Notes: generated by a model from the letters alone, not told the origin. A stretch of DNA of 64,000 bases from an uncultured virus (IMG/VR IMGVR_UViG_3300031759_000004) (IMGVR_UViG_3300031759_000004:1-64000); one strand, 5' to 3'. Shown: positions 1 through 64,000, numbered from the stretch's first letter. Numbers and translations are program-made.

Positions 1-7253
<7,253 letters not shown>

Positions 7254-7259
7254 GCGTCA

Positions 7260-7655
7260 TCAGTTGTTGGTGCTGTGGCGCTGTGCTTTCAAAGCGGTCA
7301 AGGCGGTCACCGTCTGAAGCAGGTTGGAATTGACGTTGCCGTTGGAGTCCTTGATGAACATGTAGATCGACTGCTCGCAGGCTTCCTTGCCGATGGCCAT
7401 CCGCTGGTACAGTCCGCCGGTGGTGAAAATGCTATTCCAACGCATCTCCGTGAGGACGTCCACGTTGTTGGTGGGAACCAGCGCCAGCTCCGCTCGGACA
7501 TAGCCGAGGCGCGCCTGGTACAAACCGGTCGTGGCGTTCTGTGCCACTTCCAGGCCGAGCACCGTGGTGGTGCTGACGATCACGTGGTTGCGGATGACGG
7601 AGCAGCCGGTGAGGCTGAGGGCGAGCAGACAGGTCAATGTTTTTAGCGTTTTCAT
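7260..7655 (-). CDS. Predicted lipoprotein
   Basis: N-terminal MKTLK...LLALSLTGC lipobox. Confidence 0.65.
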   Translation of the reverse strand: MKTLKTLTCLLALSLTGCSVIRNHVIVSTTTVLGLEVAQNATTGLYQARLGYVRAELALVPTNNVDVLTEMRWNSIFTTGGLYQRMAIGKEACEQSIYMFIKDSNGNVNSNLLQTVTALTALKAQRHSTNN

Positions 7656-7903
7656 TTTATTTCCAGTATGGCGTTGCTGTTGGTGGTGGCGTTGATGAAC
7701 ACGTTTTCACCAAAGCCGACCACGGCGCTGCCGGTCAGGGTGCTGACGGAGGCTCCCACTGTGGTCGTTTTTACAGCGGTGACGCCGGGGCTGGTGCGCA
7801 CGATCACCCAACCAAGACCGAGAATGGGATAGCAGCGCCCGTGCTCGGTAGCACAGCCGCTGCACAGGCCACAGCACAGCGCCGTCAGCAGCAACTGTTT
7901 CAT
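7652..7903 (-). CDS. Small predicted lipoprotein/exported protein
   Basis: MKQLLLTALCCGLCSGC signal/lipobox; start placed at 7903 by the upstream GTACTTA motif. Confidence 0.55.
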   Translation of the reverse strand: MKQLLLTALCCGLCSGCATEHGRCYPILGLGWVIVRTSPGVTAVKTTTVGASVSTLTGSAVVGFGENVFINATTNSNAILEIK

Positions 7904-7952
7904 GCCCTTAAGTACGCACGGCAAAGAGGTTTGATACACACGTAGCTAGAAC

Positions 7953-8348
7953 ATGAAACACGTGTTCACGGATTCGCGATTTCCCGGCTGTTCAGTGGAA
8001 AACAGGGGCGATGAACGCTTTGTGGTGGCGGAGAATGGCCAGCCGGTGGCCGCGTTCCGTTCCAGCGAACGACCGGGTGCTAAGGTGGTTAGTGAAGACT
8101 ACGCTCGCCGCCAGGCCGAGGCTTACTTTGACCGCATGGAGCGCTGGGCGCTGATGGAGTCGCCGCTGACACGGCAGGCTGACGGGCCGCGCTCAACGCC
8201 GGTGGAAGTGGAGCGGGCGATGGCCCGGGTGCGCGCGGAGCTGGACCCGACGCGCAAGAAGGCGCTGGAGCAGCGGGTGGTTCAGCTCATGCAGCGCGAA
8301 GAGTCCCTGGTGGACCAGGTTGTCCACCACCTGCTTTACGAGCGGTAG
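7953..8348 (+). CDS. Hypothetical protein with C-terminal ESLVDQVVHHLL tag-like helix
   Basis: ORF behind a GTAGCTA motif. Confidence 0.65.
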   Translation: MKHVFTDSRFPGCSVENRGDERFVVAENGQPVAAFRSSERPGAKVVSEDYARRQAEAYFDRMERWALMESPLTRQADGPRSTPVEVERAMARVRAELDPTRKKALEQRVVQLMQREESLVDQVVHHLLYER

Positions 8349-8746
8349 GGCCGGGTCAGGCGCTTGTCGGCGGCCTGGATGCGGCGGCGGGCCAGCCGGG
8401 CCTGCTTGGCGGCCTTGCGGGCACGGGCGCGTTCCAGCTGGCGGCTGAGGGCCTGGTTGCGCAGGCAGTAGCTGTAGACGTCGGCCAGGGTGATGGTTAC
8501 CTCCGCCGTGCGGCGCAGGCGGCCCTCGGGGCGCAGGGCGAGGACGTCGCCGCTGAGCAGGCCGACGATCAACCGGCGGCCCCGGTCGGCGCAGAAGTGC
8601 CCGTTCAGTTTGTCCCGGGTGATGCGCCACACCTCGCCGGGCATGGTCTTGACCTGGGGTTGACCTTGTTCATCCAGCACCGGCTGGGCACTCTTGCCAA
8701 AGCCCTTGGTGATCCGGACCGTTTTCGCTTTGCCGATTTCAATCAT
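8336..8746 (-). CDS. Basic hypothetical protein (probably early)
   Basis: ATG 6 nt after a sigma70-like -10 box. Confidence 0.7.
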   Translation of the reverse strand: MIEIGKAKTVRITKGFGKSAQPVLDEQGQPQVKTMPGEVWRITRDKLNGHFCADRGRRLIVGLLSGDVLALRPEGRLRRTAEVTITLADVYSYCLRNQALSRQLERARARKAAKQARLARRRIQAADKRLTRPYRS

Positions 8747-8752
8747 GCCGCC

Positions 8753-8781
8753 ATTGTATACAAAAATCGGCAGCTTGTCAA
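8753..8781 (-). promoter_or_regulatory. Sigma70-like promoter TTGACA-17-TACAAT
   Basis: Near-consensus boxes with an AT-rich upstream tract. Confidence 0.8.
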
Positions 8782-8794
8782 CATTAAAATTTAA

Positions 8795-9085
8795 TCAAGA
8801 CCAGTCGAGGACGCACGGTCCGACGGCGTAAATGCTGATTTTCTTGCCCTTCTCCGCCGCGTCGGCGATGACCTCGAAGACGTCGCTGGACTTCACCGCG
8901 AACGTCATCGGCTCGTCGCCGTCCTCCGTGGTGGTGAAGTCCTTCACCAGAAATCCGTTGGTTTCGGAGAAGCGCCATGACGCCAGGGAAGCGCGGTCAA
9001 GGCTGGTTGCCTTGGGCGGGGCTGGCGCGGCGATTTGAGCTTTTGACTCGGGTAGTATGTTTAGACTTTGGGATGGTGGTGCCAT
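8795..9085 (-). CDS. Hypothetical protein
   Basis: ORF 9 nt behind a GTTCT motif. Confidence 0.6.
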   Translation of the reverse strand: MAPPSQSLNILPESKAQIAAPAPPKATSLDRASLASWRFSETNGFLVKDFTTTEDGDEPMTFAVKSSDVFEVIADAAEKGKKISIYAVGPCVLDWS

Positions 9086-9103
9086 AGGCTTAAAAGAACG
9101 TGT

Positions 9104-10153
9104 TCAAGCTTCCGGCGCGTTGACGAGCACCGGCTCGAACCACTCCAGTTTGCGGATGCGCCCGTTTACGTCTAGCGGCTGTTTGGTCTCCTTGTCGATC
9201 CGAGGCCCGGACAGCACCGTGTGCCAGTGGCCCATGCGCCAGTGCAGGCGCGGCGAGGCGTGCGTGCCCCCTGCGGCTGCGCCGTTATGCCGGGCGGCCT
9301 GGTAATCCCAGCCGATGGTGTTGGGCGACCAGAGCGCGTCCCGCGACCGGTTGTGCTTGACGCTGGCTTTACGGGTCATCTGGCCCTGCTTGACCAGGCG
9401 CGGGCGGGTCACCAAGGTCAGCATCAGATTCAGCGCGAACAGGTTCACCCGGTTGTGGAATTCGGCGTCCTGCTCGGGCGAAGGCAGCTGCGGGTTGGGC
9501 CGGTTGATGTCTACGCCAAACTGGTCGGCCTCCCAGTAGGTGGCGTCGTAAAACCGGAAGGTCTTCATGCTGCCGATGTTTTGCTCCATGTTGAAGACCA
9601 CGTGGTAGTCCATGGGGGCGACCGTGTCGGTGACCACGTTGAAGCAGATGATCAGCCGGTCAGCTTCGTTGATCAAGGGGTTGAGCGGACTCCGGGTGCC
9701 ATCCAGCGGCGGCAGCTTGACGCAGTCCGGATAGGTTCCCTTGGCGGCACGCACGACGGAGATGAAGGGCACGAAGAAACCGAAGTATTTCAGGCTGAAT
9801 TCCGTGGGCAGTACGAACAGCATTGCGTCCAGTGGGCACTTGATCTCGGAAATCTTGAAGTCCTCCGGCGGCTTGGTCTGGGCCACGGCCTGGGCAAATT
9901 CCGGGTGTACGAAAAAGGTGGGCACCCCAAGTTCCAGGTGCTTGAACGAGTTCAGCATGGCGCATAGGTGGGGCAGCATGCGCATTTCCGAGCTGGTGGC
10001 AACCTCCAGTCCGCCGCGCAAGGCGATGGCGTAGTACTTCGGGTTGAGGTAGCCTGCGGGCGGCACAATGCGGCGCGGGTAACACGCCGCATAAGTGACT
10101 GGCTCGTAATGAGGTAGCTCGTTTTCGATGAAATTTTTGTGATCTGGGTTCAT
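9104..10153 (-). CDS. Phage hypothetical protein with C-terminal HASPRxHWRxGHW motif
   Basis: Likely start MNPDHK at 10153, downstream of TTGACC-17-TACAGT (10206-10178). Confidence 0.75.
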   Translation of the reverse strand: MNPDHKNFIENELPHYEPVTYAACYPRRIVPPAGYLNPKYYAIALRGGLEVATSSEMRMLPHLCAMLNSFKHLELGVPTFFVHPEFAQAVAQTKPPEDFKISEIKCPLDAMLFVLPTEFSLKYFGFFVPFISVVRAAKGTYPDCVKLPPLDGTRSPLNPLINEADRLIICFNVVTDTVAPMDYHVVFNMEQNIGSMKTFRFYDATYWEADQFGVDINRPNPQLPSPEQDAEFHNRVNLFALNLMLTLVTRPRLVKQGQMTRKASVKHNRSRDALWSPNTIGWDYQAARHNGAAAGGTHASPRLHWRMGHWHTVLSGPRIDKETKQPLDVNGRIRKLEWFEPVLVNAPEA

Positions 10154-10246
10154 GTTGTGCAAAAGTAGTCTGGGTTCACTGTAGCGGCAGCCGACGGCGC
10201 GGTCAACATTTAATTTTAACAAAATCCGCACGTAGTTAGGATACGC

Positions 10247-10690
10247 ATGAGCGAACACTTGAAAAACGAAACACCCGAACAGGGAATGGCCTTTTCCGGG
10301 CATCGGTACGAGCAGGTAGTCATGCAGGACTTCAGGAGCACCATCCCGCCGCATCTGTTGGCGAAACTGCCTGAAGACGAGCGTTTTCTGGTGGAAGCTG
10401 TCAGTCGGCTGGAAAACCAGTTCGACTGGACCGTGCGTACGCTGATAAAAGTAAACGGCGACGCCCTGGACTTGCACAGCCGGGTGAATGGGCTGGAGAA
10501 GCACGTTCCCGTGGTTGTGAAGCTACAAGATGAACTTGTACTTACCATCAAGCCGAAAGTGGAGGCGCTGTGGGACTGGAAGCAGTTTTTCTCTGGAAAA
10601 TGGGCCGTGCTCGCCGTCGTGGGCGTCGCCGTGCTCGGTGTCCTCCTGAAAGTGGCGATTGACCTTGTGCTTAAACTGTTCAAGCTTTAA
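10247..10690 (+). CDS. Coiled-coil protein with a C-terminal transmembrane helix (holin-like?)
   Basis: WAVLAVVGVAVLGVLLKV hydrophobic segment; GTAGTTA motif 8 nt upstream. Confidence 0.6.
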   Translation: MSEHLKNETPEQGMAFSGHRYEQVVMQDFRSTIPPHLLAKLPEDERFLVEAVSRLENQFDWTVRTLIKVNGDALDLHSRVNGLEKHVPVVVKLQDELVLTIKPKVEALWDWKQFFSGKWAVLAVVGVAVLGVLLKVAIDLVLKLFKL

Positions 10691-10692
10691 CT

Positions 10693-11118
10693 ATGACCAC
10701 AACGGTTGAACTGTTAAACCGGTTGTTCAAACCGGTACAGGTGCTGTTAGTGGACACGAACGAGGAGCTGGAGCGCATGCTGAATCGGATTTGTGCCTGC
10801 ACTATTGAGCACTATACCGGAGCACCACCGAAAAAAGTCTACGATGTCGTATTTGCGGACAGTGAGGCCAGCGAAGCCACCTTGGACCGGATCAAAGACT
10901 GTGGCCCTTTGATTCTGATCGGTTCCTATTTCGGACGTGTAGACTATCCCGTGGTGCTGCTCCCAAAAATAGACGAACACGCGCTGGAGCGCGTGTTCAC
11001 GTGTTTGAAGGTAAAGCTGCGAACGCCCGACGTCGTCGAGGCTATTTCGGAGCTGACGGCGTGCTCAGCTTCTGATGCACTTTGTTCAGCACCGCGCTGT
11101 GTGATGCGGGCAGCGTGA
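10693..11118 (+). CDS. Possible degenerate receiver (CheY-like) domain protein
   Basis: VLLVD..., YDVVFAD, LILIGS, LLPK pattern. Confidence 0.4.
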   Translation: MTTTVELLNRLFKPVQVLLVDTNEELERMLNRICACTIEHYTGAPPKKVYDVVFADSEASEATLDRIKDCGPLILIGSYFGRVDYPVVLLPKIDEHALERVFTCLKVKLRTPDVVEAISELTACSASDALCSAPRCVMRAA

Positions 11119-11683
11119 GGCGGCGGCACTCGTCCATGATGTGACCGAGCTGGCTGTTGTCCAGCTCCTGGCCGTCCATCAAAGCTTTCACAATGCCGCC
11201 ATCCAGCTCGCTGCCGGTCTGTTGGACGAACATGAGCAGCAGGATGTCCTTCAGCTGGGAGATTTCGCGCGGATTCAGGAAGCCTGACTTTTCGCCCCGT
11301 CCCAGGACCCGGTCTACGTCGCCCGGTCCTTCCATGTCCTCGGGTCCGCCAGGACCGCCGCCAGGCGGCATCACCCGGCGCGGAAAAGGCCGACGCGGCA
11401 CCGGGCGTCCCTGGGGAACAGTGCTGCCGGGCGGCTGGCCACCGGCAGGTGGTCCGAACATCTCCTCCCCGGCCTCGGCGAGCTTTTGAATCATGGTGGG
11501 TTTCACTTTTTCCCAGCGCGCTTCGGCCACTTCCTGGCTCACCGGCTCAAAGTACTGGCCGGTCTGCGGGTGCTGGAAACCTTCGGTCCGCTCCTGGATA
11601 AAGCGGGCGTGTATTTGTTCGAGCAGCTCGGTGCGTTTAGTCTCCAGTACCGGTCCGCCTTCAATGATCTGTTTAGCGTTCAT
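11042..11683 (-). CDS. Hypothetical protein sharing a ~40-aa module with 14739..16016; Pro/Gly-rich linker
   Basis: Likely start MNAKQIIE at 11683 (the longer track ORF overlaps a tRNA); ARFIQERTEGFQHPQTGQYFEPVSQEVAEARW module. Confidence 0.7.
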   Translation of the reverse strand: MNAKQIIEGGPVLETKRTELLEQIHARFIQERTEGFQHPQTGQYFEPVSQEVAEARWEKVKPTMIQKLAEAGEEMFGPPAGGQPPGSTVPQGRPVPRRPFPRRVMPPGGGPGGPEDMEGPGDVDRVLGRGEKSGFLNPREISQLKDILLLMFVQQTGSELDGGIVKALMDGQELDNSQLGHIMDECRRLTLPASHSAVLNKVHQKLSTPSAPK

Positions 11684-11714
11684 TTCGTCCATAAGTATAG
11701 TTTCGGTTTTAAGT

Positions 11715-11791
11715 TGGCGCTCCAGGCCGGGATCGAACCGGCGACATGACCGCTTTAGAGGCGGCTCCTTTAACCACTCAGGCACTGGAGC
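11715..11791 (-). tRNA. Amber suppressor tRNA, anticodon CUA
   Basis: GCTCCAG/CTGGAGC acceptor stem, G73, encoded CCA; D-loop with GG; anticodon arm GCCGC-CTCTAAA-GCGGT; T-arm GCCGG-TTCGATC-CCGGC; 77 nt. Confidence 0.92.
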
Positions 11792-11845
11792 AATGTCTGG
11801 GTGAGAGCCTACACGTAAAAATCCCGCTGTCAATGAAATTTTATG

Positions 11846-11873
11846 TTGACTGGGAAAATTAAATGTATACGCT
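11846..11873 (+). promoter_or_regulatory. Sigma70-like promoter TTGACT-16-TACGCT, divergent from a TTGACA-16-TAGGCT promoter for the tRNA
   Basis: ATG of the AAA gene is 6 nt after the -10 box. Confidence 0.7.
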
Positions 11874-11879
11874 AGCGGC

Positions 11880-13553
11880 ATGAAACTACGCATTCGTAAC
11901 GACTGGCTGGCCGCGCTCGGCCAAAAATGGAAAGACACCTGCCGCTACTCCACCCCGGACAAATGGCAGGAAGTGAACCTGGAGGATTTCACGCCCGCAG
12001 AACTGGACGCGCTGCTGGCGCAAGTTGAAAAGTTCAAGGACGTCAAGGGTGTGCTGGCCATCAAGCAGAAGATCAAGCTGTACCGGGGCCTGGCGGCGGA
12101 CACGTCCACCAAGATCACCAAGCTGGAAGCGGTGCCGCTGGCCGTCCGCAAGCTGCTGGAAAATCTGCCGCACCACTGGCTGTTTGCCGATGGCGACGGC
12201 GATGGCCACCTGGTTCCGTGGTTTGTCTACAAGGCGGAGTACACGCCGCCGGACGCCCGGAACGCTTGCCCGGCGCGGGTGACCATCGACCTGGCCGCGA
12301 CCCGGCATAACGCCACGGTGTCCACCTCGATCTCGTACGGGGCCGAGGACATCCACGTTTCCATCGTGGAAATGCTGCGCAAGCACGGGTACTACGCGGA
12401 ATCCCCGGAAATGCTGGAGGCGTACGACAAGGAACTGGCCTGGTACGGCGAAATCTGCAACCAGACAGGCGCGCAGTTCAACGCCACTGGCCAGGGCCAG
12501 GACATGTCGGACCGCTGGAACCGCGCGCAGCTCAACCTGGTCAAGGACGGCAATCCCACCAAGGTGGTGATGGATAACGAGGACGAGGAAGGTCTGACTG
12601 TCCGCCACAGCCAGCGGAGTGACCGGGTCACGAACCGCTACTGGCAGCACGAGGACAAAACTTCCGGCGAGGAGGACACGGACAACGTGGTCCTGCTGCC
12701 GCAGCAGCCGTACCTGAAGGTGTTCGACTTGGAAAACCACCGGTTCCTGTCGGTGCATGCCACGGAGCTTTCGCCCTACGTGTGGGACGAAAACTTGCCG
12801 GAGAAGCTGGTGCTGCCGACGGCGCAGAAGGAGTTGATCAAGGTCCTGGTGACTGGCGCGGACCAGGTGCTGGACGACATCGTCAAAGGCAAGACCGGCG
12901 GTATCATCGTAATCTGCACCGGGCCGCCGGGCACCGGCAAGACCCTCACGTCGGAGGTCTTCAGTGAGGGCGTGCGGAAGCCGCTGTACAAGGTCCAGTG
13001 CTCGCAGCTCGGCACCAACGAGGTCAAGCTGGAGGAGAACCTCAAGATCGTCATGGCCCGGGCGGAGCGCTGGAAAGCGGTGCTATTAACGGACGAGGCC
13101 GATGTCTACATCCACAAGCGCGGGCGGGACCTTCAGCAGAACGCCATCGTGGGCACCTGGCTGCGGGTGCTGGAATACTACCGGGGCATCCTGTTTTTGA
13201 CCAGCAACCGGTCCACCGTGATCGACGACGCTATCCTGTCGCGGGCGACGGCCTGGATTCGCTACACCATCCCGACGCCGGAGAATCTGCGCCACATCTG
13301 GCGGGTGCTGTCACGGCAGTTCAAGGTTGGGCTGACCAACGCGGATATTAACACCCTGGTCGGCGATCCAAAGTTCTGCCGCATCTCCGGGCGCAGCGTC
13401 AAGAGCCTGCTCAAGCTGGCATATCTACTGTCCGCCAAGGAAGCGAAACCGGTCACGGTTGAGACCATCCGGTACGTGTCCCAGTTCTTAGACATCGAAG
13501 ATCGTGAACAAAAAAGCGCGCAAACTGAGGCAGACGAGGAAGCAGCTGAATAA
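11880..13553 (+). CDS. AAA+ ATPase
   Basis: Walker A GPPGTGKT, Walker B LLTDEAD, sensor LTSNR, AILSR arginine finger. Confidence 0.9.
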   Translation: MKLRIRNDWLAALGQKWKDTCRYSTPDKWQEVNLEDFTPAELDALLAQVEKFKDVKGVLAIKQKIKLYRGLAADTSTKITKLEAVPLAVRKLLENLPHHWLFADGDGDGHLVPWFVYKAEYTPPDARNACPARVTIDLAATRHNATVSTSISYGAEDIHVSIVEMLRKHGYYAESPEMLEAYDKELAWYGEICNQTGAQFNATGQGQDMSDRWNRAQLNLVKDGNPTKVVMDNEDEEGLTVRHSQRSDRVTNRYWQHEDKTSGEEDTDNVVLLPQQPYLKVFDLENHRFLSVHATELSPYVWDENLPEKLVLPTAQKELIKVLVTGADQVLDDIVKGKTGGIIVICTGPPGTGKTLTSEVFSEGVRKPLYKVQCSQLGTNEVKLEENLKIVMARAERWKAVLLTDEADVYIHKRGRDLQQNAIVGTWLRVLEYYRGILFLTSNRSTVIDDAILSRATAWIRYTIPTPENLRHIWRVLSRQFKVGLTNADINTLVGDPKFCRISGRSVKSLLKLAYLLSAKEAKPVTVETIRYVSQFLDIEDREQKSAQTEADEEAAE

Positions 13554-13839
13554 GCGCAACCGGTGTAAAAATCGTCAGGCAGCCCTGGCCTCCCTGCGGG
13601 TGGGGCTGCCTGATGATCCGACGGAGGAGCACTGGTCCGCCATTTTGGCGGCCATGAAGCCGATGCCGAAACTGGACCCGGCGATGCACGCGCGGCGAAT
13701 GCTCGCCAAAATTCTGCTGCACGGCAGCAGCTATGGAACTTCAGTGGATGCCCTGCTTACGCAGGCTGACTATGGTGTTTTGGCTACAAGTGAGGTAAGC
13801 AGCGCCGACGTAATCGACTGGATCACCAGAATTTTGTAG
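13504..13839 (+). CDS. Hypothetical protein with a basic N-terminus
   Basis: ORF overlapping the end of the AAA gene. Confidence 0.45.
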   Translation: MNKKARKLRQTRKQLNKRNRCKNRQAALASLRVGLPDDPTEEHWSAILAAMKPMPKLDPAMHARRMLAKILLHGSSYGTSVDALLTQADYGVLATSEVSSADVIDWITRIL

Positions 13840-14164
13840 CCGTGGAGTGCAAGGTGGAGTTGGACGTTTCCTGGACCCACTTTTGACCCACCGTCAGGGT
13901 GGGCTGCTTTTGGCCGGTCAGCAGCGCCATCTGGACGTAGACGCCCAACTTCTCGTCCGTGGCCGTGCTCAGCTTGCCGATGTCGCCGGTCAAGGTGGAC
14001 GTCACCAGGCCCTCCACCTCCACCGGTTCGTCCAGGCCGCGCTTGGCGGCGAGGTACAGCCGGTTTAGCAGGCCAGGGGTCAGCCCGTTGGCGGCGTGGG
14101 CGCGTTGGGCGGTGCTAAGCGCCACCTGATGCTGCGGAAAAATGTAGGTAGACTGTGCGGACAT
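13823..14164 (-). CDS. Hypothetical protein
   Basis: Likely start MSAQSTY, 8 nt behind GTTCT. Confidence 0.6.
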   Translation of the reverse strand: MSAQSTYIFPQHQVALSTAQRAHAANGLTPGLLNRLYLAAKRGLDEPVEVEGLVTSTLTGDIGKLSTATDEKLGVYVQMALLTGQKQPTLTVGQKWVQETSNSTLHSTATKFW

Positions 14165-14166
14165 GC

Positions 14167-14721
14167 TCATATAGAACTGGTTTTTCGGTCGAAGCGCAGG
14201 GTGACTTCCGTGCGCTCCTGGCCCTCCGCGCACCAGCGCTTGATGCAGTGGCCGTCCCACAGTTTGGAATCCTGCTTAAACAAGGCGTCGTTCACCGCCT
14301 TGAGAATGTTATCATGGTCCGGCTTAACGCGGTGGCCCTGGCCAAGTGCGGCGGCCTTTTTCTTGGCGGACCACGACGGTGGAACAGACAGGAACGCACA
14401 TACCAGGATGGCGTAGCAGTCCACCTGGCCGAGGTAGGCCGGGGCAGCGGCCCGGAGCCGGTCGCAGTAGTCGCGGTAGACCAGCACGCAGGGGCGCTTT
14501 TGCCACACGTCTCTTTGGGTCATGCGCGGCTTGCCGAAGGGCTGCCCGGGAGCGGTGAACGTGACCTGGCCGTCCGCCGGAATGTCTGCGTCCGGAATCG
14601 TCGCCGCCTGGGCGCTAATTTTGTCTACCTTTTTAGTTGTCGCCGATTGTAATTTAGTGTTTACTGACAACAATGATTTGCGCTTGGGGTGACCAAGCAA
14701 CTGATCTAAAGACCAAGCCAT
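14167..14721 (-). CDS. rusA: RusA-like Holliday junction resolvase
   Basis: GQPFGKPR, KPDHDNILKAVNDAL, QDSKL motifs. Confidence 0.85.
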   Translation of the reverse strand: MAWSLDQLLGHPKRKSLLSVNTKLQSATTKKVDKISAQAATIPDADIPADGQVTFTAPGQPFGKPRMTQRDVWQKRPCVLVYRDYCDRLRAAAPAYLGQVDCYAILVCAFLSVPPSWSAKKKAAALGQGHRVKPDHDNILKAVNDALFKQDSKLWDGHCIKRWCAEGQERTEVTLRFDRKTSSI

Positions 14722-14738
14722 AGCCAAAAGAACTGAAT

Positions 14739-16016
14739 ATGAACTATCCCGAGAACGTGCTGCAAGTACTGAAGAAATACCGCATCCTCAAGCCGGACGG
14801 CACGTGGCGCACCAGCGTCCTGCAAAGTCCGCCCTCCAGCCCGCTGGGACCTGGGCCGATCCTGGCCGAGGACGTGATCAAGCGCCTGGTGGCCGCCGAC
14901 TCCACGCCGGACGGGAAGTGGCTGGATTGGATTTTCTACCAGGCGGCGGGCGGCGAAAAGGGCGAGCAGATGCGCGAGGGGGCCATCAGTCAGATCAGGG
15001 AGCGCTTCATTGACGAGCGCAAGTACGGCTTTCAGCACCCGGACACCAAGGAGTACGTGCCGCCGGTCAGCGCCGAGGCGGCCACGGCCCGCTGGAACGC
15101 CATGGAGCCGAAATTCCGCGACATCATGTACGTCTGCGACCAGGATTCGGTCACCAAGCTCAACACTTTTGGCTACTACCGCAACTGGCCGGGCAGCGAC
15201 CGCATCTACGAAAACGTGGTCTCGGCGGTCACCAATTATCAGGCTCGCTTCAAAAAGCTGCTGCGCATGAACAAGGAGATGGCCAAGGAGGACAAGCCGC
15301 CGCTGCCCATTGATCCGGCGGACATCAAGACGGTCGAGGAGATGGTGAACATCACCAAGAAAGTGGAACGCTATTTCGGCAGCAAGAAGGCGCGCGAGGA
15401 CATCCAGCTCAGCAACCACGGCGAGCGTCAGGACGGCCTGATCTACGCCGACGACTACGTGGAGGTCCTGGTGCCGCTGACCTGGGCGGCGGCGGTCTAC
15501 TACGGTTACGACCAGTGGGCCTGGGCCAACCGCGAGCAGTTCGACACTTTCATCAGCTCGGAGGACGCGCCGGACTACAAGAACGAGTGGAAGCAGCGCA
15601 CCACCGGCGGCAAGGTGTACGTCTACATCACGTTCCGGGTGCCTGCGCCGGTCTGGGTCTCGCGCAAAAACGGAAAATTCAACTGGCACGAGCTGACCAG
15701 CCTGGCGCTGGAGCTGAACACCGCCGAGATGCGCAAGCTGGCCACGACCAATCCGGACACCTGGAAGGTTTGGGACGAGGAGAACCGCAACACCATGACC
15801 ATCCGCGACGTGAAGCAGATGCTGCTGGACGAGCCGACCCGCCAGGACCCGCAGGATGACGAGCTGCCCATCCGGCGCGGAGCCAACGTCTACAAGACGC
15901 CGGAAGAGGCCCAGGCCGTGGTGCAACATCTGGATATGGCGCTGAAAGCCATCGTGGACTGGAGCGCCAAATTTGACCCCAAGACGGTTAAGCGGGATGC
16001 TATGGCCCTGGACTGA
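14739..16016 (+). CDS. Hypothetical protein, paralog of 16505..17692
   Basis: Shared W[LI]DWIFYQA.GG, TFGYYR.WPG, PLTWAA.V.YG, HLDMAL.A..W..FDP. Confidence 0.85.
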   Translation: MNYPENVLQVLKKYRILKPDGTWRTSVLQSPPSSPLGPGPILAEDVIKRLVAADSTPDGKWLDWIFYQAAGGEKGEQMREGAISQIRERFIDERKYGFQHPDTKEYVPPVSAEAATARWNAMEPKFRDIMYVCDQDSVTKLNTFGYYRNWPGSDRIYENVVSAVTNYQARFKKLLRMNKEMAKEDKPPLPIDPADIKTVEEMVNITKKVERYFGSKKAREDIQLSNHGERQDGLIYADDYVEVLVPLTWAAAVYYGYDQWAWANREQFDTFISSEDAPDYKNEWKQRTTGGKVYVYITFRVPAPVWVSRKNGKFNWHELTSLALELNTAEMRKLATTNPDTWKVWDEENRNTMTIRDVKQMLLDEPTRQDPQDDELPIRRGANVYKTPEEAQAVVQHLDMALKAIVDWSAKFDPKTVKRDAMALD

Positions 16017-16018
16017 CT

Positions 16019-16498
16019 ATGATACCAAACCTATTACAGGTGGACAAAGGCATCTGGCGCGGCGGCCAGCCGGAAACGGCGGTGGACTGGCAGCAGCTGG
16101 CCCAGGAACTCAAACTGGCGTTCGTGCTAAAGCTGAACGTGGCTGACAATCCCCAGATACCGGAGCCGGGGGCGACGGTCATGGGCATGAAGGTGATCTA
16201 CATGCCCTTGGACTGGGTGGAGCAGACTTTCGGCGAACCGCCGATAGACTACCTGGTGAAAACCAGCGAGCTGATCAACACCTGCCGGTTGCCGATGCCC
16301 GATGGCGGCGTCTTCGTCCACTGCACGCACGGCCAGGACCGCACCGGCGTGGTTGTCGGAGCCTACCGCGTGCTGTCGCAAGGCTGGACGAAGGAAGCCG
16401 CGTACAAGGAGATGCTGGACAATGGCTTTCACCCGCTTTTACGCGGCCTTTGCTGGGCCTGGGACGCGCTGCCGGACAATCCGACAAGCCGTAGTTAG
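16019..16498 (+). CDS. Cys-based (tyrosine/dual-specificity) phosphatase
   Basis: HCTHGQDRTG CX5R motif and IWRGGQP N-terminal motif. Confidence 0.9.
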   Translation: MIPNLLQVDKGIWRGGQPETAVDWQQLAQELKLAFVLKLNVADNPQIPEPGATVMGMKVIYMPLDWVEQTFGEPPIDYLVKTSELINTCRLPMPDGGVFVHCTHGQDRTGVVVGAYRVLSQGWTKEAAYKEMLDNGFHPLLRGLCWAWDALPDNPTSRS

Positions 16499-16504
16499 CC
16501 TGGT

Positions 16505-17692
16505 ATGCCCTATTCCCCGCTCGTCACGCAGGTTTTGATCAAGTACCGGATTTACATGCCCAACGGTGCGCCGTACCTGATCAAGATCGAGGGTCAGTTG
16601 GTGCCCAAGCTGGAGCCTGATGTCATCGACCGCCTGGTGACGGCGGACCGGTCGCACGACCAGAAGTGGATCGACTGGATTTTCTACCAGGCGGGCGGCG
16701 GACCGGAGGCGGAGGCGAAGCGCGAGCGCGCCCTGGCCAGCACCAAGCTGGAGTTTTTCCGCATGGGCGCTCGGGACGGCGTGCCGCAGGCCACCTTGGA
16801 CAAGCGCTGGGCGCGCCAGGAGCCGATTTTTGCGGACTATCTGATCTCCGCGCCCGAGGACAAGCTGGAGTACTTTAAGGGCACGTTCGGCTACTACCGG
16901 GAATGGCCGGGCCGCAACCATGTCTACGAAACTATCGAGCGGAGTTTGACGGAATTCCAGTCCAACTTCCGTCAGGTTGTCCGCCTGGCCCGGCTGGAGC
17001 CGGAGCGTGACATCGGCACCAAGCCGGAGGATTTTCACACGGTGATTGAGCTGATGCAGACCGTGTCCCGGGTGAAGCGCTTTTGGAAGTTCAACGAGAT
17101 CAAGACCTCGGCGCACCCGCAGCGCAAGGACGACTTGATCTACGACGACGAGGTGCTCCACGTCATTGCGCCGCTCACCTGGGCCGCTTCCGTGAAGTAC
17201 GGCCACCCGGCCTGGCTGCTGTCCGATCCGAACGAGCTGGAGCGCAGCCGCAGTTCCGTGGCGGACTATTCGCCCTGGACGTCGGCCTACCAGACCGGAA
17301 ACGTCTACGTTTTTCTGAACTTCAAGGTGCCCATGCCGGTGGCGGTCAACCTCAAGGGCAACGACTACGAGCATTCGTCCTTGCAGATGGTGCGCCTAAA
17401 CTTGCATCGGGATCAGTTGAAGGGCCTTGGCGACCACAACAAGTGGGAGGTTATCACGGAAGCCGGGGACGAGGGTACGGTGGAGACGCTGAAGCAAACC
17501 ATCCTGGCCGAGCCTACGTACGAGATGACGCCCGAGGAGCAGGCGCAACCGTTTAATCGCGGAGCGCGCCGGATCAAGACGGAGGACCAGGCGCGGCACA
17601 TCATCCGCCACCTGGACATGGCGCTGGCTGCCGTGGCGGAATGGGCGGCGCAGTTTGACCCGCGCACGCTGAAGGTAGACCCGTACAACTAG
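16505..17692 (+). CDS. Hypothetical protein, paralog of 14739..16016
   Basis: Colinear similarity along the whole length; GTAGTTA 7 nt upstream. Confidence 0.85.
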   Translation: MPYSPLVTQVLIKYRIYMPNGAPYLIKIEGQLVPKLEPDVIDRLVTADRSHDQKWIDWIFYQAGGGPEAEAKRERALASTKLEFFRMGARDGVPQATLDKRWARQEPIFADYLISAPEDKLEYFKGTFGYYREWPGRNHVYETIERSLTEFQSNFRQVVRLARLEPERDIGTKPEDFHTVIELMQTVSRVKRFWKFNEIKTSAHPQRKDDLIYDDEVLHVIAPLTWAASVKYGHPAWLLSDPNELERSRSSVADYSPWTSAYQTGNVYVFLNFKVPMPVAVNLKGNDYEHSSLQMVRLNLHRDQLKGLGDHNKWEVITEAGDEGTVETLKQTILAEPTYEMTPEEQAQPFNRGARRIKTEDQARHIIRHLDMALAAVAEWAAQFDPRTLKVDPYN

Positions 17693-18390
17693 CCGGTGGC
17701 CTGCTTGACGATCCGTTGGATGATTCCACGCAAGGCGTAGGCCACGCTCTTGTCCCGCACTTCTTTCAAGCCGTTCATCACCAGTGCCGCCAGGGCGACG
17801 CCAAAGTCAGCCCCAACCTCCGCCGGGGCGTAAGCGCTGACCAGCGGGATCAGCGAGTGGTATTTCTTCCGGTTGCAGTACTCCGCCGTGGGACCCCAGC
17901 TCTTGATGTCGACGCCTTCGCTGTCACCGTAGCTGATGTTGTTGGCCAGGAGGGCGTTGACGATGTTGATGTAGACGAGCCGTTCGACGCTGTGGCCACG
18001 GTTCGGGTAGGCTTCCAGCACGTCGGTGTACTGGCTGCTGCGGGCGCGGATGGCCGCGTCGCCCAGCAAGGTGTCCGCCTGGTTGATCGCCTCCTCGGTC
18101 GGCAGGTCCAGCTTCTTGTCCCAGACGGATTTTCCGCCCGTCCCGGCGCGCTGCAACAGCAGCTTGCCGAATTCTCGCAGCACCAGGGCCTCGGGGGCCT
18201 TGGATTCCCGCAGCGGCGGGTACAGGCTGATGCCCATGTCGCCGTTGGCGGAAAGCGCCGCGTCGGTGCCGCCAGCAGTTTCGTGGGCGGACCACTCGAT
18301 CTTTTTCCAGGTCTGGTTCAGCAGGTCGGCCAGCGGGCACTCCTCGATGTGCTTGCTGGCGCTCCGAATGATGTCTTGGTACGTTGTCAT
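17689..18390 (-). CDS. Hypothetical protein
   Basis: Likely start MTTYQD at 18390, overlapping the upstream stop. Confidence 0.7.
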   Translation of the reverse strand: MTTYQDIIRSASKHIEECPLADLLNQTWKKIEWSAHETAGGTDAALSANGDMGISLYPPLRESKAPEALVLREFGKLLLQRAGTGGKSVWDKKLDLPTEEAINQADTLLGDAAIRARSSQYTDVLEAYPNRGHSVERLVYINIVNALLANNISYGDSEGVDIKSWGPTAEYCNRKKYHSLIPLVSAYAPAEVGADFGVALAALVMNGLKEVRDKSVAYALRGIIQRIVKQATG

Positions 18391-19499
18391 TAGTTTATGC
18401 GGCAGGCGACGAATCCCTTGGGCAGGTCCGTGGAGTTGTGATCGTAGCTGGCCAGGGTGTTCTGCCAGCCGTCGTTGGACACCACGTCCTCGGCCACTTT
18501 GCGGTCGTCTACGTCTACCAGTTCCAGGGCTTGTTTGCGGGCGTCTCTGCCGTACACGTCCTCCAGCCATTCCCACGGATCGACGTTTGGCTTGGTTTTT
18601 TCGATCCAGTTGTCCACGATGCTGTTCAGCTGGGCGACCCGGGCCTTGTTGGCCACGCGCGGCTCGCCGTTCTTCTTAAAGAACACCAGGTCGTCGCTTT
18701 CAATCTCGTCTTCCTCCACCATCTTTTGCAGCTGCTCCTCGTAGTCCATGTTGTTGACTTCGTCGCCGTAGTCCTCGTACGGGTCGCCAACGGCCTGCGC
18801 CAGTTTTTCCTTGTCGATGTAGTTGGCCAGGAAGTCGGCCCCAAACATGTCCGGTTCGTCGCGGACATCCTGGGCCACCCGGTCGACGGCAATCTTGCGG
18901 GCGGTGTCGTCGTCCTTGAACACCCACCACTGCTCGCGGCCATAGTCGACAACGAAGTTGGTGGTATCGTCCGGTGCGTTCTCGTCGTAGTCGCCGTTCG
19001 TGTCGTTAATCTCAAGCTCGTCCAGGTTGCAGTCCAATTCCTGGGACAGGCCGTAAAGGGCCTCCTGCACCCAGCTGGAAAATAGAATCTGGCTGATGGC
19101 CGCCCAGGGGTCGGCAGCCACGGCGGCGTCAAGGGCCGCTTCCTCGTCCTCGGGCGCGGTCGGCTCGGGCGCTGGCTCGGGATTCCCGGGCGGCAGCGGC
19201 ACCGGCGGCTCTTCGTTTTCCTTGACGATGTCGGCCAGCGGCTTGACCTTTTTCTCCGGCTCATGGATCACCTGCCGAATCTGCTTTTTGATCTTTTCGG
19301 TCTGCTCCAGCGAGCAGTCGTTGCAGAGCCGGTTGCGTCGGGCGTCGGCCAGGGTCTTGAAGCCGCCTTGCACGTGGCTGCACCCGGGGCACTCGGCGTA
19401 GTATTCGACGCTGTCCGGGTAGAGCTTCAGGTCCGCGTAGATGCCCGCGTTGCTGTGCTGATCCGTTGTCGGACGTTCGCGTTCAAGCAGGGAGATCAT
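18390..19499 (-). CDS. Acidic hypothetical protein with CxxC...CxxC Zn-binding motif and N-terminal SLLE
   Basis: MISLLERE start; CPGC and CNDC. Confidence 0.7.
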   Translation of the reverse strand: MISLLERERPTTDQHSNAGIYADLKLYPDSVEYYAECPGCSHVQGGFKTLADARRNRLCNDCSLEQTEKIKKQIRQVIHEPEKKVKPLADIVKENEEPPVPLPPGNPEPAPEPTAPEDEEAALDAAVAADPWAAISQILFSSWVQEALYGLSQELDCNLDELEINDTNGDYDENAPDDTTNFVVDYGREQWWVFKDDDTARKIAVDRVAQDVRDEPDMFGADFLANYIDKEKLAQAVGDPYEDYGDEVNNMDYEEQLQKMVEEDEIESDDLVFFKKNGEPRVANKARVAQLNSIVDNWIEKTKPNVDPWEWLEDVYGRDARKQALELVDVDDRKVAEDVVSNDGWQNTLASYDHNSTDLPKGFVACRIN

Positions 19500-20076
19500 C
19501 TGGGTTGGCACGCTTGCGGCGCTTGGTGGGGTAAACCGGCTGAGCCTGCATGACGAGCGTTCCGTTGGCGAGGATGGTGTCTCCGTCTGTAAATGGAAGC
19601 ACGCGCTGATCTCCCCACGCGCCGGATTTGGAGCCGTAGTTGCACCAGAATAAATTCCAGTTGTACGCGTGCTCTTTCCTCGGCTTTCGGCCAAACACGT
19701 GCCAGCCGCCGGGAGCAGCCCAGTTGATTCGTTCCATCGTGGTCTTGCTGCAAAATCCATCCGTGGCGACAGTGACCTTGTTGGTATTGTCTACGGTGAC
19801 GACGTACGTGTTGTGGTACTGTAGCGCGATGTGTTCTGCGTCTACCTGCACCAGCTTGGTTTCCGTGCCTTGGACCCGCTTGCTCTGGCGTCCGTTAAGC
19901 CGTTCGCCCCACCTTTGCCAGAGAAACACCGGACTGCCCGGCAGCATGAAGGGCACCTTGCCGGAAACGTACTGGGTCAGCAGCTTTTCTGGGTCTGGGT
20001 CAACAGGTGTAGCGGCTGGGTCGACGGGTTGCTCGTCGTCCAGCAGCATTTTGGTGATGGCGAAAGCATTAAGCAT
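19483..20076 (-). CDS. Hypothetical protein with N-terminal tag (AFAITKMLLDDE...DPDP)
   Basis: Coupled ORF in a minus-strand run. Confidence 0.7.
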   Translation of the reverse strand: MLNAFAITKMLLDDEQPVDPAATPVDPDPEKLLTQYVSGKVPFMLPGSPVFLWQRWGERLNGRQSKRVQGTETKLVQVDAEHIALQYHNTYVVTVDNTNKVTVATDGFCSKTTMERINWAAPGGWHVFGRKPRKEHAYNWNLFWCNYGSKSGAWGDQRVLPFTDGDTILANGTLVMQAQPVYPTKRRKRANPDDLPA

Positions 20077-20662
20077 TGGGTACGGCAGCGCCAACCATGC
20101 GAATTTCGTTGGGGTTGTACTCGCGGTCCATGTGGGGCTTGTTATTGCCGAAACTCAAGCGGTAGCGCCCGTCCTGGCCCACGCTGGCCACTTTGCCGGT
20201 GTACGTTTTTCCGTCGTCGGTGACCATCGTGTCATCCCCGATCTGCGGGGCCTTGGGCGGTTGCGTGGTCGGACTGACAGGCGTCGGCGTCCGGGGTTCG
20301 ATGGGCGCGCCGGTCATGCTGGAGCCGGGTGAAGCCGGGCTGGAAAGTCCCATGCCCGCCCAGGCTTCGCGCATGCCTTTGGGCATGGCCTGGCCGCACT
20401 TTTCATCGTCGCACGGCTCGCACTCGCAGGCGCACTCGCCGCACTTGGGGCACTTGCACGCCTCGGTGACTTCCGACAGCTTGCCCTGATTCAGGTTGAC
20501 CATCAAGAAGCCGGTGTCCATGTCCGGCACCAGCCAGTTTTTCCGCAGGGCTTCCTGCACGCCGTCGGGTCCGATGGCGGAGATCAGCTCTCCCGTCGTG
20601 ACGACTGGGTTGGGCCGGAGGCGGCGCTCGCTGATGTAACGGGCAACGTAGATCGTATTCAT
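20069..20662 (-). CDS. Hypothetical protein with a Cys cluster and a C-terminal SH3/KOW-like segment
   Basis: CKCPKCGECACEC; IGDDTMV...YTGKVASV; GTATTTA 7 nt upstream. Confidence 0.65.
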   Translation of the reverse strand: MNTIYVARYISERRLRPNPVVTTGELISAIGPDGVQEALRKNWLVPDMDTGFLMVNLNQGKLSEVTEACKCPKCGECACECEPCDDEKCGQAMPKGMREAWAGMGLSSPASPGSSMTGAPIEPRTPTPVSPTTQPPKAPQIGDDTMVTDDGKTYTGKVASVGQDGRYRLSFGNNKPHMDREYNPNEIRMVGAAVPNA

Positions 20663-20675
20663 TATGAACTAAATA

Positions 20676-20978
20676 CTAGAAGTAGCCTTGGCGCACCATG
20701 GAGAGGAAACTGGGATCGCTATCGTAACGAGCCAGCACCGCTTCGGCCTCGGCAAAGGTGTGGGCGGAGCGCAGGCTCCGCAGGTCGGCCTGGGTAAAGT
20801 CTGGATTGATCCAGCGGATGTAGCCCGCTGCCTGGCGCTTGAACTGGCGCAAGATGTCCGCCTCTTTCGCGGCGTTCTCCTGGCCGATGGCGCTGGCGTA
20901 CTGGGCGAACAGGCGCTCGGGATCGTCCGGCGGCGGGCCGCCGTTAAGCAGGGCGTCTACAATCTGGCCAGCCTTCAT
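20676..20978 (-). CDS. Tagged hypothetical protein (MKAGQIVDALLN...DDP)
   Basis: N-terminal tag motif. Confidence 0.7.
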   Translation of the reverse strand: MKAGQIVDALLNGGPPPDDPERLFAQYASAIGQENAAKEADILRQFKRQAAGYIRWINPDFTQADLRSLRSAHTFAEAEAVLARYDSDPSFLSMVRQGYF

Positions 20979-21163
20979 GAACGGTCCAGCAGGCGGCTGA
21001 CGATGCTTTCAGCCGTAGGCTTGGCGTCCTCTTTGTCCTCTGCCGGTTCAGCTTTGTCGGCCTTGTCGGCTTTAGCCGTTTTGCCGCGCAGGTGAATCTT
21101 GCCTTTGTTCTGGCAGAACCCGCAGGTGCAGCCTTTCTTGTGTGCTTCGTTTAATCGGCTCAT
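20975..21163 (-). CDS. Small Cys-motif protein with C-terminal ESIVSRLL
   Basis: CTCGFC; coupled to neighbours. Confidence 0.6.
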   Translation of the reverse strand: MSRLNEAHKKGCTCGFCQNKGKIHLRGKTAKADKADKAEPAEDKEDAKPTAESIVSRLLDRS

Positions 21164-21166
21164 ACG

Positions 21167-21910
21167 TTAAAGTTCGCCAACGTCGGTTTTCTCGTCGGGC
21201 ATGTCTTCCGGGTTCAGCTCTTCGCCGCCCTCGCCGCCAGGTTCCGGTGAACCAGGCTCTGCGCCGGGTGCGCCTTCTTCGCCCGGGGGAATGTCGCCGG
21301 GACCGCCAGGGCCGCCGCCTTCAGGGCCACCAGGTGCGCCTTCAGGGCCGCCTTCGGGACCGCCTTCGGGACCGCCAGGACCGCCCGGAGGTCCGCCTGC
21401 GCCGCCCATGCCGCCACCGCCGCCGCCACCCTCGCCGCCAGGGCCGCCCTTCTCGTCCGGTCCAAAATCAGGACTCATGGGCGGCCCGCCACCGCCGTGG
21501 CCACCACCGCCGCCCGCGTACGGATCGTTTTGGTTCATGTCCACGTCGCGGGGCAGCTCTTCTTCGGAGGCGATCAAGACCCGCAACTGATCCCTGAGCG
21601 ACCGGAAGTAGCTGGCCAGGTTCCAGGTGTCTACGGACAACATGTCCGCCGCCGCCTTCAAGGTGTCCAGAATCTCCCGGTTGATGGACCCGGTGATCTC
21701 ATTGCCGCGCCAGATTTTCAGGAATTCGCGCAGCTTGTCCGCGTACGGGAAGTTGCGGCCCTTCTCGGCGTCGTCGAGCAGGTTCTTGAGCTGCCCTTCG
21801 ATCTTGCCGTGCCAGCGCACCACTGATTTTCCGTCAAAGGTTTCAGCCAGGCCCGACAGCAGGCGCAGCCTGGCGTATTCCTGGGATTCGTAGTCGTAGG
21901 CGGTATTCAT
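21167..21910 (-). CDS. Hypothetical protein with a Gly/Pro/Glu-rich disordered C-terminus
   Basis: GGPEGGPEG low-complexity tail. Confidence 0.7.
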   Translation of the reverse strand: MNTAYDYESQEYARLRLLSGLAETFDGKSVVRWHGKIEGQLKNLLDDAEKGRNFPYADKLREFLKIWRGNEITGSINREILDTLKAAADMLSVDTWNLASYFRSLRDQLRVLIASEEELPRDVDMNQNDPYAGGGGGHGGGGPPMSPDFGPDEKGGPGGEGGGGGGGMGGAGGPPGGPGGPEGGPEGGPEGAPGGPEGGGPGGPGDIPPGEEGAPGAEPGSPEPGGEGGEELNPEDMPDEKTDVGEL

Positions 21911-21916
21911 AGTCGA

Positions 21917-22438
21917 TTAAAAAATAAAGCGTGCCCGATGCTCGTGGAACAGGTCCAGCTGATTCGGGTCTGGCGGCGGTGCCGGAGGGGCGTCCGGATC
22001 ACGCTGTACCGGGCCGTTTTGAATTGTAGACAGCTGGCGCTTGCGGGCCTCCTCGGCGGCAGCCGCCTCCCGCTCGCGGAAATCCGGGACGGTGGACCAC
22101 TCGTCCGCGTTGTTCTGGTCGATGTAGCCGTAGCTCTTGAATCCGATTTTGATCGGTATCTTGAATTCGCCGGGCCGGGACTTCCAGGTCTTGGTGGCCC
22201 CGTTGCGCCGCGCCTGGTACGGTGCGCCTTCCACGCCGCGCTTGCGGCTCTTGTAGCGCTCGGTGCGGTGGTAGAAAGTGTTGGCCGAGTGGCAGTTGTA
22301 GGCCGTGATTTTACCTGTCGACGCCTCCTGGTGCATGGCGTCGATGAAGTGGCCGGGGTCGACGTTATCCAGCTCTTCGGTGTTGTCGAATTCGTCGGCT
22401 TCCAGCAGCGCGCTGACAATGAGGCTAGCGTTTGCCAC
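21917..22438 (-). CDS. Tagged hypothetical protein (ANASLIVSALLEAD)
   Basis: GTG start at 22438; RRNGATKTWKSRPGEFKIPIKIG phage-type motif. Confidence 0.7.
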   Translation of the reverse strand: MANASLIVSALLEADEFDNTEELDNVDPGHFIDAMHQEASTGKITAYNCHSANTFYHRTERYKSRKRGVEGAPYQARRNGATKTWKSRPGEFKIPIKIGFKSYGYIDQNNADEWSTVPDFREREAAAAEEARKRQLSTIQNGPVQRDPDAPPAPPPDPNQLDLFHEHRARFIF

Positions 22439-23351
22439 GGCTGTCTCCCCGGCGCTTGCGCATGCGCTCCAGGCGCTTGTTCCAGTCCACTTTGGGCTGT
22501 GCGGCTGGAACCGGCGGGGGACCGTCAATCGCCGGAATGGCTCCTGCCGAGGTCATCTCCAGCAGTGACTCAGCCACGTCTTTGGGCGTGCTTTTGCTGC
22601 CGGGATTGGCCTTGTAAAACTCGCGCGACCGGAGCGACGAAGATTTGGGATAGGCCAGATCGCCGCCGCAGTGGGCGCAGCAAGCCTTGTTGCCGACGTA
22701 CTTGGCGGAAGTCGCTTTCTGGCAGGATTTGCACCAGTGGCCGCCCAGCTCATGCAGGATGGACTCGCTGGTTTTCTTGCTGCCTTTGGGTGTGCCTTCG
22801 GGCTGTTTGCCTTCGGCTTCCTTGCCGACGCCTTTTTTGTGGTCGTCGCTGGTCTTGTCATCAAACTCGACCGGATTCATGTCCTCGTCGTGCTCCGGCT
22901 CCGTGGCCGCAAATTTCTGGGCGTCCTTGAGAATCTTCTCCAGTTCCGGGGCTTCGTCCTTGTCGGACGGGTCGTTGGTGGCGATCTCGATGAAGCTGAT
23001 CAGCATGTCGGCAGGCTCGAAGGACATGGCCAGGTCGCCCGACTTGGCAGGCACCCAGCCTTTGGTGGCCAGGGTGTGCAGATTCTCCGGGTCAAAGAGT
23101 TTCTGGACGCTGTGCTTGTACTCCAGCGGGTCGTCGAAATACAGCTCGGCGCTCGACGGGCCAGCTTCCAGCTTGCCGCCGATGTCCAGGTCCTTGAGCA
23201 CCGTGGCCAGCGGCTGTTTGTTGGCCACCATCTCCTCGGTTTCTTTTTCGGCAGCTTCCTCGAACAACTGCACGATCTGCTCGCCCAGGCCCGGCTCAGA
23301 AGCGGACACCGCCGACTCTCCGAACAAAAATTTCAGCAAATTGGCTCTCAT
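22425..23351 (-). CDS. Acidic hypothetical protein with a Zn-ribbon (possible head-internal protein)
   Basis: CKSC...CAHC; several LFE/LHE/LLE sites; GTAGTTA 7 nt upstream. Confidence 0.7.
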   Translation of the reverse strand: MRANLLKFLFGESAVSASEPGLGEQIVQLFEEAAEKETEEMVANKQPLATVLKDLDIGGKLEAGPSSAELYFDDPLEYKHSVQKLFDPENLHTLATKGWVPAKSGDLAMSFEPADMLISFIEIATNDPSDKDEAPELEKILKDAQKFAATEPEHDEDMNPVEFDDKTSDDHKKGVGKEAEGKQPEGTPKGSKKTSESILHELGGHWCKSCQKATSAKYVGNKACCAHCGGDLAYPKSSSLRSREFYKANPGSKSTPKDVAESLLEMTSAGAIPAIDGPPPVPAAQPKVDWNKRLERMRKRRGDSRGKR

Positions 23352-23361
23352 TACGCCTTAA

Positions 23362-23871
23362 CTACGCGGCTGGCTTGTCGCACAGTTTGACCTCATTGGC
23401 CAGCTGGGCCTCGATGATCGGCTTAAGGTTGGCTCGGCGGTAGCTGGGTCCCTTGATCCACTTTCCGTCCTCGCGCTTGTGGCCGTCAATGAACTTGGAC
23501 ATGTTGCTGCCGTGCACTTCCTGCCAGCCCGGTTCCAGCGCGGTGCCGCTGGCCACGCCGTTGCCGATGGTAAATACCAGCAGGTCGATGTTGGCGTCGT
23601 AAGCGTCTACAATGGCCGAAAGGGCCTGGGCCGGGTCCCGCTCGTCGTACATGGGCTTGTCGGCGGCCCAACAGGAGAAGTTGTCGACGGCGGTGCCGCG
23701 ATTGTTGGTCTCAAATTCCAGGCCCCAGGCGTTGGCCAGTTCGCACAGCTCCTCGGCCAGCCAGCGCAATCGGCCCATCCGCGTTTCCAGCGGCGGCAGG
23801 CAGGGTTTGGACGGGATCGCCTGTTCGGCGTGGACCATGAAGTCTTTAACTTGGGCTTGAGCGTTTATCAT
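23362..23871 (-). CDS. MazG/PRA-PH-like nucleotide pyrophosphohydrolase
   Basis: WLAEELCE, EVHGSNMSK, DGKWIKGP motifs. Confidence 0.8.
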   Translation of the reverse strand: MINAQAQVKDFMVHAEQAIPSKPCLPPLETRMGRLRWLAEELCELANAWGLEFETNNRGTAVDNFSCWAADKPMYDERDPAQALSAIVDAYDANIDLLVFTIGNGVASGTALEPGWQEVHGSNMSKFIDGHKREDGKWIKGPSYRRANLKPIIEAQLANEVKLCDKPAA

Positions 23872-25526
23872 TTTAGTATCAGGGATTTGGTGAACCAGGT
23901 GGGAAAAAAGTCTTCGTTTCGCTCGTAAATTCGGACGAAATCGCTGTCCAGGATGTAAGTGTGGCCGTGGTCGGTTTCGCTGCGCACGATGCGGCCACAC
24001 GCCTGGATCACCGTCATAACGGCCTGCAAGGTGTACCAGTCCGGGTCCCGGTCGCGGTGGGCCGCCACCTGCCGGTCGCCCAGGTTGGGGAACGGCATCT
24101 TGGAGATGATCTGGAACCGGGCCAGGTCGTCGTCAAAGCTGTAGCCCTCGGTCACGCTGGGGCTGAGGATCACGGTTGGCTCCTTGGCGCGCGCGTGCCG
24201 CTGCATGATCTGGGGCCGCTGGGACGCCGTGGTGGCGAAGAGCACCCGGGACGCGTGCTGCGTGCCCATCAGGTACTTGTAAATCTTCTGGCCCAGCTGG
24301 TAGCTGTGGCAGTGGATGATGCCTTTGTCGGCGGCGTGCAGTTCCAGGAGAATGTCCGTCAGGCGGCAGAACCCCGGGAAGGAGTGATCCACGCTGTTGC
24401 GGCTCATGCTGCCAACAGGCCGGACTTCGACCGGGCGGTTCTCCACGGGAAACGGGCTGTCTACATCCATCCAGGCCACGGTGCGCGGGTCCAGGCCCAG
24501 GCTGCGGCAGAAAATCTTCTTGGAGCCGGGGTAGGCGCTCATGTACAGCCGCGCCTTGGCCCGGTTTTGGACCAGCTCCGGGAAGAAGGCGCTGGCGTCG
24601 ATGGGCTTGGCGGTGCAAGCGCGATGGCTCTCCGGATTGCCTTCCCGGTCGTTGTTTTGCCAGTAGACCCAGTCGCCGGGGTATTCCTGCAAGGATTGGG
24701 TTACCACGCGCACGCGGCTGACATGGTTGTCCAGCTGGCTGAATTCCGCCTGGTCCGCCCGCCGGGAAGGACTGTCCGGGGCGTCGTCGGAAGTTTCCAG
24801 CTTCTGCATCAGCATCTCCATCCGTGATTCCAGGGCGGCGAGGTAGTCCTTGCTCAGCCACTCGCAAAAATGACCGGCGTCCGGCAGGTCGGGTATTTCG
24901 CCCAGCTGAGGTGCCCACTTCTGCATGCTGGGTTCCGTGACGGACAGCTCGACGAAGCTGGTGATCTGGCGCTCCAGGGTGTGGCACTCGTCGCACACCA
25001 GGCCCAGGCGCATGGGCAGCTTCTGGGCGTACGTGGCTTCCGTGAAAAAGTACGGGTAATTGGTCACGGCCAGGTCGGCGTTCTGGAACTTGAACTTCGT
25101 GACCAAATAGGGGCAGGTGTGAATTTTGCGGCGCTCGCACATTCCTTTGGACTTGATCTTGGAACCCAGCGAGCAGTTGCCGTAAGCGTGGCAGGTGTAC
25201 TCCGTGGCCGACTTCAGACTCTGGGCCGAGTTGCGGAAGGCTGGCCGGTACCGTGGAAAGTCGCGGTCTAGCTGATCTTGCAGCAGTTTCTGGGTGACCA
25301 GATAGTATCCGCCCGAGGCGATGTACTCGCTGCTCGCGCCGCGCATGTAGTAGCAGAAAGCGGCTCCGATGGCGGTTTTGCCGACACCGGTGGGCGCGGC
25401 CAGGATGATGTCGTTGTAACCGTCAAAGAGGTGCTGCTCGACGTCGTTCAGGATCGAGACCTGGGTGGGACGCGCATTCTCCATGGGGAAGGCGTCGATC
25501 ATGCTGGCAAAGGTGGCGGCTGACAT
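23868..25526 (-). CDS. DinG/XPD-like SF2 helicase
   Basis: APTGVGKT, DECH, MSA, QACGRIVRSETDHG; Cys cluster. Confidence 0.88.
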   Translation of the reverse strand: MSAATFASMIDAFPMENARPTQVSILNDVEQHLFDGYNDIILAAPTGVGKTAIGAAFCYYMRGASSEYIASGGYYLVTQKLLQDQLDRDFPRYRPAFRNSAQSLKSATEYTCHAYGNCSLGSKIKSKGMCERRKIHTCPYLVTKFKFQNADLAVTNYPYFFTEATYAQKLPMRLGLVCDECHTLERQITSFVELSVTEPSMQKWAPQLGEIPDLPDAGHFCEWLSKDYLAALESRMEMLMQKLETSDDAPDSPSRRADQAEFSQLDNHVSRVRVVTQSLQEYPGDWVYWQNNDREGNPESHRACTAKPIDASAFFPELVQNRAKARLYMSAYPGSKKIFCRSLGLDPRTVAWMDVDSPFPVENRPVEVRPVGSMSRNSVDHSFPGFCRLTDILLELHAADKGIIHCHSYQLGQKIYKYLMGTQHASRVLFATTASQRPQIMQRHARAKEPTVILSPSVTEGYSFDDDLARFQIISKMPFPNLGDRQVAAHRDRDPDWYTLQAVMTVIQACGRIVRSETDHGHTYILDSDFVRIYERNEDFFPTWFTKSLILK

Positions 25527-25569
25527 GCGTGAATTTAGAACGGTATTCGCCGTCCGTAGTTAGGTCATT

Positions 25570-27948
25570 ATGGCGAGCCAAACGCTCCAGTATCTTAAAC
25601 TCGACTACCAGAGCCAGAAAGACGCGATGCTACAACGCATTCGCGACCGCTGGCCCCAGCGCTGGAACGATTTCCTGGCCAATAGTTTTGGCATTGTTCT
25701 TGTAGACATTGTCGCCTGGGCGCTGGCGACGCTGGCTTTCACCGTCAACCGGGTGGCGGGTGAAAATTTCATCCCGACCATGACGCTGCGGGAGTCCGCC
25801 GTTCGCGTGGGCGCGCTGACGGGCTACGAGCTGCGCGGGCCGGTTCCGGCCACCCTCTCCTGCGAAGCCGCCATCAGCACGGCGTTCGACCGCAGCACCG
25901 GCCCTGACGTGGTCATCGCCCAGGGCACCTTGATCCGCAGCTCCGACACCAGCGCGCTGCCTTACGAGGTGGTGCAAGACTACACGATCATGCACGGCTA
26001 CGTCACGCCCCGGACCCTGGTGGCGGTGTTTTCGCCGATCCTGAGCGGCACCAACGTGATCAACACCTTCATGGTGCTGACCAACGGGTCGTCCCTGGCG
26101 ACGCCGGTGGACTCCACCATCGACCTGTCGGCGTACCTCAGCGTCGGCCAGGACCTGATCCAGATCGGGGTCGACGACACGGTGGAGAGCAACTACTACA
26201 ATATCACCAACCTGAACGCGGCCCCGGGGGCGGTGTCGGCGTACAGTCAAATTGTCCTGAACACCCCCTGGGCTGGAACCACCGGGCGCTACCAGGTTAA
26301 TGTATACGAACGTCGGATACAAGTGATTCAGGGACAAACCGTGACGGACCAGTTTGTCGCGCCGATCAACACAACCGGCTACTCGGTCATGCTCAGCCAG
26401 ACGCCGGTGATTTTCGGCAGCATCCAGGTGACGGTTAACGGCGAGCCGTGGACGCAGGCTCCCACCATTGGAATTTTGAACGACCTGGCGACCGTGTTCC
26501 AGGCCAAGACCTATGTCACGGGCGACACTTCCGTGCAATTTGGCGACGGCATCTTCGGCGCGTTGGTGCCGTCCGAGGCGGCCATCAGCGTAACGTACCG
26601 GGTGGGTGGCGGCTCCGCCGGAAACATCGGTTTGAACACTATCAGCACCACAATCACCGGGCTGGTGGAAACGATTTCCAGCCCGATCACCGTGCAAGTG
26701 ACCAACACAACCTCGGTCGGCCAGGGCGGCCAGGACGCTGAGACTTTGAACCAGGCTCGGGTGAACATCCCCTACTACACCCGGACCAACGACCGGGCCG
26801 TGACGCTGGACGACTACCAGACCATCGCACAGCAGTACAGCAACGCTCAGTACGGGTCGGTGGCCTACGCGCGGTCGACTGTGCGGACGGAAAACGCGCT
26901 CCTGGAGGGCAACATCGTTTCGATCTATGCCTGGACCACCGGCCCGGGCGGCGGCTTGATTCCGCTAGGCGGCCAGCTCAAAGGGGCGGTGCGCGATTAC
27001 ATGCAGACCAAAGCCGTGGGCACGGACTACGTGCAGATGCTGGACGGGACTTCCAGGCCCGTGCCGATCAGCTTGCAGTTCGCCGTGCTGCCCGGCTTCA
27101 GCATTTCGGACATCAAGAGCCTGGTGGTCCAGACCATTGCCAGCCAGATCACGGCGTTGCGCCCGGGCGATCCTGTGATTTATTCGGACCTGGTCTCCGC
27201 CCTGGTTAACACTGCCGGGGTGGACAACCTGGTGATGGCCACGCCGATCAATAACCTGTACCCCGCAGACGCCACGGAGCTGTTTACGGTGCCCGACGAC
27301 ACGTACGTGTATACGCTGGACACCAGCAGTGCCGGAGCCGTGACGGCGGCGGACGGAGCAGCCAGTCAGTACAGTGTACAGCTACCCATGTATCCGTTGC
27401 AGCCGTGGTCGCTGACGCTCATGCTGGGCGTGAACAGTCTGTCCCTGCTGCCCTTCCTGTCGCAGGATTCCAGCGGGCGGGTCCAGGTGCAACAGGCGCG
27501 GGTGGTGGGGGCCAACATCAGCACGGACGACAGCTACCCGTCCACGATCAACCTACTGACCGGCCAGGCTACTTTCTACGTGCTGGGTGCGCCGGGCGAC
27601 CTGACCATGGAGCTGGTGACGGCGGTGGGCTATTCGGCGGAGCGGGTGGTCAACCTGTACATCGGCTACCAGGGCGATCTGTCTCAGGCCGCTCGCCGCC
27701 AGATTCGGTCAGCGCTCTTGTCCTGGGGCCAGGGTTTCGGTGTGGGCAGCTCCATCTACGCGGCCCGCGCGACGGGCATTTCAGCCTCGGTGGTCAGCGT
27801 CAGCGACATGGTGGCCAGCATTCCCGGCGTGACTTCTGTGAACCGGGTGGCGCTGGATACGCCCGCCAATACCGACAACCTGGTCACGGCGGCTGACTAC
27901 GAACTGCTGCGCCTCGGGACTGTGGTGCTGAACAATCAACTTGACTGA
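25570..27948 (+). CDS. Baseplate wedge protein (T4 gp6/baseplate-J-like)
   Basis: LDYQSQK...WNDF, VQFGDGIFG, YRVGGGSAGN, DRAVTLDDY motifs. Confidence 0.9.
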   Translation: MASQTLQYLKLDYQSQKDAMLQRIRDRWPQRWNDFLANSFGIVLVDIVAWALATLAFTVNRVAGENFIPTMTLRESAVRVGALTGYELRGPVPATLSCEAAISTAFDRSTGPDVVIAQGTLIRSSDTSALPYEVVQDYTIMHGYVTPRTLVAVFSPILSGTNVINTFMVLTNGSSLATPVDSTIDLSAYLSVGQDLIQIGVDDTVESNYYNITNLNAAPGAVSAYSQIVLNTPWAGTTGRYQVNVYERRIQVIQGQTVTDQFVAPINTTGYSVMLSQTPVIFGSIQVTVNGEPWTQAPTIGILNDLATVFQAKTYVTGDTSVQFGDGIFGALVPSEAAISVTYRVGGGSAGNIGLNTISTTITGLVETISSPITVQVTNTTSVGQGGQDAETLNQARVNIPYYTRTNDRAVTLDDYQTIAQQYSNAQYGSVAYARSTVRTENALLEGNIVSIYAWTTGPGGGLIPLGGQLKGAVRDYMQTKAVGTDYVQMLDGTSRPVPISLQFAVLPGFSISDIKSLVVQTIASQITALRPGDPVIYSDLVSALVNTAGVDNLVMATPINNLYPADATELFTVPDDTYVYTLDTSSAGAVTAADGAASQYSVQLPMYPLQPWSLTLMLGVNSLSLLPFLSQDSSGRVQVQQARVVGANISTDDSYPSTINLLTGQATFYVLGAPGDLTMELVTAVGYSAERVVNLYIGYQGDLSQAARRQIRSALLSWGQGFGVGSSIYAARATGISASVVSVSDMVASIPGVTSVNRVALDTPANTDNLVTAADYELLRLGTVVLNNQLD

Positions 27949-28262
27949 TGAACGCCAAACAAACCGTAGCCGCCCTGCTGGAAGCCGCCAACCCGGATGA
28001 CATTGATCCGACGCGGGAGGCGGCGCGCTACACGCAGACAATGGCCTTCGACAAAGGCATTGCCGACATAATGCGCGACGCCCGGCAGCTTTATCTCTCG
28101 CTGGAAAAGGACGGCACGCTGGCCACGCTGTTGAAAGAGGGAGACTACGACGAAAGTTCAGTCGCCCAGGCGATCATGTGGCGGGCGATTGAACGACGCA
28201 GCGCTCCCGGTGCGGCGCGGGCGCTTAAGCGACTCAAGCGCCTTTGTCCCTACAACTTCTGA
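27948..28262 (+). CDS. Tagged hypothetical protein (MNAKQTVAALLEAANPDDIDP)
   Basis: N-terminal tag; coupled to the baseplate gene. Confidence 0.7.
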   Translation: MNAKQTVAALLEAANPDDIDPTREAARYTQTMAFDKGIADIMRDARQLYLSLEKDGTLATLLKEGDYDESSVAQAIMWRAIERRSAPGAARALKRLKRLCPYNF

Positions 28263-28945
28263 TCGTGGTTGGCCAGGAGGGCGTCACCGCCGCAGTTGGC
28301 CAGCAGCTTCCAGCCTGGCAGCGCTTTGAGGATGTCAACCAGGGCGCTGGAATCTTTGTAAAACGTGCCGCTGTCGTACTCCGTCCATAGCAGCTTGGTC
28401 TTGGGCAGCATTTTCTGCGCGCCCTCAAAGACCAGGCGTTCCGCCCCTTGGACGTCCATCCAGATGAAGTCGATGTGGTCGAGCTGATGGAGCGCGCAGA
28501 AGTCGTCCATGCGCCAACAAGCCACCGGCACTTGAGCCTGCTCCTTGAGCCAGGGCCAGTTTTCCGTCAGCACCGGCGTGAACTCGCTGAGCGAAGAACT
28601 GCCGGTGGCTCCGCCCGGTTCCGGCGTAGACAAGTGAAAGGGAACGGTCCCGGTGACGTTGCCGACCGCAGCGGCGGTAAATGTGATGTACTGGTCCAGC
28701 CGCTGGCCGGTGATCTTGTTCAGGTTGCGCGGGTCCGGCTCAAACCCGAAGTAGCGCGGCTGGCTGCGGCACATGGACAGCAGCATTTTGGTGTGGTAAC
28801 CGTCGCACATGCCCAGCTCAAAGATGACCGGATTTTGGATGTTGCTCAGGTGCCCGTGGATCAGCAGATAGGCTTTTTCCAGCGAGTCGTACGCGGGCGC
28901 GTCAGTTCCATGTGGAACATTGGCGGAAGCTTCAGGGGTTTCCAT
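28250..28945 (-). CDS. FkbM-family methyltransferase
   Basis: IFELGMCDG, GFEPDP, IWMDVQGAE. Confidence 0.85.
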   Translation of the reverse strand: METPEASANVPHGTDAPAYDSLEKAYLLIHGHLSNIQNPVIFELGMCDGYHTKMLLSMCRSQPRYFGFEPDPRNLNKITGQRLDQYITFTAAAVGNVTGTVPFHLSTPEPGGATGSSSLSEFTPVLTENWPWLKEQAQVPVACWRMDDFCALHQLDHIDFIWMDVQGAERLVFEGAQKMLPKTKLLWTEYDSGTFYKDSSALVDILKALPGWKLLANCGGDALLANHDQKL

Positions 28946-28946
28946 A

Positions 28947-29540
28947 TCAACGGGCCATGATCAGGTTTTCCGCGTTGAGGTCGACCAGGCGGAAGTCATA
29001 AGGGTTCAGCACGTTGAGCATGTGTTCGACGTTCCGGTCGTGCTCGACACAGACCAGCTTCAACTGCTTCAACAGGGGCCATGGCATGGCGTTGAAGAGG
29101 TCGAGGTTGGTGCTTTCCACGTCGATGTTTACAAAATTAAAGTCGTAGCCGTAGGCGTCCAGCAGGGCTTGCAGCGGCATGGTGTAAACACTGAACGGGG
29201 TGAAGCGCACGCCGGAGCCGGACTCCCAGCGCTTTACATGGTCCAGGCTGGTGGAGGACACGCCGTCGCCGTTGCTGTCGTACCAGGTGACCAGCTGGCT
29301 GGGACCGGCGCTGACGGGTGCGTTGACCAGCGCGATCTTGGAGTTGTGCCGGTGCAGTTCCAGCAGCTTCGGAAACACCACCGGGCTGGCCTCGACGCAA
29401 ACGCCGCTCCAGCCCTGCTCCACCAGGCGGAGCGTGTTGCTGAAGGTTTTGCCGTCATGCGCGCCGATCTCCAGGAAGCGGCCCACGAAGCCGCTGAAAT
29501 GCTTGCCGATGACGGCCTCTTCGTTGTTTTGCGAATACAT
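28947..29540 (-). CDS. FkbM-family methyltransferase
   Basis: YSQ, FLEIGAHDG...SNT, GWSGVCVEA, IDVE. Confidence 0.85.
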   Translation of the reverse strand: MYSQNNEEAVIGKHFSGFVGRFLEIGAHDGKTFSNTLRLVEQGWSGVCVEASPVVFPKLLELHRHNSKIALVNAPVSAGPSQLVTWYDSNGDGVSSTSLDHVKRWESGSGVRFTPFSVYTMPLQALLDAYGYDFNFVNIDVESTNLDLFNAMPWPLLKQLKLVCVEHDRNVEHMLNVLNPYDFRLVDLNAENLIMAR

Positions 29541-29575
29541 GGTGAGAAGAACAGAACCTTTATTAAAATTTTATG

Positions 29576-29604
29576 TTGACTACGGGCCGGTCCCGGACTA
29601 AGGT
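29576..29604 (+). promoter_or_regulatory. Sigma70-like promoter TTGACT-17-TAAGGT
   Basis: ATG 6 nt after the -10 box; AT-rich upstream tract. Confidence 0.75.
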
Positions 29605-29610
29605 CCTGGC

Positions 29611-30465
29611 ATGAACGTAGACAAATTCAAAAAACTGCTGGCCGTGCCCACCTGTTCGGGCCGGGAAGAAGCCATGGTGGCCTACCTGCTGAACCACTTC
29701 CAGTCACGGCCTAACGTGCATGCGGTCGCGGACCGGCACAACAACGTGCTGGTCATCAAGGGCATGACCTGCCAGCCATTACCCTGTGTGGCGGCGCATA
29801 TCGACACCGTGCAACCCATCTGGGCTGAAGGTGTGATTCAGGTCGTTGAAAACGGCAACGTGATTCACGGCAGCATTTACGACGGCATCTCCGCCGGGCT
29901 GGGCGCGGACGACAAGACGGGCATCCAGGTCTGCCTGGAGCTGCTGGACCGGTTTGACAACATAGCCTTAGCCCTGTTCAGCGGCGAAGAGGTCGGCATG
30001 CAGGGCGCGCAAAAGGCGGACGCGGATTTCTTCAGCAAGATCGGGTACATGATCGAGTTCGACTGCCCCAGCCGCAACATGGTGTCGTATAGCTGCGGCG
30101 GCACCCGCTTGTTCGAGGATGACGCACCTTTTATCAGCCAGGCGCTACCGGTGTTGCAAAAGCACGGTTCCGTGCTCTGGCAGAACCATCCGTATACGGA
30201 CGTCAAGATGGTGCGGCAGCGCTTTCCCATCTCCTGTTTGAACCTGTCGAGCGGTTACTACAACTGGCACATGCCCAACGAGTTCATCAAAATTTCCGAA
30301 GTGGAAATGGCGGTGGAACTGGGCGCTGACTTGGTGCGCGAACTAGGCACCAACGCCTACCCGTGTCAGCGGTCGCTGCTGGAAAGCAAACCGGCCCTTG
30401 AGATCGGGCCGTTGCACGTGCCCAGCGCCAACGTGCGCATTCAGTCAGCCTGCGCCGCCTCGTAG
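29611..30465 (+). CDS. M20/M28-family zinc metallopeptidase
   Basis: AHIDTV, GADDK, GEEVG, C-terminal His. Confidence 0.85.
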   Translation: MNVDKFKKLLAVPTCSGREEAMVAYLLNHFQSRPNVHAVADRHNNVLVIKGMTCQPLPCVAAHIDTVQPIWAEGVIQVVENGNVIHGSIYDGISAGLGADDKTGIQVCLELLDRFDNIALALFSGEEVGMQGAQKADADFFSKIGYMIEFDCPSRNMVSYSCGGTRLFEDDAPFISQALPVLQKHGSVLWQNHPYTDVKMVRQRFPISCLNLSSGYYNWHMPNEFIKISEVEMAVELGADLVRELGTNAYPCQRSLLESKPALEIGPLHVPSANVRIQSACAAS

Positions 30466-31841
30466 TCCTTGGAGGCGCGGGACTTGATGTTCCGCCGGTA
30501 CTTTTGATTTTCCTTCTCGGAATCTTCCGGGTTGTACTCGATGACTTTGTCGATGGTCATGCGCATCAGCTTGGGGTCGACCTTGCCCTCGAAGTGCTGG
30601 GAGTCGGGGCCGTGCCGGTTCAAAAAGACGAAGTAGCGGATGCGGTTGTGCAAGTGCTCCTCCGGCGTGGAGCACAGGCCGATGGCAATGTCGACGACAC
30701 CGGCTTTCTCGAACGATCCCTGGAACGACTTCATGCTCGGCACTTTCTGGTCCACCGTGTCCTTGTTGCACCGGTCGGGCATGATGACGCAACATTCCAG
30801 CTCGCAGGCCATGGCTCGCGCCTGAACGTAGATGTCCGCCTGCTGCCGCCAGTCCGGGGTGTCCTTGCGCACCGCCATGGGCTTCACGGTTTCCGCGTAG
30901 TCCACGATGATGGCTTTGGGTTTCAGCCCGTGGATGGACATGACCTGCTTGGCGTGGCTCTTGATCTCGCCAATGGTGACGGACTTGGAGGCGAACCCTT
31001 TGAACCAGACGTTGTTGAACATTTTCATCTTCAGCGCCGCCGCCACCTTCTGCTTGTATTTTTCCGGCGCGTCCCAGATTTGCTCCTGGGTGTACCCGCT
31101 CATGTTGTAGATGGCGCGCATCATGGCCAGCTCCTGGCTGATCTCGCAGGCGTAGTAGAGCACGTCGCCGCCGCCGTGGCCGGACATGTTCATGGCCAGG
31201 TTGATGCAAAAGGCCGATTTGTAGCGCTTGGGCGGAGCCAGCGGCACCACCAGCCAGCCGGGGGCCAGGCCGAATTTCCAGATCGCGTCCAGGTGGGCGA
31301 AGCCGGTGTGGATGCCGTAGTTGCGTTCGGTCGCCTTGTCGATGGCCTTGTCGTAATCGTGGTAGAGCGACCAGCCCATGTCGTTGTAATTGGTGCCCAA
31401 CGCCAGGGCCTTTTCCATCATCTCGACGGCGTTGATCTTGTCCATCTTGCCTGCGGTCTGGTGCTCGTGGATCACCTTCAGGCCCTCGAAGACCGCGCGC
31501 TCCTTGGCGAAGTCGATGCACAGGTCCAGGACCGGCTTCCAGTCCGACGTGTCTACATTGGCGAGCTGGTTGACATATTTCAGCACGCTCTCCGCGTGCA
31601 ACTTGTCCAGGCGGGCGGCGTGCTGAAATGCGAGGTTGCCCAGGACGGAGAAGTTCGGGTACTTGCCGTACTTGGTGTAAAACTCCACCACCCGGTGGAC
31701 CACTTCCACGGCAATCGGGCCGTTGAAGAAACCGGGCTGGATCACCTGGCCAAAGCCAAAAAACTGCTCTGGATGCGTGATTAGACAGGCCAGGATCATG
31801 TCCTGGAAATCGTCCGTGAAGTTGTAGCTTTCGACGTTCAT
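30441..31841 (-). CDS. DnaB-like replicative helicase with an atypical P-loop
   Basis: GIHTGF..LD, LAPPKRYKS, YYACE, IIVDYA. Confidence 0.8.
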   Translation of the reverse strand: MNVESYNFTDDFQDMILACLITHPEQFFGFGQVIQPGFFNGPIAVEVVHRVVEFYTKYGKYPNFSVLGNLAFQHAARLDKLHAESVLKYVNQLANVDTSDWKPVLDLCIDFAKERAVFEGLKVIHEHQTAGKMDKINAVEMMEKALALGTNYNDMGWSLYHDYDKAIDKATERNYGIHTGFAHLDAIWKFGLAPGWLVVPLAPPKRYKSAFCINLAMNMSGHGGGDVLYYACEISQELAMMRAIYNMSGYTQEQIWDAPEKYKQKVAAALKMKMFNNVWFKGFASKSVTIGEIKSHAKQVMSIHGLKPKAIIVDYAETVKPMAVRKDTPDWRQQADIYVQARAMACELECCVIMPDRCNKDTVDQKVPSMKSFQGSFEKAGVVDIAIGLCSTPEEHLHNRIRYFVFLNRHGPDSQHFEGKVDPKLMRMTIDKVIEYNPEDSEKENQKYRRNIKSRASKDYEAAQAD

Positions 31842-31874
31842 TTTCGTGAGCTAGCTAGAACAGCATCACCCGCG

Positions 31875-33008
31875 CTATACGTCAAACTGCGAAAGGTCAG
31901 GTTTTGCCGTGGTGTTTACGGCGCGGCTTACCGGGCGGCTGAAGACGCTGGGTTCACCTTCCAGGTACTGGTGGCACTGGTAATGTTGGATGGCGCGGCC
32001 CAGTTGGTTCCACAGTTCCAGGGCGCTAAGGACGGGCCGGTTCTCGATTAAAAAATCGTCGGGCCGGTAATGGGCGGTGGCCAGCACCCGGCTGACCGCC
32101 TCGGGCATGATGCGCTGGCGCATCACCCATAGCCGCCGAAAGTCGGTCGGGTTGCGCGCCAGCTGCCGCTGTACCTGGTTGACGCTGAACCGGTGCTGTA
32201 GCTGAACCTCGGTGCCCTCGCGCTTGACCCCGTCAGGCAGGAGATAACTGCGGTAGGTGGGTTCGAGCGCCAGCCAGTAGGGGTCCAGCTGCAACTCCTC
32301 CTGGGCGTACAGGGCCTCGTAGGGCGGGCCGCCGTGGCTGGTCTTGTAGGCCACGATGAAGCTGCCCGCCGTCACCTCGCTGGTCAGCATGTTACTCTCC
32401 ACCTCGGAACGCTCGTAGTCCGTGTCGGCCAATGTAGACAGAGAGGACAACGAGAAGGTGCCGAAATTTTTGCGGCAGAGCTTGGCGTAGGCTTCGCAGC
32501 GGCTGACCGCCAGCTTGGAAGTCAGGTGCTTGACCTTGAACTTGTGGGCGATGGCGCGGTCGGTGTGGTCGATCACCGATTCCTCGGACACCTGGTGGCC
32601 CACCATGTTGGCCAGGAAAAACATGCGCAGCGAGCAGTTGGACTTGGTCGCGTTGGCCAGGATTTGCTTGCGGTACAGGCTGATGCCGGACTTGTCCTGG
32701 GGCTTTTGCAGGAACACGCTGAAGAAGCAGTCCACGTAGAGCCGCTCCATGTAGGGGGCCTCGGGGTCGATGGCGGTCAGCTCCCGCGCGGCTTCGCGCT
32801 TGGCCATGGCCTCGGGCAGGATGTTGAAGCGTATACGGTCCAGCGGCAGCTTGCTGGCCCGGCTGCCCATGTATTTCAGACATTCCGGCTCGTGCGTGCA
32901 GTTGCGACAGATCGGGTCTAGCGGATCGTGCTCCAGGCCAAAGCAGGGCAGCGGCGCAGTGATCGGCGTACGCTCCAGCTCGGTCATGTTCTTTAGTGGC
33001 GATGTCAC
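31875..33008 (-). CDS. Hypothetical protein upstream of the helicase, with an N-terminal Cys cluster
   Basis: CFG...CRNC...C; GTTCT 7 nt before the GTG start. Confidence 0.7.
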   Translation of the reverse strand: MTSPLKNMTELERTPITAPLPCFGLEHDPLDPICRNCTHEPECLKYMGSRASKLPLDRIRFNILPEAMAKREAARELTAIDPEAPYMERLYVDCFFSVFLQKPQDKSGISLYRKQILANATKSNCSLRMFFLANMVGHQVSEESVIDHTDRAIAHKFKVKHLTSKLAVSRCEAYAKLCRKNFGTFSLSSLSTLADTDYERSEVESNMLTSEVTAGSFIVAYKTSHGGPPYEALYAQEELQLDPYWLALEPTYRSYLLPDGVKREGTEVQLQHRFSVNQVQRQLARNPTDFRRLWVMRQRIMPEAVSRVLATAHYRPDDFLIENRPVLSALELWNQLGRAIQHYQCHQYLEGEPSVFSRPVSRAVNTTAKPDLSQFDV

Positions 33009-36000
33009 GCGAGATAGAACAGCAGACCGATGCCGTCGAAACCAAACCGGAGCGCAAGCCCGCGAAGCCGCGCAAGCTGCGGATATTTCGCGACCTGGAC
33101 GGCAAGCCGCTGTACGCCAATGACAAGGGCTTCGCCAGCGCCAAGGAATACGGGCTGAGCAAGTTCGACCTGGACGTGCTGGTGTACTGGCACGGCGAGA
33201 AAAGGGTGGAGCTGCCCGGCTTGAAAAAGAGCACCCAGGCGCTGCTCACCCAGTTTGACCCGGACCAGCCGCTGCCGCAGCTGCGGCTGCGCCCCGGCCC
33301 CCAGTCGCCTATTTGTATACATTGCGACCTGTGCAGCCAGGGCTGCCGCCACCCGTTCCTGCCCAGCTCCGGCACCTTCAAGCCCCTGGTCACTGTGATC
33401 ATGGACGGCGTCGGCTTTGGTGAGGACGACCGGGGCGAGATCGCCACCAGCGGCGCGGCCAAGCGGCTGAAGGAGATTATCGAGGACAACGTGGCCAAAA
33501 CCGGAGTGCGCCCCGAGGAGGTGCGCTGGCTGGCCATGACCCGCTGCTCCAACCGGGGGTCCAAGAAGATCAATGTGAAGTCGCGCGGCCAATGGTGCCG
33601 CTACCACGTCATCGACGACTTGATCCGTTACCGCCCGCAGCTGATCATCCCGGTCGGCTCCAACACCCTGGGGCTGATGTCGCACAAGTCCAACGCCCAG
33701 GAGTGGAGCGGTCGCCTGCTGACCTACCGGGGCTGGCCGGACGATTTCCTGACCGATCCGCGCTACGCGCTGCCGCGTCCGGACCCGCGCGACCCGGCTA
33801 AGACCGTGGTTGGCCATCCCATTTTCGGCCAGATTCCCGACTGGCGCGTGCCCATGGTGCCAATCCAGCACCCGAAGCTTGTCTACAAAGACCAGAACCC
33901 GCTGCTGAACAAGCAGTACCGTAACAGCATCATCCGGGCGCTGACCATGGCCCGCGAGGGCGTGGAGGAGCCGAACTATCTGCGGCCCTGGTACCGGTTC
34001 ACAGACGATCCGGCGGTGGTGGAGGCCGGGCTGGACGAAATCCTGAAGCACCCCGGGATGCTGGTCTGTTACGACACGGAAACCACCGGGTTGCGCCCCT
34101 GGGAGACGGTGTGGCGCAAGATCAATGTGCCTGACTTCGCCCTGGGCGCGGTCCCGGAAAGTCGCAAGATGGTGCTGGAGCGGGGCAACGCCCGGATCGT
34201 CAGCATGATGTTCCGCTGGCTTGACCCGGAGACCAGCGAGCCGCGCTCCCTGGGCTTTCCCTGGGACACCGACCGGTGGGAAATGCACAAGCACATGGAC
34301 CGGCTGCGCAAGCCCCTCTGGAAGGTGCTGACCCAGTCCACGTTGATCGGCCACAACATCACGTTCGACATGCTGTTCAGCTGGGCCACGCTGAACCCTG
34401 AGTACACTTCCGGCGCGAAGAGCGGCTACGGTAATCGAAAAATCAACATGGAGCGGGACCGGGTGATGCGGGCGCTGGCCGACGCCTGTCGTTACGACAC
34501 CTGGCACATGGCGTTCGCCCACAAGCAGGAGCGCGGCAGCCTGGGCCTGGAGGTGCTGGCCTACAAGGAGGTGCCGGACCTGGCGGGCTACGAGGAGGAC
34601 ATGACCTTGATGATTGATCTGCACGGCGAGGACATGAATCCCGCTGACGGTCAAGGCGGCCACTACTTGAACTGCCCGAAGGATAAGACGGATAGCCACC
34701 TGGTGCCCTACATAATGGGTGACGTGGAAGTGGCCTACCGGGCGTACGAGCGGCTGAAAGAGAAGCTGGAGATTTCGCAGCGGTACGAGATTCCCATCGC
34801 GGACCCCGAGGCGCTGGGCCGCTTCCGCTATTACCAGCCGCAGGATCGCAACTGGGTCTACGAAAACATCATGAGTCCGGCGGCCCGGGTGCTGATGAAG
34901 ATGATGGCCCGGGGGCTGTACATTGACCAGGAGGCCCTGGCGGAGTTCAGCAACATCATGCCCAAGCAGATCGCCGAAGAGCGGGAAAACCTGGCGAAGA
35001 TCAGCGAGGCCATCCGCACCTACTGCTCGGACAAGCGCAACGACGATCCCAGCTGGAACCTGGACCTGGAAAACAAGACCCAGCTCAAGGAGCTGCTGTT
35101 CGACCGCCTGCGCCTGCCGGTGCTGCGCCTGACCAAGCAGGGCCGCCTTTATTACGCGACGACGTACGGCACGGACAACGTAGACGCCATCAAGCAGCGC
35201 ATGTTCAACTCGCACGCGCTGTCCACGGTGTCGCCCAGCGAGCGGGACCACTACGTCAACCAGGCGCTGGTGCCCTACGCCGCCGTAGACAAATTTACGC
35301 TCAACAAACTGACCGTGCAGTTTGAGCACCTGCGTCCCCTGCGCAACTACCGCAAGCTGTTCAAGCTGTACTCCACCTACATCCGCCCGCTGCAAAACAT
35401 CAAGACCGAGGTGGACAAGAAGGCGCGCAAGGCCGACGCCCACCTGTGTTTCGACGGCTGCATTCACGCCAGCTTCCTGATGACCGGCACGCGGGGTGGC
35501 CGCCTGTCGTGCAAGGACCCCAACCTGCAACAGCTGCCCCGGGACGGTGTGGTCAAGGCGCTGTTCACTTCCCGGTTTGGCGCGCGCGGGTGCGTGTTCA
35601 ACGCGGACTTGTCCCAGATCGAACTGCGGCTGCTGGCCGCCATCTCCGGCGACCCGACAATGGTCAAGGCGTACCACGACAACGTCGATTTGCACACGCT
35701 GACAGCCAGCCGCATTTTTGAAATGCAGTACGACGAATTCTCCAAGGAGCACATGAAAAAGCTCCAGGATTCGGGCAAGGACGACATCGCCAAGGAGTTG
35801 GACACCAAGCGGAATATCGCCAAGACCTGCAACTTTCTCACCGGTTACGGCGGCGGCGCGTTCGGCCTGCAAAATGTGCTGGCCATGAAAGACATCGACA
35901 AGCCGCTGGAAGAGTGCGAGCAAATCATTGAACTGTTTTTCGACAGCTACCCGTCGGTGCGCCGTCTGCTCAGCAACTACAAGAGCTTCATCGAGAAGGA

Positions 36001-36448
36001 AGCCCTGGCCGTTTCTATGTTTGGCCGGGTGCGCCTGTTCGACGAGATTCGGGGCGAGGATCGCGAGGCCCGCAGCAAGGCCCTGCGCGCCGGATGCAAC
36101 CACCTGATTCAGTCTACGGCCTCGGACATGATGCTCACCGCCTTGTTCTGCATCGAGCAGCTGATGCGGGACGCCGGGCTGGAGTCGCTCCTGGTTTCCA
36201 CGGTCCACGACTCCCTACTGATCGACACGGTGCGGGCAGAGCTGCCCCAGGTTTACCAGATCGTGACGGACGTGCTGAACAACTTCCCGACCGTTTTCGA
36301 CCAGCTGTTTGGCTCGGAGTTCGACCAGTCGTGGATGATCCTGCCCTTCACCGGGGATGCGGAAATCGGCATCGACTACCTCAAGATGAAAAAGGTCCAG
36401 GGCGATAATCCGGATTGGGACAAGCTGCTGTCTCCGGCGGCGCATTGA
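33002..36448 (+). CDS. polA: Family A DNA polymerase with N-terminal uracil-DNA-glycosylase-like domain and 3'-5' exonuclease
   Basis: CxxCxLC and GEDDRG/HP UDG-like elements; YDTETTG, GHNITFD; DLSQIELR, RNIAKTCNFLTGYG, VHDS. Confidence 0.93.
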   Translation: MSREIEQQTDAVETKPERKPAKPRKLRIFRDLDGKPLYANDKGFASAKEYGLSKFDLDVLVYWHGEKRVELPGLKKSTQALLTQFDPDQPLPQLRLRPGPQSPICIHCDLCSQGCRHPFLPSSGTFKPLVTVIMDGVGFGEDDRGEIATSGAAKRLKEIIEDNVAKTGVRPEEVRWLAMTRCSNRGSKKINVKSRGQWCRYHVIDDLIRYRPQLIIPVGSNTLGLMSHKSNAQEWSGRLLTYRGWPDDFLTDPRYALPRPDPRDPAKTVVGHPIFGQIPDWRVPMVPIQHPKLVYKDQNPLLNKQYRNSIIRALTMAREGVEEPNYLRPWYRFTDDPAVVEAGLDEILKHPGMLVCYDTETTGLRPWETVWRKINVPDFALGAVPESRKMVLERGNARIVSMMFRWLDPETSEPRSLGFPWDTDRWEMHKHMDRLRKPLWKVLTQSTLIGHNITFDMLFSWATLNPEYTSGAKSGYGNRKINMERDRVMRALADACRYDTWHMAFAHKQERGSLGLEVLAYKEVPDLAGYEEDMTLMIDLHGEDMNPADGQGGHYLNCPKDKTDSHLVPYIMGDVEVAYRAYERLKEKLEISQRYEIPIADPEALGRFRYYQPQDRNWVYENIMSPAARVLMKMMARGLYIDQEALAEFSNIMPKQIAEERENLAKISEAIRTYCSDKRNDDPSWNLDLENKTQLKELLFDRLRLPVLRLTKQGRLYYATTYGTDNVDAIKQRMFNSHALSTVSPSERDHYVNQALVPYAAVDKFTLNKLTVQFEHLRPLRNYRKLFKLYSTYIRPLQNIKTEVDKKARKADAHLCFDGCIHASFLMTGTRGGRLSCKDPNLQQLPRDGVVKALFTSRFGARGCVFNADLSQIELRLLAAISGDPTMVKAYHDNVDLHTLTASRIFEMQYDEFSKEHMKKLQDSGKDDIAKELDTKRNIAKTCNFLTGYGGGAFGLQNVLAMKDIDKPLEECEQIIELFFDSYPSVRRLLSNYKSFIEKEALAVSMFGRVRLFDEIRGEDREARSKALRAGCNHLIQSTASDMMLTALFCIEQLMRDAGLESLLVSTVHDSLLIDTVRAELPQVYQIVTDVLNNFPTVFDQLFGSEFDQSWMILPFTGDAEIGIDYLKMKKVQGDNPDWDKLLSPAAH

Positions 36449-36466
36449 GGCTGTACTTATTGAAGC

Positions 36467-36727
36467 ATGAGAGCACGTGAACTATTTGAACGCCTTGGTC
36501 CAACCGAAGCCCCGCCCGCGCCGGTAAAAGCGCCGCCCAAAACGGCTCCCGGACCTGGCACGTCGCCCGGCACCGCGCCTGGGCGTCCCCAGCGTTTCCC
36601 TAACCCGTTTATCCGCCCTGGCAAGCCGGGCGTGCATCCGGGTCCGTTGCCGCGCCCCAAAGCGTGTGAACCGTGCGCGCCATGCCGCGCGTCGCGAGCC
36701 AAAGCAATGATTCAAGGACGGCAATGA
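36467..36727 (+). CDS. Small Pro-rich protein (RARELFE N-terminus)
   Basis: GTACTTA 7 nt upstream. Confidence 0.6.
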   Translation: MRARELFERLGPTEAPPAPVKAPPKTAPGPGTSPGTAPGRPQRFPNPFIRPGKPGVHPGPLPRPKACEPCAPCRASRAKAMIQGRQ

Positions 36728-38049
36728 AAAAGTCGCTGGCCAAGCTCGTTCTTACCGAGATGGCGATGGATTTGAACAACGCGCCGGACTTTATTGATCC
36801 GGCGAAGAAGCAGAAAATTGGACGGCGCGCCGATCCGCACAGCCAGAACGCGGCGTGGCCGCAGCAGAAACCGGCCCGGCGTCCCGGCGCGCCCTACCGG
36901 CCCGAGGAACCGGCCCAGCGCGTCGACCCCACCCAGAATTACGGAGAGCTGGTGGCGTCGCACGTGTACCCGGGCATCATGCAGAAAGTGCAGCAGTATA
37001 CCGGTCGCGATCCCCGCCGCACCCACCCGATGCAGCTGGCGGGTGAGATGCAGCAGGCCATTATGCAAGCCATGCGTATCGAAGCGCCGCATCGTCGACA
37101 GCTGGAGCAGGCCGCCGTTCGTGTGGTGCTTGGCTTGCCCGAATTCCGGGACGTGGCCGCCGCCCTTGAAAGCGGTGCGCTGCGCATTGAAGCCAGGCTG
37201 GTTGATCCGCCTGAGATGCGCAACGTGGGCCGCCGGGATGAACCGGAAGGTGAAGAGCCGGAAGAGAACGAGCGCGGCCAGGGAGCGCTGGGGCGAATGC
37301 AGGTAGACCCGCAGGAGCCGGACGAGGAAAAGGCCCAGGAGATGGGCTTGCAGGTCCCGGAAATTCGCCAGGAGCTGGACGTGGAGTCCGGCAAGCGCCA
37401 GTTCATCAACATGATGATCCAGGGCGCGGCGATCAATAAAAACTACGCGTACCACGAGATTGCCGACGAGCTGCGCGCCATTGATCCACAGATTTTGAAC
37501 ACCTACGGCAAGGCCGTGTCCATCGGCGAGTTGATGTACTGGGCCATGCCGGAGCCGACCTTGAACCAGATGATGGGTTCCGGCGAGGGCGCGGGCGGGA
37601 TGGAGGAAATTGAGCAAGACCCTGGCGACGGAGCCTGGGTGGTCAAGGCGTACGCCATCTGCTTCCCGATTCTGATCCAGGAGATCGTGAAGGGCCTATA
37701 CGAGTTTCTGGCCCACAACGAGGACGACCCGAACGAAACCCGGGAGTACGCCTACAACAAATCTGACACCTTGGGCAACGAGCAGTGGGACATCATGCAA
37801 GGTCCCGGCGTCTGGCGGCACCTGAATCACATCGTCAACCAGGCCGACGGCAGCGAGTTCATGACGCGCATTTTCCGGCACCTGGTTACCTTGCCCTCCG
37901 GCGAGTTCAACCAGCGCATGCAGGAAATTTTGAGCGAAAGCCCCGAGGGTCGTCAGTACATCGCGGAGCTGGTGCGCGCCATGCGCGACGAGCAAGCCGG
38001 TCAGCAACAGGAAAGCCTGGCGCGGCGGCTCATTCGGCCCCGCCGTTAG
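36724..38049 (+). CDS. Hypothetical protein (possible head-internal protein)
   Basis: Start MKKSLAKLVLTE; C-terminal QESLARRL. Confidence 0.8.
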   Translation: MKKSLAKLVLTEMAMDLNNAPDFIDPAKKQKIGRRADPHSQNAAWPQQKPARRPGAPYRPEEPAQRVDPTQNYGELVASHVYPGIMQKVQQYTGRDPRRTHPMQLAGEMQQAIMQAMRIEAPHRRQLEQAAVRVVLGLPEFRDVAAALESGALRIEARLVDPPEMRNVGRRDEPEGEEPEENERGQGALGRMQVDPQEPDEEKAQEMGLQVPEIRQELDVESGKRQFINMMIQGAAINKNYAYHEIADELRAIDPQILNTYGKAVSIGELMYWAMPEPTLNQMMGSGEGAGGMEEIEQDPGDGAWVVKAYAICFPILIQEIVKGLYEFLAHNEDDPNETREYAYNKSDTLGNEQWDIMQGPGVWRHLNHIVNQADGSEFMTRIFRHLVTLPSGEFNQRMQEILSESPEGRQYIAELVRAMRDEQAGQQQESLARRLIRPRR

Positions 38050-38302
38050 GCAGGTACGTCTTCGTCCGGCAGCGCGGACATTCGTAGACGACCAGGGAAA
38101 CCTGGTCCGTGGCCAGGGCGCTGACGGGATCAGCCCGCAGTGGCTGGGCGCACCCGGCGCAAAACGGGCCGACTTCCGGTCGGCTGACCGACCCTCTTCC
38201 CAGCATCACCACCACCAGTGCAAGCATGGCCAGCAGCAGCGTGGGTATCAGCAGGCAGATCGCGGCCAGCAGCGCGTAGTGTTCGATTTGTTGTTCGAGC
38301 AT
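38030..38302 (-). CDS. Membrane-anchored Zn-ribbon protein
   Basis: N-terminal hydrophobic helix, CAGC...CPRC. Confidence 0.6.
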   Translation of the reverse strand: MLEQQIEHYALLAAICLLIPTLLLAMLALVVVMLGRGSVSRPEVGPFCAGCAQPLRADPVSALATDQVSLVVYECPRCRTKTYLPNGGAE

Positions 38303-38474
38303 AAAATTTAATGTTTACTTTGGGGCGGAGCTGCGCTATGCTGCGCCGCTAGATTGAGAACTGAAAAGTGATGATGGCTGCAATTAAGTCCTTTAGTTCT
38401 TAAGCTTTAATTGAAAATTGTGTTGCCTTGTTTTTGTAAACGTATACATTTAACCGTACCGATGCCAACAACCT

Positions 38475-40493
38475 ATGGATGCTAATCTACGCGTGCGCCA
38501 GCTGCGCGAACTATTGCACTCAGCCAGTTACGCCTACTATGTTCGGGCCGATTCCGCCTTCACGGATGCCGACTACGACCGCCTGTATCAGGAGCTGGTC
38601 GCCCTCGAAACACGTTACCCGGAATTGATCGACCCAGATTCCCCGACCCAGCGGATCGGCGCGCCGGTGACGGACGCGGCCCCGGTCCGGCATTCCGTGC
38701 GCATGCTCTCCCTGGAGAACACGTTCACTGCCGCCGAGCTGCTGGCGTACCTCGGCACCGGCACCACCGTCTGCTTGGAACCAAAGATTGATGGTTGTTC
38801 GTTGAAGCTGTTTTACCGCAAGGGCCGGTTCGTCCAGGCGATCACCCGGGGCGACGGCAACGAGGGCGAGGACGTTACCACGGCAGCCAAGACCATCAAG
38901 ACGATACCGCTGCGGTTGACGGAGCCGTTGGACCTGACGGTGGTCGGAGAAGTCTACATGCGCTACACGGTGTTCAACGAGTTGAATGCCCAGCTGGAAG
39001 CCCAGGGCGAGCCGCTGTTCGCCAACCCCCGTAACGCCGCCACCGGCTCGCTCAAGTTGAAGCAACCCAAGGAGGTGGCCGCGCGTAAACTAAGCTTCGT
39101 GGCCTACGGGCTGATCACCGAATTGACCGGCGTGACCAGCCAGACGCTGGTCACCGACAAACTGGCGCTGCTAGGTTTCCAGAACGTGCGGTGGCTGCCC
39201 AAGACCGGCACCGACCTGTGCGTGTCGAGTCGCCTTACGTTCACCACGGTGGAGGCCCTGGAGAGACAAATCGCGGCGGCAGATGACGCCCGCAAATTCC
39301 TGGACCTGCCTACCGACGGCCTGGTGTTCAAGGTGGACAGCCTGGTCAAGCAGCGTGAACTGGGCGAGGGCACGAAGTACCCCAAGTACGCCTGCTGTTT
39401 CAAGTTCCCGCCGGAGCGTAAAGCCACCGAGCTGCTGGAGATCACGCTACAGGTGGGCCGCAGCGGCAAGATCACGCCGGTGGCGGAACTCAAGCCGGTG
39501 TACTTGAGCGGCACCATCGTGCGCCGGGCTTCCTTGTGCAACGCCGACGAGATCGCGCGTCTGGGCCTTGGCATTGGCGACGACGTGCTGGTGGAAAAGT
39601 CAGCGGAGATCATTCCCAAGGTGATGGGCGTGGCCAAAAAGAAAGTGCCGGGCGTCTATCACCTGCCCATGTCCTGCCCGTGCTGCAAGGCCAAACTGTA
39701 TCGGCCTAAAGACTACGTTGACTGGTACTGCCCCAACCAGGACTGCGCTGACCAGGTGCTGGCCAGGCTGAAGCACGCGTGCGGCAAGTCCGCCCTGGAC
39801 ATCGACGGCTGCGGCGAGGCTTTGATCATGGAGCTGATGCGCCATGGTGTGCGCAGCCTGTACGATCTGCTGACAGTGGAGCACCTGGACTACCTCAAGC
39901 CAGCGGCCCGCCAGAAGTTGATTACAGGCCGGGAGAAGGCCAAGCAGGCTCCGTACTGGCGCAAGCTACACGCCCTGGGCGTGGATGGCCTGGGCGTCAA
40001 TTACTGCCAGGACATTGCGGCCCGCTGGTCGTGCCTGGGCGAGGCCGTGGAGACCGCGTACTGGACTCCGGACGACTTGGCGATGCGCAACGCGGAAGGT
40101 GCAGACACGACTACCCTGCAAGCCTTGATCGGGGAGTCTTGTACCCGCGAGCTGGTTAACTGGCTGGAGCAGCATTTCGCTGAAGTGGAGCAGCTCTCCG
40201 CCATTGGATTTGAAATGCGGCGCGTCGGCGGGAGTGCCGGGGTGCTGTCAGGCAAAGTTTTCTGTATCACCGGCGCACACTCGGTTCCTCGGGAAAAACT
40301 CCAGGACCTGATTGTCGCTGCCGGTGGCACAGTAAAGGGAAGCGTGACCAAGGCCGTGACCTACCTAGTGGCCGGGTCAGACGCAGGAGCAACTAAAACC
40401 GAGGCTGCCCGTAAACGCGGCGTCAACGTCATCGACGAAGATCAGCTCTACGAGATGATGGGTGAAGCGCGGGTGGCCGCAACCACAGAATAG
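38475..40493 (+). CDS. ligA: NAD-dependent DNA ligase
   Basis: YY...D.DYD, EPKIDG, TRGDG, DGLVFK, Zn finger, C-terminal BRCT. Confidence 0.95.
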   Translation: MDANLRVRQLRELLHSASYAYYVRADSAFTDADYDRLYQELVALETRYPELIDPDSPTQRIGAPVTDAAPVRHSVRMLSLENTFTAAELLAYLGTGTTVCLEPKIDGCSLKLFYRKGRFVQAITRGDGNEGEDVTTAAKTIKTIPLRLTEPLDLTVVGEVYMRYTVFNELNAQLEAQGEPLFANPRNAATGSLKLKQPKEVAARKLSFVAYGLITELTGVTSQTLVTDKLALLGFQNVRWLPKTGTDLCVSSRLTFTTVEALERQIAAADDARKFLDLPTDGLVFKVDSLVKQRELGEGTKYPKYACCFKFPPERKATELLEITLQVGRSGKITPVAELKPVYLSGTIVRRASLCNADEIARLGLGIGDDVLVEKSAEIIPKVMGVAKKKVPGVYHLPMSCPCCKAKLYRPKDYVDWYCPNQDCADQVLARLKHACGKSALDIDGCGEALIMELMRHGVRSLYDLLTVEHLDYLKPAARQKLITGREKAKQAPYWRKLHALGVDGLGVNYCQDIAARWSCLGEAVETAYWTPDDLAMRNAEGADTTTLQALIGESCTRELVNWLEQHFAEVEQLSAIGFEMRRVGGSAGVLSGKVFCITGAHSVPREKLQDLIVAAGGTVKGSVTKAVTYLVAGSDAGATKTEAARKRGVNVIDEDQLYEMMGEARVAATTE

Positions 40494-40495
40494 AC

Positions 40496-41044
40496 ATGAA
40501 GACATCATTACGTACCTCAAAATGTCGCCAGTGCGACAAAACATTCACCAAGGAAACTGAGCTGAGCGCCGAGCAGGCGCTCCGGATGCACACCCTGCGG
40601 GCGCATCCAGCGCTCACGAAAACACGCAACGGCTACGGCACGGGCTACGACCCGGCAGTGCTGCTGGGACGGCGCAAGCGCAAGCGCGTGCGCATTACCC
40701 CGGAACAGCGCCAGGCGGCCCTGGCGTTTATCGTCAAGCACCACGAGGAGTATCCGACCCAGGCTGCCTGCGTGGAGGCCGCGTTCGACGCCACCGGCAT
40801 CGAGGCGCTGGCTTCCAACAGCACGTCCAGCAAGTTTTACAATGAGGCCAAAGCCCTGGACTCCAAGCCGGAAAAACCGGCCAAGCCCGAAGCGCCCGCA
40901 CCCATCACCCTGAAAATGGCTTTCTGTCCGGACTGCGGCTGTGACTTGCGCGCCGCGATGTTCGGGCGCGAAATTGGCACCTTGATCCTGCAAGGCCATG
41001 ATGTCCGTGTAGACGGAAGAAAGGTGACCTATGTCAAGGAGTAG
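40496..41044 (+). CDS. Zn-finger protein
   Basis: CRQC...H...H and FCPDCG. Confidence 0.65.
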   Translation: MKTSLRTSKCRQCDKTFTKETELSAEQALRMHTLRAHPALTKTRNGYGTGYDPAVLLGRRKRKRVRITPEQRQAALAFIVKHHEEYPTQAACVEAAFDATGIEALASNSTSSKFYNEAKALDSKPEKPAKPEAPAPITLKMAFCPDCGCDLRAAMFGREIGTLILQGHDVRVDGRKVTYVKE

Positions 41045-41366
41045 CAAAAACGGCGTCAAGACGCACCGGCACTGGCTGGTCTTTTCGGCGGACAGTCAGG
41101 AAACGCAGGTGGCCGTCTGGGCGCAGTGCGGCCTGTCCACGCGCGCGATTGCCAGCAAGGCCAACATCACGGTGGCCCAGGCGCAGTACCGCATCTCCAA
41201 GGCGCAGCGGGCCGTGGGCGCGAAGTTCCGGGCGGACTACCGCAACGGCTCAGAGCTAGCCTACGCGGCTGCCGATTTCCTGGCCCCGCGTCTGCGGAAG
41301 GTGATCATGGACACGGTGGCACCTAAGTTCATGCCGCTGGCCGCCGAGGGCGTACTTAAGAAGTGA
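41031..41366 (+). CDS. Putative helix-turn-helix DNA-binding protein
   Basis: GLSTRAIASKANITVAQAQYRI. Confidence 0.65.
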   Translation: MSRSSKNGVKTHRHWLVFSADSQETQVAVWAQCGLSTRAIASKANITVAQAQYRISKAQRAVGAKFRADYRNGSELAYAAADFLAPRLRKVIMDTVAPKFMPLAAEGVLKK

Positions 41367-41641
41367 CGAGCAGGGCTAAGCGGCTAATCCAAGATTCCGA
41401 TGACATTGACCTTGAGCTGGCGCAAAGCCAGCTCAAGGACTTGGCCCGCCTGGTGATCGTCAGCGAGCGCCATCCCTGGGCGAGCCATTCAGAACGACTG
41501 TACTGGTCCAACGAGTACGGCTGGGTGGACAACCTGGAGTCAGCTGACCGGTTTTTGCCCAACGAACTTACTTCGATGCCGCACGAGGCCACCGGACTGT
41601 TGAATCCCTACACCGGCGAGCTAAGCTGGTTTCAAGAATGA
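41363..41641 (+). CDS. Tagged hypothetical protein (RAKRLIQDSDDID)
   Basis: GTACTTA 4 nt upstream; YWSNEYGWV. Confidence 0.65.
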   Translation: MTSRAKRLIQDSDDIDLELAQSQLKDLARLVIVSERHPWASHSERLYWSNEYGWVDNLESADRFLPNELTSMPHEATGLLNPYTGELSWFQE

Positions 41642-42522
41642 AAACCATCTGTTCCATCGACGGCGGCGGCATGCGGGGCTACGTGCCGTGCTCGGTACTG
41701 GCCGACCTGGAATTGCAAACCGGCAAAGCCTGCACCGAAATCTTCGACATGTTCGCAGGCACGTCCATCGGCGGCATCCTGGCCTGCCTGCTGGCCAGCG
41801 GTAAAACGGCGCACACCGCGATGGGATTTTTCACGTACGACGGCCCGATCATTTTTGGGCGTCGGCAGTTTTTGGGCTGGAGGGGAATCTTGCGCCCGCG
41901 CTATTCCGGAGCCGTCATTGAACGGCAGCTGCGCGCCCGTCTGGGCGAGGTAACCCTGTCCCAGTGTAAGAAAAGCCTGCTGGTGCCTGCCTTCGACATG
42001 AACGCGTATGCGCCGTATTTTTTTAAGTCGCCCGCCAATCAGCACGAAGACTACAAGCTCTGGCAGGTGAGCCGGGCCAGTAGCGCCGCCCAGTCGTACT
42101 TCCCGGCCTACGAAATCGGCAACCGGGTGTTCTGGGACGGCGGCAATGTCGCCAATAATCCGACGCTGTGCGCCGTGGCGGAAGCGGTCAGGCTGTGGCC
42201 TGGCGAGCCGCTGCGCATTTTATCCCTGTCCTGCGGCGAGAGCAGCAGTTGCTACGCGGCCAAGCGCCTGGTGAGCGCCAACATTTTCAAGGTGGCCGTG
42301 GAGACCTTCAACCTCACGTTCGCCGCCAATGACGAGCTGCCGGACTACATTCTGCGCCAGGTGCTGCCGGGAGGCTACTTTCGGGTAGCGCCGACGGACA
42401 CGACGGACATTGCGCTGGATGGCGTGGCCGCTGAGGACCTGCGGCGACTGTACACGGCGGCCACCCGGTGTCAGCTGGATTCTCAGGAAACCCTGAAGGC
42501 GTTCATCAACTACCGTGATTGA
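41638..42522 (+). CDS. Patatin-like phospholipase
   Basis: DGGGMRG, GTSIG, ASSAA, DGG...NNP. Confidence 0.92.
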   Translation: MKTICSIDGGGMRGYVPCSVLADLELQTGKACTEIFDMFAGTSIGGILACLLASGKTAHTAMGFFTYDGPIIFGRRQFLGWRGILRPRYSGAVIERQLRARLGEVTLSQCKKSLLVPAFDMNAYAPYFFKSPANQHEDYKLWQVSRASSAAQSYFPAYEIGNRVFWDGGNVANNPTLCAVAEAVRLWPGEPLRILSLSCGESSSCYAAKRLVSANIFKVAVETFNLTFAANDELPDYILRQVLPGGYFRVAPTDTTDIALDGVAAEDLRRLYTAATRCQLDSQETLKAFINYRD

Positions 42523-42561
42523 CGACGACAACCAGGACGTCTTCTACAACGAAGGCTTCTA

Positions 42562-42798
42562 TCACTGACGTGGTTTGGGGAAGGGCGCGTCGTCCTTGCG
42601 CGTCGGGGCTTCGGGTTTGAGTTCACGGTCGGAGTCCATGTGGCACTCGTCCAAAGCCCGGGTCAGCGCGACCGTCAGGTAGTACGTGGCGCGCGTGCTC
42701 GGCTCAAAGAAAACATTGGGCCGGTCAGGGTGGGGTTCCCAGCCGCGCTGTTGCAGCCACTTGGCTTGTTGCTCTTTTGGCAGTTTAAGGATGTCCAT
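42562..42798 (-). CDS. Hypothetical protein
   Basis: GTTCT 7 nt upstream. Confidence 0.6.
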   Translation of the reverse strand: MDILKLPKEQQAKWLQQRGWEPHPDRPNVFFEPSTRATYYLTVALTRALDECHMDSDRELKPEAPTRKDDAPFPKPRQ

Positions 42799-42813
42799 GC
42801 GGTATAGAACTGC

Positions 42814-43275
42814 TTACGCGTCCATGACGACCTCGCCGGTAACCACCGTGTCCAGGCAACCTTCCGGGTAAATGAACGCCACCAGCGCCCCGCTGCTCAG
42901 CGCCCGGCCCAGCGCCCGGCTGGTCTTGACCTCGCCGGAAGGCTGGCACATCCAGCGCACCTGGCGGCTGCGCACGTTTAAGCCGCTGTCCTTCGTTTCC
43001 TTGATTTTGTTCCAAAAGGCGGTGACATGCGCGAGGTCTTCCGGCAGCCAGATGTCGGACCACTTGCCCGCTTTGATCTGCTCCATAGTCAAGCCGTGCC
43101 AGTGCGTATACGCCCGGTTGACGAAAATGATGACTTCGGCGTCGGCGTCCCGGATGACTACCGGGACCGGGCAGGCTTGCAGGGCGTCCTCCATGTCGTT
43201 GAGCCGCTGCCGATACGTCTCCAGCTTCGTAGCGATACGCTCGGCCAGGGTTGTGGGATCACGCAGCACAGGCAT
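42814..43275 (-). CDS. Stand-alone PAS-domain protein
   Basis: PVPVVIRD...IIFVNRAY...G...W...LPED. Confidence 0.75.
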   Translation of the reverse strand: MPVLRDPTTLAERIATKLETYRQRLNDMEDALQACPVPVVIRDADAEVIIFVNRAYTHWHGLTMEQIKAGKWSDIWLPEDLAHVTAFWNKIKETKDSGLNVRSRQVRWMCQPSGEVKTSRALGRALSSGALVAFIYPEGCLDTVVTGEVVMDA

Positions 43276-43384
43276 TGGTTTTGGCTAAGGGATAGCGCCA
43301 ACGCGGCGTGGACCGTGCCGGTCAGCCGGGTGAGCGGGGCCAGGGACGGTCAAGGTTGAGGTTCTTAAGCGCATAGCCGTAAAA

Positions 43385-44599
43385 TCACTTGAACCCTCCG
43401 CCGTATCCCGCACAATTCGTAATCTCACTGGCCGCCAACGCCCGGTTGTAGAACCGCAACTCCTCCATTGTGCCGACCCAGGTCCGAGGGTAGCTGACAT
43501 TGATAAAGATTTGCGGGTCAGACCCCACGTACCAAGGAGTGCCTGCGTCATAAACCATTGAAGCCGCGTTGGTCACAATCCCCTGAAGTGACCCGTTAAC
43601 GTATAGCCTGAACGCAGTTCCGTCGTAGGTGTACGCCACGTTGTAGGCAGCTCCAGGTGGAAACAAGTTAGAAGAGGTAATGCCCGCCCCGGTCCCGGTG
43701 TTGGCGATAAACCGGTTGTCCGGGCTTTGTTTCCAGCTCACGCCGTAGCTATGGCTGCCGCCCTCGTCGTAAAGATGGCCAAAAAGAACCATGCCGCCAC
43801 CGTCATTTTGCGGGGGAGGTCCCACGGGATAGCACCACGCCATCCAAGTGAAGTTTGTGGTGTCCAGGCTTGCAGAGTTGGTGAGGAAAATAAATCCGGT
43901 AGAGGCCACGCTGTACGTAACTGCGCCGTTGAACAGGCCGTTGGTGAAGGTGATAGCGTTCGTAGCCGTTGTCTGGTTGGTGCCCACCAGGTCGTATACG
44001 TTGGTGTTCAACTGATAGTAGCTTACCAATCCGTTAGTCGGATAAATTCCATCGTTGGGAGAGTAGTAGCGAACTCTTTTTTGTGTCGCTAGCAGGTCTC
44101 GTTCAATCATTGAAGGCAGCTGGGTGGCGCTGGACGCTACATTTGTCGGATAGTCCCGAATAAGGAGAACCGGCGTGGGAACGGCATTTGACCACTGCGG
44201 CTGTTGCACTATCATGCTGCCATAAATAGCGTTGGTAACGTACGGAGGTGGGACGTTTGAGACGCTGAGAGTGCCCCAGTTGGTCTTTGAAATGTAGTAG
44301 CTATAGTTGTAGTTGAACCACATGTACTGCTGCGCAAATCCGGTCCACAACTGCGTGCTGGCATGTCCGTACATATCCATTGCGGTCCACCCTGAATCGT
44401 AGTAGGTGGAACTGGATTGAGGAATTTCAAGCTCGTACCAAGTATAACCAATGTTATCTGAATTAAACGTATAGCGATAAGTTATCTCGATGCCGAAAGG
44501 GTACGGATTGGTTATGGTGTAGTACCAACTCGCGTACTGCCCGTAAGCTATGCCAGCCCACACGCAAATCAGACTTAGAAGTAGGGATAGCTTTCTCAT
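43385..44599 (-). CDS. Exported protein with a C-terminal LamG/concanavalin-A-like domain
   Basis: Signal peptide; GLVSYY, FTWMAW, TYDG...LYVNG, G.MEELRFYNRAL. Confidence 0.85.
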   Translation of the reverse strand: MRKLSLLLSLICVWAGIAYGQYASWYYTITNPYPFGIEITYRYTFNSDNIGYTWYELEIPQSSSTYYDSGWTAMDMYGHASTQLWTGFAQQYMWFNYNYSYYISKTNWGTLSVSNVPPPYVTNAIYGSMIVQQPQWSNAVPTPVLLIRDYPTNVASSATQLPSMIERDLLATQKRVRYYSPNDGIYPTNGLVSYYQLNTNVYDLVGTNQTTATNAITFTNGLFNGAVTYSVASTGFIFLTNSASLDTTNFTWMAWCYPVGPPPQNDGGGMVLFGHLYDEGGSHSYGVSWKQSPDNRFIANTGTGAGITSSNLFPPGAAYNVAYTYDGTAFRLYVNGSLQGIVTNAASMVYDAGTPWYVGSDPQIFINVSYPRTWVGTMEELRFYNRALAASEITNCAGYGGGFK

Positions 44600-45396
44600 T
44601 GCAGTTGGTAAACCTTGGCGGCGGTTGTCAGGTAGGCAACCTTGTCAAACACGAACACACTCCAGTTCGTGCTGGTATACGAGAAGGCAGCTACGGAAAA
44701 AAGATTGGTGTTGAGGTTCGCCGTGTTCCACGTCAACGTATAGCTGCCGGGCCAAATTTCAAGCCGCACAAAAGCGCCATTGCCGTTCCACCCCGCCCCA
44801 CCGACGTTAGTCCAGGTGAGCGTGGTGTTGTTGGTCAAAATGACTGCCTGATAATTTCCATTCGCCGGATCAATTATCATATTGGTGTTTGGGCTGACTT
44901 GGTATGGGCTATAAAATGCGCTCTGGGTTGTGTTGGTGACTGTCCCGCCGCTTGTCTGCGGTACCCATGCGCGGTCGAGGCCGGTGGTGTCGGTCGCCGA
45001 CAGGACGTAACCGGCGGCAGGGGTGTTGGTCGCCAGCGCCATGTTGTTCGAGGTTCCCGTCAGCGAGGACGCCGGTACGTTTGTCAGACCCGCACCGTTG
45101 CCCTGGAAGTAGCCGTTGACGTACGTGCCGTTGGTCTGGGTGGTGTTGTTAAGCCCGGACATGCCCACCAGGCTCGGCAGGTTGTAGGTCCAGGTCCACG
45201 CCGCCAGACTGGCTGCCGAAATTTGCTTGTTCGTGGTGCTGGTGCCGAACAAAAACGTGTCCGAGTTGGCCGGGACGCCCACCGGATAGTTCGTCCAGTT
45301 GATCGCGGAGACGGGCGCGGCGGGGAGCAGCGCCAACAGCGCCAACAGCCGACCGGTGCCTACAAGATATGCCGTATTTTTCATTTTCATTTTCAT
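44596..45396 (-). CDS. Exported Thr/Asn-rich fibre-like protein
   Basis: Signal peptide LLALLALLPAAPVSA; FQGNGAGLTNVP; many TN dipeptides. Confidence 0.75.
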   Translation of the reverse strand: MKMKMKNTAYLVGTGRLLALLALLPAAPVSAINWTNYPVGVPANSDTFLFGTSTTNKQISAASLAAWTWTYNLPSLVGMSGLNNTTQTNGTYVNGYFQGNGAGLTNVPASSLTGTSNNMALATNTPAAGYVLSATDTTGLDRAWVPQTSGGTVTNTTQSAFYSPYQVSPNTNMIIDPANGNYQAVILTNNTTLTWTNVGGAGWNGNGAFVRLEIWPGSYTLTWNTANLNTNLFSVAAFSYTSTNWSVFVFDKVAYLTTAAKVYQLQ

Positions 45397-45406
45397 GGTA
45401 AATTGT

Positions 45407-45883
45407 TTAGCCGCCCACGCCGGAGACAGGGTCACCCCCAACGCCGGAGATGGCGTCGCCGCCCACGCCCATGAGCGTGCCGCTGCCGCCACTGCCACCG
45501 CCGCCGCCACTGCTGCCGTCGGTTGCCTTTACCACGTAATGCACCGGCTGCCCGATTTTATCGCTGGTCACGGCGCTGCCGGTGGTGACGGTTTCGACGG
45601 GAATCACAGTGACCGGCTGGTCCGCCTTGGCGGAGGTGGTGACGGGCACCGGGCTGCCGGAGCTGGCCGGGATGATAAACACCGGCATGCGCACCTGGGT
45701 CGAGGTGGGCGGAGTGTCTACAAACGTCGGGGTGTTGCTGTAGTCGGCTTTGGTCTTGTCCGGAATGTACGTTACAGGCTGGTCCGCCCTGGAGCTGGTG
45801 ATGTCAGTCGCCTCCACGGTCAGACAAAGGTCTGTGATCGCGGTGACGTTCATTCCTACCTGGCTCGATGCGGGTGCTGCCAT
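45407..45883 (-). CDS. Thr/Pro-rich hypothetical protein with internal (AD)QPVxxIP repeats
   Basis: ADQPVTYIP, ADQPVTVIP, GQPVHYV; GTATTTA upstream. Confidence 0.7.
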   Translation of the reverse strand: MAAPASSQVGMNVTAITDLCLTVEATDITSSRADQPVTYIPDKTKADYSNTPTFVDTPPTSTQVRMPVFIIPASSGSPVPVTTSAKADQPVTVIPVETVTTGSAVTSDKIGQPVHYVVKATDGSSGGGGGSGGSGTLMGVGGDAISGVGGDPVSGVGG

Positions 45884-45886
45884 GCC

Positions 45887-46477
45887 CTAAATACGCGTAG
45901 CCATGACCCCCCAGCGCCCGTATTCGTCGACCAGGTCAGGGCGGTCGGTCAAACTCCAGCCTTTCGTCCGCGCGTGCCAGTAAACGGCTCCGCGCACCTG
46001 TGCGCCGCGCTCTCGGTGGTCCACGTCGTCCAGGTAGATCAGGTGGCGGGTGTGCTCCAGCACCTGGGGCAGGAACTCGATGCGCTGGTCAAAGTTGCCG
46101 TAATCGTAAAAGGTGGCGTCCACCGGCTGGTCAAAATAGCCCGTAACGTAGGAATCCAGGGCCAGCTCGGGAGCCTGGAACTTGTCGGCCAGCCGGGCGC
46201 AAGTCTCCTTGACCAGCGCCATGTAGGCTGGATCGGAGTCGCAGGTGGTGACGTGGGGCGGAAACCACAGGCGCAGCAGGGCCGAGGAAACGCCCGAGCC
46301 AGCGTCCAGGATGCGTCCGCTTGGCCGGGCCAGGACGGCGGCTTTGAAGCCCAGGAGCGCCTCCAGGCTGGCGGCAAATCCGTTGGGCCTGCCTGTGACC
46401 TCAAACTGCTCGTTGGGTCCGGAGACCTCGCGAAAGGTCTTGAAAAACTCGGTGTAGACTTCGGCGGCGTTTAACAT
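45887..46477 (-). CDS. Class I SAM-dependent methyltransferase-like protein
   Basis: ILDAGSGVSS; start MLNAAE 7 nt behind GTTCT. Confidence 0.7.
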   Translation of the reverse strand: MLNAAEVYTEFFKTFREVSGPNEQFEVTGRPNGFAASLEALLGFKAAVLARPSGRILDAGSGVSSALLRLWFPPHVTTCDSDPAYMALVKETCARLADKFQAPELALDSYVTGYFDQPVDATFYDYGNFDQRIEFLPQVLEHTRHLIYLDDVDHRERGAQVRGAVYWHARTKGWSLTDRPDLVDEYGRWGVMATRI

Positions 46478-46482
46478 GCCCG

Positions 46483-47124
46483 TTAGAACTGAAAACCCAG
46501 CTGGGCCGCCAGGTAGTCCGGGTCCCAGAATTCCTGCTGCGGGCTGGACCTGATCCAGTGCAGTTTTTTCCAGGTTATCCACAAGACCGCCTGCATCTGG
46601 CAGGGCAGCAACTTTCGCTCGGCGGCCACCTGGCGCACCCCTTCGGCCACCCGGTCGTAGTCCCGGGTCACGCCGCGCAGGCCCACCAGGTTGGCCCGCG
46701 TGCCGCGCCAGCAGTTGACCATGTGGCCGTCGATGGTGACGGGCAACGGATCGGTCGGGTCGTTGACATTCAGAAAGAAATTACGGGTCTTTTTGGCGAC
46801 GATCAGGTCGAGCGGCTCGGCTCCCTGGGCGATGGTCCAGGCTTTGCGCTTGTTGTTGTTGCCATACGTATGCACGGTAAACTGTTCCGCCGTCAGCCCG
46901 GCGGCCACGCTTCGCAGCAGGGTGTCCGTGTCCCGCAGGTTGCCGTGGTAGTTGTTGTTGGGCGAAAGCGCGGCGAAAACCGCCGCGCCGGTGCGGGGGC
47001 TGAAGCCGTGCTTGCGGGCAATCTGCGCCGTCAGCCGCTGGTATTTAGGGTAGGCACCCGCCGCCTCCTGGATCAAAGGCTCCGGGGCGAGGGCGGCTAT
47101 TTTTCTGAGGTTGTCTACGCTCAT
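46483..47124 (-). CDS. Phage hypothetical protein resembling HhH DNA-glycosylase folds
   Basis: AALSPN, KTRNFF, VTIDGH, QMQAVLW. Confidence 0.6.
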   Translation of the reverse strand: MSVDNLRKIAALAPEPLIQEAAGAYPKYQRLTAQIARKHGFSPRTGAAVFAALSPNNNYHGNLRDTDTLLRSVAAGLTAEQFTVHTYGNNNKRKAWTIAQGAEPLDLIVAKKTRNFFLNVNDPTDPLPVTIDGHMVNCWRGTRANLVGLRGVTRDYDRVAEGVRQVAAERKLLPCQMQAVLWITWKKLHWIRSSPQQEFWDPDYLAAQLGFQF

Positions 47125-47160
47125 GCGGGCTAGAACTCAATTTCAGAGTAAATTTTAAGG

Positions 47161-47189
47161 TTGACGGACGTTTTAAGTCGGTTTACGGT
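47161..47189 (+). promoter_or_regulatory. Sigma70-like promoter TTGACG-17-TACGGT
   Basis: ATG 8 nt after the -10 box. Confidence 0.7.
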
Positions 47190-47197
47190 TTAACTAT

Positions 47198-47386
47198 ATG
47201 AAAAAGCAGCTTACACTCGCCGAGCAGCGCCAGCTCGCCCAGGCCAAGCAGGCGCGCACCCTGGACGAGGCCATCGAGGCGACGCCCAAATCCGCCTTGG
47301 AACAGCTCACTGAAATTGACCCGGCGCACCCGGAAGAGGGCGTGGCGGGCGACCTGTTTGACTCGCCGCTGTTTGCCGGTAATTAA
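47198..47386 (+). CDS. Small protein with an acidic C-terminus
   Basis: ORF directly behind the promoter. Confidence 0.6.
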   Translation: MKKQLTLAEQRQLAQAKQARTLDEAIEATPKSALEQLTEIDPAHPEEGVAGDLFDSPLFAGN

Positions 47387-47390
47387 GTCA

Positions 47391-47798
47391 ATGACTGCCG
47401 ATAAAATCGTCACCTGCCTGCTGGAAGACAACTGGAAGGGCAAGCGATCTGCGCCCCAGCCTGCGCCCCAGCCTGCGCCCCGGAGCAGCGTGGTGGCCAA
47501 CAAGCACGCCAAGCGCAACCACAAGTTCGACAAGCTGTGCTGCGCGCTGCCGGGTGAAATTCAGAACCTGGCGCGAGAAGTCTACAACGCGTGGCGCACG
47601 ACTCCTTTCGCCCCGGAGCTGGAGTTCAAAAAGCTACAGCGCAACGACGCCTTCTGGTCCATTCGGATCGGGCGAGCCTACCGCGCGATCTGCTATAATG
47701 CCGACACCATGTGGATTTGGTGCTGGATCGGCACCCACGAGGAATACAACAAGGTGCTCAACCAGGTGGCCAGCTGGAAGCCACCGATGCTGCCGTGA
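47391..47798 (+). CDS. RelE/ParE-like toxin-fold protein with an N-terminal LLE tag
   Basis: LEFKKL...WSIRIGRAYRAI...WIGTHEEYNK; MTADKIVTCLLED start. Confidence 0.8.
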   Translation: MTADKIVTCLLEDNWKGKRSAPQPAPQPAPRSSVVANKHAKRNHKFDKLCCALPGEIQNLAREVYNAWRTTPFAPELEFKKLQRNDAFWSIRIGRAYRAICYNADTMWIWCWIGTHEEYNKVLNQVASWKPPMLP

Positions 47799-47820
47799 TG
47801 TTCCGCGTGGAACACTGCCC

Positions 47821-48243
47821 GTGAAGACGAGCGCCGACATCGTCAGCTGGCTGCTGGAGGAGCGGACCAACACCCTGGTCAGCGTGGTGCTGGACGACCG
47901 CAGCCAGCGCGAGCTGCTCCGCCGGGTCCCGGCGCGCCACGAAAATGTATACGTCCACCACATGACGGTCGCGTTCAAGCCGGACGCGGACGTGTTCGAG
48001 CGGGAATACCTGCCCCGGCACGGCCAGCCGGTGGCGCTGACGGTCACCGGCTATGCCCTGGACAGCCAGGCGCAGGCGGTGGCGGTGGACGCATACAGTG
48101 AGAACCCGCACCCGCACATCACTATTTCCGTGGCGGACGGGGTGCTGCCGGTGTACAGCAACGAGCTGCTGGCCCGGGGCGGCTTGAAGCGCCTGCCGAG
48201 ATTTACACTGACCGGAAAGTTTACCGTGGAACCGTTGAGCTAG
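47821..48243 (+). CDS. 2H phosphoesterase with an N-terminal LLE tag
   Basis: Two HxT motifs (HHMTV, PHITI); KTSADIVSWLLEE start. Confidence 0.8.
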   Translation: MKTSADIVSWLLEERTNTLVSVVLDDRSQRELLRRVPARHENVYVHHMTVAFKPDADVFEREYLPRHGQPVALTVTGYALDSQAQAVAVDAYSENPHPHITISVADGVLPVYSNELLARGGLKRLPRFTLTGKFTVEPLS

Positions 48244-49334
48244 ACGCGGTTGATAACCCAGCTGCTGTACCAGCCGTGGCCGCTTAGGCGCGTAAGGTTA
48301 ATGTAGGTGTTGCCGCAGGCGTAAGAAATGATGATTCCCTCCATCCAGGCATGCTGGTTGTCCAGCGAAGTGATCTTAAGCTTGTCGCCAACCACGTAGG
48401 CGGACAGCTTTGATCCCACCGGCGGTGTCATCGCAAAACCAATGATTCCCATGGCGTACTGGATGCTCATTCCGGTATCGCTGTAGGCGGCATAGGTTTT
48501 GCCGCAGTAGCCGTAGCCCATCGGCAGCGGCGTGCTTTCCGGCTCGACGCCAGGCGGGAGGGCCGCGCTTTCAGCGACGGTGCCAGGCTGGAACGGGGCG
48601 CTCTTCCGACCGTTCCAGTTGATGCCCATGCTGGCGTCCGCGCTCTCCAGGTGGAAGGCGCGAACCGTCGGCAGCAGGATGCGCTTGTGGCGCGGCCAGT
48701 GGAGCGCGAACTGCACGTCCATGTTCTCCGCGCTGCCCTCTGTGTCCGGATACCGCAGGTTGTACTGGTGCATGTAGCTGGAATTCCACAGCTGGAAAAA
48801 GCCGATGGGCGTATACCCGAACTGCTTGTGGACGACGTTGGCCCCGATGGGCAGGTGGTCCGGGCTGGTGATCAGATAATTGTAGCCGAACTGGGGCGTC
48901 TCATGCAGGTCCTTGCGCAGTCTCTGCCAGGTGGCCCAGCCTCTCACGTTGGCGCGCTCGCAGCCGTAGATGCAGTCCGGTTGCAACCCCGATTTGTCGA
49001 TCATGTTCCGGAACGTAACCGGCAGCACGATGTCGGCGTCCATCTGGATGATCCAGCCGCGCTGGCGCAGCCGGGCGATGCCGACGTTGATGGCGGCTCC
49101 CTTGTTTAGGGTGTCGCCTTTTTCGGTGAAAGCATCGGAGACCACGCACTCGACCGACCACTTGGCGCAGACGCTTCGTGTGTGCTCGTCGGCGTGGGGC
49201 GTGACCACGACCACCCGGTCCAGGTGGGCCAGGTTGTAGGGCAGCGTTTCCTGGAGGAAATCGCCATAGTTGGCGCAAACAATGACCGCTTCGAGCCGGT
49301 TATCGTACTTCTTGGTAGTGTCGACGTATGACAT
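48240..49334 (-). CDS. GT-A (GT2-like) glycosyltransferase fused to a collagen-fibre-type beta domain
   Basis: NKGAAIN, DAD (MDADIVL), GFFQLW; C-terminal AYVVG...WMEGII.SY...W. Confidence 0.85.
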   Translation of the reverse strand: MSYVDTTKKYDNRLEAVIVCANYGDFLQETLPYNLAHLDRVVVVTPHADEHTRSVCAKWSVECVVSDAFTEKGDTLNKGAAINVGIARLRQRGWIIQMDADIVLPVTFRNMIDKSGLQPDCIYGCERANVRGWATWQRLRKDLHETPQFGYNYLITSPDHLPIGANVVHKQFGYTPIGFFQLWNSSYMHQYNLRYPDTEGSAENMDVQFALHWPRHKRILLPTVRAFHLESADASMGINWNGRKSAPFQPGTVAESAALPPGVEPESTPLPMGYGYCGKTYAAYSDTGMSIQYAMGIIGFAMTPPVGSKLSAYVVGDKLKITSLDNQHAWMEGIIISYACGNTYINLTRLSGHGWYSSWVINRV

Positions 49335-49384
49335 ATTTATGGATAGAACAGGATCAGGGCCGCAACATTGTTTGTATTTTAATG

Positions 49385-49414
49385 TTGACGGCGGTACCGG
49401 TCATTGTATACATT
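49385..49414 (+). promoter_or_regulatory. Sigma70-like promoter TTGACG-18-TACATT
   Basis: ATG 6 nt after the -10 box. Confidence 0.7.
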
Positions 49415-49420
49415 AGGGCC

Positions 49421-49615
49421 ATGAAAAACAAGAACGAGCGGATCAACGGCAACCTGGAGCGCCAAGCGGGGCGCTGGGTGGTGCGCAGCGGCTACGGTAC
49501 CTTTCCACTGGTGCCGGGGTTGCAGAACAAACCGGAGACGGAGGGCGAGGTGGAGGCCACCGTGCGCCTGGGCGAGGTGGTCGACTACCATTTTTGCCTG
49601 GAGCTGAAGGCGTAA
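49421..49615 (+). CDS. Small hypothetical protein
   Basis: MKNKNE start behind the promoter. Confidence 0.6.
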   Translation: MKNKNERINGNLERQAGRWVVRSGYGTFPLVPGLQNKPETEGEVEATVRLGEVVDYHFCLELKA

Positions 49616-49623
49616 TTATGAGC

Positions 49624-50127
49624 ATGGACAATTCAAAGGCCGAGCAGGTCGTCACGAAGATGCTGGAGAACGAGCCGCTAAACCCGGATCGCTACCACAA
49701 GTTAGACCGGGCGCGCAAGTCGTTTACCGATCTGCGGAACCTGCGCCGCAAGGCCCTGGAGATCGACCAGCAGCTGGGCCAGTGCATCGACCTGGAGCGC
49801 ATGCTGGCCTACCACGGACTGGAACGGTCGGACGTGGCCCGGTATATCCCGGGTGAGGCGGTCGGATCGACGGACAACTACCGGATGAAAGTTGCCGCGC
49901 GGATTTGCAACCACGAGGGCTGGTGCCGGTTATCCGCTCGGCGGATTGTGCCAGCGGACTGGGGCGACACCTGCCCTGAATGTCAGAATCCAATCGTCGA
50001 CGGCGAAGTGCCGGTGGTGGGTAGCGACTTGCGCAAGACATACGCCCGCCACCTTGTTGGCGTCGAGCTGAAGGACGGGCGTAAGGTTTTCTTCAAGGAG
50101 ATGATCCTGCCGAAGCACCAGTACTGA
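49624..50127 (+). CDS. Tagged hypothetical protein (KAEQVVTKMLEN) with Cys motifs
   Basis: GTAATTA 5 nt upstream. Confidence 0.7.
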   Translation: MDNSKAEQVVTKMLENEPLNPDRYHKLDRARKSFTDLRNLRRKALEIDQQLGQCIDLERMLAYHGLERSDVARYIPGEAVGSTDNYRMKVAARICNHEGWCRLSARRIVPADWGDTCPECQNPIVDGEVPVVGSDLRKTYARHLVGVELKDGRKVFFKEMILPKHQY

Positions 50128-50128
50128 T

Positions 50129-50383
50129 ATGGCCGCCAGCAAGCCAGTTCAGCAGGTGGTCAATGGCGGCGCTCCGCGCTTGACCTGGGTTTTTGAGGAC
50201 GGTACGCACGACCCGTTTTACGCGGTCTACGTGGACGGCAAGCTGGTGGCGACGAATCCGCGCAGCGACCTCAACCACGTGCTGGACGCTTTGGGCGTGC
50301 CCCAGGAAACTGTTTACGTGCCCAGGGGTTTTTCAGGTGACTTTCCACAGCTTTTGACGGCGCTAAAGACCTACACCAAATGA
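50129..50383 (+). CDS. Hypothetical protein
   Basis: Coupled ORF. Confidence 0.6.
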   Translation: MAASKPVQQVVNGGAPRLTWVFEDGTHDPFYAVYVDGKLVATNPRSDLNHVLDALGVPQETVYVPRGFSGDFPQLLTALKTYTK

Positions 50384-50700
50384 GCCGAGCCAGGCAGCTG
50401 ATCCAGGAGATGGACGTAGACGATCCGTCGCAGTACCTTAACCGGGCATACTCCGCGCGTCTGCTGTACTGCTACAGTTGCAATAGCGACTTGCGCCAGC
50501 CGGGAGCGGTTAACCGCACCTATCGCTGGGCCTGGAAAAGCAGCCCTAAGACTGTGGGCGGTCACTACGACTTTTTTACAGGTCAGTTCGTGCCGGACCA
50601 GGAAGTCGAGCTGCCTGTGCCGGGTCGGTACTGCCAAGACAACAGCGACAAATGCTCAGGTTGTGGCGACACCCTGGACGTACCGGCGCGTCAGTCTTAG
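50380..50700 (+). CDS. Tagged Zn-ribbon protein (RARQLIQEMDVDDP)
   Basis: CYSC...CSGC. Confidence 0.65.
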   Translation: MSRARQLIQEMDVDDPSQYLNRAYSARLLYCYSCNSDLRQPGAVNRTYRWAWKSSPKTVGGHYDFFTGQFVPDQEVELPVPGRYCQDNSDKCSGCGDTLDVPARQS

Positions 50701-50710
50701 CGTTCTTCGT

Positions 50711-50821
50711 GCCTGCTGGCTGGGTAGAGCGCGCAAGTAAACTTCCCCTAAGTGGTCACGCCTGGGGATGAAGGCAAATCGTGAATTCTCCTTCCTTGCG
50801 CGTTCTACCCGGCCCGCAGGC
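50711..50821 (+). ncRNA. Orphan structured RNA: long closing stem, three-way junction, kissing loops
   Basis: GCCTGCTGGCTGGGTAGAGCGCGCAAG pairs with CTTGCGCGTTCTACCCGGCCCGCAGGC (G-U pairs on +); inner hairpins TCCCC/GGGGA and GAAGG/CCTTC with complementary loop segments TCACG/CGTGA. Confidence 0.7.
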
Positions 50822-51273
50822 TACTCCAGCCTGCGTTCCAGCCGGTTCCCGTTAATCTCCAGGTCGTTGAAGTTCGCCCGTGCGATCTCCACGGCGGCCT
50901 TGGCCGCCTGCATGAAGTTCAAATGCTGGGCGTAGGTGAACAGCGCGCGGCGGTTCTGGTCGTAGACGTTTACGGAATGCCTGCGGGCGTACTCGCTGGC
51001 GCTGCCGGTCTCGATGTTGACCAAGACCAGCCCGAAGTTGGGCGTGTCCACGTACCGGTACCAGGCTCCGTCGCTGGGATCGGCCAGGTCCGGGTTGTAG
51101 GGGATGTCCTCGTCCGCCATGAACGTGGAGTCGTACTGAAAACCCGCCTTTCGCAGCAGCTCGGTGGCCTGCTGCTTGGGCGACGGCATGCGCCGTAGAA
51201 ACTGCTCGGGATCGTCTAAGCGGTTTTCCGAGCCATCTTCCAGTAATCGACGGACAAGGACGGCGGCGTTCAC
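50821..51273 (-). CDS. Tagged hypothetical protein (NAAVLVRRLLEDG...DDP)
   Basis: GTG start overlapping the protease stop (GTGA). Confidence 0.7.
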   Translation of the reverse strand: MNAAVLVRRLLEDGSENRLDDPEQFLRRMPSPKQQATELLRKAGFQYDSTFMADEDIPYNPDLADPSDGAWYRYVDTPNFGLVLVNIETGSASEYARRHSVNVYDQNRRALFTYAQHLNFMQAAKAAVEIARANFNDLEINGNRLERRLE

Positions 51274-52055
51274 GGAACGGCGGACGGCGTGATCGCGTGG
51301 ACCATCCAGAAGTCGCTGGCTAGGTCCGGGTTTAGCACGTACTCCCAGGGAATCTGAAAGAAGCCGTTCTGGCCCCAATCCGCGCCCCAGCTGTTCATGA
51401 TCAGCACATTGACGGGATCGTAGCCGACAATGAGCACCGCGTGGCCGCCCACCGCCTGCTCGTCCGGCCCAGGCATGGCCACGATGCCGCTGGCGGCCAC
51501 CGCGTCGGACTCGAAGGAGTCGTACAGCGTCAGCCCGACCGTGACCGGGAAACCGTCGGACAGGCAGCCTTTGATGGCGTCCGCCGTCTGGTTCACGCTG
51601 CGGTAGACCTTGGCCTCGTGGCGCTGGGCGTCGGTATAGCAAATCTGCGGCGGCGTCACGCTGAACAGTTCCGGATGGTACGGCCACAGGTTCTCCAGGC
51701 ACACACCCTGATTGACGATGGTCTTGATGCCGGTGCGCAGAGACGCGCCCGCGTCCTCGCCAACGGTTCCCTCCACCTTGCGCTCGTTGAAGTAGATGAA
51801 CAGGCGCGAGGGCAGGAACGAGATGCCGGTCTGCTTTTTGTCGACGAAGTAAAACAGCTCGGACAGCGAGTTCGCCGTGCAGGAACCAAGGTCGCCCTGG
51901 TCGAACACCGGCGGCAGGAAGCCGGTGGTGCGCAGGTCCACGTTGTCCAGGATGGGGTTGGGAATGGCGTCTTTAAGCGCCACGCCGCGCGTGAACTTGA
52001 AGTCGCGGAAATCCGGTAGATCGGGCCGCCAGCCGTACCATTTGTTCGTAATCAT
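51270..52055 (-). CDS. Papain-like (C1A) cysteine peptidase
   Basis: QGDLGSCTA, GGHAV, NSWG. Confidence 0.92.
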   Translation of the reverse strand: MITNKWYGWRPDLPDFRDFKFTRGVALKDAIPNPILDNVDLRTTGFLPPVFDQGDLGSCTANSLSELFYFVDKKQTGISFLPSRLFIYFNERKVEGTVGEDAGASLRTGIKTIVNQGVCLENLWPYHPELFSVTPPQICYTDAQRHEAKVYRSVNQTADAIKGCLSDGFPVTVGLTLYDSFESDAVAASGIVAMPGPDEQAVGGHAVLIVGYDPVNVLIMNSWGADWGQNGFFQIPWEYVLNPDLASDFWMVHAITPSAVP

Positions 52056-52078
52056 GTCTTAAATACGTAGTTAACGGC

Positions 52079-52585
52079 GTGAACGCACACGGACTTGTGA
52101 ACGCCCTGCTGGAAGCGCCGGGGGCGGACGATTTTGACCTGGACCAGTACGCCGCAGGCGCGCTCAACCGGCAGAGCTGGGAAGCGCCAAATCCGGAAAA
52201 GCACCTGTGGATCGAAGCACTGAAGCCGCTAGGCTTTCAAGCCTACCAGGGAAAATACAAAGACCACGGCCAGATCATTCGCTACTGGGCGGCGGCGAAA
52301 GAATTAAAAATGGTCAGCGGCCAGGACCTGAGCCTGGTGGCCTCGGCGTACAAGGACGGCAATGTCGGCCTGACGATTTACCACCAGCAGCACAACGGCA
52401 GAACACCGCTGGGAGTCTGGACCAGCCGACCGCTGACGCTTGCCGAGCTGCCGCAGGCGACGCGCACGATCATCGACCGGGCGCAGAAAGCGGAGGTGTA
52501 CATTGGCTTTAGCAGCACGTACGACGAACGCGACGCCCTCCAGCAGGCGCTGGGCGAATACTCGTTGATTTACCCGCTGGCGTGA
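52079..52585 (+). CDS. Tagged hypothetical protein (NAHGLVNALLEA...DDFD)
   Basis: GTAGTTA 5 nt upstream. Confidence 0.7.
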   Translation: MNAHGLVNALLEAPGADDFDLDQYAAGALNRQSWEAPNPEKHLWIEALKPLGFQAYQGKYKDHGQIIRYWAAAKELKMVSGQDLSLVASAYKDGNVGLTIYHQQHNGRTPLGVWTSRPLTLAELPQATRTIIDRAQKAEVYIGFSSTYDERDALQQALGEYSLIYPLA

Positions 52586-52611
52586 GCCGGAAAAATTCTT
52601 AAAATAAAATG

Positions 52612-52640
52612 TTGACTGGAATTCAAACTTCGTCTACGCT
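52612..52640 (+). promoter_or_regulatory. Sigma70-like promoter TTGACT-17-TACGCT upstream of the Y RNA/tRNA cluster
   Basis: Consensus-like boxes plus a GTTCT motif at 52648. Confidence 0.75.
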
Positions 52641-52656
52641 TTCTTCAGTTCTTTGA

Positions 52657-52903
52657 ACCGGGCCGCAGTGAATCGGTTACCATGAAACGAACAACCAGCA
52701 AATCGCTGGGTGCGACAACCGGCATAACCCGTTAATTTGTCGCAGCGCTCGTCCAGGGCAACCTGGTAGGTAATGCCCAGTCAGCCAACCGCCGAAGCGA
52801 CGGTAATTGCAGGCGGAAATGGGCTGGGCTAAGCTATCAGAGCTTCGTGAGAAGTTTTGAGAGGGTAAAGACCCGAACCTCCGATTTGCAATTTTTGTCC
52901 GGT
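52657..52903 (+). ncRNA. Large Y RNA-like RNA (~247 nt) with a multi-hairpin insert
   Basis: ACCGGGC-C-G / TTGTCCGGT bulged terminal stem, GTGAATCGG/CCGATTTGC upper stem, GGTTAC motif; same frame as the adjacent Y RNAs. Confidence 0.7.
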
Positions 52904-52920
52904 CTCAGGGGATTTTTAAT

Positions 52921-52994
52921 GGGCTGGTGGTTGACGTGATGGCCGAAAGCCAGCGTCGCCAACCTTCGCAGTCGCAAGGCTGCCCAGCCCACCA
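52921..52994 (+). ncRNA. tRNA-like RNA with a 7-bp acceptor stem and ACCA end but no canonical D, T or anticodon loops
   Basis: GGGCTGG/CCAGCCC-ACCA; GCAGTC-GCAA-GGCTGC in the T-arm position; long GGTTG..CAACC arm. Confidence 0.55.
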
Positions 52995-52998
52995 TGAG

Positions 52999-53072
52999 CG
53001 CGGGTTGGTGTACAGAGCACGACTGGCTCATAACCAGTAGGATGGTAGGTTCAACTCCTCCACCCGCAACCA
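52999..53072 (+). tRNA. tRNA-Met(CAU), initiator-like
   Basis: CGCGGGT/ACCCGCA with C1:A72 mismatch, ACCA end; ACTGG-CTCATAA-CCAGT; TTCAACT T-loop; D-loop lacks GG. Confidence 0.85.
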
Positions 53073-53077
53073 ATTTT

Positions 53078-53138
53078 GTCGGGCCGAACGTCGAGGGTTA
53101 TCTTTGAATGAACACCCCTCGGCAATTACTTGTCCGAC
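53078..53138 (+). ncRNA. Minimal Y RNA
   Basis: GTCGGGC-C-GAA / CTTGTCCGAC Ro-binding bulged helix, GTCGAGGG/CCCTCGGC stem, GGTTATC motif, U-rich tail. Confidence 0.85.
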
Positions 53139-53156
53139 TTTTAATTTTGACATTTT

Positions 53157-53217
53157 ATCGGGCCGAAGACCCAGGGTTATCTTTCCAAAATCACCCTGAG
53201 TCAAACACTTGTCCGAT
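53157..53217 (+). ncRNA. Minimal Y RNA (second copy, compensatory changes)
   Basis: ATCGGGC-C-GAA / CTTGTCCGAT, GACCCAGGG/CCCTGAGTC, GGTTATC. Confidence 0.85.
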
Positions 53218-53227
53218 TTTTAATTTT

Positions 53228-53365
53228 AGCGGGCCGAAGCTGTTTGGTTATCACCCTAGCGCCTGTCGAGGTTCAAATCCTCGCCGAGGCTTTACGCCTC
53301 GGTGGTGTAACGGTAGCACAGCGCTCTCGGCGTAAGCCGGTCTCCGAACGCGACCCTTGCCCGCT
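53228..53365 (+). ncRNA. yrlA: YrlA-type Y RNA with a permuted tRNA-like domain
   Basis: AGCGGGC-C-GAA / CTTGCCCGCT; then T-arm CGAGG-TTCAAAT-CCTCG, closed acceptor-like stem CCGAGGC/GCCTCGG, D-arm GTGT-AACGGTA-GCAC. Confidence 0.9.
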
Positions 53366-53444
53366 TTAATTTCTACCGACGGTCGGCAGCGCCCTGCGCC
53401 TGGTGGCCACCAGGACATCGTGTGAACTGCGGTAGAATCTCTTT

Positions 53445-53467
53445 TCTGGGCCGACAACTTGCCCGGA
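53445..53467 (+). promoter_or_regulatory. Ro-binding-site-like hairpin in the ro60 leader
   Basis: TCTGGGC-C-GA-CAAC-TTGCCCGGA; TAGAAT 6 nt upstream. Confidence 0.55.
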
Positions 53468-53540
53468 TTGGAATCAGTAACAACAGCCCGGGCATCGGCT
53501 GAGACGTACGGTAGTTGCGTGCGATTGCCCTTTAACCAGT

Positions 53541-55238
53541 ATGGCGAAGATCAATGTTTCCCAGTTCGATACGCGGTCGGCCAAGCGCTCGCTCAAGCTG
53601 CCGGTCACTGAACCCCTCCCCGACCGTGGCCAGGTGCTCAACAGCACCGGCGGCTACACCTGGGCGGTAGACGACTGGAAGCGCCTGGAGCGCTTCCTGG
53701 TCCTGGGTTCGGAGGGCGGCACCTATTACGTAGACGAGCCGGACCTGACCAAGCAGAACCACGACGGCGTGCTGGCCTGTCTGAAGGCGGATGCCCGCCG
53801 GACGATCCAGACGGTGGTAGACATCAGCGTCCAGGGCCGGGCCTACCGCAACGAACCCGCGCTGTTTGTGCTCGCCCTGGCGGCGGCCTCGGACTGCCCG
53901 GAGACGCGCGCCCTGGCGCTGGAGGCGCTGCCGCAGGTGGCGCGTATCGGCACGCACCTGTACCACTTCATGGCGTACGTGACCGCCTTTCGCGGCACGG
54001 GCCGTGGCGTGCGCAACGCGATTGGCCGGTGGTTTACGTCCAAGGCTCCGGAAGAGCTGGCCCACCAGGTGGTCAAGTACCAGCAGCGCGACGGCTGGTC
54101 TGCTCGCGACATGCTGCGGCTGGCCCACCCCAAGGCGTATAATGATGCCCAGGAGGCGGTCTTCCGCTGGGTGATCGGCGGCCTGGCGGCCACCGGCCCC
54201 CGGTCCGTACAGCGCAAGCTGGCAGGCGTTAAGACCTACCCGGACGTGCGGCAACACCTGCCGGTGTTCATCGAGGCGTTCGAGCAGGCTAAGTTCGCGG
54301 ACGAAGCCGAGCTGGTCAAGCTGATCGCGGCGCACAAGCTGCCCCGCGAGGCCGTGCCGACGGACAAGCTTAATTCGGTGGCCGTATGGGAGGTCCTGCT
54401 CCAGAACATGCCGCTGACGGCCATGATTCGGAACCTGGGCAAGATGACGGCGGTGGGCCTGGTGCGCCCGCTGAGCCAGGCGGCCAAGCTGGTGACCGAG
54501 CGGCTCACCAACGCGGGCTACTTGCGCAAGTCGCGGATTCACCCGATGCAGGTCCTGGTGGCCTCCCGCGTCTACGGCGGCAACGCCGGACTGCGCGGCA
54601 AGCTGGCCTGGACGGCGGTGCCGTCGATCCTGTCGGCGCTGGACGAAGCGTTTTACGCGACGTTCCCGAACGTCCATCCCTGCGGCAAGCCGCTGCTGAT
54701 TGGCCTGGACGTTTCTGGCTCCATGAACAGCTCCATGGCCGGTGCCACGGCGCTGCGCGCCTGCGAGGCCACGGCGGCCCTGGCCCTGGTTCACGCCAGC
54801 GTCGAGCCGGAGTGTCACATCTTCGGCTTCGCGGACACGTTCCGGGAGCTGGGCATTCGCAAGGGCATGACCTTGGAGACGGCCATGCGGCAGGCCGCCG
54901 ACATGAACTTCGGTTCCACGGACATCAGCCTGTGCTTCGAGTACGCGCGGAAGGCCAAGCTCAAGGTGGGCGGCTTTATCTGCATGACGGATAACGAAGT
55001 CAACTGTGGCCGTCACCCGGCGCTGGCGCTGCGCGACTATCGGGCGAACTTCGTGCCGGATGCCCGCAGCGTCATGCTGGCGACGACGTCGACGCCGTTT
55101 ACGTGCAACGATCCGGAGGACGCGTACGGCTTGGACGTGGTGGGTTTCGACTCGTCGGTCCCGTCGGTCGTGGCGGACTTCATCCGGGGCGAAGCCGCCT
55201 CGGTGGTAGGAGACGCGGAAGTATACAGCCAGGACTAA
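53541..55238 (+). CDS. rsr: Ro60 (TROVE + vWA) RNA-binding protein
   Basis: NSTGGY, RFLVLGSEGGTYY, KYQQRDGWS.RD.LRLAHP, MP.TAMIRNLGKMT, DVSGSM, TDNE, DVVGFD. Confidence 0.95.
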   Translation: MAKINVSQFDTRSAKRSLKLPVTEPLPDRGQVLNSTGGYTWAVDDWKRLERFLVLGSEGGTYYVDEPDLTKQNHDGVLACLKADARRTIQTVVDISVQGRAYRNEPALFVLALAAASDCPETRALALEALPQVARIGTHLYHFMAYVTAFRGTGRGVRNAIGRWFTSKAPEELAHQVVKYQQRDGWSARDMLRLAHPKAYNDAQEAVFRWVIGGLAATGPRSVQRKLAGVKTYPDVRQHLPVFIEAFEQAKFADEAELVKLIAAHKLPREAVPTDKLNSVAVWEVLLQNMPLTAMIRNLGKMTAVGLVRPLSQAAKLVTERLTNAGYLRKSRIHPMQVLVASRVYGGNAGLRGKLAWTAVPSILSALDEAFYATFPNVHPCGKPLLIGLDVSGSMNSSMAGATALRACEATAALALVHASVEPECHIFGFADTFRELGIRKGMTLETAMRQAADMNFGSTDISLCFEYARKAKLKVGGFICMTDNEVNCGRHPALALRDYRANFVPDARSVMLATTSTPFTCNDPEDAYGLDVVGFDSSVPSVVADFIRGEAASVVGDAEVYSQD

Positions 55239-55516
55239 TGAGCGTCCGGGCTGACATTCTGAACGCGCAACGGAGGTGGTCAAGCACACCAGGCACCCAT
55301 CGTGTCTGGTGTGTTTTTAATTTGAAAACCGGCGAGCTGGTGCGGATCGTCAACTGGCGCACGGCGTACATGAACTACGCGCCGGACGACAGCTACGTGG
55401 CGCTTTCAGCTCGGGGTGGTAAGTTTCAACAGCGTTGGTTTTCCACCGGATTGGTCGCCAAGGCGGCGGAGTGCGCCGCCACTTTGGACCAACTGGAGGC
55501 TAGGGCAGCTTGCTGA
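55238..55516 (+). CDS. Small hypothetical protein coupled to ro60
   Basis: TAATG stop/start overlap at 55236-55240. Confidence 0.6.
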   Translation: MSVRADILNAQRRWSSTPGTHRVWCVFNLKTGELVRIVNWRTAYMNYAPDDSYVALSARGGKFQQRWFSTGLVAKAAECAATLDQLEARAAC

Positions 55517-55955
55517 GGTAGTTTTCGATCACGTGCCGCACCGGGCAGTTGTCGCTGGAGGAGCACTGGAAAAGAATGTAGCCGATGAAACCGTTGCCGG
55601 GGACGTGGGTGATGCGGAACACGCTGGTTATTGGTTCGTTTCCGACGATGGTCCGGATGGTGATGGTCGCGGCGGTACGGTCGCGGCGCAGCAGGTTGAC
55701 CCACAGGGCTTTGTAGGTTTCCAAATCTTCGGGATGCACCAGCCTTTCCCACTGGCCTTCGTTTACTTGATCCAGACGGGCGTCAAACGCCTGCTGGTAG
55801 GCTTCGTTGATGAAGATGGTTTCGCCCTCCTTGTTCACGATAAAGCACGGGATCGGACAAACGTCGATGTAGCGCTCCAGAATGCTCTGGCGGGCTACAA
55901 AATGTTCAGCTAGTTGGGTTGCGAAGCTCACACCTATAGATACTCGGCCAGTCAA
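55500..55955 (-). CDS. Stand-alone PAS-domain protein
   Basis: PIPCFIVNKEG..IFINEAY...W..LVHPED. Confidence 0.8.
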   Translation of the reverse strand: MTGRVSIGVSFATQLAEHFVARQSILERYIDVCPIPCFIVNKEGETIFINEAYQQAFDARLDQVNEGQWERLVHPEDLETYKALWVNLLRRDRTAATITIRTIVGNEPITSVFRITHVPGNGFIGYILFQCSSSDNCPVRHVIENYLSKLP

Positions 55956-56470
55956 AAAGGGTTGTTTCCAGTGTCACTCGGCTCCGACGAAGTTTCCCAG
56001 CGCTCCTGCGCTTCCTCTCGTGGCGTGTTATCGCTGCCCTGGGCGCTGTTATCCGCGTGGGTCATGATCTGGATGTTCCAGTGGTGGTAGCCGTCGGTAC
56101 GGTCAATTCGGTCGACCGTCAGGCTGCTCGGATTCTTGCCCCGGAGTTCCAGGTAGTTGGTTTTGGCGCAGAACGCCTTGAACTGGTCCAGGGTCAGGGT
56201 GAAGGGCAGGTTGCGCTTGCGCGCGCTGTGCCGCAGCATGTTCAGGACGTAGGTGTGGGGATGCCGCTCCGCCAGGTGGCGCGCCTTGCACTTCCAGCAG
56301 TACGGCAGCGTGCATTCGTAGACGCCTACCTTGCCCGATGCCGTGCGGTAGCGGGAGCGCTTGGTGGCCCGCCGGTTCTTGCACCACTTGCTTTTGCACT
56401 TCTCCGCTTTGGTGCGCGCTTTGGGCGCAACCCGTGTTTTCTTTTTGCGGCGGTAGCCGCTCCAGTTCAT
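55952..56470 (-). CDS. Basic Cys-rich protein with an HNH-like nuclease motif
   Basis: LTVDRID..DGY...NIQ......N; CxxC motifs. Confidence 0.6.
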   Translation of the reverse strand: MNWSGYRRKKKTRVAPKARTKAEKCKSKWCKNRRATKRSRYRTASGKVGVYECTLPYCWKCKARHLAERHPHTYVLNMLRHSARKRNLPFTLTLDQFKAFCAKTNYLELRGKNPSSLTVDRIDRTDGYHHWNIQIMTHADNSAQGSDNTPREEAQERWETSSEPSDTGNNPF

Positions 56471-56532
56471 GCGGGTAAGAACCCATCAGTAGCGTTTACA
56501 CGGACGTGGCCCGGTGCTGACAAAAGTTTACA

Positions 56533-56561
56533 TTGACGGATGTCTACGCCGGTGGTAACCT
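56533..56561 (+). promoter_or_regulatory. Sigma70-like promoter TTGACG-17-TAACCT
   Basis: ATG 6 nt after the -10 box. Confidence 0.7.
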
Positions 56562-56567
56562 GTTGCC

Positions 56568-56759
56568 ATGGTAGACATTATTACCATCTGTACGTGTGAA
56601 ATCTGTCAGCCCGATCTGACGCAGGGTTTGGTCCTGCGTGATTTTGAGCGGACGGAGGACGCCACGCTGGAGGCCGCCCATCAGCGCAAGATCGAGGCCA
56701 GTCGCCTGCGCCAGCAGTTGGAGGCGCAGGACGACCTGGTTTTGTGTGCGCAGAACTAG
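56568..56759 (+). CDS. Small hypothetical protein
   Basis: Behind the promoter; CTCEIC. Confidence 0.6.
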   Translation: MVDIITICTCEICQPDLTQGLVLRDFERTEDATLEAAHQRKIEASRLRQQLEAQDDLVLCAQN

Positions 56760-57952
56760 ACCGGGTTGCCTACCGGCACGTTTTTAAGGAAGCCTTCGCG
56801 GCTGCCTGAGAGGTCCACTTTCCCCGCTGCCAGAATGCGCTCGGCCTCGGCTTCCTGGCAGTAGTTGATCACGATCAAACCTTCCGGCTCGCTCTGCCAG
56901 TAGTCCAACCCGTGCGGGTCGTCGTAGACGCGCTGGTCGAGGCGCGCCCCGGCGGCGATCTCCAGCTTTTTGGTGACCACGGGTTCGGGCGTGGGTGAGC
57001 GGTCACGGTCGGCGGCCATCCAGTTGAGGCTGCCGTCGTCATCGTCGCTGGGGGCGCAGAGGTGGCGGGCCATGATCTTGCCGAGTGGCTTACCCATCTT
57101 GACGGACCCTTTCGTCGCCGTCGGGTTGGACATCTTCATGGTCATGTCCGCTGCTGGTTCAGCGCTGCTGCACGTCAGCGACATGAAATTAACACTGCTT
57201 CCGTACGTTGCACCGGGCGGGCTATTGCTGAAGTCGTCGCAGTAGCTGTGCAATTCGTTGTCGTGGGTGCAGTCCATCAGGCTGTGGCTCGTGCTGCCAA
57301 ATGTGCGGCGGACTGCCGGTGCCCGTGGGCGTACTTCCTTGGAGAGGAAGAAGGACAGGCCCAGGGCGTGGACGCGGTCACCGCCGATCAGGGCATTGGC
57401 CACGCCGCGCGTTTTCTGCTCGGTCAGCACGTACTGGCGGACGGTGCCGTCCTCGGCCCGGAAGCCGTCCAACCACAGGCCGCCCGGGGGCGTGCACGTG
57501 CTGGCGAGGTAGTTCTGCTTGGGCCACTTGTGGCCGCAGTCAGCGCAGAACCGGTCCGGCCCGAAGTCTTTCTTGTGGGTGGGGCACTGGTCTCGGTACT
57601 GCTCCAGCTGGGCGTCCTTGCAAGGCAGCCCGGTGATGGCGTTGATGCCTTGGACAGACACGACGATGGCGACATGCTGGGGCACGCCGCGCAGGCAGCT
57701 GTTGAAGTCCAGCCACATGCCGCGCCCTTCGACGATGGGCACGAAGTAGCTCTTGATGCGGCCACTGCTGCGGAGCCACTCCGTCGGGCAGGCCGGGTAT
57801 TCGTCCACTAGGTACGCCTGGCGGCGGTGGTATGGCGGCAGACCCTGAACGAGGGTGGAGTCATGGAGGGCCTGCGGCATGTTGAAGGAGACGCTGCAAC
57901 CGTTGACGGTCATCAGGCACTCCTGGTGGGAGGCTAAGCTAAATTTGGACAT
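56756..57952 (-). CDS. Conserved-looking hypothetical protein with a Zn-ribbon insert
   Basis: GMWLDFN, GINAITG, QNYL, WLDGF...DGTVRQY, IAAGA...Q.VY.D. Confidence 0.75.
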   Translation of the reverse strand: MSKFSLASHQECLMTVNGCSVSFNMPQALHDSTLVQGLPPYHRRQAYLVDEYPACPTEWLRSSGRIKSYFVPIVEGRGMWLDFNSCLRGVPQHVAIVVSVQGINAITGLPCKDAQLEQYRDQCPTHKKDFGPDRFCADCGHKWPKQNYLASTCTPPGGLWLDGFRAEDGTVRQYVLTEQKTRGVANALIGGDRVHALGLSFFLSKEVRPRAPAVRRTFGSTSHSLMDCTHDNELHSYCDDFSNSPPGATYGSSVNFMSLTCSSAEPAADMTMKMSNPTATKGSVKMGKPLGKIMARHLCAPSDDDDGSLNWMAADRDRSPTPEPVVTKKLEIAAGARLDQRVYDDPHGLDYWQSEPEGLIVINYCQEAEAERILAAGKVDLSGSREGFLKNVPVGNPV

Positions 57953-57996
57953 AATGAGGGTGTCGGCGGAGCAAACGCCCCGCCGACGGATGGGGG

Positions 57997-58941
57997 TTAG
58001 TATTGACGACGGACGCCGAAGGGGTTCTGCGGCTTGGTCAGTGCGCCCAGCTCAACCTTGAGCTTGGGCAGCGTGTCTTTCTTGGCGCGTTCCCGGAATT
58101 CCAGGTCGGCTCCAGGGTAAGCGACGTCGAGGGAACTGGCTTCGGCCCGTTCCAGCAGCCGCAGCACGGCGTCCTGGTTGTTCGGGTCGATGTCGCCGCG
58201 TTCCACGATGATCCGGCACATCTGGCGCTCGCACAGACTGACCTTGGCCCAGTTGCGGTGGTTGACGGTGCTGTAGTTGTTGCGCAGCGGCTGGCCAGGG
58301 AAGAGCGGGTCTTCCTCCACCATGGTGCTGGGCCTTACGCCGACCGGCCAGAGCTTGGCCAGCTTGCCGTCGACCATGACGTTTTCGCTGGCGGGGTAGC
58401 CCTGCTCCAAGTCGGAGAGGTACTGGATGGTTTCAGTCAGCGCCACGGTGCCGTCGTCGCGGAAGGCCACGACCGGCTTGTCCTGGTAGCGTTTCTTGAG
58501 GGCCGTGCTGACCGGGTCAGACGGCTTGTCAGGCAGGTACAGCTTGAACAGCTGCATCGGATCGGCGTCCTCCAGCCGGACCTTTAGGCCCAAGGCGCGC
58601 AGGGCGGCGGTGCGGTCGTCCACCTCCTCGGTGCCTTTTCCGGTGTGGACGCTGATGTCTTTTTTGGCTCCGCGCAAACCGGCCCACGACATCCGAACGA
58701 TGACAATGGGGACGTCTTTCATTATCTCGCGGTAGTCTCCGAATTTGACTTTTTCATCGTCATTGAGTCCTTCAAGACCGATGATGGATTCAATTAAACC
58801 CAGTTTTTTGGTGAGGTTATCGTTGAAATCTTCACGCAGTTCAGCGAAAACTTCATTCGGAGTTCCAGTGGACTCAAGGTAGGTTTCTACGGGTTTCCAG
58901 GCCGCGTCTACGCGGGCCTGCCATTCAGCAGTATTTTTCAT
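57997..58941 (-). CDS. Hypothetical protein
   Basis: 314-aa ORF preceded by a structured leader. Confidence 0.75.
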   Translation of the reverse strand: MKNTAEWQARVDAAWKPVETYLESTGTPNEVFAELREDFNDNLTKKLGLIESIIGLEGLNDDEKVKFGDYREIMKDVPIVIVRMSWAGLRGAKKDISVHTGKGTEEVDDRTAALRALGLKVRLEDADPMQLFKLYLPDKPSDPVSTALKKRYQDKPVVAFRDDGTVALTETIQYLSDLEQGYPASENVMVDGKLAKLWPVGVRPSTMVEEDPLFPGQPLRNNYSTVNHRNWAKVSLCERQMCRIIVERGDIDPNNQDAVLRLLERAEASSLDVAYPGADLEFRERAKKDTLPKLKVELGALTKPQNPFGVRRQY

Positions 58942-59072
58942 ATTTCAATCTTTCAGTCGTTCACTCTCGTCGATAGGTTAACCTGGTGGACGGTTCGACG
59001 GCGACCGTCCGCAGGCAGCACATTGGGTGCTGACATACCTACAGAACTGTTTTTCTCGCGTAGTTACCGGGA

Positions 59073-59546
59073 ATGAATGAACGCGCGCTAGCGACCGCCG
59101 CCCGACTGCTGGAAACCGAGGACTGGGAGTTTACTACCCAGCTGGGGCCGAAGGCGATCACTGTATACGGCACGGCGCACGACGAGACGGAGGAATTCAA
59201 CCTGACGATTCGCTGGGCGCTGATGGTGGACTTGCGGGAATGGGGCGTAAAGAGCATGGACGTAGACATTCGCTCAGTCCAGGGCCACGGCACGATTAAC
59301 CACGACGAGGACGGTTCGCTGGTGCGCGCGGTGACGATCAGCTGGCCGCAGAGGCCGCGTCCAACCGGCACCCTGGACGATCCCACGGAGGAACTGGCGG
59401 CCTACATGGCCGAGCCGAACTGGAAGATCAAGACCACCTTCCGGCGGGACAACGATGTTGACGGTAAAACCATGAGCCTGACGGTCAAGCCGTCGTTTGC
59501 GGAGATTGACCTACGCAGACAGATTATTGAAATCGAGTTCTACTGA
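59073..59546 (+). CDS. Tagged hypothetical protein (ALATAARLLETED)
   Basis: GTAGTTA 6 nt upstream. Confidence 0.7.
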   Translation: MNERALATAARLLETEDWEFTTQLGPKAITVYGTAHDETEEFNLTIRWALMVDLREWGVKSMDVDIRSVQGHGTINHDEDGSLVRAVTISWPQRPRPTGTLDDPTEELAAYMAEPNWKIKTTFRRDNDVDGKTMSLTVKPSFAEIDLRRQIIEIEFY

Positions 59547-59551
59547 GGCGC

Positions 59552-59884
59552 ATGTTTCGTTACCGTTTAGCGGGCCGACACTTTTCCCGGACCTGGCGTC
59601 GGGGCAAGGTGTACAGTGAAAAAGACCTGCTGCACATCGCCCGGCGGACAGGCTGCCAGCTGGAGCGGCGGACGGGAGGCATCACCGTTAAAAAGGGCGA
59701 CAATGTTGTTGCCATTTTCAACGAATTCCTTCAGGATGAAGGAGCTAACACAAAAGACCCTACCAATGTCTACGCTCAAATACGCCCTAGCGGCTGGAAT
59801 TATACTCCTGGCCGCACCGATCTGCCGGTCCCAAACCTGGCAGGTGAAAGTCATCGCCGCAGTCCTGGTGGCCGAAGCCGGTAG
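59552..59884 (+). CDS. Hypothetical protein
   Basis: ORF overlapping the hydrolase start; C-terminal extent uncertain. Confidence 0.45.
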   Translation: MFRYRLAGRHFSRTWRRGKVYSEKDLLHIARRTGCQLERRTGGITVKKGDNVVAIFNEFLQDEGANTKDPTNVYAQIRPSGWNYTPGRTDLPVPNLAGESHRRSPGGRSR

Positions 59885-60233
59885 CCAGGGCCGTGACGGC
59901 ATGGAGGCCGTCGGCGAAGTTATCCACCGGCGCTGCGTAGACAAAGGACGCACCCCGCTTTTCACGGTAACCCGCCAAGTCGGCTCCGTTCACGCCTTTT
60001 CCTGCCTGAACCGGACCTCGGTCGAGCACCTGGTGGAGCGCAACTGGGCCAGCCCGGCGTGGCCGCTGGCCCTGGAGCTGGCGGACGTGGTGGTCAACCA
60101 CCCGGAACGCCTGGGCAACCTAACTCACGGGGCCACGCATTTCACGCGAAGCGACGAAAAGCCAACATGGGCGATAAACCACAAGCCGGTGGTGGTGATC
60201 CACGACCACAGCTTTTACCGCATACCGTACTGA
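59766..60233 (+). CDS. SleB/Hydrolase_2-like cell wall hydrolase with a signal peptide
   Basis: VAEAG...GMEAVGEVI.RR, FSCLN, GATHF, IHDHSFY. Confidence 0.85.
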   Translation: MSTLKYALAAGIILLAAPICRSQTWQVKVIAAVLVAEAGSQGRDGMEAVGEVIHRRCVDKGRTPLFTVTRQVGSVHAFSCLNRTSVEHLVERNWASPAWPLALELADVVVNHPERLGNLTHGATHFTRSDEKPTWAINHKPVVVIHDHSFYRIPY

Positions 60234-60523
60234 TCCAGACGGGCCTGCTGGACACGTGCGAAGCCGGGGTTTACCTGACCCCGGTGGTGCGGTCCATGCT
60301 CCACGTCAATGTCGGCGACTACCTGGAACTGCGTCATCCGGGCCACGGCACCGCCATCACCCGCAGGCTGCGGGAACTGCATCTCAGCGAGCCGGTGCCT
60401 GATGTATACGTCTACATTGATCCGGTCAGCGCCCACTATCTCTGTGTCGCGCCATACGAGCAGCTGGAGATCAGGCGCGCCACCCTGGATTTCGACGCGC
60501 CATAAAAGCCAGTTCTTGGCGGG

Positions 60524-60877
60524 ATGAAAAATAAAGCCAAGCCCGCGTCGAAGCCAGCCGCCAAGTCTCCTCCAATACCAGCCAGCAAAGCCAAAGCGCC
60601 AAAGGCCAAGCCCAGTCCCTGGCGCGAATACGACTGCGAGGAGGACCTGCTCTTTCTGGGCGATCCCGGCAATTACGAGTTCGACTGCGCCATTATCGGC
60701 CTGGCGGAACGCTTCGGCGGCACGCGGGCGATAGCGTACGACACGGACAAGGTGATCGAGGTGTTGATTCGCAACGGCATGGATTTTGAAAGTGCCCGGG
60801 AGTGGTACGAGTTCAACATCATCGGTTCCTTCCTGGGTGATCACACTCCGATTTTTATTTGCACCGACCCGATGTAA
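60524..60877 (+). CDS. Phage hypothetical protein
   Basis: AIIG, YD..KVI, EWYEFNIIGS..G..TPIF; GTTCT 7 nt upstream. Confidence 0.7.
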   Translation: MKNKAKPASKPAAKSPPIPASKAKAPKAKPSPWREYDCEEDLLFLGDPGNYEFDCAIIGLAERFGGTRAIAYDTDKVIEVLIRNGMDFESAREWYEFNIIGSFLGDHTPIFICTDPM

Positions 60878-60902
60878 ACCTGGTTTTCTGTTCTTTGACT
60901 GT

Positions 60903-62117
60903 ATGAGCGAAAATCTACCGGCGGGAATGACGCACGTTTCAGGCTACTTCAACGGTGCCAAGTGGCCGATCCACCTGGTCATTTCCCGACTAAACATCAC
61001 TTTGTATTTGAAGCCAGGCGAGTACGTTCTGGATCGCGCGGATCAGAAGATTAACGACCCGTACCTGGAAATTTATGCGGACGCCAAGCAGCTGAGCCGC
61101 GAGCTGTCGGAGACGCCGGTGCCGATCAACGGCATCCCGGTAGTGGCCAACCAGCAGCCGCAGGTTTCCGCCAACCCGGTTCAGGCCACGTCCAAGTTCG
61201 AGCTGAATTCCAAGGGCCAGCGCGCGCCGGTCATGCCCAAAGCCGTATTCAGGCCGCCGGTGGCCGCCGACGCCAATCCGATCAAGGCCATGTCCATGGA
61301 CGAGGCGCGCAGGCAGGGCCTGGTGCGCCGGGTGCGCGAAGTGCCAGAGGATTACGGGGACACGGACACCTCGGGCCGCCCCAACAATAATCCGCCGTCG
61401 ATCAAGTACGCGATTGATCCCAGCATGCTCAAGAAACCGGCCCCGCTGCCCAGCCATCTGACGCAGGTGGAAAGCGGCGCATCCAACGTGCCGACCCGCA
61501 ACATGCTGATCCAGCAGATGGCCAAAAGCTCGTCGTCAGCCGCCGCCCCGGAGTCCGCCACGGCGCTGCTCCGCGAAGCCCAGGCCAATCCGACGCAGGC
61601 GGCACCGGTCGCGCCACCGCCCACACCTTTCGGCAACCAGGCCACCATGCACGCACCGGCGGATTCACCGCTGCGCGCCGGGCAGCCAAAGCCCCGGCGC
61701 TTAAAAGCTACGCCTGCGAGCCAGCCTGTTATCCCGGCCACAGCCGTACCGCAGTCGGTGATCCGGAATACGGTGTCACCCGGGTTGAACCAGGAAATTG
61801 AGCCGGAACTGGAACCGGAAACCCAGGAGGCGGAGCCGGTGATTACCTTGGCGGATGAAAAGCAGCTCAACGAAGGCATGGCGCTGCCAGAGCCGGAGTT
61901 GACGGAGTTGAACGACGACGTCACCCCGGTCACCGCCGGGGAGGAGCCTGCGCCACCGCCGCTTAAGCCGCTCACGCCTGCGGATCAGTTTGTCTGCGCC
62001 CTGTGCGGCGCGCAGTTCAAGTTTCGCTCACAGTTGACCAAGCACGCGCGGGCCAAGCATCCGGACAACATGCACGAGGTGCTGGCGGCCTATCCGGAGG
62101 ACCCGCAGGCGGTTTGA
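60903..62117 (+). CDS. Pro/Ala-rich protein with a C-terminal C2H2 zinc finger
   Basis: FVCALCGAQFKFRSQLTKHARAKH; start MSENL 8 nt behind GTTCT. Confidence 0.75.
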   Translation: MSENLPAGMTHVSGYFNGAKWPIHLVISRLNITLYLKPGEYVLDRADQKINDPYLEIYADAKQLSRELSETPVPINGIPVVANQQPQVSANPVQATSKFELNSKGQRAPVMPKAVFRPPVAADANPIKAMSMDEARRQGLVRRVREVPEDYGDTDTSGRPNNNPPSIKYAIDPSMLKKPAPLPSHLTQVESGASNVPTRNMLIQQMAKSSSSAAAPESATALLREAQANPTQAAPVAPPPTPFGNQATMHAPADSPLRAGQPKPRRLKATPASQPVIPATAVPQSVIRNTVSPGLNQEIEPELEPETQEAEPVITLADEKQLNEGMALPEPELTELNDDVTPVTAGEEPAPPPLKPLTPADQFVCALCGAQFKFRSQLTKHARAKHPDNMHEVLAAYPEDPQAV

Positions 62118-62202
62118 TCTTGGTGACTTTGGGGTCCGGGAAAGTGCGGTCGTTATTCGCTGCGACCGCACTTTTGTTTTTTCAAATCGTAGTTAGGCCA
62201 CT

Positions 62203-62964
62203 ATGGCAACCAGCAACGCTAGCGAGCCGCGAGTGACAGCGGCTCAAAGCCCCGACACGCTGCCTCTGCGCGGCTACGCCGTGGAGCAGCTGGCCAACTA
62301 CATCATGCGTCAGCTTGGCGCGCCGACCTGGAACGTCGAGCTGACCAACCAGCAAATTTACGACTGCATCCAGGACTCCTTGGGTTTGATTTCTCAGTGG
62401 GTCCCTTTGACGAAAGTTGGCACCCTCCCGCTCGTACGGGGCCAATTCAAATATCTACAAGGAGTGGACGTCGGCCTTGGCGTAGCTCGTATCGACTTTG
62501 TCGAACCCAACCCAGTCCCCACTGAGATTTTTTATGGCAACCTGATCAACCCCGCGCCGCTGTTTCGGACCGGGTTGGACGAGTACGACACCTTTCTGCG
62601 CTGGCGCAAAACCTGGCAGCGGGTCACGTCCATCAGGCCCGACTGGTTTTACGACGAAGTCGAAGAGGCCCTGTACATCCACAATCCGATTGAGCGCTAT
62701 CAGGCGGGCGTGATCTGCTACTTCCCGCAGACGGACACCACCAAGCTGAACCTGACGGCGGCAGACTGGGTCAAGCGCATGTCACTGGCCAAGTCCCGTT
62801 TGCTGCTGGGCGAAGTGTGGATGAAATTTTCTGGCGCAATTCCGGGGCCGATGCAGAACATCCAGCTGGACCAGACGAAGCGGGAGAAGGCCCAGGAAGA
62901 AGTGGACCGGCTGATGGAGCAGCTCAAAGGCATGCAGCTGTCTACACCAGCCATGATCGACTGA
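62203..62964 (+). CDS. Neck/head-completion protein (T4 gp13-like)
   Basis: YIMRQLGAP..NVELT..Q..DCI..SL; WVKR..LA..R..LG...KFSG.IPG. Confidence 0.82.
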   Translation: MATSNASEPRVTAAQSPDTLPLRGYAVEQLANYIMRQLGAPTWNVELTNQQIYDCIQDSLGLISQWVPLTKVGTLPLVRGQFKYLQGVDVGLGVARIDFVEPNPVPTEIFYGNLINPAPLFRTGLDEYDTFLRWRKTWQRVTSIRPDWFYDEVEEALYIHNPIERYQAGVICYFPQTDTTKLNLTAADWVKRMSLAKSRLLLGEVWMKFSGAIPGPMQNIQLDQTKREKAQEEVDRLMEQLKGMQLSTPAMID

Positions 62965-62965
62965 C

Positions 62966-63808
62966 GTGAACAAGTACAATCCAAAAGGTCTGCGCCGCGA
63001 CCACCGGGGCCGCCTCCTGGACAAATGGGGCCGCACAATGGAAGTGGACTGGGACGAATTCGAGAAGCGCCGCCGGACACCCGGCAAGCCGCTGAAATAC
63101 CCGCAGGTAGTCAACCCGCTGCATGCGGCGGCCAAGCTCAAGTCGACCGTTGAGGCCGTAAACTTTGACGATCCGGATCAGCTGCTGACGCGTTTTACCA
63201 ACTTTGTCGTTTTCACTGAAGTGCAGAAGCGCAACCACCGCTTCCAGTCGTACATGCTGAAGTATTACTACACCGACAGGGTGTGCTCGTACGGTGAAGG
63301 GCACGAGGGACACTGGACAATTCACGAGCCGTGGGCTAAGCGTTTTCTAACGGTTAAGGCAGCTGAAGCTGCCATAATGGAAATCATCAAAGGTCAGCGC
63401 TACATGGACATTTTCTTGGCCTGGGACGACCCGCGCGGCTATCAAATAGCCGAAGTTTCGCCGAACGGCACTGACATTGTGCGCCGCGTGCCTCACCAGC
63501 TTCGGCATCCGCAGGCGCGCACGGCGGAGTCCATTGTAGACGCTCTCCTGGAGAGCAACCTGGAGGACCGGCTGATGGCCGTGGCCCGGAAGATCAAGCA
63601 CTGCGGCGACTACGGCTGCCTGTTTTACCACCCGGGACTGAAGACGGTCCACTGGACTGCCGCCGACTCTGATGGTTCTCCGGACTTTACTGACTTGGAC
63701 GAGATTAAAAAGATGCTGAAGCTGCCGGGTGTGGAGGAGGTTGTGATCGGCGACGAGTGGTCGCCAGGCAAGGAAAAAGGCTACCAGCGCTTGCGCTATG
63801 AAAGCTGA
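62966..63808 (+). CDS. Hypothetical protein with an internal TAESIVDALLES tag
   Basis: Coupled to the neck gene. Confidence 0.7.
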   Translation: MNKYNPKGLRRDHRGRLLDKWGRTMEVDWDEFEKRRRTPGKPLKYPQVVNPLHAAAKLKSTVEAVNFDDPDQLLTRFTNFVVFTEVQKRNHRFQSYMLKYYYTDRVCSYGEGHEGHWTIHEPWAKRFLTVKAAEAAIMEIIKGQRYMDIFLAWDDPRGYQIAEVSPNGTDIVRRVPHQLRHPQARTAESIVDALLESNLEDRLMAVARKIKHCGDYGCLFYHPGLKTVHWTAADSDGSPDFTDLDEIKKMLKLPGVEEVVIGDEWSPGKEKGYQRLRYES

Positions 63809-64000
63809 AGCCATAGTGGCCACCCTCCTGGAAGTGGCGGACCCGGACGACCTCGATCCGCTGGCGTACGCCGACGCCACCGTGAATCCGCAGCCCAACA
63901 CGGACACCGATCCGGAGCGGCTGACGCGGGCGCTCCGCGACGCCCTGGTGGAGCGCGGCTGGCGCAACATCCGCGTGTTTCCGCCCGAGGAAGAAGGTGT
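63798..64000 (+). CDS. Tagged hypothetical protein, truncated by the window (MKAEAIVATLLEVADPDDLDP)
   Basis: ATG at 63798, open to the window end. Confidence 0.7.
   Translation, partial: MKAEAIVATLLEVADPDDLDPLAYADATVNPQPNTDTDPERLTRALRDALVERGWRNIRVFPPEEEG

Follow-up and report, generated by a model that had tools for sequence, protein, structure and literature searches.

Phage T4 loads proteins into its head with a capsid-targeting sequence (CTS), which targets its carrier to the prohead core and is then cleaved (PMC9026906, PMC5694885, PMC7697877). In the portions of the T4 literature drawn on here, propeptides of 10–19 residues send the internal proteins IPI-III to the core, the protease gp21 cleaves after L/I-x-E, and an Asp at the cut position blocks cleavage and leaves targeting intact (PMC9026906; also PMC5694885, PMC12373910); “at least 10” internal proteins (Ips) are mentioned across T4-related phages (PMC12373910). 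In phage P1, an N-terminal stretch of DarB suffices for capsid loading, including that of a foreign reporter, and for delivery to the next cell, and the authors of that work report that the N-termini of the Dar proteins have no consensus (PMC9024508). According to the available parts of two accounts of the giant phages SPN3US, phiKZ, and 201phi2-1, these phages have many head proteins, and their diverged gp21-type proteases cleave behind the Glu of a short motif (for SPN3US A-x-E, preferably with a Ser directly after the cut); the long N-terminal propeptides of head and ejection proteins are presumed to direct proteins into the prohead (PMC10052503, PMC5694885).

A common N-terminal peptide in a T4-type giant phage and its relatives

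We found that about one in ten proteins of an uncultured T4-type giant phage and its relatives start with a common short helical peptide (the tag), having the consensus M-x-A-x-x-[IVL]-V-x-x-L-L-E, ending at residue 12–17, and often followed by an acidic/proline motif. Gene calling on the 129,045-bp contig (rated 57% complete) gave 149 genes, at least 15 of which carry the tag; positions are those of the window (the whole 64,000-nucleotide stretch that was analysed), and features beyond it are given in genome coordinates. The 13 N-terminal peptides quoted by the first-pass annotation were all confirmed by translation, at 27948, 63798, 47391, 47821, 49624, 52079, 59073, 50380, and 41363 on the plus strand and at 22438, 51273, 20978, and 20076 on the minus strand. 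Its three internal or C-terminal copies are present as well, but the coordinates given for them are those of the gene starts, not of the peptides.

A strict tag pattern matches 14 N-termini (starting at residues 2–12), compared to 0.75 expected from the internal rate (17 matches in 37,308 positions; Poisson P ∼1e-13), and 1000 shuffles of residues 2–30 gave a mean of 0.75 and a maximum of 5; a loose pattern gave 19 matches versus 2.4 expected (shuffles: mean 2.5, maximum 8), so the motif is commoner than in shuffled N-termini. Since both patterns were composed after the data had been seen, we added two controls: a leave-one-out ranking, in which 13 of the 15 seed tags fell within the top 25 of 38,649 windows, and a search of relatives with a matrix built from the tags of this genome. 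In G001 (268 genes) the matrix had 14 N-terminal, three C-terminal, and five internal matches, and in G002 (288 genes) 17, none, and seven. About a quarter of the matrix matches are internal or C-terminal (18 of 59 in the count used for the cut-position residue below). Of 11 matched ortholog pairs, 9 have kept the tag, which is retained between genomes of 61% (this phage) and 52–53% GC (G001 and G002). The acidic/proline motif, also a post hoc pattern, comes after the tag in 19 of the 42 tagged proteins; the counts elsewhere are 45 among 658 N-termini without a tag and 344 among 8936 internal windows.

More distant relatives have tag flavours of their own: 14 of 23 leaders in G004 contain [LIM]-x-E at residues 9–18, and the G009 flavour has L-x-E in two of nine, which is not an enrichment. 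Such lineage-specific flavours would suit a phage-encoded receptor. IMG/VR holds 46 related loci, which at a guess come from soil and sediment phages; compared with deposited phages, the capsid protein has a best match of less than 30% identity, and no cultured relative was found in that comparison.

Within the tag, third codon positions hold little information, and Ser, Arg, and Leu are encoded now by one of their codon families, now by another, so the DNA of the tag is conserved only as far as the peptide requires: selection is on the peptide, not on the DNA. This bears on the possibility that the tag has no addressing role, and marks duplicated genes that kept their 5′ end, or a homology patch used for cassette swaps. 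T-even internal-protein loci are hot spots of cassette exchange. The available part of one source speaks of a “genomic hotspot” (PMC12373910), and G004 has many tagged genes in tandem runs, a few of them with a common C-terminal domain (12 of 496 cargo pairs alike by BLAST at E<1e-3, tag removed). The codon evidence and the persistence of the tag across different GC contents speak against shared ancestry or recombination, as does the cargo: the first-pass annotation had called the rest of the tagged proteins unrelated, and by the same criterion none of 120 pairs in this genome and none of 153 in G001 are alike (6 of 210 in G002). We regard a purely genealogical origin as very improbable.

Tagged genes, their neighbourhood, and cargo

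The motif GTAnTTA occurs 38 times over both strands, and in 24 cases a called start follows within 60 nt. Many tagged genes had been described as lying behind it, which holds: GTAnTTA-led units contain 12/16, 14/18, and 13/21 tagged genes (this genome, G001, and G002, respectively) compared to 34/133, 89/250, and 63/267 untagged ones. It also lies ahead of virion genes, at the sheath start and, as had been claimed, at the baseplate wedge and neck adaptor starts; we assume the timing of these units from the genes that they precede. For example, a GTAGTTA (25556..25562, +) is upstream of the baseplate wedge gene (25570-27948; phrog_219, 1.2e-28), the stop of which is overlapped by a tagged gene (27948..28262, +, 104 aa) with the tag MNAKQTVAALLE and the acidic motif PDDIDP (profile match E 1.2e-11, by construction); its G002 ortholog is still tagged. 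Another GTAGTTA (62189..62195, +) is upstream of the neck adaptor gene (62203-62964; phrog_211, 2.8e-13), after which comes a gene (62966-63808) whose 280-aa product has an internal tag copy, AESIVDALLE, at residues 187–196 (63524..63553, +; E 0.066), and then, two genes downstream of the neck adaptor, a tagged gene (63798..64000 in the window, +; 228 aa, ending at 64484 outside it), whose 450-aa G001 homolog keeps the tag and contains a phage lysozyme domain.

On the minus strand, a GTAGTTA (23359..23365) heads a gene run from 23351 to 17689 with three tagged genes and one C-terminal copy. The tagged genes are 21917..22438 (173 aa; G001 and G002 orthologs keep the tag), 20676..20978 (100 aa; Asn replaces Glu at the cut position), and 19483..20076, a weak member with Asp at the cut position, a poor leave-one-out rank (120 windows score above it), and a tag-compatible start at the ATG at 20076 (the gene caller took the TTG at 20094); the C-terminal copy, AESIVSRLLD (20984..21013, −), ends a 62-aa protein (20975-21163). 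A GTAATTA (47379..47385, +) stands 5 nt ahead of the start of a tagged ParE-like toxin-domain protein (47391..47798, +, 135 aa; Pfam PF24732, 1.9e-14), in which the tag helix is followed by a proline-rich linker and then the toxin domain (residues 57–121); its G001 ortholog keeps the tag and is missing 18 linker residues. The gene at 47821..48243 (+, 140 aa) is tagged, as is its G001 ortholog, which has a weak tRNA-ligase CPD domain match below the Pfam cutoff, and at 49618..50127 (+, 169 aa) the last tag residues are M-L-E, and the tag begins three residues later than the others. A GTAGTTA (52067..52073, +) is upstream of the tagged gene 52079..52585 (+, 168 aa), and a divergent GTATTTA (52060-52066, −) lies ahead of a papain-like peptidase gene and the tagged gene downstream of it (50821..51273, −, 150 aa); a further GTAGTTA (59060..59066, +) is upstream of 59073..59546 (+, 157 aa), which has a weaker tag (E 1.7e-4).

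Variant leaders begin the genes at 50380..50700 (+; S-R-A-R-Q-L-I-Q..., resembling the flavour dominant in G004), 41363..41641 (+; S-R-A-K-R-L-I-Q...), and 11042..11683 (−; M-N-A-K-Q-I-I-E once an overlapping tRNA is respected), the last of which was absent from the first-pass list. A C-terminal tag-like helix (8298..8345, +) ends the protein encoded at 7995-8348, the G001 ortholog of which has a scoring tag copy at its C-terminus. Beyond the window, further tagged genes are located at genome coordinates 67535, 85209, 96607, and 104816; the one at 96607 is behind a sigma-70-like promoter. The models of two tagged proteins, the ParE-like one and a member of the head-module family described below, have a predicted N-terminal helix, a low-confidence linker, and then the body; in the ParE-like protein these are a helix at residues 3–12, a linker at residues 14–29 with pLDDT<50, and an alpha/beta domain.

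Of the 18 tagged proteins in this genome, 16 are without a Pfam match. The cargo domains recognized include a ParE-like toxin, lysozyme, 2H phosphoesterase, methyltransferase, and a DMP19-like domain, which are plausibly early-acting proteins. One relative has the tag on a NUDIX-dTMP kinase fusion (102 bits for the dTMP kinase match, cutoff 83), an enzyme expected to be active during replication, which fits poorly with head loading. There is also a HAD phosphatase among the tagged cargo. The cargo is slightly acidic, and T4 internal proteins are basic.

The head module and candidate cleavage sites

A 558-aa protein (genome 86301-87977) matches Peptidase_S77 (PF03420, 49.3 bits, cutoff 27) and the head maturation protease of PHROGs, and the protein at genome 88084-89487 matches Gp23 (PF07068, 103 bits, cutoff 24.4) and the PHROGs major head protein (phrog_207 and phrog_138 for protease and capsid protein). 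By these matches the phage has a T4-type head module, in which an S77 protease is fused to the scaffold and the capsid protein is of the gp23 type. The 11 protease-scaffold orthologs have an invariant L5-x-E7 at the N-terminus, and their conserved C-terminal tail is preceded by [LIV]-x-E-[SA], with a Glu-Ser junction; the capsid protein has four conserved [LM]-x-E sites within its first 63 residues, with the Pfam match starting at residue 72; and the first head-module protein has, close to its N-terminus, an [LI]-G-E that is invariant in six of six genomes and duplicated in two. The conserved sites stand at T4-like cut places, and suggest a putative specificity for the protease.

In the tags of this genome, G001, and G002, a Glu follows L-L in 36 of 41 N-terminal copies, whereas all four C-terminal copies have Asp at the cut position (Fisher P 8e-4); the Glu-Ser junction is seen in 6 of 18 non-N-terminal copies (counted from the matrix listing). 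A conserved tagged family (genome 85209, nine homologs) sits between head-module genes and the protease, and has Asp, not Glu, at the cut position in six of nine members; residues 1–15 of its model have pLDDT<50.

A matrix from 13 distinct scaffold C-terminal tails returned no tags among its top 14 matches (this genome, G001, G002, and G004), and on this ground we rejected the tag as a mimic of the scaffold tail. The protease N-terminus is absent from the top 60 of the tag matrix. With both matrices negative, no sequence link was found between the tag and a head protein.

The missing link favours another role for the tag, that of a docking helix for some other, non-capsid hub encoded by the phage (an enzyme assembly, a compartment, or a regulator), for which proteolysis would not be needed. 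Such a hub would accommodate a motif found at N-termini, at C-termini, and inside proteins, in which an amphipathic helix is conserved together with a further motif past the supposed cut site; replication-type cargo (the NUDIX-dTMP kinase fusion, the HAD phosphatase, and the methyltransferase) points the same way, and the lineage-specific flavours are compatible with any phage-encoded partner. However, we found no candidate hub, and this explanation leaves unaccounted for the difference between Glu in N-terminal and Asp in C-terminal copies, the association with virion-gene units, and the tagged family within the head module; we consider it unlikely, though it deserves serious weight.

The leader could instead be a folding or stability signal, either targeting proteins to a chaperonin or serving as an N-terminal degradation or timing signal. 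The T4 gp23 N-terminus directs proteins to GroEL, according to work cited in the available part of a review (PMC10052503), and in 10 of 10 orthologs the N-terminal region of the capsid protein here contains a similarly patterned helix, A-A-I-M-L-E-N. On the other hand, Pfam finds neither a phage chaperonin nor a protease of the Clp/Lon type on this contig (57% complete), and such a scheme does not account for the C-terminal Asp copies. Host chaperone and protease sites are conserved, whereas the flavours vary between related phages. A signal of this kind seems improbable to us.

A proposed head-loading propeptide and its relation to described systems

The reading we favour, by a modest balance of the evidence, is that the tag is a capsid-targeting propeptide like the CTS of T4, greatly expanded, which loads proteins into the head and is clipped by the head protease. 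The first-pass annotation had proposed a portable head-loading tag, and this is partly supported: all the indirect tests that we ran are consistent with it. Tagged genes would be expressed together with virion genes; the ∼12-residue amphipathic helix would dock its protein to the core of the prohead during shell formation, either to the scaffold-protease protein or to partners of that protein; the S77-type prohead protease would then cut behind the Glu of L-L-E, setting the cargo free inside the head, from which it would exit with the DNA at the next infection. The C-terminal Asp copies may stay uncut, or may be released at the Glu-Ser junction ahead of the helix. We infer docking, cleavage, presence in the virion, and ejection from the patterns above; delivery of the cargo by injection into the next cell is purely conjectural.

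Some observations sit less comfortably with head loading. The NUDIX-dTMP kinase cargo, the sigma-70-like promoter at 96607, and the slightly acidic charge of the cargo count against it, as do the scaffold-tail matrix, which retrieves no tags, and the tag matrix, which misses the protease N-terminus. The internal and C-terminal copies, the G004 and G009 leaders that lack L-x-E, and the Asp of the head-module family fit less well, and the conserved acidic/proline motif after the proposed cut is unexplained by the T4 model.

A wider picture is possible, but we hold it only tentatively: a clade of uncultured 200–240-kb T4-core phages might use a 12-residue helix as an addressing code with lineage-specific dialects, readable at either end of a protein. 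In this way 5–10% of the proteome would enter the head and be delivered with the DNA, including a toxin domain, lysozyme, phosphoesterases of the RNA-repair type, methyltransferases, and enzymes of nucleotide metabolism. Glu would mean cut-and-release at N-termini and Asp uncut at C-termini, for freed versus tethered cargo.

If the tag does load heads, the genome alone would list the proteins delivered at the first moment of infection, among them early-acting counter-defence and take-over proteins that are otherwise hard to find (most tagged proteins are without a known family); what in T4 is a three-protein curiosity would become an addressing system that scales and evolves, that has dialects, and that may have a release/tether switch. 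New short tags for putting foreign proteins into phage heads would also become available, a use already made of T4 and P1 signals (PMC9026906, PMC9024508). If the tag addresses another hub, that hub would be an unknown organizing centre in a widespread phage group.

Like the CTS of T4 (on IPI, IPII, IPIII, and Alt, and removed by gp21), the tag is a short N-terminal peptide on otherwise unrelated proteins and, in most N-terminal copies of this genome, G001, and G002, ends in L/I-x-E, in a phage that encodes an S77 protease and a gp23 capsid protein; protease and scaffold N-termini have a similar short L-x-E leader in both. The T4 N-termini, read in the T4 record, are laid out like the tag; by eye, there is no sequence likeness between them beyond layout, and sequence relatedness to the T4 leader is not needed for CTS-like working. 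Unlike the T4 CTS, the tag combines 12 residues with a conserved acidic/proline motif past the cut site, and its carriers number at least 15 on this incomplete contig and 14–17 in relatives, compared to three Ips in T4. They are scattered among tail, neck, and accessory genes, not confined to one or two loci as in T4, and the cargo, in contrast to T4 Ips, includes enzymes and a toxin domain and is slightly acidic. Copies of the tag exist at C-termini and inside proteins, whereas the CTS of T4 is not known to be internal or C-terminal.

The cargo-loading peptides of encapsulins are short terminal peptides that send diverse cargo inside an HK97-fold shell; most sit at the C-terminus, and they attach to the shell protein without being cleaved off. 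Pfam found no encapsulin family among 148 proteins, the only HK97-type shell protein being the Gp23-like one, and with no encapsulin shell gene, a gp23-type capsid, and a protease-type tag end, we rejected this identification. P1 is without a separate scaffold; compared with DarB, there is one clear consensus here, on many proteins, coupled to a protease-type site. As for the giant phages, the Glu-Ser junction, comparable to the Ser favoured after the SPN3US cut, recurs here before the scaffold tail and in the non-N-terminal tag copies noted above; their propeptides, in the parts of the accounts available, are mostly of 111–254 residues on paralog families, whereas the leader here is one of 12 residues on unrelated proteins.

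Distribution of the N-terminal tag

All 13 N-terminal peptides named in the first-pass annotation are present at their claimed coordinates, and the three copies that it described as internal or C-terminal lie inside genes whose starts it had also listed. The tag has the consensus M-x-A-x-x-[IVL]-V-x-x-L-L-E and begins at residue 3-4. One tagged gene absent from the list lies in the window (11042-11683, reverse strand); further ones lie outside it (contig positions 67535, 85209, 96607, and 104816). A strict pattern matched 14 N-termini, where its frequency inside proteins predicts 0.75; when residues 2-30 were shuffled 1000 times, it matched 0.75 on average and never more than 5. A loose pattern matched 19 vs. 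2.4 expected. Because both patterns were composed after inspection of the data, we ran a leave-one-out test, with independent genomes as a further control: among 38,649 windows, 13 of the 15 seed tags reached the top 25, and 19483 and 67535 are the two weak ones. An acidic/proline motif, also a post hoc pattern, follows within 15 residues of the tag in 19/42 tagged proteins, vs. 45/658 untagged N-termini. The shared N-terminal tag is thus confirmed.

The cargo, i.e., the tagged proteins minus the tag, is unrelated, as had been claimed: in this genome none of 120 pairs were alike after tag removal (E < 1e-3). The tags are alike and the bodies behind them are not, and we regard mere shared ancestry as a very improbable explanation of the likeness. 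Two AlphaFold models, of only moderate quality at mean pLDDT 66 and 70, have a short N-terminal helix, a low-confidence stretch and a folded body, a predicted layout that fits an appended tag. As for cargo function, NCBIfam and PADLOC gave no match for the 18 tagged proteins of this genome, the Protein Atlas gave no usable result, profile searching of the PDB with A5 gave no match below E 0.06, and Foldseek likewise gave none at E ≤ 0.001 with the A5 model; homolog searches for 27948 and 47391 returned only self matches. We also tried a looser detector to pair tagged with untagged homologs; false calls prevailed in its output, which was discarded.

Genome context and upstream motifs

The contig (129,045 bp, 61% GC, completeness rating 57%; the window is its first 64 kb) has 149 gene calls from a simple codon-usage caller. 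Pfam and PHROGs identified a T4-type core: a prohead protease-scaffold protein of 558 aa (the first ~190 residues match gp21-type Peptidase_S77, and the remainder is scaffold-looking), a Gp23-type major capsid protein, a baseplate wedge subunit (25570-27948), a neck adaptor (62203-62964), a tail sheath, and gp27/gp5-like hub proteins; together with a family-A DNA polymerase, a DnaB-like helicase, an NAD ligase, a UvsX-like recombinase, and many accessory genes. No close deposited phage was found by nucleotide search, and the top capsid-protein match was below 30% identity; IMG/VR holds 46 related loci (capsid proteins 60-100% identical, contigs up to 238 kb), and five related records were retrieved whole for comparison. 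BLASTP of the capsid protein against T4 gp23 gave an N-terminal alignment to gp23 residues 13-44 at E 4.4, which is no evidence.

In all four genomes examined, no 7-mer is more enriched than GTAGTTA within the 30 nt ahead of gene starts; GTAGTTA lies 12-16 nt before the start codon, and is found ahead of the sheath gene in all four. GTAnTTA precedes the baseplate wedge and neck adaptor genes, in agreement with the first-pass annotation, and GTAGTTA is also found ahead of the first head-module gene and of several very large genes, which are likely structural. From their gene content, we infer that GTAGTTA-led units are late. Tagged genes lie in such units in 12/16, 14/18, and 13/21 cases, vs. 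26-36% of untagged genes; units led by GTTCT[AT], the motif before replication genes, contain 0, 1, and 1 tagged genes per genome. The link is weak in the related genome G004 (4/32, P 0.09).

Two other upstream motif classes were observed: a sigma-70-like class (TTGAC-N15-19-TATAC with an A/T-rich stretch upstream), and GTTCT[AT], located 8-21 nt upstream of where helicase, DnaB, polymerase, SbcC, and baseplate hub genes begin. Examples of these two are at window positions 8781 (−), 11846 (+), 25542 (−), 31862 (−), and 32987 (+). Together with GTAnTTA, the sequences suggest three promoter classes. Upstream of the head module, neighboring genes (L001:15986-18464; genome 78986-81467) encode proteins of 334 and 505 aa that are possible late transcription factors; the 334-aa protein has weak sub-threshold matches to Sigma70 region 2 and Mor, and 19 residues before its C-terminus lies a tag-like helix.

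Also in the window is a tRNA whose CTA anticodon reads the TAG stop (11715-11791, reverse strand; labeled tRNA-Pyl by ARAGORN; Rfam tRNA, 57.9 bits). TAG terminates 34 of the 149 genes, and TAG alone separates just three same-frame neighbor pairs; no general TAG recoding is apparent. A Ro60/TROVE-vWA ortholog (53541-55238) lies behind a 956-nt stretch without a called gene, inside which is a tRNA-Met (52999-53072); no Y-RNA family scored above the Rfam threshold at this locus (52585-55238). Window positions 23362-23871 (reverse strand) and L002:12855-13781 (genome 94855-95784) are the sites of a MazG-type nucleotide pyrophosphohydrolase (phrog_671) and an adenylosuccinate-synthetase-like protein of only 309 aa (Pfam 5.4e-26). 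Both co-occur with the family-A polymerase, a set that may be comparable to the PurZ/MazZ genes of phages with 2-aminoadenine for adenine. A 59-aa open frame (L001:5123-5299; genome 68120-68299, reverse strand) consists almost wholly of eight Q-L-S-E-V copies (Pfam pentapeptide repeats). Accessory genes unusual for a phage (41638-42522, 51270-52055, 42814-43269, and 55500-55931) encode a patatin-like phospholipase, a papain-family cysteine peptidase located between tagged genes, and two small PAS-domain proteins.

The tag in related genomes

G001 and G002 (capsid protein ~88% identical, GC only 52-53%) contain the same tag: a tag matrix matched 14 N-terminal, 3 C-terminal, and 5 internal copies in G001, and 17, 0, and 7, respectively, in G002. 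Third codon positions of the tag have little information, and its Ser, Arg, and Leu change codon families, so selection acts on the tag peptide, as opposed to a signal in the DNA or RNA. As a rival reading, a role of the tag in folding or stability is in our view quite unlikely. Orthologs retain the tag in 9 of 11 matched pairs, and one of the two tag-less exceptions is probably a start error of the gene caller. Between two ParE-like orthologs, tag and toxin domain are both conserved, with 18 linker residues in one member only.

A profile of this genome's tag (A1) gave 12 matches in G001, 22 in G002, and none at E ≤ 10 in G003, G004, or G005; with the cutoff at E ≤ 0.01, G006 had three, G009 two, and G007, G008, and G010 none. 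More distant relatives have leaders of their own instead of the exact tag: M-x-A-R-x-x-I-D on 23 proteins of G004, many as tandem runs; ..I-I-x-H-L-L-E-D-D-E, then D-F-x-x-K-D-L, in G007; and M-N-A-K-Q-x-I-E-x-L-V in G009. The peptides at 50380 and 41363, weak entries of the original list, are of the G004-like flavor. A profile of that flavor (A4) had no match in five further relatives, a result that is uninformative, since the profile has ~8 informative positions and no positive control. De novo motif search with an EM script recovered the tag in this genome, G001, G004, G007, and G009; site lists at z > 0.5 include many false members (shuffled controls yield 27-131 “sites”), and the flavors are defined by EM consensus, likelihood gap, and pattern counts alone.

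The top de novo N-terminal motif of G002 is another shared leader instead of the tag; it reads approximately M-I-P-E-T-G-T-x-x-D-F-K, numbers 22-29 sites at z > 0.5, and greatly exceeds the shuffles in likelihood. A 441-aa protein encoded after the polymerase gene (36724-38049, forward strand) has homologs in four relatives, all starting with a related leader (..L-A-K-L-V-L-T-E-M-A-M-D-L..P-D-F-I), and the G004 copy has the G004-flavor tag; this protein may be an additional tag carrier overlooked by the strict matrix.

Head-protein sites and the putative function of the tag

According to review passages (PMC9026906; PMC5694885), T4 gp21 cleaves after L/I-x-E, propeptides of 10-19 residues direct internal proteins to the core of the prohead, and Asp at the cut position stops cleavage, with targeting unaffected. 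In the T4 record, the leaders of IPII, IPIII, gp22, and gp21 share the layout of the tag. In our phage and its relatives, the protease-scaffold protein has an N-terminal L5-x-E7 that is invariant in 11 orthologs, and a [LIV]-x-E-[SA] site ahead of its conserved C-terminal tail; within its first 63 residues the capsid protein has four conserved [LM]-x-E sites, of which the last is just ahead of the conserved body; and the first head-module protein has ..[LI]-[LI]-G-E at its start in 6/6 genomes, doubled in two. A head-module family (genome 85209), encoded two genes upstream of the protease, is itself tagged. The presumed cut position is Glu in 36 of 41 N-terminal tags, and Asp in all four copies within eight residues of the C-terminus. 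Six of the 18 non-N-terminal copies, counted among the matrix matches of this genome, G001, and G002, have Glu-Ser at or just before the helix, the same junction as ahead of the scaffold tail. That tail (..E-S-V-x-L-V-R-R-L-S) is tag-like by eye, and mimicry of it was rejected: a matrix of 13 tails retrieved no tag among its top 14 matches in any of four genomes.

The first-pass annotation had proposed that the tag loads proteins into the head. The conserved L-x-E head sites and the GTAnTTA neighborhood are consistent with this proposal, and on sequence grounds a putative capsid-loading propeptide is the best available reading, which we hold to be somewhat probable. Several findings speak against it: about 30% of the matrix matches in the three genomes lie elsewhere than at an N-terminus, the reading does not explain the conserved motif that follows the presumed cut site, and the head-module family has Asp in six of nine members. 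In addition, L-x-E occurs in only 14/23 G004 and 2/9 G009 leaders, a NUDIX-dTMP kinase fusion is tagged in G002, and one tagged gene lies behind a sigma-70-like promoter. In profile tests the scaffold tail and the protease N-terminus are both unlike the tag; when the tag matrix was run against head proteins, the protease N-terminus and the capsid-protein helix both fell outside the top 60 windows. The main rival, in which the tag would be a docking helix for another phage-encoded hub, seems to us rather doubtful.

We found no published description of the tag, of the clade, or of large expansions resembling the T4 capsid-targeting sequence (CTS) in uncultured phages, in open-access text searched with CTS wording. 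Compared with the T4 CTS, the tag is longer and bipartite, occurs at either protein end, has lineage dialects, and is found on far more proteins.
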